Shown: piece by piece, positions 1 to 64,000 of the stretch
How positions within the stretch are numbered: the stretch's first letter is position 1
Layout: each line of letters starts with the position of its first letter
DNA from: Hyphochytrium catenoides
Lineage: Eukaryota; Protista; Hyphochytriomycota
Direction: 5' to 3'
Length of the DNA: 64,000 bases
Assembly: GCA_900088475.1 (NCBI GenBank)
Contig: FLMG01001143.1
Span: 1-64,000 of the forward strand
Program-made: the position numbers and the translations under genes
The notes under the pieces: generated by a model
What the model saw: the letters and a program-made list of their open reading frames with translations, nothing else
The model's database searches: none
What the model was told of the DNA's origin: nothing

Positions 1-3000
1 AATCGAACCTCCAGTCAGACCATCAGCTGATGTACGACCTGCACGAACGTCGACCATGCCACCGACGGCATCCATGCTGTCTCCAACAGACAGTTGAATC
101 ATGCCCGCAGAACCGGAGAGAGCGTCACCGGAAGAAAGATGAAAAGCACCTGAGGGCCCTGTCGTGGCAAGACCTGTGCTCACCTCCACTCTGCCACTGA
201 CTCCAGATCCCGCTCGCGCTGTGTAAAGTAAAATGTTGCCACTATTTGAGGCAGTACCTACACCCGAGGATAGCACAACGTCACCACCGTACCCACTTCC
301 GTCTGATGTTCCACCAGCGGACAAATAGATTCTGCCACCAGAACCACTATCCCCTAGGCCAACAGTAACGTCAACATTGCCGCCGTGACCACCGAGCGCA
401 TTACCGGTCCCTAAATCAATCTGTCCTGAGGATCCCTGGCTAGAAGAACCCGTAAAAATCCGTATTCTGCCGCTCACCCCATTTACCGCATCGGGAGAAG
501 ACACCACAACTCCACCACTATTTGCAGATGTTCCAGAACCGGATCTGAGGGCTAAAAGCCCACCACTTCCAGAAGCGGCGGAGGTGTCCCCAGAGATAAT
601 ATTTATAGCACCACCGGTTGACAGGGTACCGGTGCCAACCGATAATGTAATAGCTCCTCCACCACCAATAGTAGAGCCACCTGTGGATAGTATGATCGCC
701 CCGGACGTTCCAAAAGATGCCGAGCCACTGCTAATAGTAATAGACCCGCTCACGCCCATTGTTCCAGCATCAGAACTGCCCATGGTAACATAACCGCTGC
801 TTGTGCCATCACCTGCACCAGAGAAAAACTTAACGTCACCTCCCCAGCTAGTCTGACCTACACCACCCCCAACGGACACAGCTCCTCCCTGTCCGCCGGA
901 TGGCCCGTTACCTCTACCTCCCATCAATCTCACGAGACCGCCTGATGTTCCAGCAGCAGTTGTTACACCTGCTGTGATGCTAACGTCGCCGCCACTGCCC
1001 ACAACACCATCCCCGACCTTTAGCATAACATCACCCCCGGCACCGTCTGCCAGGGATGCGCCTGTAGAAAGGTTAATGGAGCCTGATGAGCCAGCAGAAG
1101 CCGAACCTGTGGAGAGAGAAAGTTCTCCACTGACACCGGTGACGCCGGAATTGGCTGTGCCCAGCACAGTATCGCCACTGTTGCCTAATACGCTTGAGCC
1201 TGACAACAAGGTCAAACCACCACCAGAAGCCACCGCTGATAGCCCACCGTGGATGGAGACAGAACCTCCATCACCTTGAGTAGACCCTTTTCCTTCACCC
1301 CCAGTTAGAGAGATAGGACCGCCACCATAGCCATCGCTAAGGGCTTGACCAGCCTTTATCTCGATGATGCCGCCTTGGCCATTGCCGCTGTCCCCAACAG
1401 ATAGTTGCATTGGCCCACCAGGGCCTGACACGGCTCGGCCGGTCGAAAAAAGTAAAGAACCTGACGAATGTCCTAATGCCAACCCACTGCTTAGTACTAT
1501 TCGACCGCTTCTTCCGTTGTTTCCTGACTTGGCTGTAGAGACCAAAATGTCACCACTGCTTGAACTGGCGCTCGCACCTGAAGATAGGGCAAGGACACCT
1601 CCATACCCAGCGCTGTCTGTTGTGGGTCCGGCTGATAGGTAGACGCTTCCTCCATCGCCAATGTCACCACCACCAACAAAGACTTCCACATTTCCCCCAC
1701 TGCCATTCGCTGCAGTGCCTGTTCGAAGACTTATTTTGCCAGATTTTCCTGCAGCCGCGGACCCAGTATGAACAAAGATATCTCCACTAATCCCAGCTAA
1801 AGCGGTGGAGGATTCAACAGTAACAGTACCACTATTTGCAGAAGTTCCAGCGCCGGTTTTCAGGGTAAGATGGCCGCCTCTACCTGATGAAGCAGTGGTG
1901 TCACCAGCTATTACATCAATGTTGCCTCCGAGTCCATCGTTCCCTTCCCCGACAGATAAGGCAATGCGGCCTCCCGCACCTGATAAGGAACTGCCAGTAG
2001 TAAGAACAATTGATCCGGAAGTTCCTACCGTTGCGATGCCGGTGCTCAACGTCATCCAACCGCTCACGCCTGCTGTACCCGCTTTGGCACTGCCAATACT
2101 CAGGGAGCCACTACTTGACGTAGAGCCCTGTCCGCTAACTACTCGGATACCACCACCCCAACTTGTTTCTCCAACACCACCTTCCAGGACAATCTTCCCT
2201 CCGTATCCGCCATAAGCGCTACTACCCAGACCACCATATAAACCAACAATCCCTCCCGACGATGATGTGGAAGTTGTCAGGCCAGCAGTGAGAGTGACAG
2301 AGCCGCCGTCGCCGGTGACGCCATCCCCTACGCTCAGCTTTATGTCGCCACCGACTCCATCGGCCGTGGCTATGCCGCTTTTAACATAAATGGCTCCTGA
2401 AGTCCCTGAGGTGGCTGCACCGGTAGTTACAGCCAGCTTCCCACTCACCCCTTTTATACCAGCATTCGCCGTGCCAAACGCGGCATTACCGCTACTGCTA
2501 CCAGTGCTGGATCCGGACATTAGCGACATGCTGCCACCGTGATCTACCGCAGACAAGCCTCCGCTGAGATATAGGGAACCTCCGACACCTCCAGTGTATC
2601 CTTCCGCTTCACCGGCATCGATGTATATGGACCCTCCGTCAAAAGCATCGCTCACGGCTCGTCCGGCCCTCAGGCTGATAACACCGCCTGAAGCAGCATT
2701 GCTGTTGCCAACATAGAGATGGATGTTGCCTCCCGAGCCGTATACAGCCTCACCACTGGACATCAAAAGAGAACCCGAGGAACCGCCGAAAGCCGTCCCA
2801 CTACTAATCTCAATGAGGCCACTTGCTCCCGACAACCCCCCCGTGGCAGTGTGGACAAGTATGTTGCCGCTATTCAAGGCTGCACCTTGTCCTGAAGACA
2901 GGAGAATATCTCCCCCGGTCCCAACAGCGTCAGATGTGAAACCAGCGGACATCCGCACACGGCCTCCATTGCCTAAGTTTCCGCGTCCAACGGAAACATC

Positions 3001-4624
3001 AACATGGCCCCCCCTGCCATTGCTGGCAAGACCAGTGTATAGACCAATCATGCCAGAGTTGTCTACGCTAGAGGACCCTGAACGAAGCCAGATTGAACCA
3101 CTAACTCCAGCCATGGCATCAGACGACGCAACCTCCACGTCACCACTATGGGTGGACACTCCAGAACCACTTCGCATTGTAAGACGGCCTCCTGTCCGTG
3201 AGGAAGCAGTCGTATCCCCAGATATGATTTCAATATCACCCCCCACACCAGCGGTGGCTTGTCCAACAAATATTCCGATGGAGCCTCCACTACCAGATAA
3301 GGAGCTGCCTGTAGACAGTACGATAGAACCGGAGGTACCTAATGACGCCACACCACTGCTGAGTGTGAGCCATCCGCTGACGCCCGCAGCGCCAGCATTT
3401 GCGCTTCCTATGGTCACAGATCCACTGCTTGTCATTAGTCCGCTGCCAGTCAAAAAACGAAGAGCACCTCCCCAACTTGTCTCCCCTAGTCCACCATTGA
3501 TCCGCACAAACCCTCCCTTCCCCTCATAAGCGCCACTTCCAAGACCTCCTGAGATTGCGACATGTCCTCCGGACGACACACTTGCAGTCGTAAGGCCAGC
3601 TCTGAGAGAAATACTGCCACCATCACTTACAACGCCATGGCCAACGCTGAGATGGATGCTACCGGCTGCTCCGTCTGCCATTGATGCTCCCGTCGCCAAG
3701 CTTATCAAGCCAGAAGTACCAGAAGAAGCGCTGCCCGAAGCTAGCAAAATTGCGCCACTCACACCAGTCATACCAGAATCAGCAGTCGCTAAAACAGCAC
3801 TTCCGCTGCTGCTATCACTGCTCGAACCTGACAAAAGGGTCACTTTACCACCATAGTCCCCTGCCGAAGCGCCCCCTCGAATCGCAATAGAGCCACCAAG
3901 GCCTTGATTGTAACCCTGAGACTCACCTCCGGTAAGTAGAATCGCTCCGCCATCATAGCCGTCACTCAATGTCCTTCCAGCGGTCACTTCAATGACGCCA
4001 CCGGTTGCAAAGGTACTGTCTCCCACTGAGAGATGAATCATGCCTCCTGAGCCCGACAGAGCTGGGCCAGTAGAAAGAAGCAGTGCACCGGACGAGGAGC
4101 TCGTGGCTAAGCCACTGCTCAGCTCGAGTCGCCCACTACTACCAAAAGCGCCAGCTCGAGCTGTGTGGAGGAAGATGCTCCCACTGCCCAGCCCCATGCC
4201 GCGACCAGACGACAACGTGATGTCGCCACCATAGCCACCATTATCGAAGGTGGTACCAGCTGAAAGATAAACGCGCCCACCATTTCCGGAATCCCCTAGT
4301 CCCACAGCGACATCCACATTGCCTCCTCGGCCGACGACTCCCGTACCCGTCCGAAGCTCGATAGGGCCGGAGCTTCCCTGTGACGATGAACCGGTGTGGA
4401 GATGGATGGCTCCGCTTACGCCGCTTAAAGCGTCAGATGACATCAGGTATATTTCACCACTATTCGCCGAAGATCCATCTCCACTTCTCAAAAGTAGTTG
4501 TCCTCCTGTCTGAGAGGCTGCGGTAGTATCGCCAGCGATAATTCCAATATCACCACCAGTTCCCAGATCGCCCATGCCGACTTTGATTAGAATTGATCCA
4601 CCGGCACCGTTTTCGGCTGCTCCA
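1..4624 (-). repeat. Degenerate tandem super-repeat, period exactly 1314 nt (438 aa), ~3.5 copies, continuing off-window
   Basis: The Gly of the (A/S)GDT(T/S)A motif starts at 4533, 3219, 1905 and 591. The Trp of TSWGG starts at 3474, 2160 and 846. Every spacing is 1314. Confidence 0.93.
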
Positions 4625-7600
4625 NNNNNNNNNNNNNNNNNNNNNNNNNNNNNNNNNNNNNNNNNNNNNNNNNNNCGTGACCCGACCGCTAACACCAGAC
4701 GACCCGGATTCAGCTGACTCTATTGCAATGTTCCCACTTTGACTTATGGCACTATATCCCGAGGTAAGAAAGATAGACCCACCCTTTGCCCCAGAGGCAG
4801 ACGTGGTCCCGCCTAGCAATAAAATATCGCCACCATCGCCATCCAAATTAGCCCCCGACAATAAAGAAATGTCCCCGCCCTTACTGCTGGTTGCTGTCAC
4901 ACCGACCTCAAATGTCACGTCCCCAGCTTTCCCTTGCCCGGCACCGCCAGTTCTAAGGACCACATCTCCCGATGAGGATGCTGGAGCAGACCCTGATACA
5001 AGGTAGATTGAACCACTAACACCAGCCGTACCTCCATTCTCGGTTCTAATGTTGACGTCCCCGCTGCTGGTAGACGACCCATATCCACTTAGTATGGAGA
5101 CTTGACCCCCCGTTGAATATAAGCTATTGCCCGCAGATAAGTAGAGAGAGCCGCCGGCACCCGTAGTGGAACCGCCAACCACGACAGAGACACTGCCAGA
5201 CGATCCACTGTTCGCAGTACCTGTAGTGATGATGATTGCTCCCGAGTCTCCCTGTGTAGTGCTTCCAGTTGTGAGTTTAATGGCACCACTGACGCCAGCA
5301 GTTCCTCCGGCTGCGGTACTGATAGTGACGTCTCCACTACTGGTGCTTGATCCGAAACCACTTGTGATAGAGATGGCCCCTCCTGTAGATGTGTCGGAAA
5401 CTCCACCCTCAACGGAAACTCCTCCAGAAACTCCTACCTTACCACGACCAGATTTGACTAATATTGGCCCACTAGAGTTTGCGTCAGAGTCGCCCGTAAT
5501 GATGCTCACACCACCGCTACTCCCTACTTGACCACCCTTAGCTGTAACGATACGGACATCGCCACTGCGTGTAATGGAAGAACTACCAGAGGTCATTAGA
5601 ATTGAACCTCCAGCGTGCATGCTGCTTGTGCCGCCCGCCGTGATGTAAATGTGCCCACCTGTTGAGGCGCCACTCATTCCAACAGAGACGTTGACATGAC
5701 CTGCCGCTATTGCGCTAGTCCCAGTCCCCAATAAGAGCGGGCCAGAGACGCCGCCGCTTGCCTTGCCTGAGGTTAAATTGACAGCGCCACTCCCTCCCGT
5801 AGCGCCGCCATCCGCACTTCGAAGTGTTAGATCTCCACTGACAGAACGGACAGATGTTCCCGTGATCAAAGACACAGATCCTCCTCTGCCGACGAAGCTA
5901 CCGCCACCTACAATACGTACGGCCCCGCCAGCTGCAGGTATTGCGGTAGTGTCTCCTGCTTGAAGCGAGATATCCCCACCGGTGCTGGACGAAGCTGCTC
6001 CAACAGACAAGGAAATGGCTCCAGCTTTCCCCGTCAGGGCTTTCCCAGTCGTCAAACTCAACGTTCCAGCACCAACTCCGGATCCAGCACCGGTCACTAC
6101 AGAGATATTACCGGATGCGCCTGCTTCGCCTCCATCAGGAGTTGACAGTAGAATGTTGCCACTGCTTCCTCGAGAACTGCGGCCTGAGAAAAGGTTAGTG
6201 GCACCGCCAATTGCATGGGGAGCTCCACCTGCTATTAGCGTAACATTTCCGCCTCGGTTGATTCTTGACATTGTGCTGCCGGCATTCACTACGAATTGGC
6301 TACCTCTAGCGTAAGTGGTACTTCCCAGGTTGAATCTCACATCACCCCCAACGTCATAAACTGAGGATCCTGTTGTGAATACCATAGAACCAGCTCGTGA
6401 AGCTGTCGTATTCCCTGAGGTGAAGGAGATATTTCCTGAAGGTCCCATTGGGGAAGGGGAAGAAAGAAGAGATAGCTCTCCGCTCCCACCTCTGGTACCA
6501 TTACCTGACACGAGCGTTAGACCTCCACCGGCACCCTGAGAAGTTGCGCCGGCCTTCACGGACACTCGTCCGCCATTCCCTTTTGCCGTGTCTCCTACGC
6601 TAATATTGATGTCTCCACTGCTACCGTCAACCGAGGACCCTACTAAAAGAGAGATGCCACCACTTTGGCCCGAGAGAGTTCCACCCGTAGCCAGTGAGAC
6701 GCTACCGCTACCGCCGCTCTTGCTTGCCTCTGGAGTGCGCAAACTGATGGACCCACTGTCCAGCTCTGTAGATGTTCCAGAAGTAAGGGAGATATAACCA
6801 GCTGTACCAAACGAGCTTGTTCCTCCAGTTATCTTGATTGCACCTCCTCTTGCTTTACCAGCACCGGCAGCGAGGTGGACGTTCCCACCGAGCCCTTGAA
6901 GGGCCCCACCGGACGACAACACAATTTGACCCGATGCCGCAATACCGTCACCGGTAGCTACCCTCACATCTCCACTGGAGAAACCGCTTGGGGAAGCGAT
7001 CGTCAGATTCCCGCTCTCCTGTGCATGGCTTTGCCCTGAAAAAATAGTAGTGTTGCCACCTGATTCCTTCATGCTACTGCCTGCGCGTATCATAATCCCG
7101 GACCCTCGCTTGTCCCTACTAGATCCTGCGATAAGCTGGATAGCTCCCCCGAGACCACTAACTGAGTCACCCCCTTTTACTGAAATGGTGCCCGCATCCC
7201 CCGATATGGCATCACCACTCTCAAGAGCAACTCCTCCTGTTTGTTCGCCAGTCTTGGACGAGAGTTTTACAACTCCAGAGCGGAACCGATCACTGGACCC
7301 CCCAGCCATTATAGCCACAGAGCCCCCGTTGGCAGTGGAGGAGCTCCCAGCTACCATTGTGATGCTTCCAGCATGTCTGACCGAATCTCCCACTCGAATG
7401 TCAATGTTCCCTGACGAGTTATGGCGACTTATTCCAGTAAGAAGACTGACGTTCCCTGTGTCTCCCAAATTTGACATTCCCGTCTCGATCGCAATAAATC
7501 CCGTCCTGCCCTCGGTTCCATAGGCAGTTTTGAGGGTCAAATGACTGCTCCCACCATAGGAACTGCGGCCCGAAACTATATTTATGCTACCGCCACCTGC

Positions 7601-10600
7601 CCCGTTGCCACCCATGAGAGACAGAGATCCAGCCGGTCGATGGTGAGCTGCTTTGGAGCTATTACCACCTGCCAAAAGTAGATCGCCAGCTGATGACTGG
7701 AACCCAGAAGCTGTCCCAGTCTTGATCTGTACCATACCAGAGGAACCCATCCGTGATTCGGCAGAAATTATCTTTATGTTACCTGTTGCTACGTCGGAGC
7801 TCCCTGTTGTAACTAATACTGCTCCCGATGGTTGTCTTGGGGAGGAACCAGTCTCAAGCCGTGCTTGACCGGATCTTCCACTGTTCCCGGACGCAGATGA
7901 CACCTGAACTGACCCGCTACCTCCAAACATACTCTTCCCGCTTAGGACTAGAACATCTCCTCCCCCTAGTTTTCGGCCTGCGCCTCCCTTGATGAGCACA
8001 GCTCCGCGCCGCTCTGATTGGCCATCCCCTTCGCCCGCCTCAATGGAGACGCTTCCTCCTGAAGCCTCCGTCGAGAGTGAGTTCCCAGAGGCAATTAATA
8101 TAGATCCCCCCTGTCCATAACTGGAGTTCCCGCTAAGAATCTCAATTGAACCAGAGGGCCCTATGCTTGTCCGACCGGAGCGGAGTAGTAATTTGCCGCT
8201 TGAGGACGACGACTCGCCAGTCTCAACCTTGAGACTGCCTGAGATTGCGGACGCTATTGAGGTGGACAGTTTTACATGGCCTGAATTTAGCCCTGTGCCA
8301 GAACCGAGATTTAAGACTCCACCATCACCTGAGATACTTGATCCTGATGATACATTTACTGACCCTCCGAAACCTCTTTCAGTCAGACCAGCAAAGACTT
8401 CCACTGATGCATAAGGCTCCTTGTGGACCTCAGATTGTCCAGTGGTAAGCCGGATTGCACCTGCAGCGGCTGCTTTTCCTGTCGCTACTACAAATGAGCC
8501 AGAAGCAGTGTACCCGTTTCCGGTTGCCAGCTTGATCACCCCTGACGAACCCCTCTGTGATGCACCTGATGTGATAGACACAGATCCGCCACTTCCGGTA
8601 CCTGAGTTGCCAGAGGCTATCCTCACTTTCCCTCCAGACTGACTCTGCGACATCCCTCCCGTCACATCAACGGCGCCAGCTTCGACAATGGGGGATTGGT
8701 TGTCACCTGCTGCAACCTTGATGTGACCCGATTTATAGGCTTCCGTCGTCGTGGACTCTGTGGAGATTACGATATCGCCGGCACTATCAGACCCTGAAGA
8801 TGCTTTCACCATGACCGACCCAGAGCGGGAGGCTCGTCCAGACTCCAAATTAAGATCGCCGGAAGCACCTCCATAAGCAATACCAGATCGCAAGATTATT
8901 GTGCCGCTGGCTGCAGCTTTAGACCCAGAATTGCCTGTAGACATAAGTAGGTCTCCACTTTGTCCTTCCTTGGCCGACCCGGAGCGCAAAGTCAGCGTCC
9001 CGGAGCTCGTCATGGCAGGTCCGCTTGAAAGGCTAACGATCCCGCTATCCCCGCGACTGCTGCTGGCCGACTCAATTAGTACAGGGCCAGAAGCTTGCAA
9101 GCCTGGTCCGCTGCTGGTGGCTACCTTTCCGCCGACTTGAGTTCTGCTTCCTCCTGCGTTAAGGAGTAGATCGCCACCTCTTCCTCTCCGAGCAGCTCTA
9201 TTGGTTGATTCTCCTGCACTAATGAGAACTAGCCCTCCGGATGCGCCAGAGGCAGAACTCCCCATCACCTTCAAAGTTCCGGGACGCTGCGCACCACCAA
9301 CACGAAGCAGCATATTCCCTCCAGTGCCATCTTGAGCATGACCAGTTTCAATAGAGATAGTGCCACTGAGCGCTGCGGTGCCCGACTGGATTTGTATAGA
9401 TCCGCTGCTCAGGGTATCATTGGCAGAGGATAATGTAATCCTTCCAGAAAAAGAGCCTCTTTCGCTTTTGCCCGACACTAGAACAACGGAACCACCGCTG
9501 AGACGGCCAGATCCACCCCTTAATTCTGCGTCCCCTCCCTGGCCGGCGTTGTCTAGACCAGCTCCCCCAAGAAGCTTGACCTTGCCGCCAATATATCCGG
9601 CATTTCCTGCAGCTATAGCTACAGTGGAACCAAGCGCAGAGCCGGAATGCCCAGAGCTGATTCTTACCTCCCCACTATTGCCCTTCGTCGAAGCTCCTGA
9701 GGAGATATGCACATTTCCGGCCCTCTCTCCCTCAGCAGCGGTGTTACCAGAACTTAAAAGAAGCCCACCGCCTCTCGTGTCTGATTTCCCAACTCTGATG
9801 TAGATGGATCCGGAACCATGATAAGCAGGTCCGGTGGAGAGCTGTATGCTACCGCTTCGCGTCGCTCGCCCGGTGGACAATGTTAAGCTACCGGAGTTAT
9901 CCAAACCGCTACCGGACCCAAGATTAACACTTCCAGAGTCATGGCGTGAAGTGCCTGATTGAACTTCTATCGCGCCACTTTTATCCGAAGCGTCACCTGT
10001 CAAGAGGGATACACCGCCACCGTTGCCGTTCGATGAGGCGCCCGCGGTCATTTTGAACAACCCACCATTTAACGCTCCTGAACCAGCAAGTAGGTGAACA
10101 TCACCTCCTTTGCCTAGATTGGAGTTACCTGAGGCAACCGTCACCGAACCTGCCCCTTCAGATCTTGATTCACCAGCCGACAGATATATAGAGCCTGAGG
10201 TGAAAGAAGACCCAGTATGGGCAAGGATGTGACCACTTTGACCAGAGGTACCATTGCCTGTCAGCAGAACCAGGCTTCCTGACTCAGCGCCGTCTCCTGA
10301 CCCTAGCAGCACCTCCCCAGACATGTAATGTTCATTATCTCCTGATCTGACACTCAACCTTCCAGATGTCATTTCTAGGCCGAGCCCGGAGGAAATCATA
10401 ACTCTTCCTCCTTCATGGCCATCGCCAGACGACAAAAGCAGACTTCCACCTCGGGAGCCAGAGCTTTTTGCGTTACCAGAAGATAGGATCACTGCTCCAG
10501 GGGCATCCAGGGCATCACCAGAGCCTAACACCACAGGTCCGGAGCCCAGGTGCCCGTAACTGCCCCTAATAAGGATGCCTCTCGCAACCCCACGCTGTGA

Positions 10601-13600
10601 CTCTCCAGTGGTGATTGATACTTGTCCGGAGCCATGCCTAGAGCTTGCTGATCCCATTGCAATTCTGCCTGATCCCTCAACGTCTTGTCCTTCCCCTGAC
10701 ACTAAGGCTACTGATCCCCCTTCACCTGCTTCACCACTCCCACCACGGATAACGACTATCCCTCCCTGGCCGGTTTGCGATACACCGCCGCCGATGTCAA
10801 CGTTCCCACCTGCACCTCGTTGGGTGCTACCAGCTGTTAGACGTACACTACCTCCGCTGTATAACTCAGAAGAGTTTCCCGCAGCAAAAATTGCATCACC
10901 CCCGCGGCCAGAGTTAACGTTAGAGCCACCGGTAACAACGACGTGACCGCCGGAGGTCCCACGACCTCGAGAGCTGCCAGCAGATATTGTGACCTTCCCT
11001 CCTGACTTTATGTTGGACTTACCCGAGTTAATGACCACGGCACCTGCCGATGACCGACCATCCCCTGTGGACAGTAATAAGACTCCGCTCGCATCAGCTC
11101 CCGCACCTGTAGAGAGCACAACCCGCCCGGAAGTCCCTTCCGCAGCACCACCGGAACCCATTCCGATATCTCCGGTAGAACGTCTGGAGGCGGCAGTTTG
11201 CACCACAATAACGCCAGAGGAGATAGCCGATTGCCCACTTTGGGCTAAGAGCGCGCCGCCATAACTATGCCCAGAAGTATTGCCTGCCTTCAGGTAGAGG
11301 TTGCCAGGGCTCACAGCTCCATTTCCTGAGGTAAGAACGGCGTCGCCTCCAACACGAGACTCAATCGACGGCTCTCCCGCAGAGAGCAAGAGATCACCAG
11401 AGACTCGCGCAGACTTCGACTTGACCGAAACGGTTCCGGATTGGCCCCTGACATGTGAGGAGCTCGTTATCTCGACATTTCCACCTCTACCCTCAGGGTC
11501 AATGCTTCTTGCGGATTGCAACTTCACATCTCCCCCCTGCAGGCCCGCTCCTCCAGACAAGAAAACGGTCCCACCAGTGGATTGGTCGCTGCTACCAGCT
11601 ACCATCTGCAGTGTGCCACCCTTATTCCGACCGGTTGGGCCACCGACCAAAGTAACCGCTCCGGCGCTCATGGCATCTGGACCACGTCCGGCAGCTATGG
11701 TCACAGATGCACCCTCGCCAGACTTGAGATCAACATTCCCCCCACGAGCACCTCTGGAGTTCAGCCGATTGCCACCCTTGATTGTAATGGACCCCGGAGA
11801 GCTATAGCCGTCACCTGCAGCAACCAACACGTCCCCTGCCACATCCTCTATCGAACTGCCCGTGATTAGCTTTAGATCTCCACTTCCTTTTGCGCCTTGA
11901 CCTGTGGCCATAATCACCTTGCCTGATTCGCTTTGTTCAGAATCATGAGATATTATCGCCACATCTCCAGTCCTGCCAAAGCTACTGGCTCCTGACAGCA
12001 GTGAAATCGCCCCACCTACTGCTCCACTCTCCGTATCACCAGCTTGAAGGGAGATTTCACCACCATCACCAGAGGAGGCCTTACCTACAGCTACAGCAAT
12101 CTCACCCCCAGCGCCATCTAACAAGCGTATAGTCAATAACCAGCACCGAAACACTGACCTTGATATAAACAGGGTTACTGACCTGAAGAGTCTCCGGATC
12201 TAATGGATATGACGCCACTTGACCCTCGTGTGGATTGACCGGTCCAGATAGCGATTGGACCAGAAGCACTCTTAGAGGAGGCACCATACCAAGTGCCAGC
12301 GTCAGCTGTGTTGACATGTAGCCCTGCTCCAATCTCTTCTGAGTTTTTCTCGTAGCGATATCGCCTTTGATGTGCTTGGAGCCCAGCCATAACGTCCACA
12401 AGGAGCGCCTGGGTGTCAATCTCATGAAAGTCTCCTAGAGTAAAGTTCTTCTCGGGTAGCTCGTAGTGAGAGACAGTAACGTGCTCAGGAAAAACTTCGC
12501 GCAACTGCTGTGCGATGACCCCTCGGACAAGAATATCACCCTTTCCCCTGATTTTGCGCCATGTCTCGCTATATCTGTATTGTTTCATCTCTATGCCTTG
12601 GAAGCGTTGGTAGATCTCATCTTGATCCATATCTTCAATATCTTCCTTGATTCTTCGATCTGAAGGTGTCATTATCTCCGGTAGTTGTGCTCGAACGTGG
12701 GAAATGAATCTGCATAGAAGATGTTACCGGAGGCCACTTAGAGACACGACGATTATACATGCACCCACCTGTCCTTCTGGAATCTGAAGTTTACTCCTCC
12801 TAAGCTTGCAGCATCTGTGTGGCCTATGAGTACTTCTCCTTCTTCATGGACGGACCGAATATTGACGTTGTACCCTGAGGTTAGCTCCACGTCTGATTCA
12901 TTGGCACTCTTCATAGTAATGCCTCCATCTTCATCCATTCGCATGGAGCCATTCCCTCTGGCGCTTCCAATGAAAACAGCCCCGGAACGCCCGTCGGAAG
13001 TGCTCCCGGCTATAATGGATACCTCACCGGCAAAATGGCCAGACGTGCTTGACCCGCCACGTATTTTTACGTCGCCTCCATTGAGGCCATCTCCTCCATG
13101 TAGCAAGAGGGCACCGCCCGGGCTAGCGTCATTTGAAGACGCTTTAATCTCAACCGCAGATCCCTCGGTCGACGTCGACACTCCAGACTTTACTATCACT
13201 NNNNNNNNNNNNNNNNNNNNNNNNNNNNNNNNNNNNNNNNNNNNNNNNNNNNNNNNNATTCACAGCTACACCTGATATGAGACTTATGGAGCCCCCATTC
13301 CATCCAGCAGAACCACTAGAGAGATGAAGATCTCCTCCCATATGCCCGCCAGAGCCTGCTTTGATGCTTACTAGACCTCCCTGAGAGGATGAGTCTCCCG
13401 CAGTCAAGAGTACAGGCCCCGCTCTGGACCGGGTACCATTCCCCGAATTTAAAGACAGGGCTCCTGAGGAGAAACCTGATGGCGTCGCAATTTGCACTTG
13501 TCCACTTGATGTGCTGCCTGCTCCGGATAGAATCTCAACCGACCCACCGCGGTGGGTATGAGATTGTCCGGCTTGAAAGCTGACAACGCCAGACGTTCCG

Positions 13601-16600
13601 CCCCGCGATTGCCCCGTGCGCAGGCGAACGAATCCGGAAGGGCCATCATTAGTCTCACCTGAAGAAATGTCGACAGGACCAGATTGGAGTCCATCCCCAC
13701 TTGCAAGGGTGACCTCACCAGTTTTCTCTCCGCCAGCACTAGAGATAAAGACCGCTCCCGATTTTTGTTTACCTTTTCCACTTGCAATGGCTAAGTAACC
13801 TCCCTCGAATCGCGCTTCACCTGCTGATAATAGCATCTCGCCACCAGCACCGTATAATGAGCTTCCCGCCCGGATGGATACCCCCGCTCCCTTCGTAGAT
13901 TGCGTGGCCCCTGCCAGCAGACTGATACTTCCAGCAGTCCCGGATGATGCTCCTCCCGTCCCAAGCTCCAGACTTCCAGATCCCTTGCTGCCCTTTCCAG
14001 AGAATATTGCAATATCACCGGAGTAATCGTCACCTCGACCCGAAGAAAGCTGGAGATCTCCCGAACGTAGCGCAGCAGTCGACGCAACCCTTACATAGCC
14101 ACTGGATACGCGTCCTTGTCCACTTCTCAAATCTAACGCTCCGCCTCCCATTCCTTTAGTCGATCCTGCCCCCACTCTAATGGTCCCTCCCAATCCTTCT
14201 TGCGAACTCCCTGCTGATACAACCACCGAACCACCTAGCCCCCTTGTGGCGGAGCCTGCTATAACCTCTACATTCCCTGCTGGGCTCATGCCAGTGTTGC
14301 CACTGGCAATTGAGACGTAACCACTACCGCCTTCCGAGCTTGGAGTACCCATACTAAGCCGGCCGGAAGGGCTCTTTTTCCCCATGCCAGTCTGGATGGA
14401 GACAACGCCGCCTTGATTCATAGAGTCTCCGCCTTGAAGACGAATCTCCCCTCCCGAGCCACCGTTGCTATGGGACGATCCCCCTTTGATTGTGACAAGG
14501 CCGCTAGAAGAAGTCTCTGAAAAGGGACGGCTAGATCCCGCGGTAAGTACCAAAGATCCTGGCACAAATCCATCCCCCGCTACAAGGCGGATGCTGCCAC
14601 CCGTTGAACTTTGACTACCTCCTCCCTCGATGTCCACACCTCCAGCTTGTCTGCCTCCAGAGGCCCCAGAACGAACTAAAACGGATCCCGAATTTGCATT
14701 CAGCGCATTGCCAGTAGCAATGCTCACGCCGCCTGTTGATGCCGATGCAGTGCTGGTACGAGTTTCTAGACTGATTTGGCCTGTTATTCTTTCGCTGTCG
14801 CCACCCAGTAACTGAATACTCCCTCCCTCACCTTGGGTAGAGGTACCTCCTTCGATAAGTACACCACCTCCTCTACGTTCAGTGGCATGACCGCCTTCAA
14901 TGTGAGTCTTACCCGGGGCGAATCCATCAAAGGAACTCCCTGAGCGTACAAACACGGATCCACCAACTCCTTTTCGTGCCGAACCCCCTTCAAGAAGCAG
15001 GTGGCCCATGGCGCCAGTATCAGAGTCGAAAGAGCCTGTGGTGATAGTTACATTGCCACTAATCAATCCTCCCTTCCCAGACATCACACGGACCGAGCCG
15101 CCGACCGCTGATAACCCAGCGTTACCAGCCTGAAGAGAAAGCGTGCCGCCTGCTCCTCCCGAACTGTAGCCAGCGCTGACGAGGATGGCGCCAGCTTTAT
15201 CTGAATATCCTGTCCGAAGTTCAAGATCTCCCGAGGATCTAGCACCTTCAGAACCACCCGTAAAGATATTGATGTTTCCGGAGCCACCTCGCCCGGATTC
15301 TACCGGGGTGGAAAGTCTTATTTTGCCAGAGACGCCAATTCCGCCGGTCTTCCCGGAACCAATATCTATACTTCCACCCTGTGAACTCGCGCCAGCGCCT
15401 GCGTATAGACCTAGGTTACCTCCTAGAGCGAACTCGGATTTGCCAGCGTGTAGCACTATATCTCCCGCATCGCCTAAGGATGACTGCCCGGCGTCTATGC
15501 GAACATGGCCGGTTCGACCTTTCTTAGAGTTGCCGGTCATTAAGGAAATTCCACCAGAGCTGTGATCGGTCGCAGCTGTTTGTAGCACAATCGTTCCAGA
15601 AGTCAGTGTCCTGGAACTCCCAGTGCTCAAAACAATGGAACCCCCAACACTACGCCCTGACCCTCCTGCAGAGAGGGAAAGTCCACCTCCGCTGCGTCCC
15701 GTAGACTTTCCAGCTATAATTTGTACTTCTCCACTGTCGCCCAGCGTAGCATGTCCTGAAGCAATCTGCACACCACCAGTTTGTAAAGCATCTGCAGACC
15801 GCAGGTTGACTCCTCCTGATGACCCCGTCGATACATTTCCTGATCCAATGGTAATAGGACCCGAGGCCCTCGGCCCCGAGCCCGATGAAATTGTGATAGA
15901 GCCGCTTGTTCTAGCGCCAGTACCACTAACGAACTCCAGCCTTCCGCCTTCTTGCTCTTCTAGTCCCTGAATGAGAAGACGAGCGCCTCTACGCCCATCA
16001 AGTGATGAACCCGAGAATAGAGTGATAGAGCCAGACCCCTCTTCGTAAGTACCGGTGGAAACCGATATGGTGCCTCGCTCAAGAGTCTTTAGCTCAAGGG
16101 CCCTGGATGGAGCACCTGCCCTCGAGCCGCGGTATCCAGCAGCAGTCATACTAATCCCACCGCTTTGGGTCCTAAGTGATATCTGGTCTTCCTTTGCTTC
16201 AGTCGCTGAAACGGTTTCCCCAGTCGATACGGAAATCATGCCTGACTCGTAACCTGGTAATCCCTGAGCTGTTTGCAAGAAGATGTGTCCAGAGGAGCCA
16301 GATCTTGAAGCAGGGAGAGTTGAGAGGACGATATCGCCCGATTTTGAACCTGTTCCTCCGCCTCCGCCGCTCGTAATCTCGACGTCACCACCGTCGGAGA
16401 GTGACCCAAAGCCTCCAGCAAGCGAGATTTTGCCCCCTTTAGCGCTACTATGGGAAGTAGGCGTAGTGGAATCTCCACCCCGAAGCTTAACGCTTCCCCC
16501 AGAGCCTTGTTGCCCGGCGCCTCCGTAAAGAAGGAGTTCTCCTCCGAAGCTATCCAGAGCACTGCTTTCTCCAGCTTGTAGAGACAGATTTGCGCCGTGT

Positions 16601-19600
16601 CGGGTGGAGCTAAGGCCACTTCGAATAGTAACATCTCCGGCCTTGCCGCCGTCACCGGAACCCACGTATAGCCCTCCCGACTCACCTGCCACTGTTCCAG
16701 AGGAGATTGATATAGACCCACTTGAAGCTGCTCCAGCGGCACCTGCTGAGCTTATCTCGAGATTACCTGTGGAGCCACCCACCCGCTTCTCCGTAACACC
16801 GGACCGCATAGTAATGGAGCCACCGGACCCATCTGACAGTGAGCTCTTTCCTGCATAAATCTCGACATGACCCCCGTAGCCATTTTGTGATGCTCCCGCA
16901 AGAAGCCTAATTGCTCCACCTTCACCTTCGACTGAGTCACCTGGCTTGAGGTCGATGCTTCCAGAACTAAAAGCCGCACCTGTAGCAATCACGACATCGC
17001 CACTACTTGATGAGTAGCTACTGCCAGTCGCAATGCGTACATGTCCTGTGTTCCCATAGCGGGAAAGGCTCGAAGTAATTGAGAAAGAGCCGGAAAGAGC
17101 ATCTTTCCCACTGGACCCGCCCGATTTGAGGCTGATATCACCCCCTTTGAAGCTATCGCCAGCACTAATGGTGATCGCTCCACCTTTACCCCCCATAGAG
17201 CTCCCGGAAGAAAGGACCACGTCCCCAGCTGGGCCTTGTCCTGCACTGCTGCCTGCTCGTAGAACCAATGCACCTCCAGTTGATGCTGCGGACGCGCCGG
17301 AAAGCAATTGAATGGTGCCTGAACGGCCAACGGTTGAAGAACCCGACCTAACCGTTATTCCGCCGGCGGGTCCTCGAGAGGCATTTCCAGCAGAAACGTC
17401 TACAACCCCTCCCGCCCCGGCGTTAGAGGCACCGCCTATTCGTAGGGTGAAGTTACCAGACGAAGAAGACGAAGAGTCTCCAACAATGAAGCGCATATCT
17501 CCTGAAGGACCATTAGGATTATCTTGGGTTTGGACTTGCAGACCACCACCTCCTGTCTCTCCCCGGGATGTTAGTAGCGAAATCGTGCCGCCTCTTCCAG
17601 CTGTTGCCTGTCCGGAAGCAAATCTGATGTCACCAGCCTTTCCGAGACCTATAGCTGAACCGGCACTCAAGTGGATGGATCCAGCAGAAAGTGGTGAGAT
17701 GCTCCCATCAAATGAGGATCCGCTAATCAATCTTACGTCACCAGCTTTTCCCTGTCCTTCCACCGATCCGGTCGCGAAGTTTAATCCTCCAGTGTCGCCA
17801 TTCTTGGCCTTACCACTAGCAATGATGACCTGCCCTGAAGAACCACTCCGTCCTACCGAGGAGGTAATCTGAATTTCTCCGGACGTCGAAGAGCCGGAAC
17901 CACTGATTAACTGAACGCTCCCACCTGTAGCATGCGACGTACCAGCCCTTACGGAGATATCGCCTCCCAAACCTTCCCAGTCTGACGAAGCTCCTACTGT
18001 CAACGAGATGTTACCAGCTCGACGTCTCATTGAGCTTCCCGTAGACACAAAAATACCACCAGATTTATGTTTGCTGGAGTCGGCGGTGCGGATAACTGCA
18101 CTGCCGCTGCTCGCACTTGCGGAGGACCCCGACTCAAGAACGACGAGTCCTCCACGAGAGATCTTACTACTGCCACCTTTGAGAGCAACCCCTCCGGCTG
18201 GCCCGATAGCACTTCCACCGGTAATCTCAATTGTTCCGGCCTTGCCGCCAGGTCCACTTGCTCTTCCTCCCATCAAAAAAATAGATCCTGCACTGCCTGA
18301 GGCCGTTGTGCCGCTCAGTATTGCTACCTTACCAGAATTACTCCTTGGCCCTGAAGTGGATCCAGAACCAACCACTACCGCTCCTCCGTCGCCTCTTAAG
18401 CTATCGCCAGATTGTATGGCTATTAAACCACCTCTTGATTGTTCAGCTAGCCCTACAGACAACTCAATGCTGCCGGTGACGGCTGCGGCTCTGCCCGTCC
18501 TCAATGTAACACCTCCTGAGGAGAGCTCAGCACCAGATGAACTCAATGAGATATTTCCTCCAGGCCCCGAGGTTATATGCACTCTTCCGCCTGACGAATC
18601 CATGGCTCGACTCCCGGCGTGGATGGAAATTTCTCCAATACCCGAAGTACCAGAGCCAGATTGCAGTTGTAAGTCACCTCCCTTCCCAAAAGTAGACGAG
18701 CCTCCACTGAGCACAACATTCCCAGCGTCCGTTTGCGCAATCCCAGTGTGCAAATGAAGATCTCCCGTCTTGATGGCCGAGCTCTCCCGCGGTCCAGTTG
18801 CAATGTAAGTATCACCCCACCGCAGTCTAGAAGCACCAGATTCTATAATTACGTCGCCACCAACTTCTTCTCCCGGCCCACCGGCCACGAGAATGCTACC
18901 CCCACTAGACCCTTTACCGCCCTCCAACTGAATAGAGGGCCCACTTCTACCGTTCACACCTCCAACGCCAAGGAGGACCTGTCCGTTCTGTTCTCCACGG
19001 CCGGATAATATTGTGACGTCACCGCTAACACTACCTGATCCGGTCACGTCTTTAGTATGAATCTTAACAGAGCCACCCTGCTGTGTGTTGCGGTCACTCT
19101 CGGTAAGAAGCAGAATATCTCCGCTTTTGGAGCCTGCCCCCGTAATCAATTCTAAGCTTCCTGCTCTGCCCTCATGGCTAGAAGTACCTCCTGCACGCAG
19201 TTCAATTCCTCCTGTCTCTCCAGTCTTGCCGCTACCAGTAAGAAGGGCAATTGAACCGGACGGTGCACTCCCTGTAGCTGTTGTTTCCATTCGTATTATA
19301 CTGCTGGAGTTTCTATCCTCTCCAAGGACTAGGCGCGCTGCGCCCTTGTCTCCAAGACTATCCAAGCTCGTAAGCTCGATTCTTCCCTGTGCCGCTGTTC
19401 CCTCTGCATTCATCATTATAGCAGGTGAATTTTGTGTTCTTCCCACGCCTGTCTGAATCCTGATATCCCCGCTGTGAAGCCCAGAGCCCGTTTCTATTTC
19501 CACGTTTCCACTCCGACCTGTTGCGACTCCTGTTACTAGCGTCAATGATCCACCTGTCCCAAACGAGCCGCCGCTTGCCATATGGAGAGAGCCACCCTGG

Positions 19601-22600
19601 CCATTCCCCGAGTTAGTTCCAGCTTTGAGAGTCAAAGAACCTGCGACAGACAAATCAGAAGCGCTATCTCCTGCTTGAACCGCAATATCTCCACTTTTGG
19701 CGTCAGATGACCCTGAAGAAAGAGTTACAAGGCCCGTAGATCCGGCGCCATGTCCCGTCCCAATGCTTAAATCTCCTGAGTGAATGCTGTTGGAACTCTT
19801 GATTCGCACTGAGCCACTAGATAGAGTCCCGGTCCCGGAAGTAATAATTACGTCACCTCCTGTACTATATTCAGAACGGCCGCTGCTCAGCTCCAGGTCA
19901 CCTCCCTTATTATCTGAGGATGAGCCTGTGGAGGCCCCTGCTAATATCCGTAGAAGACCACCGCTAGTTGTTTGGGATCGTCCAGACTGGATGGAAATAT
20001 GACCTGCTTTACCTTTTGTGTTCCCAGTGCTAATAGAAACTCCGCCAGAAGACCCCAGTCCATGACTGTCTCCGGTAGATAGCTCGACAGGTCCAGACAT
20101 TCCACGTTGGGATGAGCCACTGGTCAGTACCAGATGGCCCGAAGTACCCACATTTCCGCCGGTAGATATTGAAATATGGCCCCCCGCATCATCTGCCGAC
20201 TTCCATTGCTCGTTGTCAGAACCAGACGTAGAAATTCTAATTGAACCTTGACTGCCAGCAGCGAGGCCGATATCAGAGCCAAACCCATTGCCTGTGGTGA
20301 GTTGAATAAACCCGGCACCGTCACCAGTTGGGCTGTCCGCTGTGGACAGCCGGATGGAGCCAGAAGGACCATTGATAGCCGACCCAGATAAGAGTTCCAG
20401 GTCCCCTGACTGTTTCTCCGATATCCCTGACTTAACCGTAATCGCGCCAGAGCTACCTTCTCCTGTGGTGGAGGTTGACATAGCGATACGGCCAGAGCCA
20501 TGACTTGCCTGTCCTGATACTATCTCAACCGCGGCAGCATCATCTCCCTCCCCAAGTATAAGGTGAGCACTGCTAAGTGAAGAGTCAGCTCTCCTTAGTC
20601 CGCTCGATAAGCGTATTGAGCCTCCTGCGTCTGACCCACTACCGCCAATCACTTGAACGCGGCCACCTTGATCGCCGAGGCTACGGCCTGCTTGCAGAGT
20701 CAGACTGCCTCCTATCTCCCGACCGCTTGTGCCAACGCTGATTGAGATACCTCCACCGGAAGAGTGGCCCCGACCGCTGTGTAGATGTATGGGCCCACTA
20801 GAACCAAACTCAGATGAACCAGTTTTCAACGCAAGGTGACCCGTTCTCGTCCCTGGTCCGGAATGGTGCACCGACTTAGCTGATTGGATGGTCACAGCTC
20901 CACTTGACGTAATGGCATGCCCAGACTCCATATAAATGGAGCCGCCTTGAGGTCCTTGAGATGCACCAGCCCGAAGGTCCAGTTTTCCGCCTTCTCCCCG
21001 TCCAGACCTTCCGGCTGAAAGGATGACGTTTCCTGAAGAGTCGAAAGCTGATTCACCACTTGAGATTTGAACCATTCCAGTGTTGCCTTTCGAAGGACCA
21101 GTTCGAATATGAATGGAGGAGGATTCGTAAGCCGAGGCCCCAGTCTGGATATCAATTGTGCCGCTACGAGCGGTCTTGGAGACACCGCTTTGGATCCTCA
21201 CCGCACCACCGAGGTGACCAGAGAAGGAGGAGCCAGCCATTACCTCTATGGAACCTGGAACGTTGTATTGGCTGCTACCGGCAGCAAGAGAGACAGACCC
21301 GGCAATGCCCCGAGTGGAGTTCCCAGATTCAAGAACGACTTCGCCTGTGCTGCCAAGGGTAGCTTTACCAGACCCAACTCTCACTCTCCCGGATATGCCC
21401 TCTTGACTGTCGAGAGGAGCAGAAGTCATGCGAATCTCGCCTGAATCTCGTTGTCTACCCGAACCAGACAGGAGGAATACCGAGCCAGGCTGCCCATCAA
21501 CTGTAGACCCTGCACTTAGCAACACTCGTCCACCCCGGCCTTTTGCGCTTTCAGACGTTCCAGCATAGAGTGTCAGATCACCTCCCTTACCTTGAGACCC
21601 CCCTGCGGTAAACAGAAAGGACGATAAAGTTGAGTGGAGCCAAGAGCCTAAGAAGCGCGATAACGACAAACTAGCTCACCTTTTACTTGACCTGCACTTA
21701 TTATCACGGATCCAGCTTGTCCTTCAGCAGATAGGGAACTACCAGCCAGCAAAATGGCGTCACCCCCTCTTCCTAAATCGCTATCCCCACCTTGTAGCCG
21801 AAGAAGTCCTCCGGATGAGGCCTTTGCGGCTCCAGCGTGAAGGAGTACGGACCCTGACGCTTTCGAAGCCTTGCCACTTTCTAAAGATAGAGAACCACTG
21901 TTACCTTCATGCGATACCATAGTGCTAAGGGATATGCTTCCCGAAACGCCTTCCGTCCGACTTCCACCAGAAAGGAGGCTGATGCCACCTCCAAGTGACC
22001 TCATGCTTGAAGATGATGAGCCAGCTCGGATGGTGACACTCCCGCCTTTTAGACCGCCAGTCGCGCCGACATTCATAGTAATACTCCCAGACTGTTCTCC
22101 AGATCGCCCAACTTCAAGCATTAATGATCCGGATCTTGCTCCGTCTGCTTTGCCTGTTCTGATATTAACCATGCCACTTGGACCTGAATGAGGTTGATCG
22201 CCGCTGGCAAGTAAGACCGTGCCTCCGCCACTCTGCTGGCTAGTGCCACTAAGGATACTAATGGCACCGCCAAATCCTCCGACCGAAGAACCTGCCCGAA
22301 TAAGGACCTTGCCTCCTATACCAGAGGCAAGACGAGTAAGCAATAAGGTTTATTCAACCCAGGAAAACAGTACCCACCTTCGGATCCACTTTGAAAGCCC
22401 GCGGTATCTCCAGCTTGCAGGTTGATGCCTCCACCATGTCCACCACCAAGACTGCCTTTGTAGCTATTGTGCCCAGCGCGGATAGACACTTCGCCCGCCT
22501 TAGCAGGTGCATGAGTAATCCCAGCTTGAAGCTCGAGTACCTTGCCCTCGCTAGATTCTGAAGCCCCGGATTTGATTCTAATGCCAGCAGAGCCCTGTGT

Positions 22601-25600
22601 AGCACCTCCAGATCGGCCTGTCTCCAGGGTGATAGCCCCAGCGTTTGCTTCTGAAGAATCTCCTGTCTTAAGCAAGAGCGATCCTGACTGCGACCTCTTG
22701 GATGTAGATGGCACGGATAATATGGTCACGTTTCCGCTGCCACCACTGTCACTTTTACCGGAAAGAATGAGGATGGATCCTCCATCTCCAGAACTTGCTT
22801 CTCCGCCTTCCATTGTAATGCTCCCACCTCGAGATCCTATTCTCTGATGACTTCCACTTCGTCCTCCAGTCAGTCGTATATCTCCTCCGATGGAGCTTGC
22901 TGTGACGGTACTTGAAAAGCTGGTTCCGCCCGTAAGTGACACAGAACCACCTTTACCCGTCTTACTATTGGCAGTCCAAAGGTCCCCACCGCGAAGGTTA
23001 ACGCTTCCACCTACAGCGCCACTCCCAACTCCGACGTCAAGACTGATCTCCCCACCGCTTCCGTGTGTGCTTGGACCCGTTGATAAACGAATGCCGCCAG
23101 AAGGACCAGAATTGCTAGTGCCAGTGGCCATTTTGATGCTGCCACTAGAGCCTTTAAGGCCCCCCCGTTCTGTTCGTAGAGATATAGAGCCAGAAGTGCC
23201 CTTTGTACTTCCTCCGGATACAATATTGACGGAACCACCTGAAGCGCCTCCTCTTGCTTGGCCACCTTCAAAGAGAACATCGCCACCCATTCCTTCTTCA
23301 GAAGGCCCTACGGTAAAGGTAAGGTTACCGGCGCTGGCTCCCTTCGCCTCACCAGTTTGAAAGCTTAGTGACCCTGACGGAGCGGAGCGAGATGCCCCAG
23401 TGGAAAGGGTAACGTCTCCACTGCGCCCCCGGATCCCAGCGTCAGCAGACGAGATGAGAATGTGACCACTGGTGGTTGCCTCTCCAAATCCTGAGAGGAT
23501 TCGGATCTGACCTCCTTTCCTCTTCCTAGCATGACCACCAACAATGCGAACATCTCCTCCATTATCACCCGGTCCACCCCCCATGGCTGCTCCCCCGAAG
23601 AAAGCTAGAGCTCCTCCACGTCCTCCCGAGCCCCAGTGGGGGTGAGTGCCTTGACCAGCCTGGAGAATAATTCCACCTCCAACAGCTCCTTTGCCTAGGG
23701 CTTCCCCTCCTTCAAGAAGAATTTGCCCTCCATCTCCCATTGCACCTAGCAAATTGAATGTGGAGTGTGTACCATCAGAGAGAGAATAACCAAAGCAATA
23801 GAACGGTAACTCACCTTGGCCAACCTTAAGGCTGATTCCGCCACCGGGCCCCCCAGCAGAGGCACCTGTTTCCAGACTCAAGGCTCCTGAGGGACCAATT
23901 GAAGCTCTTCCGGTAAGAAGTGCTGCTTTGCCACTTGGTCCGCTTTCTTCCATGGAGTCAGCAGTCATCAATTGCAAATCGCCAGATCCATGGGGGCTGG
24001 GGCCCGTCAACAGAGAAAGATGACCCCCAGGAGAAGAATGATCGGATGTGGGGCCTGCCTTAATGGTGACCGCCCCTCCCTCCCCTACAGTCCCTCTGCC
24101 AGAAGCGATTTCTATTGTGCCACCACGCCCAGAATCAGCTTTGCCAGTCCGGAAGGCGATACTCCCACTGCTGCCACCCATAGATCGTCCAGTTCGCAAC
24201 GTGGCGGAACCACTACTTCCAGTTACGCTAGAGTCTTCCGTGAGCAGGGCAATAGACCCTGTAGTACCTATCCTGCTCCCACCTGAAGCAAGTCTAATAG
24301 ATCCACCATAACCTGCTCCTGCTATCCCCCCTTGTAACTCTATATTACCGCCATTGTCTCGCCCAGAGCCACCTCCCAGGGCTTTACCTCCGATAAGAAG
24401 CACACTTCCGCCATCTCCACCATCAACGGCACTTTCACTCTCCCCGTCGCCTCCGCTAATGCGTACTTTTCCTCCTATCCGGCCTGGGTAAGAGCTCGCT
24501 CCGGCGGAGATGTCAACAGTTCCTCCATCCAAGTATGATGCAGATCCGACGCTGAGCTTAATGTCCCCTCCTCGGCCAGCAAAAGAATCGCCGGTCCCCA
24601 GTGTTATAGTCCCTGAGTGGCCCGCTTGCGATACGCCTGTGGTAATAGCCACTTGGCCACTGGCACCGGAATCCCCTGCAGCTGGACTTCCAACGGTGAT
24701 GGACCCGCTAGAACCAACAGTGCTCTTGCCCGAGAGGACTTCGACAGGCCCCCCAGACCCCACTGCTGCCTCCCCTCCATAGAGCAGAACCTCACCCGCA
24801 TTATTATGCACATGATTACCCCGGGCACTACCTCCCTTCAATAGTAAACCCCCACCACTTCCACCGTTTGCTTCATCAGAGCTGCCGCCATTCCCTCCTA
24901 AAATTGCGACCTTTCCACCAGCTCCTCCTGGGGCTGAAGTCTCACCAGCTTCTAGACGGACCCAACCTGCAATTGAAGGAAAGCAGAGCCGGTAAGAAGT
25001 CTTGATCGTTACCATACCTTCGAACTTCTCTTACCTCCATCCCTAGATGACGCTCTGCCTACTGCCAAAAGGATTTCTCCTGCCGAGCCTCCACCAGCTT
25101 CACCTGTGGCTAAGAAGAGTGGTCCCGAGCCTCCATTTCGGCTCTCTCCACTGCCAAGGAGTACCCGCCCACTGTGTCCTAATCTTGTCGAGACTGCAGA
25201 GGTGATACTGATGTCACCGCTTTGACCACCAAACATGCTTGGGCCACTGCTCAGCCGGAGATGGCCCCCCGTAGCCGTCTCAGATAATCCTGCAGTAAGG
25301 ATCACGTCGCCGCCAGGTCCGTCCTTTGAAGTCCCAGACGTGATGGAAACAGATCCGGCCTTCTGAGAGCCAGAGGTATTCCCAGCTGCAATAAACACGT
25401 TCCCTCCGGATCCTGATGACGCATCGCCACCAAGCAATCGAACGGCACCTCCATTGCCGCCATCCGCAACACTGGCCCCCGAAGCTATTAGAAGGTCACC
25501 TCCTGAGGCTTCAGATGCTTGGCCCTGGGTAAGGACTATGGTTCCTGGTTTCCCCATATTAGTGGATCCTGTAGATAACAGAATGTCTCCCGAGCGCGTC

Positions 25601-27840
25601 CGGCCATTCCCTGAGGTAATCATAATTGGACCTGAATTACCATGGATAGATGGCGCGCTTGCCAACTTGACCGCCCCGCTGAATCGCTCCCCTGCGCCAC
25701 TCATAATCTCCACATTCCCTCCATCAGCAGCGTCGAGAGTTGTACCACCAATGATCGTGGTGGAAGCCCCTTTTCCCTTACCACTAGTCCCCGGTTCAAG
25801 GGAGATAGTACCACTCGAGCCACTCTGGGTTGGACCAGTCTGAATTGTGATCCGTCCACTAGTTCTCGCAGTAGGGCCGGAACTCAAGGTGATAGCGCCG
25901 CTTACTTGCCCAGCGGAGGCAGCTGACGCAAGAGTAACATCACCGGATGGTCCAATATCAGATAAGCCAGAGTACAGCTCCAAAGCCCCACCCTTCCCTT
26001 CCTGACTTGCACTTCCAGCTTGGAGCATGAGTATCCCACCTCGATGGGTGCCGCTGCCACCTTTCAACGAGAGTGAACCGCCTTCTCCAGAAGAATGAAT
26101 GACGGCATCTCCCGCCTGAAGAGTAATACTGCCACCGAGGCTGTTAGAGGATGAGTGTCCGCCCATGAGGGCAATCGAGCCGACTTCATCGCCCGACCCA
26201 GACCTCACAACGATTTCACCGGACCTTTCGGCGTTCGCAGAGCCCGTTTTAATCAAGAGTGAGCCGGAAGAAGCTTCCGCATTCCCCGTGCTAACTAGGA
26301 TCATGCCCGACGTTGCTGTGCTGGAACGGTCAGTGAGGAGAAAGATACTCCCACTACCGCTGCTTCCTTCCATCGTTGAAACCTCAACATGACCAGCGCC
26401 ACCGTTTTTGGATCCACCAGAATAAAGCTTGAGATGGCTTCCAGGTCCGTCCAAAGTCTCTCCTACACGCATTGAGATTTCCCCGCTACGGGTTGTGGCC
26501 TGTCCACTCGATAATGTAATACTTCCCGATTCTTCAGCAGCACCAATGCCAGTCTTTAGGAGCAAGGGCCCGCTGGAACCTCCCAGAGAGGAGGCGTCGG
26601 CAGATCCAAGCCTGACTTCCCCTGTGCCTCTTCCCCCAATCCCCGATTCCAGATACAACGGGCCTCCGAAGCCCATATTGCTACGGCCACCTCGCAGAAT
26701 GATACCGCCTCCAGTTCCAGATATTGCCTCACCGCCCTGCATCTTAATATCACCGCCGCTCCCTGAACCCTCTGTACCTTGCCGCCCATTTCCTCGTCCA
26801 CCGCTGAGCATTATCTCTCCCCCTTTTCCCCCGTTAGTGTTGAGACCGTTACCTGCAGCCACCATAATCAAGCCTCCAGCTTTGTCCATTTCTGTAGAAT
26901 CTCCTGATCTAATCTCTACTTCTCCGGCGCTAATGGCTTTGATGGCGTCCTCGGTGACACTAAGCTCAAACGTCTGCCCGGTCAAATCTTTCTGGCCTTC
27001 AATAAATAGAAAAGACAGAGTTTCTTTATGTAAGAACTAAAGCTTGCGACGGTCGAAATTGTTGGCACCTACCTTCGACCACAAGTTCTCCACCGCCATA
27101 AGAAGGATCTCGAGACACATGTAAGTTACCCTCAACGTGTTGAACTGGGAGAAGGGCAATCGGAACCGAGCAGCAATTACTACTTCAGAGCACCGCTCAA
27201 AAAACACCAGCCGAAGGGCCATTACCTTTTAGCAGAGAGCTGGGGCAGGGAGGTTCAAACACTGTAGCCCCGCAGGTTTCATAGTAAGTTTCCTCGAGGG
27301 CCAAACACGTCCTCTTCCCTGCACACCATGCGCAGTTACTGTTTTCCACACAGTCTCCACAGGACCTTAGGACTTGACATTGAGGCACCACTACGATATC
27401 GATTGAGATGTGTCAAACAACCAAGCAGGCGGCTTCCATGGCAACAAAGCGCAGAAGCTTACCTGGACACAGCACTTCCTCTCCATATAACCACTCTTCG
27501 GTAGGGCATCTCGTGCTAGTTTGCGAGGGACCATCCTGGTTTCCCTGAGTGCACTTCAGCGTAGCCAGACAAAATCCGCAGCCAGGAGTCGAGATACATG
27601 GATGACATAGTCCAACGAGATCCCTACGCATGCGTACCAACACAACAGTCAGAGTATAACACAACCGTGGGCTAAGTAGTCTACCTACCAGTACCCACTC
27701 CCTGACGCTTCAACAGATGTTGAAAGTTGTGAACAGGCATCCTGGGGTGCAGAGGATACTCCTGTCACCCCCAAGGAGGGCAAGAAAGCTGCTAAGAAAA
27801 AGAAAAGCGGCAGTCCGGCCAAAGCTCGCATGGCTCTCAT
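1..27840 (-). CDS. Giant secreted Gly/Ser-repeat (beta-solenoid/fibre-like) protein with 2 N-terminal PSI domains and an internal Peptidase S74/MYRF-type intramolecular chaperone; 3'-partial
   Basis: ATG 27840 gives MRAMRALAGLPLFFFLAAFLPSLGVTGVSSA (signal-peptide-like). Introns read by eye: 27624-27688, 27391-27462, 27145-27225, 26997-27072, 24967-25034, 23746-23814, 22316-22377, 21603-21679, 12710-12768, 12118-12182. These join the listed ORFs (25009-26985, 22316-25015, 21648-22343, 13150-21669, 12753-13199, 12175-12672, 4550-12154) into one repeat protein. After the gap, an unlisted stop-free frame runs from 4623 to base 1 (GAAENGAGGSILIKVG...GMVDVRAGRTSADGLTGGSI). Continuity across the two N-gaps is inferred, because the nominal gap lengths do not preserve frame. 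Confidence 0.85.
12360..12663 (-). other. Peptidase S74 / MYRF-like intramolecular chaperone autoprocessing domain
   Basis: P|SDRRIKEDIEDMD...YRYSETW...RGVIAQQLREVFPEHV...FHEIDTQALLVDVMAGLQ matches the SDxRxK...Y.Y...GVIAQE...PEAV signature. The Ser codon is at 12661-12663. Confidence 0.9.
27226..27623 (-). other. Two tandem PSI-like (plexin/semaphorin/integrin) Cys-rich domains of the giant protein
   Basis: Exon 27463-27623 encodes CHPCISTPGCGFCLATLKC...RCPTEEW...LCP. Exon 27226-27390 encodes CQVLRSCGDCVENSNCAWCAGKRTC...TCG...PCP. Both show the CxxC-x5-CxW/FC-x5-C pattern. Confidence 0.8.
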
Positions 27841-30272
27841 AAGAGACGCGCAACGAGCAATCGCCCGATCTGCCGCTAGGTAAGGGCTATCCTTGATCGA
27901 TGCTAATTGGCAAAAACAACCACAGGCTTAGTCAGGGCAGCAACGCTTTTGAGACAAACTGGTAAACTAAGTTCCCAGTGACGCTGGCAGTCAGACCTCA
28001 ACCTTCACTCACGTCAAAGACAACTCGGCTTGCAGTCAGCGCAAAGACTGATTACTTTGCGAACTTCTAGTCCTTCAATAAAATTAGCTTTTGCCGCAGT
28101 GAATAGTTCCAAGCTTCGGAGTAAACCTCAGCTCGTAAGAAGACAACAGTCCTAGCAGATTTGCTGAGTGGTGCAGTTCCTGCAGTACTCTTGCCCACAG
28201 CGCAGCGCCACAAAGAAAGAACCTCCTGAGGCAGTTCCAGCGATTTGTAGGGCATCAGAAGATCGAGGACTGGCGCGAAACCCGAGATCCATCACCTCAC
28301 TCAACTTCAAAAAAAGCAGATCACCTTTTCCCCTAGGGCTGTGGGGCTACGTCTAGCGTTAGGATGAATGCAGGTGATAAGCTTCCCACTGGGTAGCCGA
28401 GGGGTGGGAGGCTGATGTACGTTGAAACGACTACTCTTGGGCCACCTTACTGACAATGTTCTTTGGTTCCTCCTGGCCCTGAGAAAAGGGGCCAATGAGC
28501 CCTAACTGAAGCTTCCGTAAGCTTTGGGTAGTCTGAGGGGTATGTTTCCCTAGCGTGAAGTCCATGCTAATGATCTTAGAAATCTCTTCCCACCCACCGT
28601 ATTACTTGAGATGGGATTGCGATTGAACTCATATAGTTAAACACCTCATGCAAACTAGTGTTATTCCGGAATAAACTTGTTCGAATTGAGAATCATCAGG
28701 ATGGATGGGGCCTGAGGATAGCATTCTGCTTCCACATCTGATTCTGAACCATCCTCTCTCTACCTTCTGCACCATCCCTTCCTTTCCCTTCCTTGACCCT
28801 TTTGCCCTTTACCGCCTTTCCGTCCAGATGGCCCTGCCGTAGGGAGGGAAATAGGGGAGGGAAGGGGGGGGGGTAGAACTTCGTAGTACAGATGCTTGAT
28901 GTCTCCCTGGTTCAGACCCTTCCTCCTCCTCCTCCTCCCTTCTCCCCTGTCAAGCTGTCGAGCTCCTGTTTTCCTCTTCTTTGTCAAGTTTCTTCTAAGA
29001 TAAGAGGAGCAAGCGAAGGAGGAGGGGAGCAGGGAGAGACAAGAACGACGAGGTTACAGTAATATACTGCTTGAGTAATTAAAGTTTATTAGTTGTTGTT
29101 CTAACAACTTCCACCACCAGCATGGCATGCAAAAGAAGCACCAGGAAGACAACCCACTCAGTATCCGCTAAATAGGGTTAAATCTGAGCGGCCGAAGGCG
29201 GTGGCGCTGCGCCACCCGGGATTTTGTAGAAAGTACAGCCAAGAAGAGGAAAGACCCAGCGTGGCGATGGAGACCACTCTGTTTCACTCTCTTCTAAGAA
29301 TGTTGTACGAGTACTGTAGAGAAGAGTAACCTCTCGCTGAGTGACCCCACCGCGGACTTATCATCGGACTGACTTAGTCTCTGATAACTCAGTGCTACAA
29401 TAATCTACACTGGTCTCTACTGTGCTTCCTCAGTTATGTTCTCTATCGTGCGCTACGGTACCAACTCTAAGTGCTATTGTTGGTTCTCTCCCGAATGCTC
29501 CACGGTTGCTTCAGCCTCGCGCTGGTTCTTGCCTAGTAAGACTGAGAGTGGCTCCTTGTGAGCAACTTCTGATCTCATTAAATATAGAAAGATCTTGTTT
29601 GTCTAGTTGCTGAAGAGCGATCGTGTTAGCAACGTTATCGACCGCTGCTAAGGCGGACGTGACATGATACTCGAAGATGATAGAGCGTCTTCTTCATCAT
29701 CAAGGTGGGACAACGAAGAAGCAGAAGAGAACTTATACAACGTGAGAGACATTTTTCTAAATAGATGGAGTTCTGAAAAGAACGTGAAGCTTGGGAGGCG
29801 CGACCCTTTTTCCTTTAGATTTGCTTCTGGTGCCTCTCAGTCCAACTCTATGGTGCAGGAGATTGACCTGCATTAAACGAAGACCTTTTTAAAAAGACAC
29901 AGACCATTATGGCTGTAAACAATTACTAATGATGGTGCTTTACATCGGTTGGGAATGGCGAGGAGGAATAGGAGAAGACATCCGTTTGTCCATTTTTTTT
30001 TAAAACAATTATGAGGAGTACCACCAGATATATAACAACCCAAAAGGGCCAAAGCAGTGGGAAACTTGCTAATTGGATAATACTATAGTGAAAGGGAGGT
30101 CCAAGACAACGACTCAATCAAAGCCCACAGACATTATGCCTCCTCCTTGTTTTCCTTGAATGGCATGCGAACGCAACCAATGCCCGCTTCCTATGGAATA
30201 NNNNNNNNNNNNNNNNNNNNNNNNNNNNNNNNNNNNNNNNNNNNNNNNNNNNNNNNNNNNNNNNNNNNNNNN

Positions 30273-32061
30273 CTACAGCAAAATCTCGTTGTGGTAGCTC
30301 TGGGACAGTACTTTGTGTGGAAGAACGATACAGTTGCGAATGATGATCTCTGATCGGGCTTTCACAGATACGCCTGAGCGGTGGGTGTGGGGGCCGAATC
30401 CTAGTACGTTAGGGATAGAGTCCAAAGATCTATGAAGACAGCGACTCTTACCGAATATCGTTATATCCCGCGGGACATTCAAGCCTCTCTCTAACTGTTT
30501 TGCCTTGCCTGGGGGCTGACCTTCAATTCTGGTCCACTGTCCAATGGTAGAGTTCCAACCAATGATGCTAAACATGATGCAAGCCCTGTCCTTTATGATT
30601 GTTCCTTCGAGTATGATGGCATGGGCAATCCGAACACCTGCGCCAATCTGGCACCCGGCTCCTATTGTAACATTGGGACCTAATTTGGCTGATGCATGCA
30701 CCTTTAAGGGGAAGATGTTAACAACCAAAAATAGCAGCACTCCATTTTAGGGTTAGTACCTGGCAGGACGGATCAATTATTACGTTTCCCTCTATTGTGG
30801 GCATCAGCTTGCCACCATTGCTTGCGAGAAAAGTTGGGTCGGTCAACCGATAACGTTGCATGTAGAGCTCTGAACAGATAAGGGCCGCCCCAGGTGTCCT
30901 TATCTGCATCCATATATCGCCAGTTTCATAGAGGAAGACCTTGCCCTGCCCTGCAAGCGGCATCAAAATATCTTGCTCCATCTGTAGCTTGTCGCTGCTT
31001 TGACTCTCCTGCTAAGCAGTTAGTATAACGAGTAAAATGGTAGTCCAGCCATTTGGACTTACTTTGTAAAAGGACGCCACATCATCAGAGACCGTCAATT
31101 CCTGGTCGGATTTTAGCTTTTGCATTGCTGCCTTGTCACCCACTTCAGTTATGACATCCATTATTTCGCTTGAGAAGACGTAGACTCCGCAGTTTATAGT
31201 GTCACTCACAAAGCTATAGCCCAACAATCTGATCAGCAATCAGCGGAACGCGACGTAAGGCATTACTCTTACTGACGTTTCAGGTTTCTCGGCCCAGTGT
31301 AACACTTCTCTTGTCTTCGAGTGTGCAACTATGCACCCATAATTGCTAAGCTCCTCGGCCAGTACCTAGTTCCAACATTAAGACATACTGCATATACCTT
31401 CACTAGAGACTAAAAGCTAGGAGAGAGCTTACCCTTTTACCAAGTAGTGTTGCTAGCTGTCCATGTTTAATATGAAACTGAATCATTTCAGAGAGAGGAA
31501 ACGTGGAGCAGATGTCGTGATGCATGACCACAACGTGTGTAGGCTCTCCTGGGGGGAAAAACAGTCAGAGGTAAAGCATCACGCATCGTGTACGGTCCTA
31601 GGCTAACCTTTCAAGATCTCGGCCTTAAACATGCGGATACCTCCAGCGGTTCCGGAGGGTTGAGTTTCTCTCATGTATCTTTGTGATATGGGTGATGTTG
31701 AAAAATAGCATGTCGAGTCAGGCAAGCTGGAATGGAATCGAAGCGGCTAATAGTCCTTACCTACCTGATAGATACAAGGAGTTCTCTCTCCACCTTGGCA
31801 AAAAAGCGTGAGAAAAGGCCTTCGTCGTAGTGTCCAATCATAATGATCTCGTGCAGACTCTTAAGCTTGCTACATGCTTTGACATGATGGTAAAGAATCT
31901 CCCTTCCTGCCACTAGGAGAAAACTCGGTTAGATTTAGTTATGGTGCTGTATAAGCAGGTCCGGCACCTGGAAATAGTGGCTTCGGAAGGTCTAGAGAGA
32001 GAGGTCGAAAGGCCGTCGTACTATTAGAACCGCCAATAAGAATCACCGCCGTCACCTTCAT
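30273..32061 (-). CDS. GMPPA: Mannose-1-phosphate guanylyltransferase alpha-like (GMPPA-type subunit), multi-exon
   Basis: N-terminus MKVTAVILIGGSNSTTAFRPLSLDLPKPLFP/VAG; FVSDTINCGVYVF; MEQDILMPLAG...WMQIRTPG; hexapeptide region VHASAKLGPNVTIG; C-terminus RNCIVLPHKVLSQSYHNEILL* typical of the GMPPA subfamily. Confidence 0.9.
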
Positions 32062-32144
32062 CTCTCCAATGTGTAGGAAAGCCAAGCCAATGAGATGGCT
32101 CTATTAATGAGGTGTTAACGGCGTGGACCTTTCTTGATGTGGGT

Positions 32145-32158
32145 AGAGAGAGAGAGAG
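32145..32158. repeat. (AG)7 microsatellite between the divergent GMPPA and Raptor genes
   Basis: agagagagagagag read directly. Confidence 0.8.
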
Positions 32159-32816
32159 TAGCTGTACTCAGTTGATGCCACTTATTAACGTTATGAAGTT
32201 AGCTGCACGAAGGGTTCTGATAATCTCTCTCAAGCTCTGCAGAACCGCTATGAAGCGTGAAGAGGAGAAAGGAGAAAGCAGAAGCTGTCGCCCCCGACCA
32301 TGTCTTACGACTACTTTGACCTTCGCGCGTCAAGTAATTCGGCAGATAATCGTACAGTAGTACTTGCAATTGACAAGGCAAGCTTAAAGAGTCGCTAACG
32401 TGCAGTGTCGAGGCTGTGTGCAGTGAGCAGTGGGATCTAGAGAAAAGGCCTGAATTTCAAGTTCTAGGATGCTCTAGGTCTGGGATGATTTACTCATCTC
32501 TCGGCTCTGCCAGGCAAGGGTGCAACTCATCAGCCGCTGGCTCCAGTAGACTGTTAATTCGCGGCTTGCTTCACAGCGCGAGATTGCTCCTCTCTCTCTG
32601 TCGGTGCACCGAGAAAGATGGGTTATATAGCTCTCCTCTCATCAGGATTTTCTTCGGACAAGACTGAAGATTGAGCCTTCTGATGGAGGTAAGCCTCTGT
32701 GTCCTTGAAACTCCAGCATCTCTCAGGTTATCTAAAGTTTACCTGCCTTCATTCCGATTCAGCAGCTGGGAGGGCCCTAAAGGGAGCTTAGCTAAGCGTA
32801 ACGTTCGTGGAACGAG

Positions 32817-35800
32817 ATGGCTGAAACCTCAGGCAGTTCTGGCAAGGATAGCTTGAACCCCAAGCTCTACCTTAATGAGGAGAGGCATTACAGGTCCTAA
32901 CTCCTTAGTGTTCGCTTATCTTTATAACCGTGTCTGATTATCTCAACCTACAGCCCCTTCCTCTGGAAAAGCCAAAAGGACGGTAATGGGGTTGACACCC
33001 AAGAGGAGCAGCATCATGCCCAGCGGGATGTCATACAATGGCGAATACGCGAGAAAATGAAGACGGTAAGGCGCTTGGCGGCACTTCCTGGATCTCCGTT
33101 CGCATTAGCTAACTGTTGATCACTCTATTGGGGTAGGTTTGCGTCGGGTTGGTTGTTTGCTTGAATATCGGTACAGATCCTCCGGATGTCGTGAAAATGT
33201 CTCCTTGTGCCAGAAAGGAGTGCTGGATAGATCCCTTTGGAATGCCACCGCAGAAGGCTCTTGAGACAATTGGTCGACAGCTCCAAGCTCAGTATGAGAG
33301 GTGGCAGCACAGGGCAAAATACCGGGCCCGACTGGACCCTACGGTGGACGATGTGAAGAAGCTCTGCCAGTCAATGCGGAAGCAAGCTAGAGACGACAGA
33401 GTTCTTTTGCATTACAATGGTGAGGTGGCCCCTTTGTAACCTCATTGCCGTCTATGCTAAGAAGCTCATCAATTAGGGCATGGTGTCCCCCGTCCAACCC
33501 CTAATGGAGAGATTTGGGTTTTCAACTCCAACTATACGCAGTATATTCCGCTCTCCATTTATGATCTTCAAGCTTGGACAGGCAACCCTGCCATCTATGT
33601 CCTGGACTGCTCTGCAGCTGGGATCCTTCTGCAGCACTTTGGACAAGCTACGGGTGTCGGGATTGCAGCTGAGAACACTTTGGTGTGATGCTCTAAATCG
33701 TCCATAACATTGATTCATCTTTGACCTTGGCGTTTCCTTTTGTAGAACCAAGGAGCCTCACCCATTGTAATGGCTGCATGTGAAGCCAACGAGCTATTAC
33801 CTCAAAATCCAGAGTTCCCTGCTGACCTGTTCACAGCTTGCTTAACTACCCCCATCACTGTAGCACTCAAATGGTTCGTCAGTCAAAATAAGATTTCAAT
33901 GGGCTGCCTACAGCCAGGCTTCGTTGAAAGGTCAGAAATAAGCCAGTCTCCGCTCTCACTCATAGATCTATACTTATGACGGTGCCTCTCTCTTCTATGC
34001 GTTCAGGATCCCGGGAAAACTAACGGATCGCAAGACACCTCTAGGCGAACTAAACTGGATATTCACGGCAATCACAGACACAATAGCTTGGAATGTGCTT
34101 CCTCGGGACCTTTTTCAAAAACTCTTCCGACAGGATTTGTTGGTGGCAAGCCTCTTCCGAAACTTTCTTCTAGCTGAACGGATAATGCGATCTGCTAAAT
34201 GCTCTCCTTGCTCTTTGCCCAAGCTCCCTCCAACCCACAATCATCACCTTTGGGAGGTATGTTCCCCTAGGACCGTTGTCCTTGCGATGATCCACTTGCG
34301 GTGCTCATGACTGAAAGCTTTTCGTGCAGGCTTGGGATCTAGCAGCAGAAGTTAGCTTATCCCAACTTGCGAAGAGTATGACACCATCGCCCGTTGTAGA
34401 TGTCCAGCCCTCCCATTTTTTTGCTGAGCAGCTGACGGCTTTTGAGGTGTGGCTAGATTTTGGGCAGGAAGGCAGGCACCCGCCAGAACAGCTGCCAATC
34501 GTACTTCAGGTTTGTCTTTTGGAGACTGGCGGGTTAGCTGTACCTGACTTGCTAAATGCAGGTCCTTCTTAGCCAAGTACATCGCTTACGTGCATTGATC
34601 CTCCTTCGAAGATTCCTCGATTTAGGTAACATCACCCTCTGAAGATACTTGGGCTTGGCTTATACTATTCTCTCCATCATGAAACAGGGCCCTGGGCAGT
34701 TAATGCCGCCCTCTCGGTTGGAATCTTCCCTTACGTCTTGAAATTATTGCAGAGCCCTGCCCCGGAACTGCGGCAGGTAATGAACCTAACGTTCCCAAAC
34801 CCAGCACCTAGGATTTTTAAGGTCTATGTTAGGTGTTGGTCTACGTATGGGCAAGAATACTTGCGGTGGATAGGACTTGCCAAGTAGATCTCGTCAAGGA
34901 TAAGGGCCACGTATACTTCATCGAACACATTACAGAAGTAGCAAACAGAGCACCTAATAACCTTCCGCCTGCGGAGTTAGCTGAGCAAAAGGTTAGTCTC
35001 GTCGTGTTGTTACTGGCTAGAATGCTTACAGCTGATCCCATGTTGTCCGCACAGATGATGGCGATGTTCGTTCTCACACAGATTTGCGACAAGTATCCCT
35101 TAGGCCAGCTGGCTTGTCTAGATGAATCGTTACACCTAGTCTGCAAAAGTCACTTAAGTAATTATCACTTGCTCTTTATTAGGCTATTGAGATCTTCTAA
35201 TTATCGACCTCTGATAGGGCATCCCATGCCTCAGCTGAGACTGTGGAGTTGCTATTGTCTAGCAAAGTTGTGGGAAAATTTTGAAGATGCCAAACGAATC
35301 TCGGAACGAGGAGGTGTTTTGGAGATCTTAGTGGCTACCCTCGGGGATGAGGTAATGTGTTCTCCAACTATGCTCGTCCGATGGCTCATGTGCGGTCAAT
35401 TAGGTCCCTGAGTGTAGAGCAGCTGCAGCCTACGCGTTCGGTGAATTCCTGCGCTTCGATGACAGCACCTACGGATCTGTTCCTCACCCCTATGAAGGTC
35501 TCTTCACACAAGACCCATGAACTTTTGTGCGATGCGTCTGTGTACTTACTTGCAGTTTCTTTGTAGGCGAGTATGCCACCCGTAGGAGAGGCATTGATCT
35601 ATCTATTGGTATGGAACTGAGTTGGGCATGTGGAGACGGTAGTCTACTTGTCCGGCATTCAGCTGTACTGGCTTTGGCCCTTTTGATCTTGCACCCTGTC
35701 CATCGAGACACTTTCGTAGCTGCTGCAACGGAATACGTGGACCATTCCCGAAAGCTGAGTACCGATAGAGAAAAGGTGAGGCGCAAGTCGCCAAATTATA

Positions 35801-38302
35801 CGCGCAAACTCAAATCTTTCATTCGCAGATAATGGACATGGGACGCAAGCAAAAACTAGAAACATTACGGAAAAATGAGCCAAACCTCACTGAAACGCCG
35901 GGACTGTCTAGTGCAGGACAAAATAGAGGTATGCTTATTCCCTTCGTTCGAGATATCTGTGCTCAACTTATTCTGCAGTAGATGTCGAAGAAGCGTTGAG
36001 CGCATCGCCGAAGCAAGCTATCCCGCAAGAGCCCGAAAAGGAGTATGGCAGTATTTGGTCTAATTTGAAGGAGGTCCAGGCGAAGGACCCCATGCCTGTA
36101 GTTGCGATTGCAGCTAGCGAACTATTGTCACGTCTGAGTGCTACAATCCCTTTGGTAAGTAGAGAGTCCGGTTCAGTAGAGAGGCTATTGAACGTTAAGT
36201 GGCATGCACCTTTCCACAAAGTAGCGGCCCCGAAAGGAAACCGAGAATTCAGTTTCAACCAGGCGCAGCAGCTCCTCAGCATCCATGGACGCCAGCCGGG
36301 AGGTTGATGGGCCCAATGCCGTGTTACCTGGAGTTTCTCAATCCTTAGATAAGCCAAGTGCTACAGATGGCAAGAGCAGAACTCAAGACGATCATAAGGA
36401 TCTTCTAGCTCTACTTTCAAAGAGCAATCCTCAGCAACCCCCAGCAGAAGCGCTAGAAAACCGCCCGGCTAGTGGAGCAGTCTTACGATATGGAGCACGG
36501 TCACTAGATTTGCCCTTAGCTCTGAAATCTAACCTCTTCGCGTGGAGTCGCATGAAGTTTTCCATACCGAAGTTTGACGGTGTTGAGGTACGCTCAACAT
36601 ATCGCCGTGTCAGAAGGCCTGCCATAATAGATAAATTTTTAGGTCGTTGAAGATCCACTGAGCAACGTAGGCGCCGCCCGGGCATGCCGTTTGCGCCGCA
36701 ATGCACGTGTGTTACGGGAGGCGGAATCTCTATTGGGTGCCAACAAAAAACGGGAACGGTCTGGAACGAGTATTGGAGCGATATCTCCAACCTCTGGGTC
36801 ATCAGGGCCAGGTACTGCTCAGCATTTTCTAGATCCTGTTAACTATTTAGTGGCCATTGGTTTTATGTGACTCACCAGCCGCATCGTCTTGCTAACTCTA
36901 GGTGTCTCAAGAACTTTTGGATCTAGAAAGCAGTTCAAGCTGGAGCAGTCTGTCATAATAGAGAATGACTCGCAGATGACGTCCTTGCTATTGTTCCATC
37001 CGTTTGAGAGCATGCTAGTTGTAGCAGACGAAAAGGACTCGCTGACTGTATGGAACTTCGAAGACGGAGAGCAGCTCATAAAGTTTTCTAACAAAAATTC
37101 AGTCAGGTACCCTCCCTTACTTTGTGGCCCCGAAGTGCGTCTCCCTTATGCCAGTGTCGCAGATCACGTCTAACTTCCTTACAATGGATGAATGGGAACG
37201 AGGAGTCGTTGTTGCTTGCCGGCTCTGATGATGGTGTTGTCCGATGTTGGCATGGTTTGCATGACATAAGGATATCCAAGCCTCCTTCTCTGCTGACAGC
37301 GTTCAACGCTGTTCCGGATCTAGAGCCAGGTAAGTGTCTGCATGCGGCGTTGTTTTATATGTTTTGTAAGCCTCTTGACTTGGTGTGGTTGGATAGGTAC
37401 CCGAGGATCAGGGTTAGTAGCAAAATGGCAGCAGCAAGTTGGGCTGCTCTATGCAGGTGGCAATTCAACCCATCTTCGAGTCTGGGACCTTAGTAGCGAG
37501 AAACTAGCTGTTGCCGGTAAGACATAGAAAGCAAGTGCTGTGACACGAGGGTTAATCTATGCAACTTCTCCCGCCAGTGCCCACCGGACTTAAGACATGT
37601 GTGACTGCACTAACGGCAGACGACAGTCAGGAGGGGTTGATAGTCGCAGGCAGTGGTGACGGATCTATCCGGCTTTATGACCGACGAATACCTCCGGAAG
37701 GCTCGCTTGTGTGCTCACTCAACGAGCATCGGGCATGGGTGGTAAACACCCATATAACACCTGGTGGGTCCTGTACTGGTGTAGGTGATCCCCTGACCTC
37801 AGGCGTGGCTTTAAACATAAGCGCTTATACTTAGGAACAACGGAGCTTTTATCTGGTTGTGTGACTGGGGAGATCAAGTTCTGGGATCTCCGGGTATTGG
37901 GCTCATCCATCAAGACAGTAGAGGCACACCGTTCACCTATGACGGCGATGGCTGTGCATAACTATGCACCTGTGATTGCTAGGTAACAGTAAGCGCTCCA
38001 AACTTCTCTCGCCAACAAACTAACAACCATCGGTCCTACCAGTGGCTCACACAACCAGTTCATAAAAATATTTAATATGGATGGCGATACGTTGGGTATG
38101 ATTCGCTATCACGAGGGTTTCTTGGGTCAGGTGAGGGCTTGATGTTGTTACTTCACCAGCAGCAGTTTGAGTAACATCGTGGCCTCTCTAATTACAGCGT
38201 ATTGGACCGGTCTCATGCCTTGCCTTTCATCCCCACAAGCTCTACCTCGCGGCAGGAGCGACTGACTCGATTGTTTCTGTTTACTCTCACCATGAGAGAT
38301 AA
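32817..38302 (+). CDS. RPTOR: Regulatory-associated protein of TOR (Raptor/KOG1), multi-exon
   Basis: RNC domain [26 protein letters not shown]...[15 protein letters not shown]...YIPLSIYDL; [12 protein letters not shown]; [22 protein letters not shown]; [10 protein letters not shown]; HEAT region; WD40 end [37 protein letters not shown] 32817 has an in-frame upstream stop. Confidence 0.95.
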
Positions 38303-38439
38303 GAGGAAAATGGCGAACCCCACGAGGAATTTTTTGACTTAACCTTATTTGGTGTCTTTTATAAATAACTATTTATCTAAATTCTGTCTCATGTCCAGTG
38401 AGCTCGTACTCATAGAAGAGCATCATCCATTCAGTGATG

Positions 38440-41400
38440 CTATCGCTCATATCCCGCCCGCTTCGGTCGTGATTTGACGACTGACTCGATTGGCGGCAAC
38501 AGTACAAACTCATTCTCAGTCCGTGGACTGGTGACGACGTCAGTAGCAGTCTTAGTCTTCTGCTGCTGTATATTCTTTTTCCGCTGGTGCAATTTACCGA
38601 AGGGTTCACGTTTAGCCCCTTGAGGCTGGTCGTCCTCTGGCTGCAACGGACCTCTTTTGCGTTTGTGCATTTCAGTGTTCTCGATGATCTTCAGGTACCG
38701 AAATCGTGTCCTAATCTCGGTGACGATAGACTCCGAGATGGCATCACAGTTGGTGATGTTTAGCTCCTTCAGCTCCGCACAGTGACAAGTCAGTGCTTCA
38801 ATACTCTTGGCGGTGATCTTTCGACACCATGTGAGATTGATGACTTGCAGGGCCAGACTATCTCTCGCTAAGCTAGTGATACCTTCATCCGTGACCAAGT
38901 AGCAGTTTGAGATGTCTAATCTCTCAAGCCAAAGGTTATGACCTATGGCTTTAATGGCAGTATCTCCGACATTGCGACAAAGCGCTAGGCCAAGATCCTG
39001 GACTTTTCTGCACTCATCTACCAGCTTGATAATTGCAGCCTCTGATATGTTGATGCACCCGCTAAGATCGAGAGACTGGATAAGTCTGAGCTTCGATTGT
39101 ATGCAATCGAGTGCAACGTCAGTGATTTGATGGCAATGGGCTAAGCGCAGATGGCGAATTTTTTCGCCACGGGGTTGCCCATTGTCTGGATGCTCCGTCA
39201 GCCAGATAATTCCTTGGTTGCTGATCAGCTCACAGCCGCTTAGATCTAGAAACTCTAAGTCAACTGCCCTCTTTGATATCGCCGCCACCCCTATCAGTTT
39301 GTTCCGAAGTGAGGTACTTTGCCAAGTAAGGGTCTACACGGGACAACAACGCGCTCGGGTACCTTCGTCATTAATCCGGGTGCAACCTGAGATATCCACA
39401 GTCACCAACGCTCGGAGCATGTTGTTATCTGCTGCAGGGCGACCATCTCCGATGGCATCAAACTGGAAAGTGGTGTTGGTTATCTGAGAGCAGTCACTCA
39501 TTTTCAAAGTCTTCAAGCTCCAGCAGTTATGAGTAATAGCAATGCCAGCACCTATTGTAAAGGTTAGTATTTCCGGGAAGGACTAAGGGTATCGGAAAGT
39601 ACCATCAGCCAAATGATCGCAGCTGCTAACATCAAGGACCACCAGCTTAGTGCATCGTCGAACCAGCCCTATTATGCCCAGATCTGTGATCCTTCGACAG
39701 CCCGCCAGATAAAGCTCAGTAAAGAAGGTGCCATCCACCCCTTTGGCTAGAGCGAGTAAACCTTCACTGGTGATTTGGAGGCAATAGCTCACGTCAAGCT
39801 TGACCAGCATTTGGAGCTACAGCCGTCTCACGTTGGTTAAAGTATCATTCAACCATGACCTATCAACAAGCCTATACCTGTTCAGCTATGGCCGCCACCG
39901 CACGGTCCGTTAAAAGTTCGCAGCCACGTAGGTCAAGGCGTTGAAGCAAGCGGCATCTATTCAAGGGAACGGGTAGAATAAGTCGAACGCACTCGAAGAT
40001 CGAAGAGAATTTCACTGAACATACCTCTGGGCGCAAGACTTCAATCCCGAATCCGTGAGCGCAGAGCACCAACTTACATTAAGAGTCTGCAGTTGTTGAC
40101 AGTTTTCTCCAAGATGAGTAAGGAGGCGGTCCCTGACCTCCGTCAGCCCCTCTGCTGCAAACTCTTCAAGGTTGGGCAAAAAGGCAATCGACCTCATGAT
40201 GGCGTCCTCCTTCAGTTTCTCACACTTACTTATTCGGATTGACTCAAGATCTCTAAGATTATCCGCAATAAGCACCAAGTCTTCATCGGCGATATCACAA
40301 GAGGAAGACATATCAACAACTTTCCTGGCATCGAACAGCATAATACAGGGGTGAGCTACGACGAGACGTCTAGATCTGCTACCCTATTGACCCACCGATT
40401 TCCATCTGACTCCTGCAGCAGCACCAGTAACGCGACCACCGAGGGTGATGAGATCTTGGTGAGCCACGACAGGTCCGTGCTGCCATCTCCGAAAAAGGCG
40501 GGCTGGTGGCTCAATACATTCTTTATCATTTCAGCGGCCACTTCCATCTATATTGCAGCGGTAAGAAGGTAAATCCCTAACTACAGTATGCCTCAAAGAC
40601 GCGATACCTGGAAAGGATCCACCGTATGGAGCAATGAGAATCGACGTATACATTGTCCTAGTTCCTCAACAGGGAGATGGTCGGCAAACGAAAAGTTCTT
40701 TCGTAATGCAACCACTGCACGATAGGCCTGTATATATACCCCCGTGAGGGTGTGGGGAAAGAAAGACCGAGAGCTAAGTCGATGCCAATATCTCAGATGA
40801 CAGCCTTTATGCGCATACCTTGCAGCAAAGGTCCGCATAGCGTCGGTCCGCCGGAAGAGTACGAATTAACTCCGCAATGGCGGCAGGATTTTCAAGCGTG
40901 GATAGGACTTGGATCCCTGCCAGCACCTAGTAAGGGATCGCCAACGTCAGGGTTAACAACAAGATGCTGCTCTACAGTCTGAAGGCTTAGCACAGTTAGC
41001 TCTACCCTTTGCTCGAATATGCTTGGTGTTACATCTCTAGCAGCGTTTTTTAAGGAGCAGCACAAATTTTCTGCGAAACTCTTCATTGCTTGAGCGTTAT
41101 CTGACGCCTGGTGCAGAGCGACTGCCATATGTCGGGATGCCTGATCGAGAATTCTCTCTACAACATTGCACGTGGGCCAGTAAGAGATAGTGATATAACC
41201 ATTAGCCAGGCGGCAAGAAAAGGAAACAACTACTAAACCCCCAGTTTAAAAACCCGGTAGGACCTGACGTGGCGCTTCTGCTTTGGGTGCCTGAAATGTA
41301 ATGAACCCGCACCCGCTCTCCGGGAAGACAGGATAGATACACTGCGACTTGTGCCACCATGCCATCCCAGTGTTTAGTACCGGACCGACTCCCTGACGAA

Positions 41401-44400
41401 GAGCAGGATCCTCCTATGCGAAGAGGCTTGGCAACCTACGTTGGACAAGTCAAAGATGAAGTTATCCTGAAAAAGCTCCAACAATGCACCCTACCATCTC
41501 CTCCGCAAGGGCTCTCTCCTCCAAATCCTCTAGAATCCAATCTTCCCGTTGCGCTTTAGACTTCTTCTCTATAACGTCGGTCTTCGCCATGTACAGCTGC
41601 TCGATGTAGTCCACTTTAATTTTTTGGGTTATTTCCTTCTTCGACGGTACCGCTATTTCTACATAGCAGATAATCTCAATTCCTGGTATTTACCATGCAA
41701 CACGAAGCGAAGGAGGCTCATGCAACCTATATTACCTTTATTCTGTAATCGTTTCATTTCAAAGGCGTCGAGAGCCTGCCGACTCTGGGTAACAAGGTAC
41801 CGCGCTCCAGCCTGCAAGACGGAAACAGGCGCAGGCAGCCAGTGGGTAACGAAGAATGGCACGTAAAAAGGAAGACATACCTTCGACTCAAAGAAAGCGT
41901 CCGATTCCGCCCTTGCCTCGTCTTTTGCAGCGTCTCTAGCTATTGACTCTTTCCTAGTGAGTTCCTCTTCGTCTTTCACCTATGTCTGCTGGTTACCAAG
42001 CTTAACCGGTGCAACATAAAACGAAGTTATTCCTACCCTCTTGCTACGCTTGTTTTTGACCATAGATATCAGGAGATGCCGGAGCTCCCTAGGACGAATA
42101 TATGAAAGTTGAAGAACTCATCAGCAACAGAAATGGCTGCAGGATGCTTCATACAGTGCTAACGGAAAAACGCACCTTTGTTTCTCAAGTCTACCATTGA
42201 CGTAGAGAAAGACATTCGTGCCATCAAAACTTCCTACCACATGGGTCCAAAGCCCGGCCTGAGCTTGAGGACCCGTAAGGCGTACCTGAAGACTCCGCTC
42301 GCAGACAACGAAACACCAAGTCTCGTCCTTTGTCAATATTATTGAGAACTTTCCCATCGCCACGCAGACTCTAACCGTGCCTTTAGCTCCGTTCGGCCTG
42401 GCCCAGCACTCCGCGGAGAAATGCTGGTCAGACGTTTCTGGTTTAGCGGCGCAAGACGGAGTCAGTCAAATTGCAGGGCTATTTTTGCACGGCTGGCCTT
42501 ACTTATATGCAGTGGTTCATAGTAGTTAAAGTCCACGCGGCTTTCGGACTCGCGCTTCATCTCTATGGCGAGATTAAGTTCCTCATTTACGATTGGTCCT
42601 TTGCATTCTAAGCCCACCGACTTCTCATATACCCTGCGAAGACAAGAGTATCCTGTAATTCTCCTCTGCACAGCAAAGACAGGAGGAACAGGGAGATCGA
42701 AAGATGAAGGTCATACCCTGTTAGTTGTTCTCCCGCGTCACCCCAGTTCTTGGCAAAAGCAGCTCCCCGTCTCTCAGTGAACCTCCAGTACCCCACTGGT
42801 CGATCCTCCAGCACTAGACGATGGTACAATTGTTCTTGAACAACCTAAATCGCAAACGTTATTATGTAAAACGCCTTCTGCCACCAACAATCGCAGGACC
42901 TTTGCGGAACTTGTGAGCCACCGTCCTAGTGAAAGCTCCAGCATTGGGGTGTTGCCTTTAGTCCTGCAAATCAGCCTTTGACGATTGATAAGATCATCCA
43001 CGGTGAGTTGAAAGCCTGCTGGATTGAGAGAAAGACTGTCAAGGGTGTCTGGCTGCATCTGAAAGCCCATCATCTCTTGCATCCGCTGCATGATATAAGG
43101 CAATCGAGGTATTGAAGTCTGATGTAGATTCCATCTTTCTACCCTTGATATACTGCAATCTCCAAACCGTGACCTGGTGATAGAAAAGACCTATCAGCTA
43201 CTTAATACGGCCGAGAGGTACGCCAATTGTTGACTTGACGTGTCATACCGCAGCCCAAGGAAAACCTCAGTGAACCAGAAGTCATAGTAGCCCGAACATG
43301 CTCCCGTCAGCTTGTTGAGTAGGTCCAGTAGGAGACCATATTGAAGATGAGGGGTGACAACCTTCGTGGTTTTGGCAAGCTCTCGCAACTGGAATCGGAT
43401 CAGGTTTTTAACAGTCCTCGCAACCATTTCTGCCAGGATCAGCGACCGCAGCTCAGATGAGTTTTCTTCTTTATCAACCTCTCCTGCGAAGACCTGTGCA
43501 CGATGTACGTTACCACCGACGGTGCAGCGGCCGACGTAGGAATTATGAACGCAGCTCACCTCAACGTCTCGACAAGAATCTCCCATGTACGGGCGGTTCA
43601 GGTATATTAGTTTGTCTGAAAACTCATCTTTTAAATCGGTGCTCACACGATAGAGCTCGCCCTTAATTCTCAGCTAAATAAGAAGGAGTACATCTTTAGA
43701 CAAAGAGAGTGTGAGGACATGGATTGGAGTCACCTGTCGTCCGCGTCCAGTTTCCTGCGTCAGGTCCTCACTTGTCAGTACTCTACGGTCGCCATACATT
43801 AGTGTGACTGTTCCCCGTAACTTGACCCAAAAGCACTTGCGCAGAAGTCCAAGATGCCGAATATTGATTCCCCTCCGATGCATTTCCCCTGTCAGGTCCA
43901 GTCCAGCTAGTGTAGTGCGGCCAGCCAAGAGCTGGGCAAACGCAGGCACAGTCTCCTCAAGCAGCCTAGAAGAGCAAGGTATAGTGAGTTCTGGGTGGGG
44001 CGAAGCTTGAAACGTTATCGGAGAGGGTCAGGACGTATTACTGTCCTGGTACCTCCTGGTTGCTTCTGCAACTCTTTCAATATGCTCCTCAGCATCCGGC
44101 ATGTGAAAGGTGATAAGGTTGTTAGCATCGGACGAGAGCGGTTGATCGTTCTGCTTTAAATACTCAGGTCTCAGAAACCTCCATAAAATCGACATCCCTC
44201 TCTCCACCTTCGGGAGATGGTCGGACACTAGAAAGGGGCAGAGAAGGTAAGCGTTATAACGTAAGTTTTCTCTATATGTTTACATACCAAGAGGGTCCTC
44301 AGGAGGAAAGGTTCTGGCAAAGTTTGTCAAGAAGAAGGAGCCGTCGTGTCCCAAATAGCCTCGGGTATCACAGGGAGTGTACAGAGTCCGCATCGTCATA

Positions 44401-47400
44401 TCTTTACTACCTATACCAAATAAACCGGTAAGAGGGATTGGCGTAGAGCAAACTAGACGACGACATACCTTTGACATGGTGCTTTGCAAGGCGTAACTTT
44501 TCTGCAACGGCTTCCAACTTCATGTCCAACAGTTTGTTACTATTGACTACCGTCGCTCCTTTGTCGGAAGTGCCTAGCACCAATTCTAGCTCCGTTTGTT
44601 TCAGCTCGCCATTATCTGTGACTCGAGTAGTAACGATGGGCAGTACGGAGCTAGCATGCACTCGAAAGCCACAAATGTCGATGGTTGCTTGTAAAGGGAC
44701 CACGATGTCTGGCAGCCCCAAGGCAATATATGCTGCAGAGCCTCTGATATCACTACCGTGAAACTTTGCCGCATATTCATCGGAGCCGTTGAAGACACCG
44801 TGATCATCGACGCCGATTTTGAAACGGATATTTGACGCCTAACAGTTGTAACGTTTTAGACTAACGACCAGGACTAAGTATGAAGCAAACATCGCATTTG
44901 AGAAATAGCAACAAACTATCCTCGGGAGAGTCGTAAGAAAGAATACTAGAAGATGCCTATTTGGCCCCACAATAAATTTATAGCGTCTGCGATTGCGCAC
45001 TCCATCCTGGCGTCCATCGGTGGGTTTCTCAACGGCCGGTTTGATGGTCTTCATGTGAATTGGGAGGAAAAGCTCATCGATAATGGTTTCCGCATGTTTC
45101 AGTGCGACATCCATAAAATCTTGATAAACAGAATGGAGCTGTTCATACTTCGTACGTCCTTCTTCAGCCGTATTCTCAAGAAGAGCCATGGCTGCAGCGT
45201 GCCTGCGTTGCAGAGGACCGACTTTAGGTAGAGTATTTTAGCAGAGATTTGATACAAGCACTCGCGACCTTTCATGCCAGTTCGTCCTATGTGCCTGTTG
45301 CAGATCTAGCTTCTCCGGATTGAAAGTTGGCTCAGACTTTATCAATGCATCTTCGAGAGCTTGCTCTGCCGCGGAAAAGGCATGTATTGCTATGCTTGTC
45401 GCTCTAATGGCCTCCAGCATCGCCCTTTGCTTACGCTCATAGTCATCCTTTTTCGCAGCAATTTCTCTCGTCGCCTGCCCACAAAATTCGCCATTAGTAG
45501 TTCATATTTGCCTGCATGGAAAATAACCAAAGCTCTACCATTTGTGAGCTGCTGGCACCGGAAATTAAAGCTTTGGCAACCATCCCTCCCTTGCGAAGAT
45601 TTGCTTTGTTTGTGAGGAAGGACTTCTCTCCCTCCTTCAGGGCCAGGTACTCAATGATCTTATCGTGCTGTCTCCTCATATCCTCTGTCCTATTGTGAGA
45701 GCGTGTCAAGCTACTGGTAGAAGGTGGGTAGAGCGTGCCAAATAGAGCTTCCACTAGTAAAATGGGAGGAAAGAACTTTTACCTTGATGCCAAGAGTCCA
45801 TACTCAAAATCACTATGGTAGATGTTTATGAGCGCTGTGGCCACTTCCCGGGCTCCTCTTCGTATACGAAAATGGTTCTGCGAATAAGACGTTATCATGA
45901 TACCAGACTGCTGCACCTTTATGCCACCACGCTTCGTAGTACTCTACCTCAAGGTCCCACTGCAGGGCCTCCATATCTATAAACCTGCTTCTGCCCTTTC
46001 TAAAATTGTTGACATAGTCTAACAACAGGCGTTTCGTGGGTAGCTCAAGCAAGAGCTGATCCACCTTGTACCGCGACATACTTGCAGAAACGGATTGTAG
46101 CCTATAGAAGATGGAGAGGAAATGAGACCATAGAATCAAAGCTGCCCACGACATTATCTTTTACACCTTGCCATTAGCATATCCGTCGGTGGCTGGGGAT
46201 CCCCAAGCTCTTCAGCGGCTTCTAGCTCGTCAGAGGAGAGGCCAATCCGATAAAGCGAAGATGGGAACTCCCCGGCAATCATCTTCTTTACTCTAGTGCG
46301 GGTGAGGTCCTCACGAACCGTGTCCGGGTCCACAAGCTGGTCTTTATACATTGCGATAAGACGAGGAATGTCTACTACCCCAAAGTCTTCGTTCTTCCCA
46401 GTGCATAGGTCTTGCATCGGTATCACGGTAGGCTCTGGATCCCTGGATTCTTGAAGTTGCGTTTCTATCCCCAATTTGAACGTCGCTTTAGAGTCTGCCA
46501 CTGTGTTTGTGGACTCTTGCCCAACAAATCCTTCAGCGAATTCTTTACCCTTGAACACTGCGAATCCAGAAAAACTATAGGTCAGTGCCGTGCTGAAGAG
46601 TACAAGTATCATCGACATTGTGGTACCAGCTTCTTCCTCTGGGTCGAAACGCTCTACTGCTTGCTGAAGAAAAGTGGTCGGTACTTTCGAGGTGACCGCT
46701 TGTTCGATCAGGAGTTGGACTTCCTTCGAGACTGATGCCTGGCCTCCAGTTAGGTGATATCCCTTGTCTTTTTCCATCTCCGCAAAGCGTTGGATGACCT
46801 ATCATTATCGTGAGGATGTCAAGTGTAAGACGTCAAGGCCTTTTCCTGCTCCTAGAACGTCAATGATTTTCTCCAAAGTCATATGAACACTTAGGAAAGA
46901 AGATAGGATAATAGGTGATAGAGCAAATGAGGTATCGCCTCACCTCTTTAAGTGCCTCCTGGACTTCCTCCTCTGTCATCAACCTGAAAACGAAGTCCCT
47001 GTCCACGGGATGGCCCGCCGCTCGAAGTTTCATTTGTCTCATCCTCACCCTAGCGTCAAACTTCATTTTGGAAACTCCGGTACCCTAATACATTAGCCTG
47101 CGTTGAGTCATTAGGTCACCATCCTTTGGCGCAACCATAAATACCTTGTCTTTCGCTAGCCAGTCACTTTCAATTTTATCCCGTACTTCTTGTAAAGCTA
47201 TTGCCTTGGCGTGATAGAATGCAAACTTCCGCCTAATAAATAGAGCCTTCGCCTTTCCCATGCGCATTCTAGCGGCAGACTGAATCCTGAAGCACTAGTT
47301 AATACTGAGTTTGAGAGTTGAGATACAGGAGATTAGTAAGCCCCAACCTTATGGCTGCTTGTCGCTCCAAGACGCCGATGCAATACCGCAAGTTTGCTAG

Positions 47401-50400
47401 ATGTCCATGAGACAATGGGATAACATTTGAGAACTTGCTCTTTCCTTTCACAAGGTATTTGGAGTAGTCTGCCTTTGTTGGGTCGTCAGATCCCATAGCT
47501 AAGGCTTTGATGTGACATGCCGTTTTCAGCCCTGGGTTAAGGCAATGTCTATATGTAAGATAATCTCTGGCTATCCTGTGCTTCAGGTCCGTCAAGCCCA
47601 GAACGCCCAGCTCATAGAGATGAACTATCCCCATGTTCTGTCGCTGATACCTGTAATAGGAAAGGGTGAGGTAACGCTTGTGCTGGAGTGGCCAGGCAGA
47701 TGACCCATAACCAGCTCCCAGTTTTGAGGGGCAGGTTGGCATCATATATTCTCACAATTCAGGTTGCTTTGCAGACGAGAAAATAGACGTAGTTTGAGTT
47801 GCATGCGATGCGAGTCACCTGCTATGATAATCATGCTCCCAGTGAGTATGGAAGAGCTGACTTAGAGCCTGAGACGCGCCGAGAACATCGGAGGCCCATA
47901 GTAAAAAGTCGGCCCAACTCATTGAAAAAGCACAAGCTTCCTGGTCCATAACATCCTCCTCTGGCGGAGCGCTAGGGTTGCTCCGCCATCTCGGCTCTTC
48001 AAGCGCGTATTTGCGAGCTCTCCAAGTAATTCGATCAATCAGGTCGTCCAACTCTATTTGACGAACCCGAATTTGCCCAAAGGCAAAGAGCACGATAACC
48101 AGCGACCTTAACAACTCGCGGAAGCTGTCGAACGGCAAAACATTTTGCAAGAGCGGTGCTCTTACTGTTCCCTTCGGGTCTCGCAGGGCTGGAAGCGTTC
48201 CGGAAAAGACAGAGTAGAGAAAATAGAGCTTTTGGCGCAATCCATCATCCGCCAGAGTGGTCAGGGCGACGAGTAGTTCGTCATACTCCACAAAGAAGAA
48301 CTCCGTTAGCGTAAACCGGCTGGTTAACACCTCGAACAAGGGAAGGAACCGCCCTTCAAGCTCCTCAATTCTCTTGGATGATACCTATAAGGACCAAGCA
48401 ACGTGAACCATGGAGGCGGAGATACGACGGGGCCTTATTGCAGATGATCGCGATTGCTGCATATTTTATATCATTTACCATAAAGCCTTCTACTTCCTCA
48501 AAATGGCCCAGCGCTCTTTGAAGAACAGCTTCCTTCGAGCGCACCTTTGACGATGGTAAGGGTAAGGGGTCAACAAACAAGAAACCCTTGAGTTAGTAAA
48601 AGAAGGCTTACCTCTGCTTCGACTGTAAGAAGTTGTGAGCGAAATTGGGCTTCCTTGCCTTTAGAACTCTTCAGTACAGCTTGCTGTAGCTTCTCTGCTT
48701 CCTCCTGCAAAGACATTTCGTGTGAAGAACAAGGTTTTCCAACAAGACCGTTGGATTTTCGGATATGTGAAGTATAACTCACAAGTTCTCTTTTCGCTTT
48801 CTGAACCGCTGAGGTGATGTCTTCTAAACGGTCGGTAGCCATATGGACAAGCCATCGACCCTTCGGATAGTCTCCGGCCAGCATCTGGCTGATTCGGTGC
48901 CTCAAATTAAGGCGTTCGGCAACAACCTTGTGCACCTGTTGAAAAAAATAAGGTGCCAGAAGCAATTATAATATTAGGCTATCGCCTCTCACCTCCTCCT
49001 CTGCCATTCGGATCTTTTCCGCGCATTGCTTCTTTTCCTCTCTTTCTCTTGCCAGTAAAGCCGACTCTTTCGTCCGGCATTCATAAAAGAACATGTCCTC
49101 TGGAGGCAAGGTCTTCTCTGCATTCCTACGGCGGCGTACGCGGTAGCAAGTAAGTTTGATTGGCAGAGCACCTCAGTATGAGTGAAGACGGTGGTCAATG
49201 TGCGTTGTCTACAAAAATAGGGGTTTCCTGTCACTCACTCTTTTTGTCTCAGCAGAACCGTTCGCTCCTTCTCCAGACTTTTCATCACGCTTATCTCCTT
49301 ATTTTGAAGGTTCTTCACCGTTTCGTTCAGTTCAGATATTTTGATATCAAGCGACGTCTCGCTGGCCTTGATCTGACCCTCCTCTATGGCTTTAGCTAGA
49401 TCCTCGGCCTTGTCTTGATCCTTAGCATATCTTTTGCGGACCTCTTCTGTACGTTCTATTCTGTAGCCGAAGAATACGGGCGATAGCAGGGATGGGTCAA
49501 ATTCCGCGGGCAGGGTCCTCTTCTGGATTCGCGGCTCCTTTAGGCTGTTCTTCTGGCCCTGAATGGGGTCATCCCCTAATGTACAAGGGCAAAGGGCAGT
49601 GTTACTGGTCGAGGAAGGGAAAGACAATGGTCTTCAGGCGGTCGATATATGGAGTCAGGTCGGTCAAGTCCTTGTGTACCGCACGGTGTCTTACCACTTT
49701 CCTTCGTCAAATTATTGGCGTCACTCTTTGATCCGCTTCCTCTGCCATTGTTATCTTGACTGGCCTGAACCTCAATTATAGTAGCCGAGCCTTCATCAGG
49801 TTCTTGCTCCTCAACCTCGGAATCTGAGTCGCTCTCACTGTCGTCAGTGTAGCCGTCAAATTCATACTTTTGCTTTGGAGGGAGGACAATGTCTCCCTAC
49901 ACCGAGCACGGGACAAAGTTTAGCTATCTCCATTTGGAGCAATCTATGCCCTATAATCTATAATGACTCCCAACTCTTCCATTTGCTCGATATGCTTCAC
50001 TATTTGACACCCATGTGCCTATTCCTCGTCCCCTGTCCGCATGGGGTCTCCACGGCCTTTAGCCATGTTGTGAGGATGGCAAATGTACCGTATTTTGCCC
50101 TCGCCAGTGGGAAAAAGGAGACACAACGCCGTCTCTCCACCTCCTGACCGGTCAAGCATAAGCTTGTCGCCCGGTCCTGAGGGTTAGCCTTCGTCGACAT
50201 CTTTCTCCTCATTTTGAAGCCCATCTAACTTCTTCCTTACCTTCCGGTACTCTGCAAGCTTCTCATAGAGCTTCTCATCCGTTGTAAGGTGATAACCAAG
50301 CGCGGCAGGGTGGACCGATTCGAATCTCTGCTCTCTCTCTCTATCCAAACTCAGCTGCATAATTCTGCGCGCTGCCTGGAAGTATAACCCCCAGGTGACC

Positions 50401-51500
50401 CGCCTGTCCTTCTCAAGAAGTATCAGGCGCTTCTCAAGAAGCTCCCTTTGCCCTAGGGATTGTTTAGAACATGAGTACGTGAGGTTCAGGTAATTGAGTT
50501 TCTTCTTACCGTTACTCGCCTCTGACGTGTCGGTAAACGAGGTCAGGTTGGCAAGGGCAAGCTTAGTCTCTCTAATTTTCTCTTCCTGCATTGAGCGTAT
50601 CTGCCTCATGCATTCCGTTACTTCCAAGATCGTCCAACCACGGAACTCTTGAAAGAGCTGCTGGAAGGAGTTTAGCTTCTTCTCTTACAGCTCCTTGACG
50701 TATAAGCTAATACATGCCTTACCTTGCCCTCAAGGAAGCCCTTGCGGATATGAGGGTGGACCACATGGTCCATCCCCGCGGGTTCGGAAAACCCGATACC
50801 CATAGAGAGGCGGTGGTGCTCAACAGGCGTTGGACATTAGCTTCAACCTACGTTTGGAAATTAAGGTGCGTTCTCTTTCTTTCGCTTGCCTAGCGTAGGT
50901 GAAGAGATGCTTCTATCCATCTCCCCACATACCATTTGCCCTTCCTCATTTTCCTGGGCATACTCCTCTCCACGGATCTGTGGGAGGCTCGGTCTAAGTA
51001 GACCATCGAGATGCCATTCCCCAATGGGGTCAATCAAAGCGGTCGATATCCTGCCGCGCCTGCTGCGCTAGCATTATATCTGGCTAACTTGGCTATCGAA
51101 CCTAGGACGCGATAAAGTGCCAAGAGAAGCTTCAATCTTCAACCGAGGACTCCCGATGAAGCGTCATAAAAGGGGAATGTTTCCTATCAACCTTTCCATG
51201 AGGAAAACATTCCCTCTTCCTAAAGATATGTGTATTACCTGTAATTTCACAAATCTTCCTTCGGAAATCTTTCCGCCGGGTGTCCTTTCATATCTCACAT
51301 CATCAAATTTGTTGATTGGAATACCTTGATCAGTGCCATCAGCTCATCATTCATCAACGCCTGCCTGGACTGCAAACTGTTGGCAGATAACTAGAGGGAG
51401 ATCCTTGCTGAGCAGCGCGTCTGCATTGGTAGGGCATGACTAAGTAAAGGATGAGGGCCTAACCAAGAGTCAGACGAGCTAGAACCACGCTGCCTGCTGC
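38440..51500 (-). CDS. Large multi-exon protein: coiled-coil/EF-hand-like N-terminal part + Clu (clustered mitochondria) domain + LamG/concanavalin-like domain + C-terminal cysteine-containing LRRs
   Basis: A chain of minus-strand ORFs joined by short GT-AG introns. Clu motifs: NWHE, FMDVALKHAETIIDE, VPLQATIDICGFRV, LVLGTSDKG, NFARTFPPE, RFLRPE, EMHRRGINIRHLG, LILAEMVAR. LamG: PVGYWRF, WTHVVGSFDGTNVFLYVNG, PLRIGG...WDGMVAQVAVY. LRRs: LxxLDLSGCxxIT/SDxG. The 5' end (~50.7-51.5 kb) and whether the region above ~45.5 kb is the same gene are uncertain. Confidence 0.65.
38690..40340 (-). other. Cysteine-containing (FBXL/AMN1-type) leucine-rich repeat array
   Basis: LQTLNVSWCSALTDSGL, LQRLDLRGCELLTDRAV, LVKLDVSYCLQITSEGL, LYLAGCRRITDLGI, LEFLDLSGCELISNQGI, LERLDISNCYLVTDEGI and others. 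Confidence 0.92.
43050..45300 (-). other. Clu domain and Clu-central region
   Basis: Motifs listed for the parent gene occur in canonical order. Confidence 0.85.
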
Positions 51501-51915
51501 TCATTTTAATGGTGGTGAGTGATTGAGGGGCACCGCAACTTAAGATTCTTGGTCTTATAGTGCACCTAGTATCCGGCCTCTATGGGATCTTTAGGAAGCA
51601 TCCTTCTGAAATTTATATCGCCCACAGGATGAGATTCACTTTGTTAAAGATCAACCTGGTTTGAGGATGGTACGTGAGCAGTGCTTAGGTGTGTTCTTGC
51701 CAATAGAGTTGTCACTTGATTAACATCTGGTATATAATACGAGAACATGGGATGCTTGGGTCGGGGTCCACGAGCTGTCGGCTAGTTGCTATTGGGATCG
51801 CTTATTTAGGAAAGCTAGATCATTTGTTTGATTGCTGGGGTGCTACCCAATTTCTATCGCTGGATGGAAGTATGAATCAGTATATCGACAGTTGAGCCTA
51901 TCAGCCAACAGTGCC

Positions 51916-53231
51916 TCATAGGCCCAGGGCAGCTGCTCCCGCAGTCGTTCGTGGATCACAACCGGTCTGGATAGACGAGTTAGTAGTCATCAAGTTTTAC
52001 GGGCCGCAAGAAGGTAAGAACCTACCAGCCTTGGCCCTCTAATGTTGCTACAATCATTGGGCTTATGTCCAGTATAGTAGGGCGGGCTGTGATGATGGTT
52101 CAACAACAACTCCATATTTGCATCTCTAGCCGCATCCACAGGATGGGAGACCACTTTCTCTTTGTAGCACGGAATGTAGCCGCCGTATCCTGGGGGGAAG
52201 TTCGTCTCTCTTGTTGTCCCAACGTGTAAGTCCTATCATAGAGGAGCAAAATGGTTTTAGGAGTTCGAGTGAGAGCTTGCAGAAGCGAGGATCACATATG
52301 CTGTAAGCTCACTACTAACCGAGGTTGAGCTTTTCACCTCTAGTAGGCCTGTCTTTCTTTCGTATGGGCGATCCATATCCAGATAGTAGCTACTTTGCAG
52401 AGGTCCGCGATTAAGAACTCTTGGAGGCAGGTCGGATGCTGCCCAAACAGGATCCCCTAACCTCGCCAAAACAGCGGTCTCGGCCTGTATGGAATCTAGC
52501 TCAAAGTCAGTATGGATTAAGGTTGAGAAGATTGTCGTAGGGCCTACAACCTTTTGCCGCCCTGACTGCTGCCTGGACCTCTGGAAGCGTAAGGGCTGTG
52601 TCCTCCTTCCGTTCTAAATACTTGGATACTTTTTTGAGCTCGAAATCCTTAAGAGGCCGTCGCAAAGCAGCACGAAGAATACTCTGTAATGCCGACAGTG
52701 GAACCGCACCTTGCTGTTGGCATTCACTTGTGTTGAAGGCATCTGCGAGGTCTGTCTCCTTCAAGTTAAGAAACTCTGTAGCATCCTGTTATGCATTCAA
52801 AAGAATGATCAGCTCTTGACCGCCCGCATCAAAATACTAATCTCAATAACCTCTTTGTAGTTCCTGAAGTCCGATGTATACAACGAAGTCCCGCTGAACT
52901 TGGGAGCATTGCCCTGTTGCGTCCTTGAGTCAGTCTCCTTTCGTCTGGATGACGGACTACTGGCGTAGTCTGATGGCTTGGTGTTGGAATAGGTCAACTG
53001 GGAATAGAAGGCATTGTCAGACAATACATTGAAGACCTCGACGGGTGAAATTATAGTGACCTCATGCATGGTTGTAAAGTTATTGTTGCCAAGGACGACA
53101 GGATCCCGCCTATATTGTGCTGAGCCTTTGAAGTCTCTGAACTTCTGATCTCGGGAGCTCTCTGTCTCACCAGGCTTCAGGGCTGCACAAGGGGTCATTG
53201 CGCTACTACGGAACCCTCCGTACTGACTCAT
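51916..53231 (-). CDS. Putative ciliary/flagellar microtubule inner protein (degenerate EF-hand pair + PYG-type motifs)
   Basis: Spliced product MSQYGGFRSS...TSLYTSDF...LADAFNTSECQQQGAVPLSALQSIL...QSSYYLDM...GTTRETNFPPGYGGYIP...SPPYYTGHKP...TTAGAAALGL*. Confidence 0.6.
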
Positions 53232-54526
53232 CTTTCACTTTGGTCTTCTTCTCTCCAGCTATAGCGCTAGTTACCTCTACACCTCCAGGCTGCTCATTGA
53301 CCAAGCCGCAGATAATGCCCTGATGCACGCTTCCACCAGCTGCGAGGCGAGTCGAAGGACAAGCTCGGCACTCAATCTCGCTCAAGCCTCCCGTCTACCA
53401 GAGGTTGAGAGAGCTCTTGAGGCTCAGATACAGATTGGTGCTGGGACAGAACTGCGATGATGATGGGATGACAGAGTAGATAGTAGTAGATCACGTATAG
53501 GCAATGTGATGCCATGCTCACCGAGGCTCAGACTATTTTCTATGGTAAATTGCTCTTCGACCAGCTTCAACCTCCCTCCTAAACCATCAAACCATCATGC
53601 TCATTTAGCATCTGGCAATGCTCATTCGGGATTCTGGAGATCAACGAAAAGTGTGAAACGCCTGGTCGTTTATGATATGAATGATACTATATACGGAATA
53701 TGGCACGATACCCTGTTGGCTGTTCCATTGACAAATCTGAGGTTCTTGTCGTTCACAAAGGAAGACAAAGAAATTTCCCTGTTAGCTGTTCTGCATTATT
53801 ACTCCTCGTCAACCTAGGGTCTGACTTGGGAGTTCCGTCCCGGCCCAACAGCGTACTATTCGCCTGGTGAGAAGATAGTTCAACTCATCTTTGTAATTGG
53901 GGTCATTCCGAATGAAAGATAGAGTTTGCCTGGTATTCCGGATGAGGCTTTGTGGTATATCAGATAAAGGATTGCAAGGTTTCTAAGAGAGAATTGATGC
54001 CATCTTCCAGCATCCTTTGTCGTTCCATCAGCCTGCCTGGCTTCTCTTCTCTTCTGTAATAAAGACTGGGACTCAAGAGTCCATCAGTGCTGTGACCTTC
54101 TTTGTAAGCTGCTGAGGCTTTGATGCAAAATGATCTTCAAGAAAGAAGTGCAGCAGATGTCGGGGAGAATTTGAGAAGGGACGCCAGCTGACCATCGCCG
54201 CCCACTAGTTTTTGATACACCTTCACTTTATAAACAACATAGTAACAAGCGCGGGAGAGCCCAGACAGGCCAGTTGGCGGCACGAGAACCAGATAGTGGA
54301 ATATTTGCATACGTTTGGAGAGATTGCCAAGGCAGAGGAAAGGAGAATGAGTTTGTAGAGGTCCTCATATTCTCTCCGCGATACTGGACTCGTGTTGGCT
54401 GCAGCACCTATTGGCAAGATTGGATTTCTGCAAAGGCCACCGCGACAAGCTACGGGGCTTCCAACATTAGTACCCCTTCCCGACAACAAAATCTTTGACT
54501 CTTCAGAAGATCCAAAGTACAACGTA

Positions 54527-55791
54527 ATGGGGAACACAGCGGGCCGAGTAGATGTAGACAAAGAGTTTGCTAGATATGTCCGACCTCAAGGGTAAGATTC
54601 TACCTGATGCAATGGGGTCCAGCTGACTGATTCTCGTTGCCTCCAGAGTTTACCAGTCCTGTGAGTGGACTGAAAGACAGATAGTTCCTCTAGTCGCTCA
54701 TCAAAGGCGACTCTGCCCATTGTATCCTCCATCGGAGACCGGAGTTTCCAATTCTGAAGAATGTCCGATCTGCTTCATGGTAAGTCCAGTCCCTCTACCT
54801 GGTCCCATGATTCTCTCTTAAAGTTCATTAAGCTTAGCCAAGCTAATAATGGGCGGTTTTAACATTACAGTACTATCCGGGGATAATCAATAAGACTAGC
54901 TGTTGCAGAAAGCCCTTATGCACCGAGTGCTTTCTTCAGATGAGACCTCCAAAGACTCTGGGAAGGTATCAGAGAGGTTTTGAACTGCTTGCAACTGTAG
55001 CGAGAACTAAGACTCTGCTGCGCTAGATGTCCTTACTGCACCAAGTGTCCCCTCAACGTAACTTTTTCAGGGCAGAGACCAAGTGATCCATCCATCCGCC
55101 TTGCGTTGGTATGGATAACTCCTTTCTAGATTGTGAGTGCGAGGGCGCGCTAACAACCAACCTAATCCGTCTGCTAGGCAAAAATGCACGATAAAACTAG
55201 GAAACAGCATCCCTTGAGTCGTGACACCGATGGACCCAGAATTCAGCTTGCGACTACCAAAGAGCGACAACAAATTCATCAAAGTAAGCGACACATGCCA
55301 CCTGGGTTTAAATTGCATCTGAAATGAGGCTAACTCCCTTGCCTCCTCTACTAGCGGCAACGCGCCAGTGCCAGGAGGTTGTTTTTGAAGCGTTGACAGC
55401 TTCCCGGGCCTCTAGAAGTAGCACTGCCACTAGCCAAGAAAGGAATCCACAAGATCTCTCCGTGGGCTCTTCCGATTTGATGATGATAGAGGAGATGCTG
55501 TTGATGGAGGCTATTCGCCAGTCTATGGCCGAAGTGCGTGTTGTTACTGAGGAAAGTCAAAGTGGAGCAATAGGCCCTGTCTTCGCTCCTTATCACTGCA
55601 CCATGGACAGCAGAAGAGATGAATCCAGTGGTTACAGAGGATCAGATCTGTCGCGCGGTCTGGAAGAGACCCTTCCCAAATCCGCAGAATGCCATCCCGC
55701 ACCCCATTCCGCTGGTACCACCTCTGACGTTAATGGGGTGAGGTACCGAGCGCAGCCCGCAGGTATTCGGTGTACGACCTCTGGCTCTTGA
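54527..55791 (+). CDS. DA2/GW2/Sip5-type RING-finger protein (probable E3 ligase)
   Basis: MGNTAGR start (myristoylation-like); YVRPQG/VY; LCPLYP; EECPICFM/YYPGIINKTSCCRKPLCTECFLQMR.../CPYC; later UIM-like EEMLLMEAIRQSMAE. The 3' end is approximate. Confidence 0.85.
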
Positions 55792-56666
55792 TCAACGGAT
55801 AGCAGCTTTATCGCACTTTTCTATTATCGGGCAAAACATGGATGGAGAGTAGCAGCTCTATCATACTGCACAACGCACCCACCACCGATTCCTGGTAAGG
55901 AATCCTGTAAATATAGTGTTCCTCAAGAAGGCTCCGCTACTACTCGTAACTGTAAAAAGTACTTTATATTTTGTTATTCTACCTTGAGGGCGGAGGAATG
56001 TAGACATGCAATAATGCAAGGAAGGAGGCCTAGGATAGGCGCAACCTATCGTTCTACAAGCGATAAAGCAGCTCCAGTCTCTGTCCTCCAGCAACAGCTC
56101 CTGGAAGCTGACCAGAACCGCGCCGTCAGGCTCGCTGGGGCAGTGTGTGGAACAGCATCTCTGCACTGTGTTGCAGGAGGACAGCGGTTCCTGCTGCTGG
56201 CAGAGAGAGAGAAAGGTCTGTCTTCTCGCATCACTTATTATTGCTCGAAAACTATGGCGCGGTACAGTGTTGCTACAGAAGCCAGAAGCTCGTATTTACG
56301 GAATCACATCACGTTGAATGAGGAATAGATGCATAAAACAAGCATATATCCGGAATCTTTAGCGCTGAGACGGATGTTCTGTGTGCTGTGCTGGGTGTTG
56401 GCGTTGCGGTGGGGTTCTGATCGGTCAACGGAGAGGATGATGTCTGGCGCTGCTGCGGGAGAGAGAAGCGAGTAGTTCCTAGTGTATAACCCTTCCTCAT
56501 TGCCCATCATCTCTAGTCCTCAAGACAGCCCCGCGCCTCACACAGTCAGTCCAGCGTATCACCATTTCTTGATCCTCGGCTTGTCGCGGGGCACCAGAAG
56601 ACAGAAATTCTAGTTCGGCGTCTGCTCCAAGAAAGTCTTCTCACAACATTCGAACATTAAACAAGA

Positions 56667-57451
56667 ATGTCTTTTCAAAGATCAGTCCGCGCTACTTGGA
56701 GCCCGTTTCGACGACTCTTGAGCGGGACTATTAAGGTAGATGGTTCGTCATCCCTTTAAAACCCAGTAGGTGCATCGATATGCTAATCCATTCACTTGAC
56801 CGCATTAGGATAAGCGCCTTATTCCAGCAGTTTCCCATCGAATCCAGAGCTGCGGCGGACGTGGCCATACACTGAGAAGTCCATTATGGTCATCTTCTTC
56901 CAGGCCATTTTCGGTCATAGCTCGTAAGTTCGCTCCATGGTCGATCATGACAATGTAGTCCTCATAAATCAATCATGTTGCACACTCATCTACAGATGGC
57001 GGCTCCGATGACTCTGAGCAACTGCCAGGCGATGATATGACGGGAATGCCCCCTGGGGCAACAAAGGGAGGACCCAAAATGATCATGATGTACACATGCA
57101 AAGGTGGGAGTACTCTAGTGGGCTTTATTGCTGTGCATGCCTAAAGCCACATTTCTCTTCATACCTTGCCCTTCAGTGTGTGAGACAAGAGCTGCTAAGA
57201 CCATCAGTAAGATAGCCTATGAGGAGGGAGTAGTCCTCATCCGATGCCCTGGGTGCGAGAATCTGCATCTGATAGCGGACAGATTAGGGTGGTTCGAGGA
57301 TGAATCCTGGGATGTTCAGAAGCTTCTTGCGGAGCGAGGGGAGCATTGCCAAGTTGTCACTGAAGACAACATCCTGGAGTTAACAGTCAAGGATATTGCA
57401 GGGCATGATATGCCACTTCCAGGTTCACCTGACCCCCAAAAAAGCGTTTGA
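56667..57451 (+). CDS. DNLZ: Mitochondrial DNL-type zinc-finger Hsp70 escort protein (Hep1/Zim17/DNLZ family)
   Basis: Arg/Ser-rich presequence MSFQRSVRATWSPFRRLL; MMYTCK/VCETRAAKTISKIAYEEGVVLIRCPGCENLHLIADRLGWF. Confidence 0.9.
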
Positions 57452-58704
57452 ACCCACGCGCTAGCTGGTAGACTACGCGAGCGATGGCCAACGATTCGCC
57501 ATGGACGAGTCAAGGAACTACCATGGAGCTATGGGGCTTGGGTTGACGATGAGAGTCTATTCTGGAAAGGATATCTTAGCAGGGAGGAAGTAAGGAAAAA
57601 CCTTTTGCCGGTTGGAGTTGCAGTCGGCGGGGAGATGTCAGGGAGAGGTATACGAAAGCACAAGAGGTTCAGAAGTCGAATTCTCCTTTAATATTTATTA
57701 TCACGAGGCGGTCCATTGCTGACCCTTCAATTCGAAATGTAAATGATTGGGTCGTTTCTGGCTTTGGTGCCAGCGGCAAGCGGCAGCGACGGCATAGTGA
57801 AGACTGAGAGAATAGGAAAGAAGCCTACTACTACTATGAGAGACCGCGCTCTTAGTTCAACCTTGAAGCTAACGACTCTTTCTCTATCTGCTGTACAATC
57901 TGTGAATGACCTGGCTAGCTCCATCCGTCCACGGAAGGATGAGGTTCAAACAATGCCTGTTTAGACCTCGAAACGTTCATGTCGTAGACTTGACTTTTCT
58001 GATAAATGACTTGACCTTTCGTGTTGAAGAAACGAATACCTACCGCGACCGTAGGTTCTGGAGCCCATCCCGCACAGTCAAACGAGTCCATCTTTTGGAG
58101 GGTGACTTTTAGTGCTCGACGACTATCACTGTTCCGGCCTACAGAGAACAGAGAAATCTTCACTAATAATAACAATGCCCTATTATAATTGAAGAAGGAT
58201 GCAAGTGAGAGCGGTGAGTGTGACGGACGCTGGGTGGCAATGCTGATGATGTGTACAAGTACGCAAAGAAGAGTTGTTTTGTAGTAGTAAATTAGCTTGT
58301 ATTCGTGAAGTGAGAAAGAACAGACAAACATACACACACGCAAAACTCTTGTTGTTTGTAAAGGAGACTGATAAGAAAGCGGCCAAGTGTGGCAGATGAT
58401 GAGGAGATACATGTTCCATTCATAGAGACACGAGATCTGGCTTATCTATGATTGAGGCTGATGTGGGAGGAACTGATCCGCAGGTGTGCCGTGCCTTCCA
58501 AGAGTGCTCATTGCTCCAGAGATACTAACAGCTTATTAGCAGCCTGACGCACTGAGAAAACGACCAGCTGACTGCTTTGAGCTCTCAATGAGAACATTCG
58601 ACTGTGCGTGACATCCTTCTGATATACGCTCAAGCGCCAACAACTGCGTTCCGAAGCGGGCATCTTAGGCGCATCGATTACGGTCGGCAGTCGCGTAACC
58701 TGTG

Positions 58705-60000
58705 ATGGGCTCAGATTCTGTCCCTCCTGCCCTTTCAATACCGGCTGAAGGCGAACAGTCCTCTCCATCCTGCTCTGCAGTGACAGACTTCAAGGCAGCC
58801 CTACCTCCCATCAACGTTTATCATGAGCCGATACAGTCGCTAGAAGAGTACCTCAATCACTTGGAGCTGGATAACCTTCTAGCGGATGAGACTAGGAATT
58901 TGGTAAATGAGAAGGCGCAGCAGCTAAAGACTATATCCAACCTGAGTGCCCTGCTGGCTGGCTTTACAACGATGAATGTGGTGCAAATCAACCTTACTGG
59001 CTCGGAGCCTGAGTGGGTGATGATCTGCTTTGGCGTAACAGCCTCAATTGGAGTAAGATTTCAGCCAATGGCTCCTCATCCCAGACACTTTTCACATCTT
59101 TTGATATCTGAGTTCTGCTACTAGAGTCATCATCCTCACGGACATTGCTCCAACCATGTCGCCGTCCTTCTCTTCACAAGCGGCCTCCGCCATTGTCACG
59201 TAGACAGCCCTTGTTCAACTCTGTAAGCTTAGTTCTCTTCGCATGGTGTCCCTCTCCTGCTTTAAGTATCAATGTCCTTCTCAAACTAATTCTCTGTCCT
59301 TTCTGAACTATGCAGACCGGGCTTTTGCTGCTAGCAATGGTCAGCTGCTCCCTGATCCTTGTTGGGGTCTACCGCTATGATTGCAAGAAGAGAGAGGTAC
59401 CCTTTGAAGAGTTTTGGAAAAAGAGGTTCGTGCTTCTTTGAACTACTGCCCTTCTTGAAGCGATACGACTAACTGAGGTAACGTCTTCTGCGGGACAGGT
59501 GTGAAGGCGACTTTCGGACAGCCTTTGTCTACTTCTCTTGGGGTGAGTACTTTGAGCATACTGCGGTGTGTGGAGTTCGTCTTCTGTGACCGGTTACACC
59601 ACTACTCTTCGTCTACAATGGTCCCACCGTTATAGACTCTAGTTTGCCTATTCCTATTCATCGCACTGTTCCCACTGTCTGTCCGCAGGCCGTTCTCTTC
59701 TCGCATGACTAATCCTCCTATTTCATCACTGCAGGGGTACCATGCTTTCTCCTCAACTTCATATTCTGTGGCGTTATTGTTTACAGAGCCTCCCTGCCAA
59801 CCATCATCACCACCTCTGCCATCTCAGTTCTCTCTTTGGTAATCTGGTGGTTCAGGGTAGAGAGTAAATGGAGCGGCTTCCTCACATCCTCAAACTCCAA
59901 CTTACGGCATCATGTGCCTGCTCAGCCCTCTGGGGAAGACTATTTGCACGGGGAAACTCCCAAAAGGAGGAAGTTCAGTGAGCAGGAAAAGAACCCTTGA
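58705..60000 (+). CDS. Orai-family (CRAC) calcium channel subunit, paralogue A
   Basis: TM1 QQLKTISNLSALLAGFTTMNVVQINL; TM2 ICFGVTASIG/TGLLLLAMVSCSLIL; FEEFWKKR/CEGDFRTAFVYFSW/GVPCFLLNF; TM4 TTSAISVLSLVIWWF; stop TGA 59998-60000. Confidence 0.82.
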
Positions 60001-60093
60001 TATTGACGTTATGAAGCCTCAAGTAAGGTTTAGCCGGTCATCGGCCCTCTGTTGTGGTATCCCACGTCCTGTTAAGGACGAAGCAATGCGCTA

Positions 60094-62574
60094 TTACTTA
60101 GAGCCAACGACACTGCTAAGTATATCCCGGATACCCTTAACTTTGCCAGCAAGAGAGGAGTCGAAAACCGTACAAACAAGGCCCTTCAGGAATTGGAAAC
60201 CCTTAGAAGAAACTGGGTACTGCAGAGGGCCTGGAATTGATGTGCGAATGAATGGGAAGATATCTTGCACCACGCTCTTCTGCAAGCACACATCACGTAG
60301 CCCTTCGTGTCCAGCAAAGCGTCCGAAGCCTGAATTCTTCACTCCCCCAAACGGTAAGGACTGAACCATGTAGTACGTGGCGAAGTCGTTGAGGGCTGTC
60401 ATTCCACATCTTAGTCCGTTGCCCAGCCTTTCCTGTCTCCTTCTGTTCTCTGAGAAGACAGAAGAGCCAAGTCCATAGTTGCTGTCATTGGCAAGGCGGA
60501 GGAGCTCTTCATCGTTCTTAACCTTGATAATTGACATAACTGGTCCAAACACCTCCTCCTTGGCTATCCTCATATCAGGCGTTACCTGCGATGTTATTGT
60601 GAGGGAGGTTGTCAGATATCTATCTAGTATTTAGCTTACCTAGCGGGGACTTGTGTCTGAAGAAATGGATAACAAAGAGCGTAACCTTTCGTTGGAAGGG
60701 AGGTGAAGGTGATGGAGAGAGGATTTCGCCTTATCAAAGGCATGAAAGAGACCTAGCAGGACAAGAGGAAGCGTGGAGAAGACAGAAAGCAGCTGATACT
60801 CACATCAGCCAATACCGTAGGTAGATAAAACAACCCTTTCAAAGCCTCGTTCCTCTTTCCGCCAGCCAGCAGCTTGGCACCGCGCTGTACAGCATCATCC
60901 ACCAGCTCCTGAATGATCTGCAGCTGGGCCGGCATCACCATAGCTCCCATATCAACAGTCTCTTTCCCAAGGGGATCGCCTTGGCGTAGCTTTTTGACCA
61001 CCTCGGTTACTTCCGAAAGAAACTCTTCATAAATCTTCTCGTATACGAAGACACTGCAATGTTATCATCGCCCAGAAGTGAGACAGATATGGCTTTAAAG
61101 ATTCCCAAGAGTAGATCACTCTACCCAAGACAGGCATATAAGCAAGGTAAGGCTCTCTAGTGACTCACTGCCCCCTCTGTCTCTCTCTCTTAAGGCAAGC
61201 TTGACTCCACTGTTCTAGACGACACCTACCGTTCAATACCCACACAATTCTGGCCACAGTTTTGATATACGCCGCGCAGAATCACTGGTACAACCGTAGA
61301 AAGGTGGGCATCCTCGCAGATTACAGCTGGATCTTTGCCTCCCAACTCCAACGTGACAGGCGTGAGTGACTGGGCCGCCCTGCCCATTACCAGCTTTCCT
61401 ACCTAACAGACAAGTCGAAGGGGTCAGTGCGGGAAGCCAGATAACATTGTAGCAACGAGGGCCTCTAGTAAGGAAGACAGCTATCCTATCCAACCCCATA
61501 GAGCTGGGTGGTTTCAAGCCCCCTTCCACCTACACTTTTTTCAAACCGCCCATATCTGCCTCCGTGCTTCTACAGTGAGTGTGCTGGCATCGGGACCCAT
61601 CTCTAAGCATATCTGGTCCGTCAGCTATGATATCTTACCTGAGGAGATCCAGTAAAAATTACTTTGTCCACAGAGTCGATTAGGGCTTCGCCAGCCTCCG
61701 CAAAGCCAGTCACTGTGAGCACCAGGTCTGGGTTATGTCCAGTCGCCCGAAGTGCTTCAGCCACGAAGCGCCCATAGTACTGAGAACTCCAGGCCGTGTG
61801 TTCCGATACTTTGGCAACGATGGCATTGCCTGCGAACAAACAGGAGAGAACGTGCGTGATCCAGTTCTGGAATGGATAGTTCCAGGGTGCAATTGTGCCG
61901 ATAACGCCCATGGGATGATACTCGACCCATGCACTTTTATAGATAGAGAGCAAGCCTGTGGGGCGATATTCTTGCTGGAGCGCTGCTTCTCCATGCCTAA
62001 GCAGGTATTCAACCTTTGCAAAGACAACCAGAACTTCACCAAACATAGCGTCAACCTTCGTCTTTCCTGAGTCTCTGCACGCAACCCGAACAATGTCATC
62101 TTGATGCTCTGCGATATATTTGGCAATGGTTGCTATAACACGGCGTCTCTCGGCGAAAGTAGTTTGACTCCATTCCCGTTGAGCAACCCGCGCTCGGCTC
62201 ACCAATTCTTTGACTTCATCTCTTGTCATCGCCTTGACCTCGCCGATGCGCCTCAAGGTGCTTGGATTGTAACACTGAATCATGTCCGGCCTTGTTTCCA
62301 GCTTGAGCGGCATATCTGGGTTTGCATCTTCTTCAGCGGCGTCATCACGGCTCTCGAGCTCCTGCAGGGGGACCGAGACCGAAGGTACCCGCTGCTCTGG
62401 AGATAGAAAGAGCAGGCGCTTGAGCAACAAGATTGCCACAAGGGCCACCACACCTCCCGCGATCCATTGGCTGTGCTCAAAGACGAGCACGGATAGCTCG
62501 GCAAAGGCGTTTTCGAGTAAGGTGCGGGAAGATTCTGACAGGATGCACGCAGACAAGCAAATGAAAACCATCAT
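60094..62574 (-). CDS. Aldehyde dehydrogenase, ALDH22/MSC7-like family, with N-terminal transmembrane segment
   Basis: [52 protein letters not shown] (catalytic Cys), [23 protein letters not shown]. The start codon is uncertain. Confidence 0.92.
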
Positions 62575-63316
62575 TGCGTGGTTAAGCAACCAACTGGTTG
62601 GTGATTGAAACAGGCAAATGAGCCCAGACGACTGAGTCACGGCAAGCTTCAGATAATCGTCTCGTCCGGTGAGGCGATGGCGCCACTATCCTTGAAGCCT
62701 TTATTCTTGAGTGCGTCCTAGGCCGCTGACCTTCCTCCTCTGAGTAAAGGCCTTTACTTTCTTGTCGACAGATTCTGAGGTGTGGGGCCAGCGCAGAAGT
62801 TTGGACCAGCTTCGCGCCTTCTTTTTCGTCTTCTACCCTAATATAAGGAAGCTTGAATTATAATCGGTTAGGACCTCTAGTTTTGGTAAATAGCTCAACT
62901 CTGTCTACTGAGAGCTGATTGAGAGTACAGTAGTGCCACAAAAAGTATTCTCCGCCGCAGCACTTCGTCTTACAAGGACTGTCAAAGCGGTTATTGATTC
63001 GTAATCTCGGCTATATCCCTGCTGTAAGCTGACCATTCGGACAGTCCCTGGAAAAGAGCCTTACCGTTACCGGTACGGCATGGCCTTGTTGTTCCCACTG
63101 CGGAAAAGTGAAGGGAAGCGGGATGTTGGCCCTAGTTGGGCAGCAGGCTGGACGTGATGAGTCTTCGTCTGGAAGCTTCGCAACGCATCCTTCCAAGGGC
63201 ATCTTCCCATATCGTGTGCCTTCCTCCTCCATGCTGCAGGGTAGAAACTGAGGTTAATAGCCTTAAGGAAAAGATCCTGTTATACTAGGTCTACAGCTGG
63301 CAGGGGGCTGGGCATA

Positions 63317-64000
63317 ATGCTGGCGGGCCTCTTCAATAGTCTCGGGTTCAGCAAGGAAGCGGAGGAGCAGGAGAATCGCCGTTCCTCCATAGCGGAAGAT
63401 GGAGAGGATGCTAGACCCCGGTCGACTACCTCTTCCATCGAAGGCAGTGACTGGTCGTCTTTCGGTGCTCAGCTTCGCCGCCGTCGCGGAACGAGCATAG
63501 CGCATTCAGAGATGGCCAAGTTGGAATCGGAAAGAAGAAGAGACGAAGAAGAGACGGCCCAGCGTACCCTGGAGCTAAAGATAGAAACGCGCCTGGTTGA
63601 CGAGACTCGAAAGGAGATCAATGACCGCGCTCAGCAATTGAAGACGGTTTCGACTCTCTCTGCCCTTCTTGCAGGATTTACGACGACGAACATGGTAGAG
63701 ATTAGCTTTCCAGAAGACCTATCAACCTGGATGTACCTTCTTTTCGGCGTAACTGCTGCCGTAGGGGTAAGTGAGCACTATCAGGAGGGAAATAGAGGCT
63801 GCGACCAGGACAGCGACATTGATCAGAATGGTTTGAGACGATATCCGTGGCAGAAGAGGTTTCGGACAAACAGTTGGATCAGTACAGACGGTAGATGGAA
63901 AGTATGATGCCTCTAGGAGCAGGTGGAAGCAAAGACTTAAGGCTAATGAGCTTCTTGTCCAGATGAGCCTGCTGGTGCTAGCGATGGTCAAGAGTTCCCT
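63317..64000 (+). CDS. Orai-family (CRAC) calcium channel subunit, paralogue B, 3'-partial
   Basis: RAQQLKTVSTLSALLAGFTTTNMVEISF...LLFGVTAAVG, then intron 63767-63962, then MSLLVLAMVKSS. The intron position matches paralogue A. Confidence 0.82.

What the first reader, a model, noticed from the sequence alone, without database searches (positions are those of the whole stretch)
1..27840. A >9,000-aa secreted, phage-tail-fibre-like protein in a eukaryote: PSI heads, two giant Gly/Ser solenoid arms and a central self-cleaving chaperone
Seen: a signal peptide, 2 PSI domains, ~4,650 aa of ~15-residue repeats (G-x-hydrophobic-x-hydrophobic-x-x-G then a Ser/Gly turn), an S74 domain, then >4,000 more aa of the same repeat type. 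The repeats are essentially Cys-free and no TM segment is visible in the window. Established: S74/ICD domains drive trimerisation and triple beta-helix folding in phage tailspikes and MYRF. Inference: a secreted homotrimeric beta-helical fibre. At one 0.48-nm rung per ~15-aa repeat, ~600 repeats would give a rod of roughly 0.3 micrometre or more. It could form a surface hair, tether, adhesive thread or extrusome filament. I know of no characterised eukaryotic protein with this architecture.
Basis: partly seen in the sequence, partly recalled or inferred. Interest (0 to 1): 0.92.

Follow-up and report, generated by a model that had tools for sequence, protein, structure and literature searches.

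The report
Giant stramenopile fibre protein with phage-type chaperone
A stramenopile genome carries one enormous secreted gene (over 9,000 residues visible) made of a new 15-residue repeat around a phage-tail-fibre self-cleaving chaperone domain. It belongs to an undescribed family shared by oomycetes and heterokont algae that probably builds long trimeric extracellular filaments.

Summary
On the minus strand, 27840 to 1, a GT-AG-spliced gene with at least 10 introns of 59-81 nt encodes:
- a signal peptide and two 8-Cys PSI domains;
- about 4,500 aa of 15-residue repeats;
- one Peptidase_S74 domain with its Ser-Lys dyad intact;
- at least 4,000 more aa of the same repeat, still open at base 1.

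About 9,012 aa are visible. The arms contain no Cys and no TM segment.

Both N gaps change the reading frame as written, which says nothing because gap lengths are estimates. Gap-free orthologous loci show the same PSI-arm-S74-arm order. Sequence style is continuous across gap 2.

The gene is not unique. It belongs to a family found in oomycetes (Phytophthora infestans PITG_01491, Aphanomyces, Achlya), ochrophyte-like genomes and marine metagenomes. I found no description of this family. Some members carry 3-4 S74 modules, some of which lack the catalytic Ser.

The S74 fold is confirmed against MYRF and phage chaperone structures. The repeats match no Pfam, PHROG or NCBIfam family. The cellular role is unknown.

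The parts
27689..27840 (-). Exon 1: start codon (27840), signal peptide, and the first Cys of PSI-1
   Evidence: It holds the only strongly hydrophobic stretch in the protein. Donor GTAGGT at 27688.
27463..27623 (-). Exon 2: PSI domain 1 (8 Cys counting the one in exon 1; CHPC and CGFC motifs)
   Evidence: Pfam PSI E 0.012, 16.3 bits on the exon alone. Cys pattern.
27226..27390 (-). Exon 3: PSI domain 2 (8 Cys; CGDC and CAWC motifs)
   Evidence: Pfam PSI E 8.7e-6, 26.4 bits against a 23.1 cut-off.
27073..27144 (-). Exon 4: short linker (VQHVEGNLHVSRDPSYGGGELVVEG), conserved in orthologues
   Evidence: The matching segment in L001 is 'ENRVVGNLLVEADPLWGGGRLVASG'.
13258..26996 (-). N-terminal arm, about 4,500 aa of 15-residue repeats. 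Exons: 26996-25035, 24966-23815, 23745-22378, 22315-21680, 21602-13258. Introns: 25034-24967, 23814-23746, 22377-22316, 21679-21603.
   Evidence: No Pfam, PHROG or NCBIfam match.
13201..13257 (.). Assembly gap 1 (57 N). The frame changes from 1 to 2 across it.
   Evidence: Continuity is inferred from the gap-free orthologous loci L001, L002 and L008.
12769..13199 (-). Exon 9: the last repeats plus the non-repeat beta region that precedes S74 (...GVNFRFQKDR)
   Evidence: It aligns to the pre-S74 region of 40+ relatives. That region is modelled as beta-strands in orthologue P0123.
12183..12709 (-). Exon 10: Peptidase_S74 intramolecular chaperone domain. Nucleophile Ser codon at 12663-12661 (TP|SDRRIK), Lys five residues later. 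The first C-arm repeats follow.
   Evidence: Pfam 51 bits. MYRF ICA 7dc3 by sequence, E 1.4e-5. The orthologue model matches 7dc3 at TM 0.68, rmsd 2.5 A. PHROG tail-fibre families. Ser codon.
4676..12117 (-). C-terminal arm, part 1: 2,480 aa of the same repeat
   Evidence: Charge content falls from about aa 7000 onwards.
4625..4675 (.). Assembly gap 2 (51 N). The frame changes from 0 to 1 across it.
   Evidence: The 400 aa before the gap resemble the sequence after it (247 bits) more than any other part of the protein (195 bits or less). The low-charge composition spans the gap.
1..4623 (-). C-terminal arm, part 2: 1,541 aa of repeats. The ORF is still open at base 1, so the C-terminus is not in the window.

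Best explanation
This is one very large secretory gene of a stramenopile. It encodes the precursor of a long homotrimeric extracellular (or vesicle-lumen) fibre.

**Shown:**
- The architecture: signal peptide, 2 PSI domains, about 4,500 aa of 15-residue repeats, one S74 domain, then at least 4,000 aa more repeats.
- An S74 domain with the MYRF/phage chaperone fold and an intact Ser-Lys dyad.
- A repeat period conserved across distant relatives.
- A family conserved from oomycetes to ochrophyte-like genomes.

**Inferred:**
- In the ER, three chains are brought into register by the central S74 module. This module nucleates folding of the flanking Gly/Ser-rich beta-repeats into an intertwined, triple-beta-helix-like rod.
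- The S74 module then cuts its own chain before Ser (TP|SDRRIK). This releases a PSI-tipped N-terminal fibre of at least 4,850 aa per chain from a C-terminal piece of at least 4,180 aa that keeps the chaperone at its N-terminus.
- Relatives with 3-4 S74 modules suggest a polyprotein logic in which each fibre segment has a chaperone at its C-terminal end. The window's C-arm may therefore end in another S74 module beyond base 1.
- Expected rod length is about 0.15-0.3 micrometre per arm, depending on the geometry.

**Cellular role.** Because the family spans the stramenopiles, the most likely role is a conserved stramenopile surface filament. One candidate is the fine filaments of the flagellar hairs. 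This last step is speculation.
For: **Gene model and size.**

**Domains.**

**Repeat statistics.**. The 15-residue period is kept in eight loci whose GC content runs from 41% to 68%. Internal repeats are only about 30-35% identical, with no DNA-level tandem repeats. The period is therefore old and under selection.

**S74 domain.**
- Sequence match to MYRF ICA, with Ser and Lys aligned.
- D, R, I and K are nearly invariant in 47 relatives. Ser is present at the nucleophile position in about 90% of modules.
- The AF2 model of the 52%-identical orthologue has an S74 core with pLDDT above 90.
- That model matches MYRF ICA 7dc3 (E 1.7e-7, TM 0.68, rmsd 2.5 A), endosialidase ICD 3gw6, GA-1 3gud and T5 pb1 4uw8.
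- Sequence matches to phage tail fibres.

**Arms need partner chains.**
- The repeats have pLDDT 65-89 but no DSSP secondary structure in two monomer models. DSSP did assign the S74 core in the second model, so the tool was working.
- The only structural or profile neighbours are triple-beta-helix or fibre proteins. These hits are weak, and the PDB ones are not significant. HylP1 6x3m has E 6. VgrG has E 0.24. Three uncultured phage proteins have E 1e-4 to 8e-3 at 23-26% identity.

**One gene across the gaps.** L001, L002 and L008 show PSI-arm-S74-arm with no gaps in that span. One search supports continuity at gap 2.

**Polyprotein logic.** L001 has 3 S74 modules and L005 has 4 in a single 5,040-aa ORF.
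Against: - No trimer model or experiment was possible.
- The repeat model has only moderate confidence (pLDDT 65.6, pTM 0.50). All PDB-based triple-beta-helix similarities are statistically insignificant.
- In phage fibres the chaperone sits C-terminal to what it folds. Here at least 4,000 aa lie after it, and the Tara relative L003 has at least 5,300 aa after it with no second S74. Folding of the C-arm is therefore not explained by precedent.
- The C-terminus is unseen. A membrane anchor or other domains may exist there.
- There are no expression or localisation data for any family member. PITG_01491 was not found in the RNA-seq supplements I could read.
- Both gaps are out of frame as written.
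Confidence: 0.55

Rival explanations
1. Same gene and same S74 function, but each arm is a single-chain beta-solenoid or beta-roll with one 15-residue coil per 0.48-nm rung. Three such rods would lie side by side, as in the heads of trimeric autotransporter adhesins.
For: The 15-residue unit has two inward aliphatic positions, one small position and Gly at three corners. From my own knowledge, this resembles 14-15-residue single-chain coils such as the YadA head or the spruce budworm antifreeze protein. The hydrophobic period is strictly conserved.
Against: AlphaFold usually finds single-chain solenoids in monomer mode. Here two models gave the repeats no DSSP strands at all, at pLDDT 65-89. 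There was no Foldseek match to any single-chain solenoid. There was no Pfam match to YadA, FhaB, pectate-lyase or hexapeptide families.
Confidence: 0.2
2. The arms are flexible, heavily glycosylated Gly/Ser-rich polymer. This would be a mucin-like gel, an adhesive or a storage protein such as the >400-kDa Lpv glycoprotein of Phytophthora large peripheral vesicles. S74 would be the only folded, cross-linking element.
For: Gly plus Ser make up about 40% of residues. The repeat model has only moderate pLDDT and no secondary structure. Phytophthora does store an uncloned-in-full glycoprotein of over 400 kDa in vesicles (PMC3869178).
Against: - The alternating aliphatic pattern and near-invariant Gly positions are kept in repeats that are only 30-35% identical, and across loci from 41% to 68% GC. 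That is not how disordered linkers evolve.
- There are few N-glycosylation sequons: 39 in 9,035 aa.
- From memory of Marshall et al. 2001, which I could not check here, Lpv genes are built of near-identical 534-bp tandem repeats. No 534-bp periodicity exists in the P. infestans orthologue or in the window.
Confidence: 0.1
3. A MYRF-like tethered release device. The unseen C-terminus carries a membrane anchor. The protein stands on the cell surface as a giant stalk, and S74 cleavage sheds the PSI-tipped distal half.
For: The central position of S74 mirrors MYRF, and MYRF is the closest solved relative. A signal peptide is present and the C-terminus lies outside the window.
Against: No TM segment appears in about 9,000 visible aa. 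No further S74 module and no end of the arm appear in at least 5,300 aa after S74 in L003; TM segments were not examined there. None of the fetched loci reaches a C-terminus. Multi-S74 relatives fit segment production better than a single release event. This reading overlaps the best explanation rather than excluding it.
Confidence: 0.1
4. Artefact: the three gap-separated pieces are separate or mis-joined genes, or a decaying pseudogene.
For: Both gaps are out of frame as written. The assembly is gapped in exactly this region, and P. infestans T30-4 also breaks here.
Against: There are no stops in about 27 kb of coding sequence. All 10 introns are canonical. The flanks are open right up to each gap. 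The same domain order is seen gap-free in L001, L002, L005 and L008. Sequence style is continuous across gap 2.
Confidence: 0.04
5. The gene is viral cargo, from an integrated giant-virus or polinton-like element, rather than a host gene.
For: S74 proteins occur in algal giant viruses. One example is a 1,529-aa beta-helix plus S74 protein in a Heterosigma akashiwo virus genome assembled from metagenomes (bioRxiv 10.64898/2026.02.06.704369).
Against: The gene has ten spliceosomal introns. Its neighbours are ordinary host genes (ALDH, Orai-like, GMPP-like, LRR). It is conserved across oomycetes and ochrophyte-like genomes. No relative was found in IMG/VR with the family's conserved motifs.
Confidence: 0.02

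Closest known systems
MYRF (myelin regulatory factor) ICA / Peptidase_S74 domain, PDB 7dc3
   Same: It is the closest solved relative by both sequence and fold. The S74 domain is internal rather than C-terminal. The Ser-x4-Lys dyad is conserved. In MYRF this domain trimerises the protein and cuts it in two.
   Different: MYRF is a membrane-bound transcription factor with an NDT80-type DNA-binding domain on the cytosolic side. The window protein has a signal peptide, PSI domains, no DNA-binding domain and about 9,000 aa of beta-repeats.
Phage tail fibres and tailspikes with a C-terminal intramolecular chaperone (K1F endosialidase 3gw6, T5 L-shaped fibre pb1 4uw8, GA-1 neck appendage 3gud)
   Same: The chaperone fold is the same. 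There are sequence matches of 31-35% identity to T5-like fibre genes and to PHROG tail-fibre families. The chaperone sits directly after a Gly-rich repetitive fibre.
   Different: Phage proteins are about 0.4-1.5 k aa with the chaperone at the extreme C-terminus, where it is discarded. Here the fibre is 5-10 times longer, continues after the chaperone, is eukaryotic, spliced and secretory, and uses a repeat not found in cultured phages.
Uncharacterised stramenopile 'Peptidase S74 domain-containing' proteins (P. infestans PITG_01491, Aphanomyces astaci, Achlya hypogyna, Nothophytophthora; unnamed loci L001-L009)
   Same: These are true family members. They share the pre-S74 region, the S74 domain (up to 53% identity) and the 15-residue arms. 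Where the N-terminus is visible they also share the PSI start.
   Different: - All are fragments or split gene models, and none is characterised.
- The N-arm measures about 1,950 aa in L001, 2,250 in L008 and 3,050 in P. infestans, against at least 4,700 aa here.
- S74 copy number varies from 1 to 4.
Triple-stranded beta-helix proteins (T4 gp5C/VgrG spike, streptococcal phage hyaluronidase HylP1)
   Same: They are the only PDB neighbours of the arm model and arm profile, though not significant. Their strands are short, Gly-cornered and 7-8 residues long. The chain has no intrachain sheet when modelled alone.
   Different: There is no significant sequence or structural match. Known examples are tens to a few hundred residues long, not thousands.
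Heterosigma akashiwo virus beta-helix + S74 protein (HaVMAG_contig_3_1, 1,529 aa)
   Same: It combines a long beta-helical region with a C-terminal S74 domain, in a virus of a stramenopile alga.
   Different: It is viral, much shorter and annotated as FhaB-like. Its S74 domain is terminal. I made no sequence comparison, and no IMG/VR relative of this family's S74 was found.

Membership tests
Peptidase_S74 / intramolecular chaperone domain (PF13884) | Profile match above Pfam's gathering score | tested here: met
   51.0 bits against a cut-off of 22, E 1.8e-13, full profile 1-58.
Peptidase_S74 / intramolecular chaperone domain (PF13884) | Catalytic Ser-Lys dyad (Ser, then Lys five residues on) | tested here: met
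   The motif TP-S-DRRI-K is present. Ser and Lys align with the MYRF 7dc3 positions. Lys is at least 90% conserved in 47 relatives and Ser about 90%.
Peptidase_S74 / intramolecular chaperone domain (PF13884) | Chaperone fold | tested here: met
   Tested on the 52%-identical orthologue P0123, not on the window protein itself. Core pLDDT is above 90. Foldseek gives 7dc3 at E 1.7e-7, TM 0.68, rmsd 2.5 A, and also 3gw6, 3gud and 4uw8.
Peptidase_S74 / intramolecular chaperone domain (PF13884) | Trimerisation and autoproteolysis | not testable with these tools
   This needs a multimer prediction or biochemistry.
MYRF family | NDT80-type DNA-binding domain N-terminal to the ICA domain, and a TM segment after it | tested here: not met
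   Pfam finds only PSI and S74. The N-terminus is a signal peptide. There is no TM segment in the visible about 4,180 aa after S74.
Triple-stranded beta-helix fibres | Three chains intertwined, each contributing alternate strands to three shared sheets | tested here: inconclusive
   Monomer models show no intrachain sheets at pLDDT 65-89. The PDB matches to HylP1 and VgrG are not significant. No trimer model was possible.
Single-chain beta-solenoid adhesins (YadA-head, FhaB/haemagglutinin, pectate-lyase-like, hexapeptide) | Profile match or a single-chain solenoid model | tested here: not met
   No Pfam, NCBIfam or PHROG match for the arms. No DSSP strands and no solenoid Foldseek hits.
Phytophthora Lpv (large peripheral vesicle glycoprotein) | Gene built of near-identical 534-bp tandem repeats (from memory of Marshall et al. 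2001; not verifiable here) | tested here: not met
   There is no excess of k-mer self-matches near a 534-bp offset in the P. infestans orthologue or the window. TRF found nothing. A direct comparison with AF315064 was not possible.
PSI (plexin-semaphorin-integrin) domain | A module of about 50 residues with 8 Cys, matching PF01437 | tested here: met
   PSI-2 scores 26.4 bits against 23.1. PSI-1 scores 16.3 bits on a partial query but has all 8 Cys once exon 1 is joined.

The most novel reading that the evidence does not exclude
Stramenopiles inherited a phage-type fibre-building module and scaled it up. The result would be a polyprotein that its own S74 modules trimerise and cut into micrometre-scale triple-beta-helix filaments. 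These filaments would form a conserved extracellular structure with no assigned protein so far. One candidate is the fine terminal or lateral filaments of the tripartite flagellar hairs that define the group.
Probability: 0.15. Interest if true: 0.9.

Novelty: new variant of a known kind. Interest (0 to 1): 0.72.

Why it matters
MYRF is the only eukaryotic use of the phage intramolecular chaperone domain that I found characterised, and MYRF is a transcription factor. This family would show the same domain doing its original job, building a trimeric fibre, inside a eukaryotic secretory pathway and at 5-10 times the size of phage fibres.

The family is conserved from crop and fish pathogens (Phytophthora, Aphanomyces) to algae and open-ocean plankton. 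Even so, it is split or truncated in every assembly I examined, and I found no paper that mentions it.

It offers three things:
- a candidate for unassigned stramenopile surface filaments;
- a new 15-residue beta-repeat for structural study;
- a natural test of whether a centrally placed chaperone can fold fibre on both of its sides.

Tried and rejected
- **Pfam, PHROGs and NCBIfam on the arms.** No match.
- **tblastn of a 450-aa arm segment against 50,697 phage records.** No match.
- **Word-indexed homologue search with the 2,781-aa exon.** Only 4 hits, because low-complexity words saturated the candidate list. The same search with the S74 exon gave 9 unnamed fragments.
- **Tandem Repeats Finder on the window and on L002.** Nothing. 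TRF stops at period 500, so I also ran a k-mer offset histogram. It showed no 534-bp signal and only a single 2.7-kb duplication in P. infestans.
- **Lpv as the known identity.** Rejected on repeat structure, with the caveat that the defining feature comes from memory.
- **Literature.** I searched S74/PF13884/'chaperone of endosialidase', S74 + oomycete, PITG_01489-01492, the assembly accession, mastigoneme terms and Lpv. No paper on this family turned up. A 2026 P. parasitica zoospore-vesicle preprint does not mention it.
- **P. infestans life-stage RNA-seq supplements.** The gene IDs are not in the stored, truncated tables.
- **IMG/VR scan with the family's S74 motifs.** No relative found.
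- **A second in-frame intron candidate at 19446-19387.** Rejected, because removing it breaks the 15-residue register.
- **Organism names.** I could not obtain names for assembly GCA_024449685.1 (L001) or for the window itself.

Full report
**1. What is in the sequence**

The feature lies on the minus strand. Long stop-free stretches (675, 904, 233, 2,841, 168, 182, 2,549 and 1,573 codons) follow one another from 27.9 kb down to base 1. They are joined by nine short GT-AG introns of 59-81 nt, each at the point where the running frame meets stops.

A tenth intron is in frame and stop-free, so it was hidden inside an ORF. It lies at 23814-23746 and is 69 nt long (GTGAGT...TGCTAG, GC 0.41). Removing it restores the 15-residue register exactly and deletes the only Cys in the repeats.

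With this model the visible protein has 4,671 + 2,800 + 1,541 = 9,012 aa, about 0.86 MDa, with no stop and still open at base 1.

**2. Domains**

- The N-terminus, MRAMRALAGLPLFFFLAAFLPSLG..., is the only strongly hydrophobic stretch in the protein.
- Two 8-Cys PSI domains follow. PSI-2 is above Pfam's threshold. PSI-1 is below it only because the exon-level query lacks its first Cys.
- Next come a short conserved linker and about 4,500 aa of repeats.
- One exon (12709-12183) carries Peptidase_S74 at 51 bits against a cut-off of 22.
- An HMM of the whole S74 module finds it only once in the window.
- At least 4,000 aa of the same repeat follow S74.

**3. The repeat**

The consensus is [SG]-G-x-[IVL]-x-[LIV]-x-[ST]-G-x-[SAG]-x-x-G-x. 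A strict motif finds 536 anchors with a modal spacing of 15. Hydrophobic autocorrelation peaks at 15, 30 and 45. Gly autocorrelation peaks at 7, 8 and 15.

The copies are old. Long internal alignments are only 30-35% identical, and there is no DNA-level tandem or dispersed repetition. The arms match no Pfam, PHROG or NCBIfam family.

**4. The gaps, tested first**

Gap 1 (57 N) separates frame 1 from frame 2. Gap 2 (51 N) separates frame 0 from frame 1. Read literally, both are out of frame, but gap lengths are estimates, so this decides nothing.

Three observations favour one gene:
- Both flanks of both gaps are open right up to the Ns, on the same strand, with the same repeat.
- The 400 aa before gap 2 resemble the sequence after it (247 bits) more than any other part of the protein (195 bits or less). 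A shift to low charge begins about 500 aa before gap 2 and continues beyond it.
- Related loci show the same order without gaps (see section 5).

Continuity is therefore likely but not proven.

**5. Host and relatives**

*Host.* The neighbours are ordinary eukaryotic genes: an aldehyde dehydrogenase, two Orai-like genes, an LRR protein and a GMPP-like fragment. The best named ALDH relatives are a brown alga (Choristocarpus) and a xanthophyte (Tribonema) at 56-59% identity. The host is therefore a stramenopile, probably an ochrophyte. I could not identify the species.

*Family size.* An exhaustive HMMER search with the S74 exon found 357 proteins at E <= 1e-3 and 111 at E <= 1e-10. Most align over the entire 175-aa exon and into the repeats. 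All named ones are oomycete 'hypothetical' or 'Peptidase S74 domain-containing' proteins: P. infestans PITG_01491, Aphanomyces astaci and A. euteiches, Achlya hypogyna and Nothophytophthora.

*Loci fetched around relatives:*

| Locus | Source | Architecture seen |
|---|---|---|
| L001 | unnamed NCBI assembly, no Ns | PSI end, 1,584-aa arm, three S74 modules, at least 1,500 aa more; runs off the contig |
| L002 | P. infestans T30-4 | PSI, about 3,000-aa arm (annotated as a separate 2,616-aa gene), S74 (PITG_01491), about 1,900 aa more, then a 5.7-kb gap |
| L003/L004 | Tara Oceans | S74 followed by at least 5,300 aa of arm |
| L005 | GC 68% | one 5,040-aa ORF filling the locus, with four S74 modules |
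| L007/L008 | metagenome contigs | PSI, about 2,250-aa arm, S74 |

The 15-residue period holds in all of them. None reaches a C-terminus.

**6. The S74 module**

- By sequence, the nearest solved structure is the MYRF ICA domain (7dc3, E 1.4e-5). The window's TP-S-DRRI-K aligns to the MYRF cleavage motif.
- In 47 aligned relatives D, R, I and K of this motif are at least 90% conserved. Ser occupies the nucleophile position in about 90% of modules.
- The window's module spans an intron, so I modelled the 52%-identical P. infestans orthologue with a 47-row alignment. Mean pLDDT was 81, and above 90 through the S74 core.
- Foldseek returned MYRF ICA (E 1.7e-7, TM 0.68, rmsd 2.5 A), then the endosialidase chaperone 3gw6, GA-1 3gud and T5 pb1 4uw8.
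- The exon also matches T5-like L-shaped tail fibre genes at 31-35% identity and ten PHROG families, nine of them tail-fibre families.

Membership in the S74 family is established on sequence, dyad and fold. Trimerisation and cleavage are inferred from what the family is known to do.

**7. The arms**

- A 450-aa arm segment, modelled as a monomer with 27 in-register paralogous and orthologous segments, gave pLDDT 65.6 and pTM 0.50, with no DSSP secondary structure.
- In the second model the arm residues after S74 had pLDDT 76-89 and again no DSSP elements. The same run assigned helices and strands to S74 and to the pre-S74 region, so the absence is real for these models.
- PDB neighbours of the arm model are only chains of the triple-beta-helix phage hyaluronidase HylP1 (E 6-10, not significant).
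- The best PDB hit of the arm profile is the VgrG beta-helix (E 0.24, not significant).
- Among predicted viral structures, three uncultured tailed-phage proteins match at E 1e-4 to 8e-3 and 23-26% identity.

I read this as weak but consistent evidence that the chain adopts an extended conformation needing partner chains, as in a triple beta-helix, rather than a self-contained 15-residue coil.

The 8 + 7 spacing of Gly fits two short strands per repeat. That would give about 0.96 nm per repeat, or about 0.3 micrometre per arm. This geometry is my inference, not a result.

**8. How it most likely works**

*Shown:*
- secretory entry;
- the PSI tip;
- two very long arms of a conserved beta-type repeat;
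- a central chaperone-protease with an intact dyad;
- family conservation.

*Inferred:*
- The S74 module brings three chains into register in the ER lumen.
- It nucleates folding of the adjoining repeats.
- It cuts before Ser (codon 12663-12661). This yields a PSI-tipped N-fibre of at least 4,850 aa and a C-piece of at least 4,180 aa.

*The multi-S74 relatives.* In L001 only the first of three modules keeps Ser (SSDKRIK, against TADERIK and PDDTRIK). In L005 modules 2 and 4 are canonical (PSDRRIK), while modules 1 and 3 lack both Ser and Lys. This looks like a polyprotein in which some modules cut and others only hold chains together.

*The open point.* It is unclear how at least 4,000-5,300 aa placed after a chaperone would fold. 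Either another module lies beyond base 1, as in L005, or the chaperone can seed folding in both directions.

**9. Biological role**

Nothing here localises the protein. The family is shared by oomycetes and ochrophyte-like genomes. That points to a structure common to stramenopiles, and the fine filaments of tripartite flagellar hairs are an obvious unassigned candidate. Cyst or spore coats, adhesive threads and vesicle contents are alternatives. I put about 0.15 on the hair idea.

The Phytophthora Lpv storage glycoprotein (>400 kDa; PMC3869178) was considered. It is unlikely on repeat structure, with the caveat stated in the membership table.

**10. Comparison and novelty**

The protein works like a phage tail fibre with an intramolecular chaperone, and its topology (internal S74) is like MYRF. 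It is a member of the S74 domain family. It is not a MYRF family member, because it has no DNA-binding domain and sits on the lumenal side.

The repeat is unclassified. I found no paper describing the family. S74 proteins of algal giant viruses exist, but no viral relative of this subfamily was found.

I rate it a new variant of a known kind: an ICD-assisted trimeric fibre in a eukaryotic, giant, two-armed or polyprotein form.

**11. Limits**

- No multimer prediction, no access to model coordinates, and no named proteomes for a presence/absence profile.
- The window's species and the gene's C-terminus remain unknown.

Noticed in passing
window 23746-23814 (minus strand): An in-frame, stop-free 69-nt GT-AG intron is hidden inside the long ORF. 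Read through, it inserts 23 non-repeat residues that include the only Cys of the arms. ORF-based annotation would miss introns of this kind.
   Followed up: yes
L001:9884-15301 and L005:2-15121: Relatives carry 3 and 4 S74 modules in one ORF. Only some keep the nucleophile. L001 has SSDKRIK, then TADERIK and PDDTRIK. In L005, modules 2 and 4 read PSDRRIK, while modules 1 and 3 lack both Ser and Lys. L005 modules 2 and 4 are identical over 60+ residues, which points to a recent duplication of about 1,180 aa.
   Followed up: partly
L002 (P. infestans T30-4, DS028119.1:1906220-1927568): The orthologue is annotated as at least two genes: a 2,616-aa model plus the 392-aa PITG_01491. The S74 ORF is in fact open for 1,952 codons and runs into a 5.7-kb assembly gap. 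The locus also holds one duplication of about 1 kb at an offset of 2,718 bp.
   Followed up: partly
window 58702-59124 (+) and 63317-63907 (+): Two Orai-1-like (CRAC channel) gene fragments (Pfam E 3e-10 and 1e-9) flank an aldehyde dehydrogenase gene on the opposite strand (60094-62640).
   Followed up: no
window 30201-30272 and 30273-30740 (-): A third assembly gap (72 N) directly abuts a GMPPB-like hexapeptide-repeat fragment, so that gene is probably truncated by the gap.
   Followed up: no
window 27463-27623 and 27226-27390 (-): Each PSI domain contains two CXXC motifs (CHPC and CGFC; CGDC and CAWC). This is the arrangement reported to give the MET PSI domain disulfide-isomerase activity (PMC9604360, abstract).
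   Followed up: no
window 19258-19506 (-), about aa 2612-2694 of the N-arm: This is the one stretch of the arms with clearly lower Gly/Ser content (...NSPAIMMNAEGTAAQGRIELTSLDSLGDKGAARLVLGEDRNSSSIIRMETT...). It is not an intron and does not match the pre-S74 region. It may be a hinge or a break in the rod.
   Followed up: partly
window 1-7500 (-), from about aa 7000 onwards: The distal C-arm has about half the charged residues of the rest (DEKR 8-10% against 13-15%). It also shows a weak higher-order period of about 62 and 77 residues.
   Followed up: partly
L003:3-7247 (Tara Oceans scaffold): In this relative the arms contain many Cys (48 and 66 in the two long ORFs), unlike the Cys-free arms of the window, L001's C-arm and L005. 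Its S74 domain is split by an intron just after the SDSRIK motif.
   Followed up: no

Follow-up and report, generated by a model that had tools for sequence, protein, structure and literature searches.

The window analyzed here is a stretch of 64,000 nucleotides, positions 1 to 64,000 of contig FLMG01001143.1 of Hyphochytrium catenoides. Read on the minus strand from position 4623 to position 1, its first part is a single stop-free frame of 1541 codons, which continues past the contig start and holds 3.5 copies of a super-repeat of 438 residues. Tiling of this frame with the unit HMM gave residues 1–438, 439–876, 877–1314, and 1315–1541, which correspond to copy 1 (3310–4623), copy 2 (1996–3309), copy 3 (682–1995), and a partial copy 4 of 227 residues (1–681) that is truncated where the contig ends. 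The limit at position 4624 is set by a run of 51 N (4625–4675) and not by a biological boundary. Because the reading frame is not carried across this run at the given length, the run probably represents an assembly gap of about 17–18 codons; the sequence preceding it aligns with a unit's end.

The 438-residue repeat proved to be real. Gapless protein identity was 52.5% at a lag of 438 residues and 52.9% at a lag of 876, and DNA identity was 56% at a lag of 1314 nt, whereas the best gapless lag in 200 coil-order shuffles reached at most 25% protein identity. The short markers from which the repeat had originally been proposed were found as described, GDT(T/S)A at 4533, 3219, 1905, and 591, and TSWGG at 3474, 2160, and 846. 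Tandem Repeats Finder reported nothing in 1–4624, its maximum period of 500 making it blind to a period of 1314. The description of the repeat as length-perfect held for copies 1–3, each of 438 residues, but not for copy 4, which has a one-codon deletion near 205–213; after its residue 158 the register was off by one, and copy 4 could be realigned only with a one-residue shift. Copy 1 is 57–58% identical to copies 2 and 3, and in pairwise comparisons of copies 1–3, every 30-residue window was at least 40% identical. Since no window fell below this level, the three equal lengths do not conceal compensating indels. Compensating indels and near-identical copies had been named beforehand as the observations that would overturn the claim, and neither occurs among copies 1–3.

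Three levels of repetition are nested in the array: a coil with a regular period of about 15 residues and one hydrophobic x-I-x-L-x strand, a submodule of 6 or 8 coils (92/93 or 127/126 residues), and the super-unit of four submodules, 28 coils, and 438 residues. In copy 2, on the minus strand, submodule A (3013–3288) has coils of 15, 17, 15, 15, 15, and 15 residues, and submodule A' (2734–3012) has coils of 15, 17, 15, 16, 15, and 15 residues. Submodule B (2353–2733) follows with coils of 15, 17, 18, 15, 15, 16, 15, and 16 residues, and submodule B' (1975–2352), with coils of 15, 17, 18, 15, 15, 16, 15, and 15 residues, extends 7 codons into copy 3. The submodules thus comprise 6 + 6 + 8 + 8 coils, or 92 + 93 + 127 + 126 residues, and are 32–47% identical to one another. 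About 28–29 coils in four submodules had originally been noted; the direct count, which covers the three full window units, gave 28 in each.

Beyond the N run, the same Gly/Ser-rich 15-residue repeat continues on the minus strand as an upstream shaft of 2493 codons (4676–12154) that lacks the 438-residue period; the last ~1 kb of this shaft (about 4850–5900) carries submodule repeats of 91–92 residues. A Peptidase_S74 (endosialidase chaperone) domain was identified at 12175–12672 (Pfam PF13884, E = 1.5e-13, 51 bits against a cut-off of 22), on the same strand as the array and flanked by the same repeat type on both sides. It starts with an S-D-x-x-x-K motif, read as S-D-R-R-I-K, which would supply the Ser-Lys catalytic pair of S74 fibers. 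More shaft ORFs with this repeat type (minus strand, 13150–26985, comprising 13150–21669, 21648–22343, 22316–25015, and 25009–26985) probably represent exons or fragments of one and the same gene, and a Cys-rich PSI-like motif read from the translation (27413–27664, minus strand) is probably its N-terminal head. When read across the N run, the S74 domain and 1–4623 would lie in one gene, which spans more than 30 kb and has more than 9,000 codons in the window alone. No super-period was found upstream in this gene over more than 5,000 residues; the search included chunked blastp queries, which were used because a whole-ORF self-blastp returned the diagonal only. The encoded protein is probably extracellular or secreted.

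Age and indel rate of the array

Five other contigs of the genome hold about nine further unit-equivalents of the array, bringing the total to at least about 13 over the window contig and these five. Judged from sequence, all pieces would belong to a single gene and a single array, inside which the assembly is broken. The original prediction had proposed counting copies outside the window; such copies exist, but with periods of 434, 436, and 437 residues rather than 438. The equal length of all copies that characterizes a ruler protein was therefore not seen: three copies have 438 residues, copy 4 is one codon short, and the others differ. These differences amount to about 9–10 small indels of 1–3 residues, and no indel longer than 3 residues was present in roughly 13 aligned unit-equivalents, so no whole coil has been gained or lost. 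Copy 4 is nearer to the copies on other contigs (63–70% identity) than to copies 1–3. The three full window copies have no private indels, against about 4.9 expected from the rest of the array (binomial p about 0.02, post hoc).

The copies are of old origin and evolve under purifying selection. Identical residues in the window copies use the same codon in only 29–40% of cases, and NG86 estimates between these copies gave a dN of 0.37–0.39 with saturated dS and a third-position identity of 29–35%, bearing out the strong divergence in sequence and codons that had been claimed. In pairs with unsaturated dS, dN/dS was 0.17–0.27; the proposed dN/dS comparison between copies thus yields about 0.2 where it is measurable, which indicates purifying selection. 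The youngest pair anywhere in the array has a dS of 0.35. Cross-contig DNA overlaps at 88% identity or more, which were sought also to join the array contigs, were not found. The lack of any such contig pair indicated that there has been no recent duplication or homogenization and that the copies are not alleles.

Related super-units of 410–439 residues, colinear with those of the window, occur in giant genes on two further contigs. In the sister array on contig C1553, the only one in which coils were counted, at least 11 units measure 415–437 residues from start to start and have 27 coils; they are colinear with the window unit at 29–33% identity. The units of the array on C2721 measure 410–428 residues. 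A strict regular expression for a 16-residue coil motif was too narrow for mapping submodules in the sister genes. In a tree, units of the same array grouped together, as expected if a single ancestral super-unit had been expanded in register separately in each array. Using the same alignment method throughout, we found 0.0044 gap events per substitution in the window array versus 0.032–0.039 in three sister arrays, an approximately 8-fold lower rate obtained from alignments at 36–40% identity. Given this deficit and the lack of private indels in the three window copies, some added length constraint acts on the window array, and inheritance of length alone is insufficient.

Relatives and fold of the unit

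The 438-residue unit matched no Pfam family at E ≤ 0.1, no PHROGs entry at E ≤ 0.01, and, as a profile, no PDB sequence at E ≤ 1; Pfam and PHROGs likewise gave no family for the C-terminal region of the gene on contig C1684. A profile search of 1.84 billion representatives returned 1,797 matches, none with the full 438-residue unit. No gapless lag of 438 was present in the top matches of at least 600 residues, and no period of ~430 residues was present in 20 matches of at least 1,300 residues when indels were allowed; the other periods, about 260 and about 375 residues, were tied to inserted domains. The contig of the second-best match overall (P0002, from a sequencing-run assembly) encodes a 3,313-residue ORF without a super-period. 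One annotated relative comes from the oomycete Lagenidium giganteum. The ESM Atlas gave look-alikes only in clusters without names, of which one includes a phage record and another a diatom record, and the recognition value was low. Literature searches retrieved no paper on this protein family or on super-repeats in such fibers. Variable periods in orthologues had been named as evidence against a selected period. True orthologues were not found, and the comparison covered paralogues and database relatives; among these the period is not conserved, with sister units of 410–439 residues, 27 coils versus 28, and no ~430-residue period in the matches tested.

Bacterial ice-nucleation proteins have nested repeats of 8, 16, and 48 residues. 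Like these, the window protein is a beta-repeat protein in which several periods are nested and indels are very rare, but it differs in period, motif, and organism, its unit has about nine times the length, and no homology to them was detected. A second likeness is to the S74 phage tail fibers and tailspikes and to the fibers of polinton-like viruses, with which the gene shares an S74 domain and a Gly/Ser-rich repetitive shaft. The fiber genes of polinton-like viruses of protists resemble S74 phage fibers and reach 3.9 k aa (PMC12220804). In the phage fibers and tailspikes, however, the S74 domain is C-terminal, whereas here it has an internal position, with about 2,500 codons between it and the array downstream, and the window protein is many times longer than S74 fibers (more than 9,000 codons versus up to 3.9 k aa; PMC12220804).

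Evidence on the fold is weak and leans toward a three-chain beta-helix. All six VIA structural matches of the unit are three-stranded beta-helix chains (phage HylP tail fibers, VgrG spike, and tailspike), each of them weak, with Z of 2.5–4.4. The best, to the streptococcal phage hyaluronate lyase HylP1/HylP2 (PDB 2c3f and 2dp5; Z 4.4, rmsd 3.8, 144 residues), is a weak match to a triple-stranded beta-helix over one third of the unit, with no sequence similarity and no sign that the window protein acts as a lyase. Foldseek with the unit model gave no match at E ≤ 0.001. A trimeric fiber is a tentative model, based on these matches, with Z below 5, and on the S74 domain 2,500 codons away.

It is doubtful, in comparison, that each chain alone stacks its 15-residue coils into a single-chain beta-solenoid, as in insect antifreeze and bacterial ice-nucleation proteins, an alternative that concerns the fold and not the origin of the repeat. 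The regular 15-residue period with a hydrophobic strand in every coil would suit a solenoid, and the first AlphaFold run (6 sequences) did place one strand every 15 residues, but its pLDDT of 35 made this model unusable. With a 16-sequence alignment the pLDDT rose to 61, but DSSP assigned no secondary structure at all, which would fit a chain lacking intrachain sheets or, equally, a tool failure. Moreover, the structural matches, although weak, are all chains of intertwined trimers, and a trimer-folding S74 domain is present in the same gene. As a solenoid, the unit would measure 28 × 0.48 nm = 13.4 nm. The roughly 14 nm per unit originally proposed assumes this single-chain fold; the rise could differ in a three-chain beta-helix.

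Proposed inheritance of unit length and its alternatives

We consider it likely that 1–4623 encodes part of the shaft of a giant fiber-like protein that arose by ancient in-register amplification of a super-unit, whose length was inherited and is held at the level of the coil. Higher-order repeats of satellite DNA behave in a similar manner: once two multi-unit blocks exist, in-register exchange multiplies the block and preserves its length; the window array differs in being coding, old, and not homogenized. In H. catenoides, ancient unequal exchange in register would have multiplied the super-unit in tandem until at least about 13 unit-equivalents existed, each new copy inheriting the unit length, and the copies would later have diverged independently under purifying selection. 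Adjacent coils would be too dissimilar in DNA for slippage or out-of-register recombination, and small indels in the tight coils of the window array would be selected against. Because of the inherited length, the lack of slippage, and selection against indels, the three equal copies would represent the clean end of an indel-poor array, and they do not point to a measuring function. Duplication in register by itself keeps the number of coils constant, with no need for a ruler.

The original prediction had invoked selection on an exact axial period. Old copies, purifying selection, and few indels bear it out in part, but the residue count of 434–438 is inexact, relatives vary, and an exact ruler is unsupported. 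A 28-coil unit selected for a fixed axial period, whether for periodic docking of a partner, for side-by-side packing in register, or for length setting, is an unlikely explanation. It would account for the absence of indels above 3 residues in the aligned array units, the 28 coils of each of the three window units, and an indel rate per substitution about 8 times below that of the sister arrays, as well as for three oldest copies that are indel-free despite saturated dS and for purifying selection on every copy. Nevertheless, residue length varies even within the window, the counted sister array has 27 coils in super-units belonging to a range of 410–439 residues, and the super-period is absent from the greater part of the protein and from other members of the family. 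No relative from another organism was found with a 438-residue period, a constant coil count is expected from in-register duplication without selection, and the fiber is not known to have a partner, lattice, or striation.

In titin and nebulin, the muscle "ruler" proteins, the super-repeat coincides with a known period of the filament and is conserved across species. These proteins are the model behind the ruler idea, and the likeness to them (PMC7427331 and PMC7673738) lies in a giant protein whose small modules are grouped into a tandem super-repeat. Here, unlike in titin and nebulin, related arrays differ in period (410–439 residues; 27 in the one counted versus 28 coils), and the period was not found in any other organism. 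It is quite unlikely that the 28-coil unit of the window array is a selected structural period, that is, that a three-chain extracellular fiber presents at least 13 equally spaced, indel-protected segments that dock partners or pack in register. If it were, each segment would measure about 13 nm (one rung per coil) or about 27 nm (two rungs per coil), and the protein would be a eukaryotic, phage-fiber-derived counterpart of the titin and nebulin super-repeats.

Recent duplication, assembly artifact, or concerted evolution as the source of equal copy length is extremely improbable: although contigs break inside the array, where the assembler had trouble, this source is contradicted by the measured divergence of copies that are 52–58% identical in protein and 56% in DNA, have near-random third positions, include no cross-contig pair reaching 88% DNA identity, and have a lowest dS of 0.35.

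Under inherited unit length, the gene, of more than 30 kb, would have grown from coils to submodules, from submodules to a 28-coil block, and from there by in-register multiplication, and the sister genes would have done likewise with their own versions of the block. The family pairs one indel-poor array with several indel-rich sister arrays and could serve for studying how coil length is fixed in beta-repeat fibers. The protein family itself is a more interesting object than the ruler claim.

The repeat array and its probable giant gene

The window covers the first 64 kb of its contig (FLMG01001143.1) in an assembly of 61 Mb and 4,759 contigs, which was treated as intron-containing in the searches. 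An open frame of 1,541 codons on the minus strand, from 4623 to 1, runs off the contig start, and its translation confirmed every sequence marker named in the original prediction, in both position and spacing. Gapless protein identity in this frame reached 52.5% at a lag of 438 residues and 52.9% at 876; the next best lag was that of the 15-residue coil (24%), and the best value in 200 coil-order shuffles never exceeded 25%. DNA identity at a lag of 1314 nt was 56%. Third codon positions of the window's copies were 29–35% identical, and the same codon was used at only 29–40% of identical residues, near the expectation from codon usage alone; dN was 0.37–0.39 and dS was saturated. The 438-residue repeat is therefore real and old, and it is concealed at the DNA level. 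We counted 28 coils per unit, in agreement with the predicted 28–29 coils in four submodules. The submodules comprise 92, 93, 127, and 126 residues, with coil lengths of 15, 17, 15, 15, 15, 15; 15, 17, 15, 16, 15, 15; 15, 17, 18, 15, 15, 16, 15, 16; and 15, 17, 18, 15, 15, 16, 15, 15, respectively, and are 32–47% identical to one another. The array contains 26% glycine, 18% serine, and no cysteine.

Position 4624, where the predicted feature ended, only marks where 51 consecutive Ns (4625–4675) begin; further N runs occupy 13201–13257 (57) and 30201–30272 (72 bases). Upstream of the first run, a shaft ORF of 2,493 codons (12154–4676, minus strand) encodes like protein in another frame. The giant gene's frame is broken across the run at its given size, although about 18 codons should be missing there; that size is therefore probably off by one or two bases. 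A Peptidase_S74 domain (PF13884, E = 1.5e-13) lies between shaft pieces at 12175–12672, further minus-strand shaft ORFs reach about 27 kb of the window, and a cysteine-rich PSI-like piece was read on the minus strand at 27413–27664. We infer that array, upstream shaft, S74 domain, and PSI-like piece form a single giant gene. The middle repeat level, the submodule, is also found on its own, as a short minus-strand run of 91–92-residue repeats directly upstream of the array (about 4850–5900; offsets 91, 92, and 167; identity 40–43%). Plus-strand GC skew is strongly negative throughout the giant gene at 1–12000 (about −0.13 to −0.25), as expected from a gene on the minus strand that is rich in GGN glycine codons. 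Beside the giant gene's probable head, a minus-strand ORF (30273–30740) carries hexapeptide-like repeats resembling those in the C-terminal part of sugar-nucleotide pyrophosphorylases, and it has the appearance of a normal housekeeping gene.

Age and indel scarcity of the array

Searching the entire assembly at the protein level revealed more copies on five other contigs (C1684, C4288, C3200, C2066, and C4278), giving by our sum about 12.9 unit-equivalents, or 5,629 aligned residues, with the window included. No two array contigs shared DNA at ≥88% identity, and the copies are therefore distinct, being neither alleles nor overlaps. The window's copies were the most diverged (53–58% identity), and those on C4288, C4278, and C1684 formed a younger group with up to 73–86%. 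Recent duplication was contradicted by the divergence, with dS at 0.35 even in the closest pair. dN/dS was 0.17–0.27 in all pairs with measurable dS; the whole array is thus old, not homogenised, and under purifying selection.

The predicted length perfection held for copies 1 to 3, which are 438 residues each and align without gaps; as every 30-residue window was at least 40% identical, compensating indels are absent among them. It failed for copy 4, which is cut by the contig end, is one codon short near 205–213, and beyond that point matches the others only after a one-residue shift. Copies on the other contigs had periods of 437, 434, 437, 436, and 437 residues, and the array alignment held about 9–10 indels of 1–3 residues, with no whole-coil gain or loss seen. 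When terminal branch lengths of the unit tree were taken as exposure and private indels as events, the other copies showed 9 events per ~1,185 substitutions and the three window copies 0 per ~641, with 4.9 expected (binomial p ~0.02, a post hoc value for copies that the original prediction had chosen for their perfection). Pairs among the six complete units were separated by 0–2 gap events, so that zero lies at the bottom of an indel density that is low overall.

Sister arrays and relatives

Chunked self-comparison of other giant family ORFs in the genome revealed best off-diagonal matches clustering at about 420–430 residues and multiples thereof on three contigs (C1553, C2721, and C3625); no such pile-up was seen further upstream in the window's own gene. 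The main ORF of C1553 carries at least 11 tandem units spaced 415–437 residues start-to-start, two further ORFs there carry 2–4 units each (410–439), and C2721 carries at least 7 (410–428). C1553 units have 27 coils, one below the window unit, are 32–44% identical to one another with many loop indels of 1–10 residues, and are colinear with the window unit at 29–33% identity; in a tree, units grouped by array. Therefore, the family has long used a block of 27–28 coils as a building unit, which each gene multiplied separately, and the block length is neither exact nor equal between genes. In the C1553 ORF running from about 60738 to 44902 (loci L043 and L038; at least 11 units of ~427 residues), units matched best two units apart (~848–853 residues), a possible sign of a fourth repeat level in that array.

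Searching 1.84 billion representative proteins with the unit profile yielded 1,797 matches, a number that marks the coil family as widespread; one named match is from the oomycete Lagenidium giganteum. The full 438-residue unit occurred in none of them. A period near 430 was found neither in the checked matches of ≥600 residues (gapless lags) or ≥1,300 residues (gapped offsets) nor on the contig of the second-best match, P0002; a submodule period of 91–95 residues was present in some relatives. By eye, the best match, P0001 (1410 residues, from a sequencing-run assembly), shows kringle-like cysteine-rich inserts alternating with shaft repeats at a period of ~258–265 residues. P0003 (1767 residues, NCBI), also read by eye, appears to hold three internal S74-like segments ~375 residues apart, each opening with an x-D-x-R-I-K motif, with short shaft pieces in between.

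Fibre model and meaning of the block length

Monomer modelling with six sequences gave a structure of no use (pLDDT 35). A sixteen-sequence model reached pLDDT 61, and DSSP assigned it no secondary structure, an outcome that could stem from a chain lacking intrachain sheets or from a tool failure. Foldseek with the unit model returned no significant match, and a wide structural search gave six weak ones (Z 2.5–4.4), all single chains of three-stranded beta-helices from phage HylP fibres, a VgrG spike, and a tailspike. The S74 domain of phage fibres aids trimer folding and then self-cleaves off (PMC12220804). In combination, these weak matches and the S74 domain lean toward a three-chain fibre. 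The predicted period of 14 nm presumes a single-chain solenoid with one rung per coil, in which 28 coils would span 13.4 nm; two triple-helix rungs per 15-residue coil would roughly double the length of the unit.

The original prediction took the exact period as the product of selection, as for a molecular ruler or a lattice-forming fibre. This is contradicted as a general rule and is unnecessary for explaining the array. It stands as a minority possibility for the window's array alone, where indels are unusually scarce: under an identical aligner and settings, gap events per substitution were 0.0044 there versus 0.032–0.039 in three sister arrays, where gap calling is inflated at 36–40% identity, and the spread of unit lengths agreed (434–438 versus 415–435 residues in C1553). 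This low gap rate is the sole result favouring a special length constraint. The 438-residue array, a higher-order repeat that is genuine and well preserved, belongs to an uncharacterised giant fibre gene and is best explained by ancient in-register amplification of the block, alongside which a constraint at the coil level would act.

Follow-up and report, generated by a model that had tools for sequence, protein, structure and literature searches.

The exon at 12709..12183 on the minus strand of the window, the 64,000-nucleotide stretch of Hyphochytrium catenoides DNA analysed here, encodes a full-length Peptidase_S74/ICA domain. This module lies in the middle of a fibre protein of this stramenopile protist, predicted to be secreted and at least 9,000 aa long. 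On balance, we favour a role for it as a working ICA module within the fibre, one that would trimerise, set the register of the upstream fibre and cut the chain before its serine.

The S74 Module and Its Fold

Read in the frame proposed in an earlier note on this DNA, the 527-nt exon (12183..12709, minus strand) has an in-frame part of 175 aa (12184-12708) and translates as ...PEIMTPSDRRIKEDIEDMD...ALLVDVMAGLQAHQRRY..., followed by Gly/Ser-rich repeat to the exon end. Pfam PF13884 (Peptidase_S74) matches the exon with an E value of 1.8e-13 and 51 bits, covering profile positions 1-58 of 58; the curated cut-off is 22 bits, and the module thus belongs to the family by its own threshold. The ICA/Peptidase_S74 core occupies 12355..12669 (exon residues 14-118), where PF13884 aligns with residues 16-78 and PHROG tail-fibre profiles with residues 14-118. 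Direct translation gives all four residues of the S-D-x-R-x-K motif. The Ser codon (12661..12663), a conserved column, encodes the predicted nucleophile and predicted new N-terminus (Pro|Ser). The Asp-x-Arg segment follows at 12652..12660 (Asp codon 12660-12658, Arg codon 12654-12652), the motif Arg being an oxyanion stabiliser (PMC3742443). The Lys codon (12646..12648), five residues after the Ser and likewise a conserved column, encodes the predicted general base of the dyad.

A PDB sequence search returned the ICA domain of MYRF (7dc3, E 1.4e-5) as its sole real match. The AF2 model of the module, a monomer prediction made from an alignment of 59 relatives, reached a pLDDT of 84, with values above 90 in the core and a long helix at exon residues 99-116. 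When the PDB was searched by fold with this model, the only matches at E<1 were 7dc3, 3gud, 3gw6 and 4uw8, all of them ICA or ICD structures, and 7dc3 was the best solved match here too (E 5e-7, TM 0.68 on the target). A fold search of BFVD gave 185 matches at E<=1e-3, those with names being phage fibre, tail or S74 proteins and algal-virus proteins. Pfam, fold and translated motif together bear out the S74/MYRF-type domain with an intact Ser-Lys dyad that the earlier note had described. All Pfam, PDB and fold searches were run exon by exon, none spanning an exon junction. No second S74 module was found within the 64-kb window, and a further terminal copy is possible past its edge. Beyond the helix, the segment at 12184..12354 (exon residues 119-175) forms a transition into the fibre repeat that relatives match through residues 172-174; conservation is lower here (mean top share 0.36-0.44), and AF2 pLDDT is 62-68.

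Gene Structure Around the Module

Two predicted GT-AG introns, both with in-phase junctions, flank the exon, and relatives align across both junctions. The upstream intron (12710..12768, minus strand; 59 nt, GTGGGT...CAG, acceptor AG at 12711-12710) is crossed contiguously by the relatives P0007, P0013 and P0035. The downstream intron (12118..12182, minus strand; 65 nt, GTCAGT...TAG, donor GTCAGT at 12182) is crossed by P0014, which aligns over the 12183/12117 junction. These introns agree with the earlier assignment of the domain to an exon of its own. Skipping of the S74 exon would shift the frame of the downstream fibre, because its 527 nt do not make up a whole number of codons.

Retention of intron 12182..12118 would place a stop two codons into the intron, and the main product might then end after the module as a classical C-terminal S74 protein, with the downstream fibre then belonging to another gene or to an alternative isoform. 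A C-terminal S74 is indeed the norm in phage families and among more distant matches, but this intron is canonical, in phase and similar in size to the other introns of the gene, and P0014 reads across its junction. The downstream frame has no start of its own, neither a Met nor a signal peptide being present in its first ~65 residues, and intron-less relatives read on from the module, unbroken, for over 1,400 aa of fibre. We therefore regard a retained intron as a decidedly unlikely account of the main product.

The fibre on the N-terminal side begins, counting away from the module along the minus strand, with a last upstream fibre exon (12769..13200) that resembles the N-flanks of relatives and ends at an N run (13201..13257), on whose two sides the reading frame differs. 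Upstream fibre continues at 13258..27036 in four long stop-free stretches of 675, 904, 233 and 2,806 codons, with in-phase GT-AG candidates at every frame change. The predicted N-terminus (27200..27840, minus strand) has a signal-peptide-like hydrophobic stretch after the Met and two PSI-like Cys-rich exons, one of which (27412-27200) matches PF01437 (PSI) with an E value of 6.2e-6 and the other (27709-27416) weakly; the PSI-tipped N-terminus claimed earlier is thereby supported. On the C-terminal side, downstream fibre at 4676..12117 (minus strand) comprises 2,479 codons without a stop or N and keeps a 15-residue period. Further downstream fibre (1..4719, minus strand) is stop-free from 4719 to 1 over 1,573 codons in another frame, overlaps an N run at 4625-4675 and runs past the window. 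The resulting totals of ~4,850 aa upstream and >4,200 aa downstream of the module assume that the protein continues across both N runs (13201-13257 and 4625-4675), and they are conditional because these runs coincide with changes of reading frame.

The position of the two N runs at frame changes is what a decayed or mis-assembled locus might look like, with the S74 domain as a relic, and one relative locus, L003, which looks cellular rather than viral or toxin-encoding, does contain four in-frame stops and two frame changes. Against such decay stand more than 9,000 stop-free codons within the exon frames of the window, canonical introns and a catalytic motif that is intact and near the family pattern, so that a relic is very improbable. 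As a separate observation, positions 1-28000 of the window have higher GC and GC skew, which fits Gly/Ser/Ala-rich coding.

Fibre on Both Sides

The fibre on either side of the module is 22-25 % Gly and 15-19 % Ser, with an identity autocorrelation that peaks at lag 15; within this 15-residue period there is a 7/8 sub-period. The equal composition and period on both sides substantiate the claim that the solenoid fibre resumes after the helical tail. Pfam found no family in any of the long fibre ORFs, and a 705-aa piece of fibre found no match when searched against PDB sequences. The upstream fibre is beta-rich with its 15-residue repeat; AF2, run on 305 aa as a single sequence, reached a pLDDT of only 51. 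The fibre repeat is equally compatible with an intertwined triple beta-helix and with three single-chain beta-rolls, each of 15 residues per turn, joined as a trimer. No TM-like stretch was detected in the visible part downstream of the module (19-residue windows, Kyte-Doolittle >1.6).

Relatives in Stramenopiles

Uncharacterised stramenopile proteins annotated as "Peptidase S74 domain-containing" share 40-53 % identity with the window protein over the whole exon, the return to fibre included. Phytophthora infestans PITG_01491 (XP_002908152.1), Aphanomyces astaci RLN75429.1 and Achlya hypogyna OQR97563.1 likewise have period-15 G/S fibre on both sides of the module. With at least 40 % identity, a fibre restart, period-15 flanks, and a signal peptide and PSI, the window gene belongs to this PITG_01491-like giant fibre family. 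The relatives differ from it in three respects: their database models are short and fragmentary; the module at the oomycete locus has no flanking introns, whereas two are predicted in the window gene; and some relatives have two or three modules per gene, compared with the one visible in the window.

Internal placement of the module is not an artefact of gene modelling, because relatives read through it uninterrupted. In the P. infestans reference genome (L002, 9287-15142), one stop-free stretch of 1,952 codons consists of fibre, S74 and then 1,467 aa of fibre; P0001 holds three modules inside a single 1,767-aa ORF; and P0241 continues for ~1,930 aa after the module. These uninterrupted frames uphold the internal position proposed in the earlier note. 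Across 150 representatives, a G/S-rich flank of at least 60 aa follows the module in 50. Literature searches on PITG_01491 and the genes next to it, and on a "triple beta-helix" in oomycetes, yielded nothing relevant, and no paper was found that uses the phrase "chaperone of endosialidase" together with stramenopile names. The internal layout is common to the potato-blight and crayfish-plague oomycetes and is described in no paper that we found.

The motif columns are well conserved among aligned relatives, with Ser in 44/58, Asp in 54/58, Arg in 56/59 and Lys in 51/59. Over the family as a whole, Ser is present in 90 and Lys in 100 of 112 modules, and both are kept in 90. In the other 22 modules the Ser has been replaced, mostly by Ala, and 10 of these retain the Lys and the remaining fold. 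Two three-module genes, L001 and L003, both with a PSI-type N-terminus as in the window gene, read S, A, D and S, S, A at the Ser position, and the last module of each is Ser-less. L003, the one relative whose C-terminus is visible, ends in a non-repeat domain with no TM-like stretch and no further S74; this terminal domain matches no Pfam family and is absent from the window and from the other loci.

Comparison With Known ICA Proteins

Phage tailspike and tail-fibre ICDs (endosialidase 3gw6, GA-1 3gud, T5 pb1 4uw8; PHROG 1980, 6921, 5668 and 5481) share the fold, the motif and the association with a fibre. Phage ICDs are C-terminal and are discarded after folding (PMC3742443), and the PHROG tail-fibre profiles have their S74 match at their C-terminal ends only, which supports the contrast with phage domains that had been drawn earlier. 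These domains end the protein, whereas >4,200 codons of fibre follow the module in the window gene. The architecture is therefore not that of a phage-type C-terminal ICD.

In MYRF, cleavage by the Ser/Lys dyad depends on trimerisation, and the C-terminal fragment retains the ICA (PMC3742443). The ICA of MYRF and MrfA is also internal, and the C-terminal product of the window protein would keep its ICA likewise. In contrast to these ER-membrane transcription factors, the window protein is predicted to be secreted and fibrous. Pfam found no NDT80/PhoG-type DNA-binding domain in the upstream ORFs, and the part of the downstream region that lies within the window, short of the C-terminus, has no TM-like stretch, in keeping with the contrast to the TM anchor of MYRF made in the earlier note. 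Membership in the MYRF/MrfA group was rejected on these grounds, and apart from the ICA domain the window protein is unrelated to MYRF.

A further known system, close by description, is that of the giant protist glycofibril proteins, which combine giant Gly/Ser-rich short-period repeats with an ICA. They include the TLP-12 candidates, Amoebophrya proteins of ~20,000 aa with a C-terminal ICA, and form extracellular triple beta-helix fibrils (bioRxiv 10.1101/2025.09.30.679562). TLP-12-type proteins are alveolate, have a period of 12 (dodecapeptide GSxxSx7) and carry the ICA at the C-terminus, whereas the window protein is from a stramenopile, has a period of 15 and carries its ICA internally within the window; neither the period nor the visible ICA position is that of the TLP-12 type. 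Polinton-like viruses, too, have an S74 associated with eukaryotes; it sits on large, modular fibre proteins as a single C-terminal copy, together with laminin-G, collagen or adenovirus-fibre modules (PMC12220804). The window gene differs from them in its predicted introns, its cellular neighbours and the absence of any laminin-G, collagen or adenovirus-fibre module by Pfam. A viral-element origin of the locus was rejected on the basis of the spliced gene model, the cellular neighbours and a GC content and GC skew of 1-28000 that fit coding.

Proposed Mechanism

In the mechanism that we favour, three precursor chains would associate through the module, and the trimeric module would set the register and nucleate the trimeric beta-structure of the N-terminal fibre, as suggested by solved ICDs and by MYRF. 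After folding, the Ser/Lys dyad would cut the bond before Ser 12663-12661, a Pro|Ser cleavage that we infer from the conserved residues. The N-terminal product would be a PSI-capped fibre of ~4,850 aa per chain. The C-terminal product would carry the ICA trimer at its head, as the MYRF fragment keeps its ICA, and continue as the same fibre for >4,200 aa. The "shedding switch" suggested in the earlier note is without support; the C-terminus of the protein lies past the window.

Conserved residues are no proof of activity, and internal modules can exist without cutting, because the Ser is missing from 22 of the 112 modules in the family. The module might instead be a non-cutting node for trimerisation and registration, aligning three very long chains at the middle of the fibre, with the protein staying uncut. 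The Ala-type losses in which Lys and fold persist, together with the Ser-less last modules of L001 and L003, imply that non-cutting internal modules are maintained in the family. The window module, however, keeps all four motif residues, the joint presence of Ser and Lys in most modules points to selection on catalysis, and every studied ICA with an intact dyad cleaves (PMC3742443). A non-cutting node is thus possible for the window module but rather unlikely, and a cutting module is the reading that we prefer.

The downstream fibre of L003 ends without an S74 of its own, and the folding of that half is not explained by the proposed mechanism. Drawing on this fibre without a C-terminal chaperone, we tentatively suggest a broader reading, to which we give a low chance. 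ICA modules may be two-way assembly nodes in mid-fibre that fold the N-terminal fibre and also head and nucleate the C-terminal one; modules that keep the Ser would make one programmed cut, splitting a single translation product into two different extracellular trimeric fibres, and Ser-less modules would be permanent joints.

Significance

Three settings are known for self-cleaving ICA domains: phage and virus fibres, which carry them C-terminally and discard them; MYRF transcription factors; and, very recently, giant protist fibril proteins, which bear them at their ends. In the window gene the domain lies inside a single fibre, with a long stretch on either side, a layout that extends to oomycetes, including major crop and animal pathogens, with tandem copies and natural catalytic-dead variants. 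Ser-less and Ser-bearing modules form a natural series for separating the chaperone contribution from that of the protease. The two-way node, if true, would represent a eukaryotic fibre polyprotein without a described counterpart. In reference annotations, that of P. infestans for example, giant fibre genes of >4,000 aa appear in pieces, as small "hypothetical" models. The family also represents a class of very long extracellular stramenopile fibres that has so far gone unstudied.

Identity of the S74 Module and Its Exon

Sequence, fold and motif all place the module encoded by the minus-strand exon 12709..12183 in Peptidase_S74. Pfam PF13884 (Peptidase_S74, "chaperone of endosialidase") covers it over the full profile (E 1.8e-13; 51 bits, cut-off 22), and the MYRF ICA domain (7dc3, E 1.4e-5) is its sole meaningful solved relative by sequence. 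An AlphaFold2 model built from 59 relatives has a mean pLDDT of 84, with blocks 2-11 above 89. All matches at E<1 in a fold search of the PDB were ICA or ICD domains, namely MyRF 7dc3 (E 5e-7), GA-1 3gud, endosialidase 3gw6 and T5 pb1 4uw8. A viral structure library returned 185 matches at E<=1e-3, those named being proteins of phages (fibre, tail or S74) or of algal viruses.

Translated in the frame of the earlier note, the exon reads ...PEIMTPSDRRIKEDIEDMD..., and the Ser-Lys dyad described there is intact, with the Ser codon at 12663-12661 and the Lys codon five residues further on at 12648-12646 (minus strand). The S-D-x-R-x-K motif has its Asp and Arg as well. The helix-rich part closes with ...ALLVDVMAGLQAHQRRY, after which the Gly/Ser-rich repeat returns ahead of the exon end. 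The exon is flanked on the minus strand by an upstream intron of 59 nt (12768..12710; donor GTGGGT, closing AG seen as plus-strand "ct" at 12710-12711) and a downstream intron of 65 nt (opening at 12182 with GTCAGT, closing AG at 12119-12118). Frame is kept at both junctions (2 bases + 1, and 1 base + 2), in agreement with the proposal that the module occupies an exon of its own, followed by more fibre. The exon length of 527 nt is not a multiple of three, so that exon skipping would throw the downstream fibre out of frame; retention of the downstream intron (12182..12118) leads to a stop two codons in.

The Giant Gene Around the Module

Long stop-free stretches succeed one another on the minus strand between ~27,900 and position 1: upstream fibre of 675, 904, 233 and 2,806 codons, a last upstream exon of 148, the S74 exon (175), and downstream fibre of 2,479-2,549 and then 1,573 codons leaving the window, with the C-terminus of the gene beyond the window edge. 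All fibre stretches are rich in Gly (22-25 %) and Ser (15-19 %), and their autocorrelation peaks at lag 15 with a sub-peak at 7/8, equally on both sides of the module. Searched exon by exon, they matched no Pfam family and, by sequence, no solved structure. The 5' end opens with a Met and a hydrophobic stretch resembling a signal peptide. Two Cys-rich PSI-like exons (PF01437, E 6.2e-6 for one and a weak match for the other) come next and bear out the PSI-tipped N-terminus proposed earlier.

Candidate in-phase GT-AG introns of ~40-70 nt are found at every frame change of the gene. Two N runs, at 4625-4675 (51 bases) and 13201-13257 (57 bases), coincide exactly with reading-frame changes and may conceal introns or be sized assembly gaps. 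Continuity of the gene across both is likely, and it is assumed in the proposed fibre lengths of ~4,850 aa upstream and >4,200 aa downstream of the module. The totals themselves cross the two unreadable runs.

The remainder of the window carries ordinary eukaryotic genes, recognized by family matches as a GMPPB/hexapeptide ORF (30273-30740, minus strand, adjoined by an N run of 72 bases at 30201-30272), an LRR ORF (38440-39288, minus), an aldehyde dehydrogenase ORF (61621-62640, minus) and an Orai-1/Orai-like ORF (63317-63907, plus). The closest named matches of the aldehyde dehydrogenase are brown-alga and Tribonema proteins (Choristocarpus, Tribonema; 56-59 %), an affinity that points to an ochrophyte-like stramenopile; its top match overall is an unnamed sequence (72 %). 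GC content is 0.53-0.56 over positions 1-28000, with a plus-strand GC skew of ~-0.2, and 0.45-0.52 with skew near 0 over 28000-64000. Minus-strand coding rich in Gly, Ser and Ala fits this contrast better than foreign origin.

Relatives and the Internal Position

The internal position of the module is independent of the splice model adopted for the window. An exhaustive profile-free search with the S74 exon recovered 357 proteins at E<=1e-3 (111 at E<=1e-10), the best of them 40-53 % identical across the full exon, return to fibre included, and contiguous alignments of relatives cross both window introns. Named relatives are oomycete "hypothetical" or "Peptidase S74 domain-containing" proteins from Phytophthora infestans (PITG_01491), Nothophytophthora, Aphanomyces astaci, A. 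euteiches and Achlya hypogyna. G/S-rich sequence continues for at least 60 aa past the module in 50 of the 150 listed representatives; the classical C-terminal position is found in the most distant matches, which are environmental, several from marine Tara samples.

Continuation of the fibre past an internal module, as claimed for the window, recurs in relatives. In the P. infestans reference locus L002 (DS028119.1, 1906220-1927568), one 1,952-codon stop-free stretch carries 375 aa of fibre, then a module whose motif is the same, then a further 1,467 aa of fibre with period 15. In the public annotation this locus (847-15610) is represented by two models, one of 2,616 aa and the other the 392-aa PITG_01491; as DNA it reads as a single giant fibre gene, at least 4,600 aa long, that runs on to an assembly gap. 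Among relative proteins, P0241 extends ~1,930 aa past its module, P0002 has two modules, and P0001 has three, ~380 aa apart, in one 1,767-aa ORF. The same internal module, lacking Ser and followed by ~800 aa, occurs in P0109 (RYE85057.1; 1,168 aa, "tail fiber domain-containing protein, partial"), labelled as from a Methanosarcinales archaeon MAG; either a eukaryote has contaminated this bin, or the internal-module layout is also carried by a prokaryote or virus.

Two further loci, L001 (10994-13627) and L003 (8300-10936), each encode three tandem modules ~370-390 aa apart, with S, A, D and S, S, A, respectively, in the nucleophile column; they come from sister assemblies and are not independent. 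L003 appears to contain a complete family gene (2238-18192), in which PSI domains, ~2,000 aa of fibre, the three modules and ~2,400 aa of fibre are followed by a non-repeat C-terminal domain of ~130 aa. This domain matches no Pfam family, nothing in the window corresponds to it, and neither a further S74 nor a TM-like stretch lies past it. Decay or poor assembly may explain the four in-frame stops and two frame changes of this copy.

Catalytic Residues and Predicted Mechanism

Ser and Lys are both kept in 90 of the 112 family modules in which the motif is covered. Ser is lost in the other 22, to Ala in 18 of them, and Lys is still kept in 10. These naturally Ser-less modules suggest that a module can go on serving as a chaperone or joint when it no longer cuts. 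Such a role is also the main rival to self-cleavage for the window module, which would then itself be a chaperone or joint that does not cut. The one module visible in the window is of the intact class.

Catalysis in the ICA domain relies on a Ser-Lys dyad, with an Arg stabilizing the oxyanion; these residues are correctly placed only once the domain has folded and trimerized, and it chaperones the triple beta-helix on its own N-terminal side (PMC3742443). Cleavage of MYRF yields two trimers, the ICA domain staying with the C-terminal one (PMC3742443), and ICA-carrying giant repeat proteins of protists form extracellular, glycan-coated triple beta-helix fibrils (bioRxiv 10.1101/2025.09.30.679562). 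By analogy with this chemistry and these fibrils, self-cleavage in the window protein would begin with three precursor chains coming together at the module, which would set the register of the upstream fibre, nucleate it and then cut ahead of Ser, giving two fibres, an N-terminal one capped by PSI and a C-terminal one headed by the ICA. L003 lacks a terminal chaperone, so folding of the downstream fibre may fall to the module, working in both directions, or to nucleation by the C-terminal domain. The three chains of the fibre may intertwine into a triple helix, or each may fold by itself into a 15-residue beta-roll.

Comparison With Known Systems

The earlier note had set the module against phage, where the domain is C-terminal, and MYRF, where it precedes a TM anchor, and both contrasts hold. 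The phage-type ICD is C-terminal and discarded, and the six PHROG tail-fibre families matching the module do so only at the C-terminal end of their profiles, whereas the window module is internal. MYRF is defined by a DNA-binding domain and a TM segment; the visible part of the window protein has neither, with no TM-like stretch beyond the signal-peptide-like one. The TLP-12-type protist proteins are alike in kind to the window protein but differ in repeat period, lineage and ICA position. No paper was found on a stramenopile giant-fibre S74 family. The S74 domain and its chemistry are already known; what has not been described is its placement in mid-fibre, its tandem arrays and its natural dead variants within a conserved eukaryotic giant-fibre family.

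What the first reader, a model, noticed from the sequence alone, without database searches (positions are those of the whole stretch)
58900..59000. Orai paralogue A naturally carries Gln at the selectivity-filter Glu (E106Q-equivalent)
Seen: SALLAGFTTMNVVQ aligns without gaps to human ORAI1 SALLSGFAMVAMVE106, placing CAA (Gln, 58984-58986) at E106. Met is at V102, Asn at R91, and apparently Asn at E190. The rest of the 4-TM gene is intact. Established: ORAI1 E106Q is non-conducting and dominant-negative in heteromers. Inference: a natural inhibitory/modulatory subunit or a channel for another permeant.
Basis: partly seen in the sequence, partly recalled or inferred. Interest (0 to 1): 0.75.

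Follow-up and report, generated by a model that had tools for sequence, protein, structure and literature searches.

The report
Orai channel gene with glutamine filter
One of two neighbouring calcium-channel (Orai) genes in this protist has glutamine where animal Orai channels need glutamate to select calcium, but the same swap is common in algal, moss and protist Orai genes, so it is a recurrent natural variant of untested function and not a one-off.

Summary
Gene A (58705-60000, + strand, 4 exons, 255 aa) is an intact Orai-family gene. Codon 94 (CAA, 58984-58986) puts Gln in the column of human ORAI1 E106 / fly E178. Asn, Met and Asn sit at the R91, V102 and E190 columns. Contigs of three DNA runs carry the same codon. 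Haplotype differences in the coding sequence are 4 synonymous, 1 stop-to-stop and 1 non-synonymous. No RNA run exists.

A's sister is paralogue B (63317 onward, Glu at the same column); the pair has support 100/98 in the tree.

The rarity is not supported.
- Of 150 family representatives, 42 have Gln, 96 Glu, 4 Asn and 2 Asp.
- Gln is found in moss PpOrai1, Chara, Closterium, many green algae and a rhizarian. In several named green algae only Gln copies were recovered.
- All 113 animal and ochrophyte hits have Glu.
- The tree needs 8 Glu/Gln changes, at least 6 on well-supported branches.
- Asn at the R91 and E190 columns is normal for non-animal Orai.

Reading A as a dead, dominant-negative subunit from ORAI1 E106Q is therefore weak. 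More likely A is a working pore subunit with a weaker filter, alone or mixed with B.

I found no paper that comments on natural Gln at this site. This scan had already noted the same pair, on this same DNA.

The parts
58705..59052 (+). Orai A exon 1 (116 codons): variable N-terminus, TM1 and the start of TM2
   Evidence: Pfam PF07856 39.1 bits. Maps to family profile positions 26-92 at 65.3 bits.
58945..58986 (+). Pore-lining TM1 segment SALLAGFTTMNVVQ
   Evidence: Gap-free alignment to fly Orai SALLSGFAMVAMVE.
58984..58986 (+). CAA = Gln94, in the column of human E106 / fly E178
   Evidence: Unchanged in contigs of three DNA runs.
58939..58941 (+). AAC = Asn79, in the column of human R91 / fly K163
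   Evidence: This column is N/H/S/T in most non-animal Orai.
58972..58974 (+). ATG = Met90, in the column of human V102 (hydrophobic gate)
   Evidence: Among the sequences fetched, Val fills this column in 201 of 233 E-types but only 33 of 85 Q-types.
59053..59315 (+). Intron 1 (GT..AG), at the same position and phase as intron 1 of paralogue B
59316..59425 (+). Exon 2: rest of TM2 and the YDC..PF..FW loop motif
   Evidence: Family profile positions 95-131, 35.0 bits.
59426..59498 (+). Intron 2 (GT..AG)
59499..59542 (+). Exon 3: RCEGDF..AF..F motif and the start of TM3
   Evidence: Family profile positions 134-147.
59543..59734 (+). Intron 3 (GT..AG)
59735..60000 (+). Exon 4: TM3, TM4, the KW motif, the C-terminal tail and stop TGA at 59998-60000
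   Evidence: Family profile positions 149-218, 37.5 bits. Weak Pfam Orai-1 match to the end of the model.
59755..59757 (+). AAC = Asn175, in the column of human E190 / fly E262
   Evidence: Asn is the family consensus at this column.
60094..62640 (-). Aldehyde dehydrogenase gene (several exons) lying between the two Orai genes
   Evidence: Pfam PF00171 at 151.8 and 109.3 bits on two ORFs.
63317..63766 (+). Orai paralogue B exon 1 (150 codons), TM1 reads SALLAGFTTTNMVE
   Evidence: Pfam PF07856 40.6 bits. Family profile 82.6 bits. Sister of A with support 100/98.
63698..63700 (+). GAG = Glu of paralogue B, in the E106 column
63963..64000 (+). Start of B exon 2; the gene runs off the end of the window

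Best explanation
Gene A is an intact Orai-family pore subunit that is being kept by selection. It arose by a lineage-specific local duplication. Its sister is paralogue B, which starts 3.3 kb downstream beyond an aldehyde dehydrogenase gene. In A the outer-pore Glu has become Gln, which takes one first-base change (GAR to CAR). This is one of at least 6-8 independent Glu/Gln switches in non-animal Orai. Gln-type Orai are widespread and look like the only Orai recovered in several green-lineage species. I therefore infer that a ring of Gln still gives a working pore. It would have a neutral carboxamide filter in place of the high-affinity carboxylate Ca2+ site, so Ca2+ affinity and selectivity would be low and monovalent or mixed cations would pass. 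A could work alone, or mix with B to lower the number of carboxylates in the ring. Shown: gene structure, homology, residue columns, sister relation and recurrence of Gln. Inferred: conduction, permeant ion, assembly with B and expression.
For: - The gene is intact, and its four exons map in order onto the family profile (positions 26-92, 95-131, 134-147, 149-218).
- It keeps the near-invariant family residues: QLK, SALL.GF, PF..FW, RCE, A..F, P.F and KW.
- GC3 is 0.586, against 0.58 for B and 0.553 for the ALDH gene.
- Haplotype differences in the coding sequence are 4 synonymous, 1 stop-to-stop and 1 non-synonymous (E41G, in the variable N-terminus).
- A and B are sisters with support 100/98 on 189 columns, with the trait column left out. 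They share the intron position and a GFTT.N motif seen in none of the 150 hits.
- Gln fills the column in 42 of 150 representatives, 47 of 71 green-lineage hits and moss PpOrai1 in a published alignment.
- Both genes of the Coccomyxa tandem pairs are Gln.
- The tree needs 8 changes of the Gln state, at least 6 forced by supported branches.
- Q-types keep the K87-column Lys/Arg, L95 and G98, and the same net acidic loop charge as E-types (1.33 against 1.37).
Against: - No RNA data exist, so expression and splicing are unverified.
- No orthologue closer than about 48% identity was found, so conservation of Gln between species cannot be tested for this gene.
- A matches only 35 of 55 conserved family columns, near the family's 10th percentile, and has lost two Trp that are 92% conserved.
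- In ORAI1 the same substitution abolishes current (PMC4835918).
- No non-animal Orai has been recorded electrically in any paper I found.
- 'Only Gln copies in a species' rests on capped searches, not on complete proteomes.
Confidence: 0.5

Rival explanations
1. A is a built-in inhibitory or modulatory subunit. It co-assembles with Glu-type B into hexamers and, like ORAI1 E106Q, reduces or abolishes Ca2+ conduction.
For: ORAI1 E106A/Q lose function (PMC4835918). That E106Q is dominant-negative is my own knowledge of the 2006-2007 ORAI1 papers and was not checked here. A and B are recent sister paralogues 3.3 kb apart, which makes co-assembly plausible. A keeps the structural motifs needed to fold and assemble.
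Against: Gln-type Orai are common, and in named green algae, Chara and moss only Gln copies were recovered. Both members of the Coccomyxa tandem pairs are Gln. An inhibitor with nothing to inhibit makes little sense there. The pore context also differs from ORAI1, with no Arg at the R91 column and no Glu at the E190 column.
Confidence: 0.25
2. A is an unexpressed or decaying duplicate, and Gln is just one of its drift changes.
For: A is a divergent family member (35 of 55 conserved columns; W138F and W161V). In the TM1-TM2 tree its branch is about twice as long as B's (0.63 against 0.33). There is no RNA evidence.
Against: There is no stop or frameshift, and all six splice sites are canonical. 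All four exons score on the family profile. Coding polymorphism is mostly synonymous, 4-5 against 1. GC3 equals that of neighbouring genes. Gln at this site is a recurrent state kept across whole clades.
Confidence: 0.07
3. Gln-type Orai, A included, carry something other than cations (anions or protons), or act as non-conducting membrane scaffolds, as was suggested for the Orai-derived Jiraiya/TMEM221 proteins.
For: Removing the only carboxylate ring removes the cation-selecting site. Jiraiya is described as an Orai derivative that lacks the Ca2+-binding residues (PMC7016017).
Against: Q-types keep acidic residues in the outer loop at the same level as E-types, and keep only one basic ring (the K87 column). 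That does not look like an anion pore. Nothing here bears directly on a scaffold role.
Confidence: 0.1

Closest known systems
Animal Orai/CRAC pore subunits (human ORAI1-3; Drosophila Orai, PDB 4HKR)
   Same: Same Pfam family (PF07856). Same four-helix order. The TM1 motif SALL.GF aligns without gaps. The Lys at the K87 column, L95 and G98 are kept.
   Different: Gln replaces the filter Glu. Asn replaces R91/K163, Met replaces V102 and Asn replaces E190. The loop and TM3 motifs (YDC, PF..FW, RCE.DW, KW) belong to the non-animal branch. No animal-type C-terminal STIM-binding helix is evident. All 113 animal and ochrophyte hits keep Glu.
Engineered ORAI1 E106Q / E106A pore-dead mutants
   Same: Same residue change in the same column.
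   Different: Those are laboratory mutants in an animal pore with R91, K87, R83 and E190. A is a natural gene in a pore that lacks three of those four, and belongs to a family where Gln is common. Loss of function is therefore not transferable.
Green-lineage Gln-type Orai (moss PpOrai1, Chara braunii, Closterium, Coccomyxa, Chlorella, Tetradesmus and others)
   Same: Natural Gln at the same column, and otherwise conserved non-animal Orai motifs.
   Different: They form separate clades. A acquired Gln independently, and its sister B has Glu. They carry LQF/TQF after the filter position and a C-terminal GLPFDWH motif that A lacks. None has been characterised functionally in the papers I found.
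Ochrophyte (diatom, bolidophyte, pelagophyte, brown alga) Orai
   Same: Among the nearest named relatives by tree path (P0186, P0168 and P0170, the latter two from a diatom and a marine transcriptome set). They share the loop and TM3 motifs.
   Different: All have Glu. The diatom survey states that even the divergent diatom class keeps the glutamate (PMC11085791).

Membership tests
Orai family (Pfam PF07856, 'Mediator of CRAC channel activity') | Score above the curated Pfam cut-off | tested here: met
   Exon 1 scores 39.1 bits against a cut-off of 25. Exon 4 adds a weak match to the end of the model.
Orai family (Pfam PF07856, 'Mediator of CRAC channel activity') | Four transmembrane helices collinear with a solved Orai structure | tested here: met
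   The family profile matches 4HKR at E 1.5e-34 over TM1-TM4. A's four exons map in order onto profile positions 26-218. Hydropathy shows TM2-TM4 segments.
Orai family (Pfam PF07856, 'Mediator of CRAC channel activity') | TM1 pore motif S-A-L-L-x-G-F | tested here: met
   SALLAGF at 58945-58965.
CRAC channel in the animal sense (Ca2+-selective, STIM-gated) | Glutamate ring at the outer end of TM1 (E106 / E178) | tested here: not met
   Gln94, CAA at 58984-58986.
CRAC channel in the animal sense (Ca2+-selective, STIM-gated) | Basic inner pore (R91/K163 and R83 in addition to K87) | tested here: not met
   Asn79 at the R91 column and Ala71 at the R83 column. Only Lys75 (the K87 column) is kept.
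CRAC channel in the animal sense (Ca2+-selective, STIM-gated) | TM3 glutamate E190 / E262 | tested here: not met
   Asn175, which is the consensus of the non-animal family.
CRAC channel in the animal sense (Ca2+-selective, STIM-gated) | C-terminal coiled-coil helix that binds STIM, and a STIM partner with a CAD/SOAR domain | not tested
   By eye the tail after TM4 (from ESKWSGFL) shows no heptad pattern. An earlier scan note (s1-371082) reports a STIM-like EF-SAM protein without the activating domain elsewhere in this genome. I did not check it.
CRAC channel in the animal sense (Ca2+-selective, STIM-gated) | Store-operated, highly Ca2+-selective current | not testable with these tools
   Needs electrophysiology.

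The most novel reading that the evidence does not exclude
Gln-type Orai form a widespread, functionally distinct class of channels in plants, algae and protists, with permeation unlike CRAC channels. The Glu/Gln position acts as an evolutionary toggle that has flipped many times. This tandem Glu/Gln sister pair would then be a natural system in which the cell sets Ca2+ selectivity or conductance by the ratio of the two subunits in the hexamer.
Probability: 0.3. Interest if true: 0.7.

Novelty: new variant of a known kind. Interest (0 to 1): 0.5.

Why it matters
Models of Orai permeation rest on the Glu ring as the sole selectivity filter. Non-animal Orai are usually called Ca2+ channels by homology, without any recording. 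In the searches made here about a quarter to a third of non-animal Orai hits lack that Glu; the samples are capped and shaped by the queries. They include the moss protein used as 'the plant Orai'. So the function of these proteins is an open and directly testable question. This locus offers a clean comparison: two recent sister genes in one genome that differ at the filter. The specific claim of a rare natural E106Q is weakened, because the state is common and is visible in public sequences.

Tried and rejected
- Searching single exons against solved structures gave only chance hits. A two-sequence profile was needed to reach fly Orai.
- The word-indexed protein search with B exon 1 found nothing.
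- The full-library search found no protein above 60 bits. Neither the organism's own proteins nor close orthologues are in the library, so conservation of Gln in orthologues could not be tested.
- No RNA run holds the locus. The runs laid were contigs of one study, so they confirm the codon but are not independent of the assembly.
- A tree on TM1-TM2 alone (57 columns) did not resolve A and B (support 57). A clade test on it was uninformative because the quick search had missed better trees. It was replaced by the 189-column careful tree.
- I looked for a residue that changes together with Glu/Gln (the V105, V107, +3, V102 and E190 columns). No partner was consistent across the independent switches.
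- Five literature searches found no comment on natural Gln at this site. Collins and Meyer 2011 is not held.
- Joined model: no search, fold or structure prediction was made with the joined 255-aa protein, because it has no reference. Exons were searched one by one by reference. In local scripts the joined translation was printed once to check the frame. The exon pieces, aligned separately to the family profile, were merged by profile column for the tree.

Full report
**Gene model and observation.** The region 58705-60000 on the + strand holds a four-exon gene (58705-59052, 59316-59425, 59499-59542, 59735-60000). All introns are GT..AG, and the frame is open for 255 codons to TGA at 59998-60000. 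Codon 94 is CAA at 58984-58986. Exon 1 scores 39.1 bits on Pfam Orai-1 (PF07856, cut-off 25), and exon 4 gives a weak match to the end of the same model. A second Orai gene, B, starts at 63317 on the same strand. Its exon 1 ends at 63766, its intron lies at the same position and phase as intron 1 of A, and the gene runs off the end of the window. An aldehyde dehydrogenase gene on the minus strand lies between A and B.

**Residue columns.** Single exons do not reach solved Orai structures by sequence search. A profile of exon 1 of A and B does. It aligns QLKT.S.LSALLAGFTT.N.V[Q/E] without gaps to fly Orai KLKASSKTSALLSGFAMVAMVE (4HKR, E 0.019). A 31-member profile of the homologues found later matches 4HKR at E 1.5e-34 over TM1-TM4. 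Searched one by one, A's four exons fall on consecutive parts of that profile (26-92, 95-131, 134-147, 149-218; 65.3, 35.0, 7.7 and 37.5 bits). This validates the splice model and fixes the columns:
- Gln94 = human E106 / fly E178
- Asn79 = R91 / K163
- Met90 = V102
- Asn175 (59755-59757) = E190 / E262

B has Glu (GAG 63698-63700), Thr at the R91 column and Thr at the V102 column. A published alignment places human ORAI1 SALLSGFAMVAMVE in the same columns as algal and oomycete Orai (PMC11085791 Data S2).

**Reads.** Three DNA runs (two samples, one study, kept as contigs) cover the locus, and none differs at 58984-58986. They may include the data from which the window was assembled, so this confirms the codon but is not independent support. 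A second haplotype or strain differs by about 1%. In A's coding sequence the listed differences are E41G, four synonymous changes (codons 123, 141, 217, 243) and TGA to TAA. Two further differences in the low-depth run X3 were not listed. Four or five silent changes against one replacement is modest evidence of purifying selection. GC3 of A (0.586) equals that of B (0.58) and is close to the ALDH gene's (0.553). No RNA run holds the stretch, so expression and splicing remain untested.

**Relatives.**
- The word-indexed search with B exon 1 found nothing.
- The full HMMER search of 1.84 billion representatives with the A+B exon-1 profile gave 168 hits at E of 0.001 or better. The best scored only 60 bits, so neither the organism's own proteins nor close orthologues are in the library.
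- In the 150 hits listed, the filter column reads Glu 96, Gln 42, Asn 4, Asp 2, Ser 2, Arg 1 and gap 3.
- Named Gln-type members come from the green algae Apatococcus, Coccomyxa and Asterochloris, the streptophyte alga Closterium and the rhizarian Lapot gusevi.
- A profile search aimed at the green lineage returned 71 proteins: Gln 47, Glu 20, Asn 2 and 2 unaligned. Gln-types include Chlorella, Micractinium, Tetradesmus, Monoraphidium, Chromochloris, Myrmecia, Symbiochloris, Elliptochloris, Chara braunii and Closterium.
- Coccomyxa elongata g8772/g8773 and C. viridis 007516/007517 carry consecutive gene numbers on one contig, so they look like tandem pairs. Both members of each pair have Gln.
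- Glu-type green sequences come from Tetraselmis, Picocystis, Bryopsis and Chlamydomonas.
- In the published alignment, moss PpOrai1 reads FAGFAVVTLTQFGF, which is Gln in the human E106 column.
- The 113 new hits of a search dominated by animals and ochrophytes all have Glu.
- Pooled over all 326 fetched sequences with an intact TM1 (a sample shaped by my queries), the counts are Glu 233, Gln 85, Asn 6 and Asp 2.

**Phylogeny.** A tree on TM1-TM2 alone could not resolve A and B (support 57), and a clade test on it was uninformative. I then used 95 sequences and 189 profile columns with the filter column removed. A's exon pieces were aligned separately and merged by column, and B was 39% filled. 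The careful IQ-TREE run puts A and B as sisters with ultrafast bootstrap 100 and SH-aLRT 98. The bootstrap had not fully settled when the search ended. The Gln state needs 8 changes on that tree (bootstrap range 8-8), and at least 6 are forced by well-supported branches. A and B also share a GFTT.N motif seen in none of the 150 hits. The A/B duplication is therefore lineage-specific. The named relatives nearest by tree path are Glu-type, but the branching just outside the A+B pair is poorly supported. Glu to Gln in A is the parsimonious direction, though the tree is unrooted.

**What is ordinary and what is not.** The R91 column is N/H/S/T in most non-animal Orai, and the E190 column is N/D/V with Asn as consensus. 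Those two features of A are therefore family norms. A matches 35 of 55 strongly conserved family columns, near the 10th percentile of the family (median 80%). It has lost two Trp that are 92% conserved (W138F, W161V), but it keeps QLK, SALL.GF, PF..FW, RCE, A..F, P.F and KW. Q-types as a group keep the Lys/Arg at the K87 column (80 of 85), L95 and G98. Their outer-loop net acidic charge equals that of E-types (1.33 against 1.37). Their V102 column is much less often Val (33 of 85 against 201 of 233), although clades are not independent samples. I found no residue that changes consistently together with Glu/Gln.

**Interpretation.** ORAI1 E106A/Q lose function and E106D loses Ca2+ selectivity (review PMC4835918). 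That E106Q is dominant-negative is my own knowledge and was not checked here. If that phenotype applied generally, large parts of the green lineage would carry only dead Orai genes that are nevertheless conserved. That is unlikely. I therefore favour a working pore with a neutral, weaker filter and low Ca2+ affinity and selectivity. A could form it alone or mixed with B (confidence about 0.5). A purely inhibitory subunit of B remains possible here because the E-type sister is present (about 0.25). The other readings are decay (about 0.07) and a non-cation or scaffold role (about 0.1). None of these can be decided without expression data and recordings.

**Literature.** A diatom survey states that even the divergent diatom Orai class keeps the glutamate (PMC11085791). 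A comparative study notes Orai expansions in Emiliania and describes Jiraiya/TMEM221 as an Orai derivative lacking the Ca2+-binding residues (PMC7016017). A Chlamydomonas review speaks of preserved sequence features and a missing STIM (PMC8318260). Five searches found no paper that comments on natural Gln at this position. This is not proof that none exists, and Collins and Meyer 2011 is not held.

**Limits.** No search, fold or structure prediction was made with the joined 255-aa model, because it has no reference. Exons were searched separately by reference. The statement that some species have only Gln copies rests on capped searches, not on complete proteomes. The counts are of cluster representatives and of query-shaped samples, not of species.

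**Earlier scan notes.** First-stage notes on this same DNA already describe the A/B pair. A note elsewhere in the genome reports a STIM-like EF-SAM protein without the activating domain; I did not check it.

**Verdict.** The gene is real and intact as far as sequence can show. The uniqueness is refuted, and the inhibitory reading is weakened but not excluded. The wider pattern of recurrent natural Gln in non-animal Orai is the more interesting result.

Noticed in passing
window 4550-26985 (- strand): Four long ORFs (2534, 2839, 899 and 658 aa) that look like one giant Gly/Ser-rich repeat protein. Composition is Gly 22% and Ser 18%, with units like GG.V.L.SG.S. The two ORFs scanned (2534 and 899 aa) have no Pfam match. 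It coincides with the strong GC skew (about -0.17) of window 1-28000.
   Followed up: partly
window 57128-57451 (+ strand): A small ORF with a DNL-type zinc finger (Pfam PF05180, 87.9 bits), the Hsp70-escort type of protein. It lies just upstream of Orai A.
   Followed up: partly
window 60094-62640 (- strand): An aldehyde dehydrogenase gene (PF00171) sits between the two Orai paralogues, so the duplication is local but not strictly tandem.
   Followed up: partly
alignment A4 (proteins P0026, P0058, P0139, P0081, P0061, P0127, P0131, P0035): Green-lineage Orai, both Glu-type and Gln-type, share a conserved C-terminal motif GLPFDWH..P after TM4. Chlamydomonas and moss have it too in the published alignment. 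The window's gene A lacks it. Its function is unknown.
   Followed up: no
proteins P0283/P0316 (Coccomyxa elongata g8772/g8773) and P0287/P0317 (C. viridis 007516/007517): Consecutively numbered Orai genes on one contig in two Coccomyxa species, apparently tandem pairs. Both members of each pair carry Gln at the filter column.
   Followed up: partly
proteins P0018, P0040, P0328, P0331 and P0028, P0092: Small clades of non-animal Orai with Asn (motif ..VAQTN..) or Asp at the filter column. These are further natural variants of the filter.
   Followed up: no
PMC11085791 Data S2 (published Orai alignment): Moss PpOrai1 has Gln and Chlamydomonas Cre01.g025000 has Glu in the human E106 column. The paper's text comments only on the diatom glutamate.
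   Followed up: yes
window 58500-64000: Runs X2 and X3 carry a haplotype or strain about 1% different from the window. Differences are densest in introns of the ALDH gene (60603-60842, 61016-61226), including a 5-base insertion behind 60635.
   Followed up: partly
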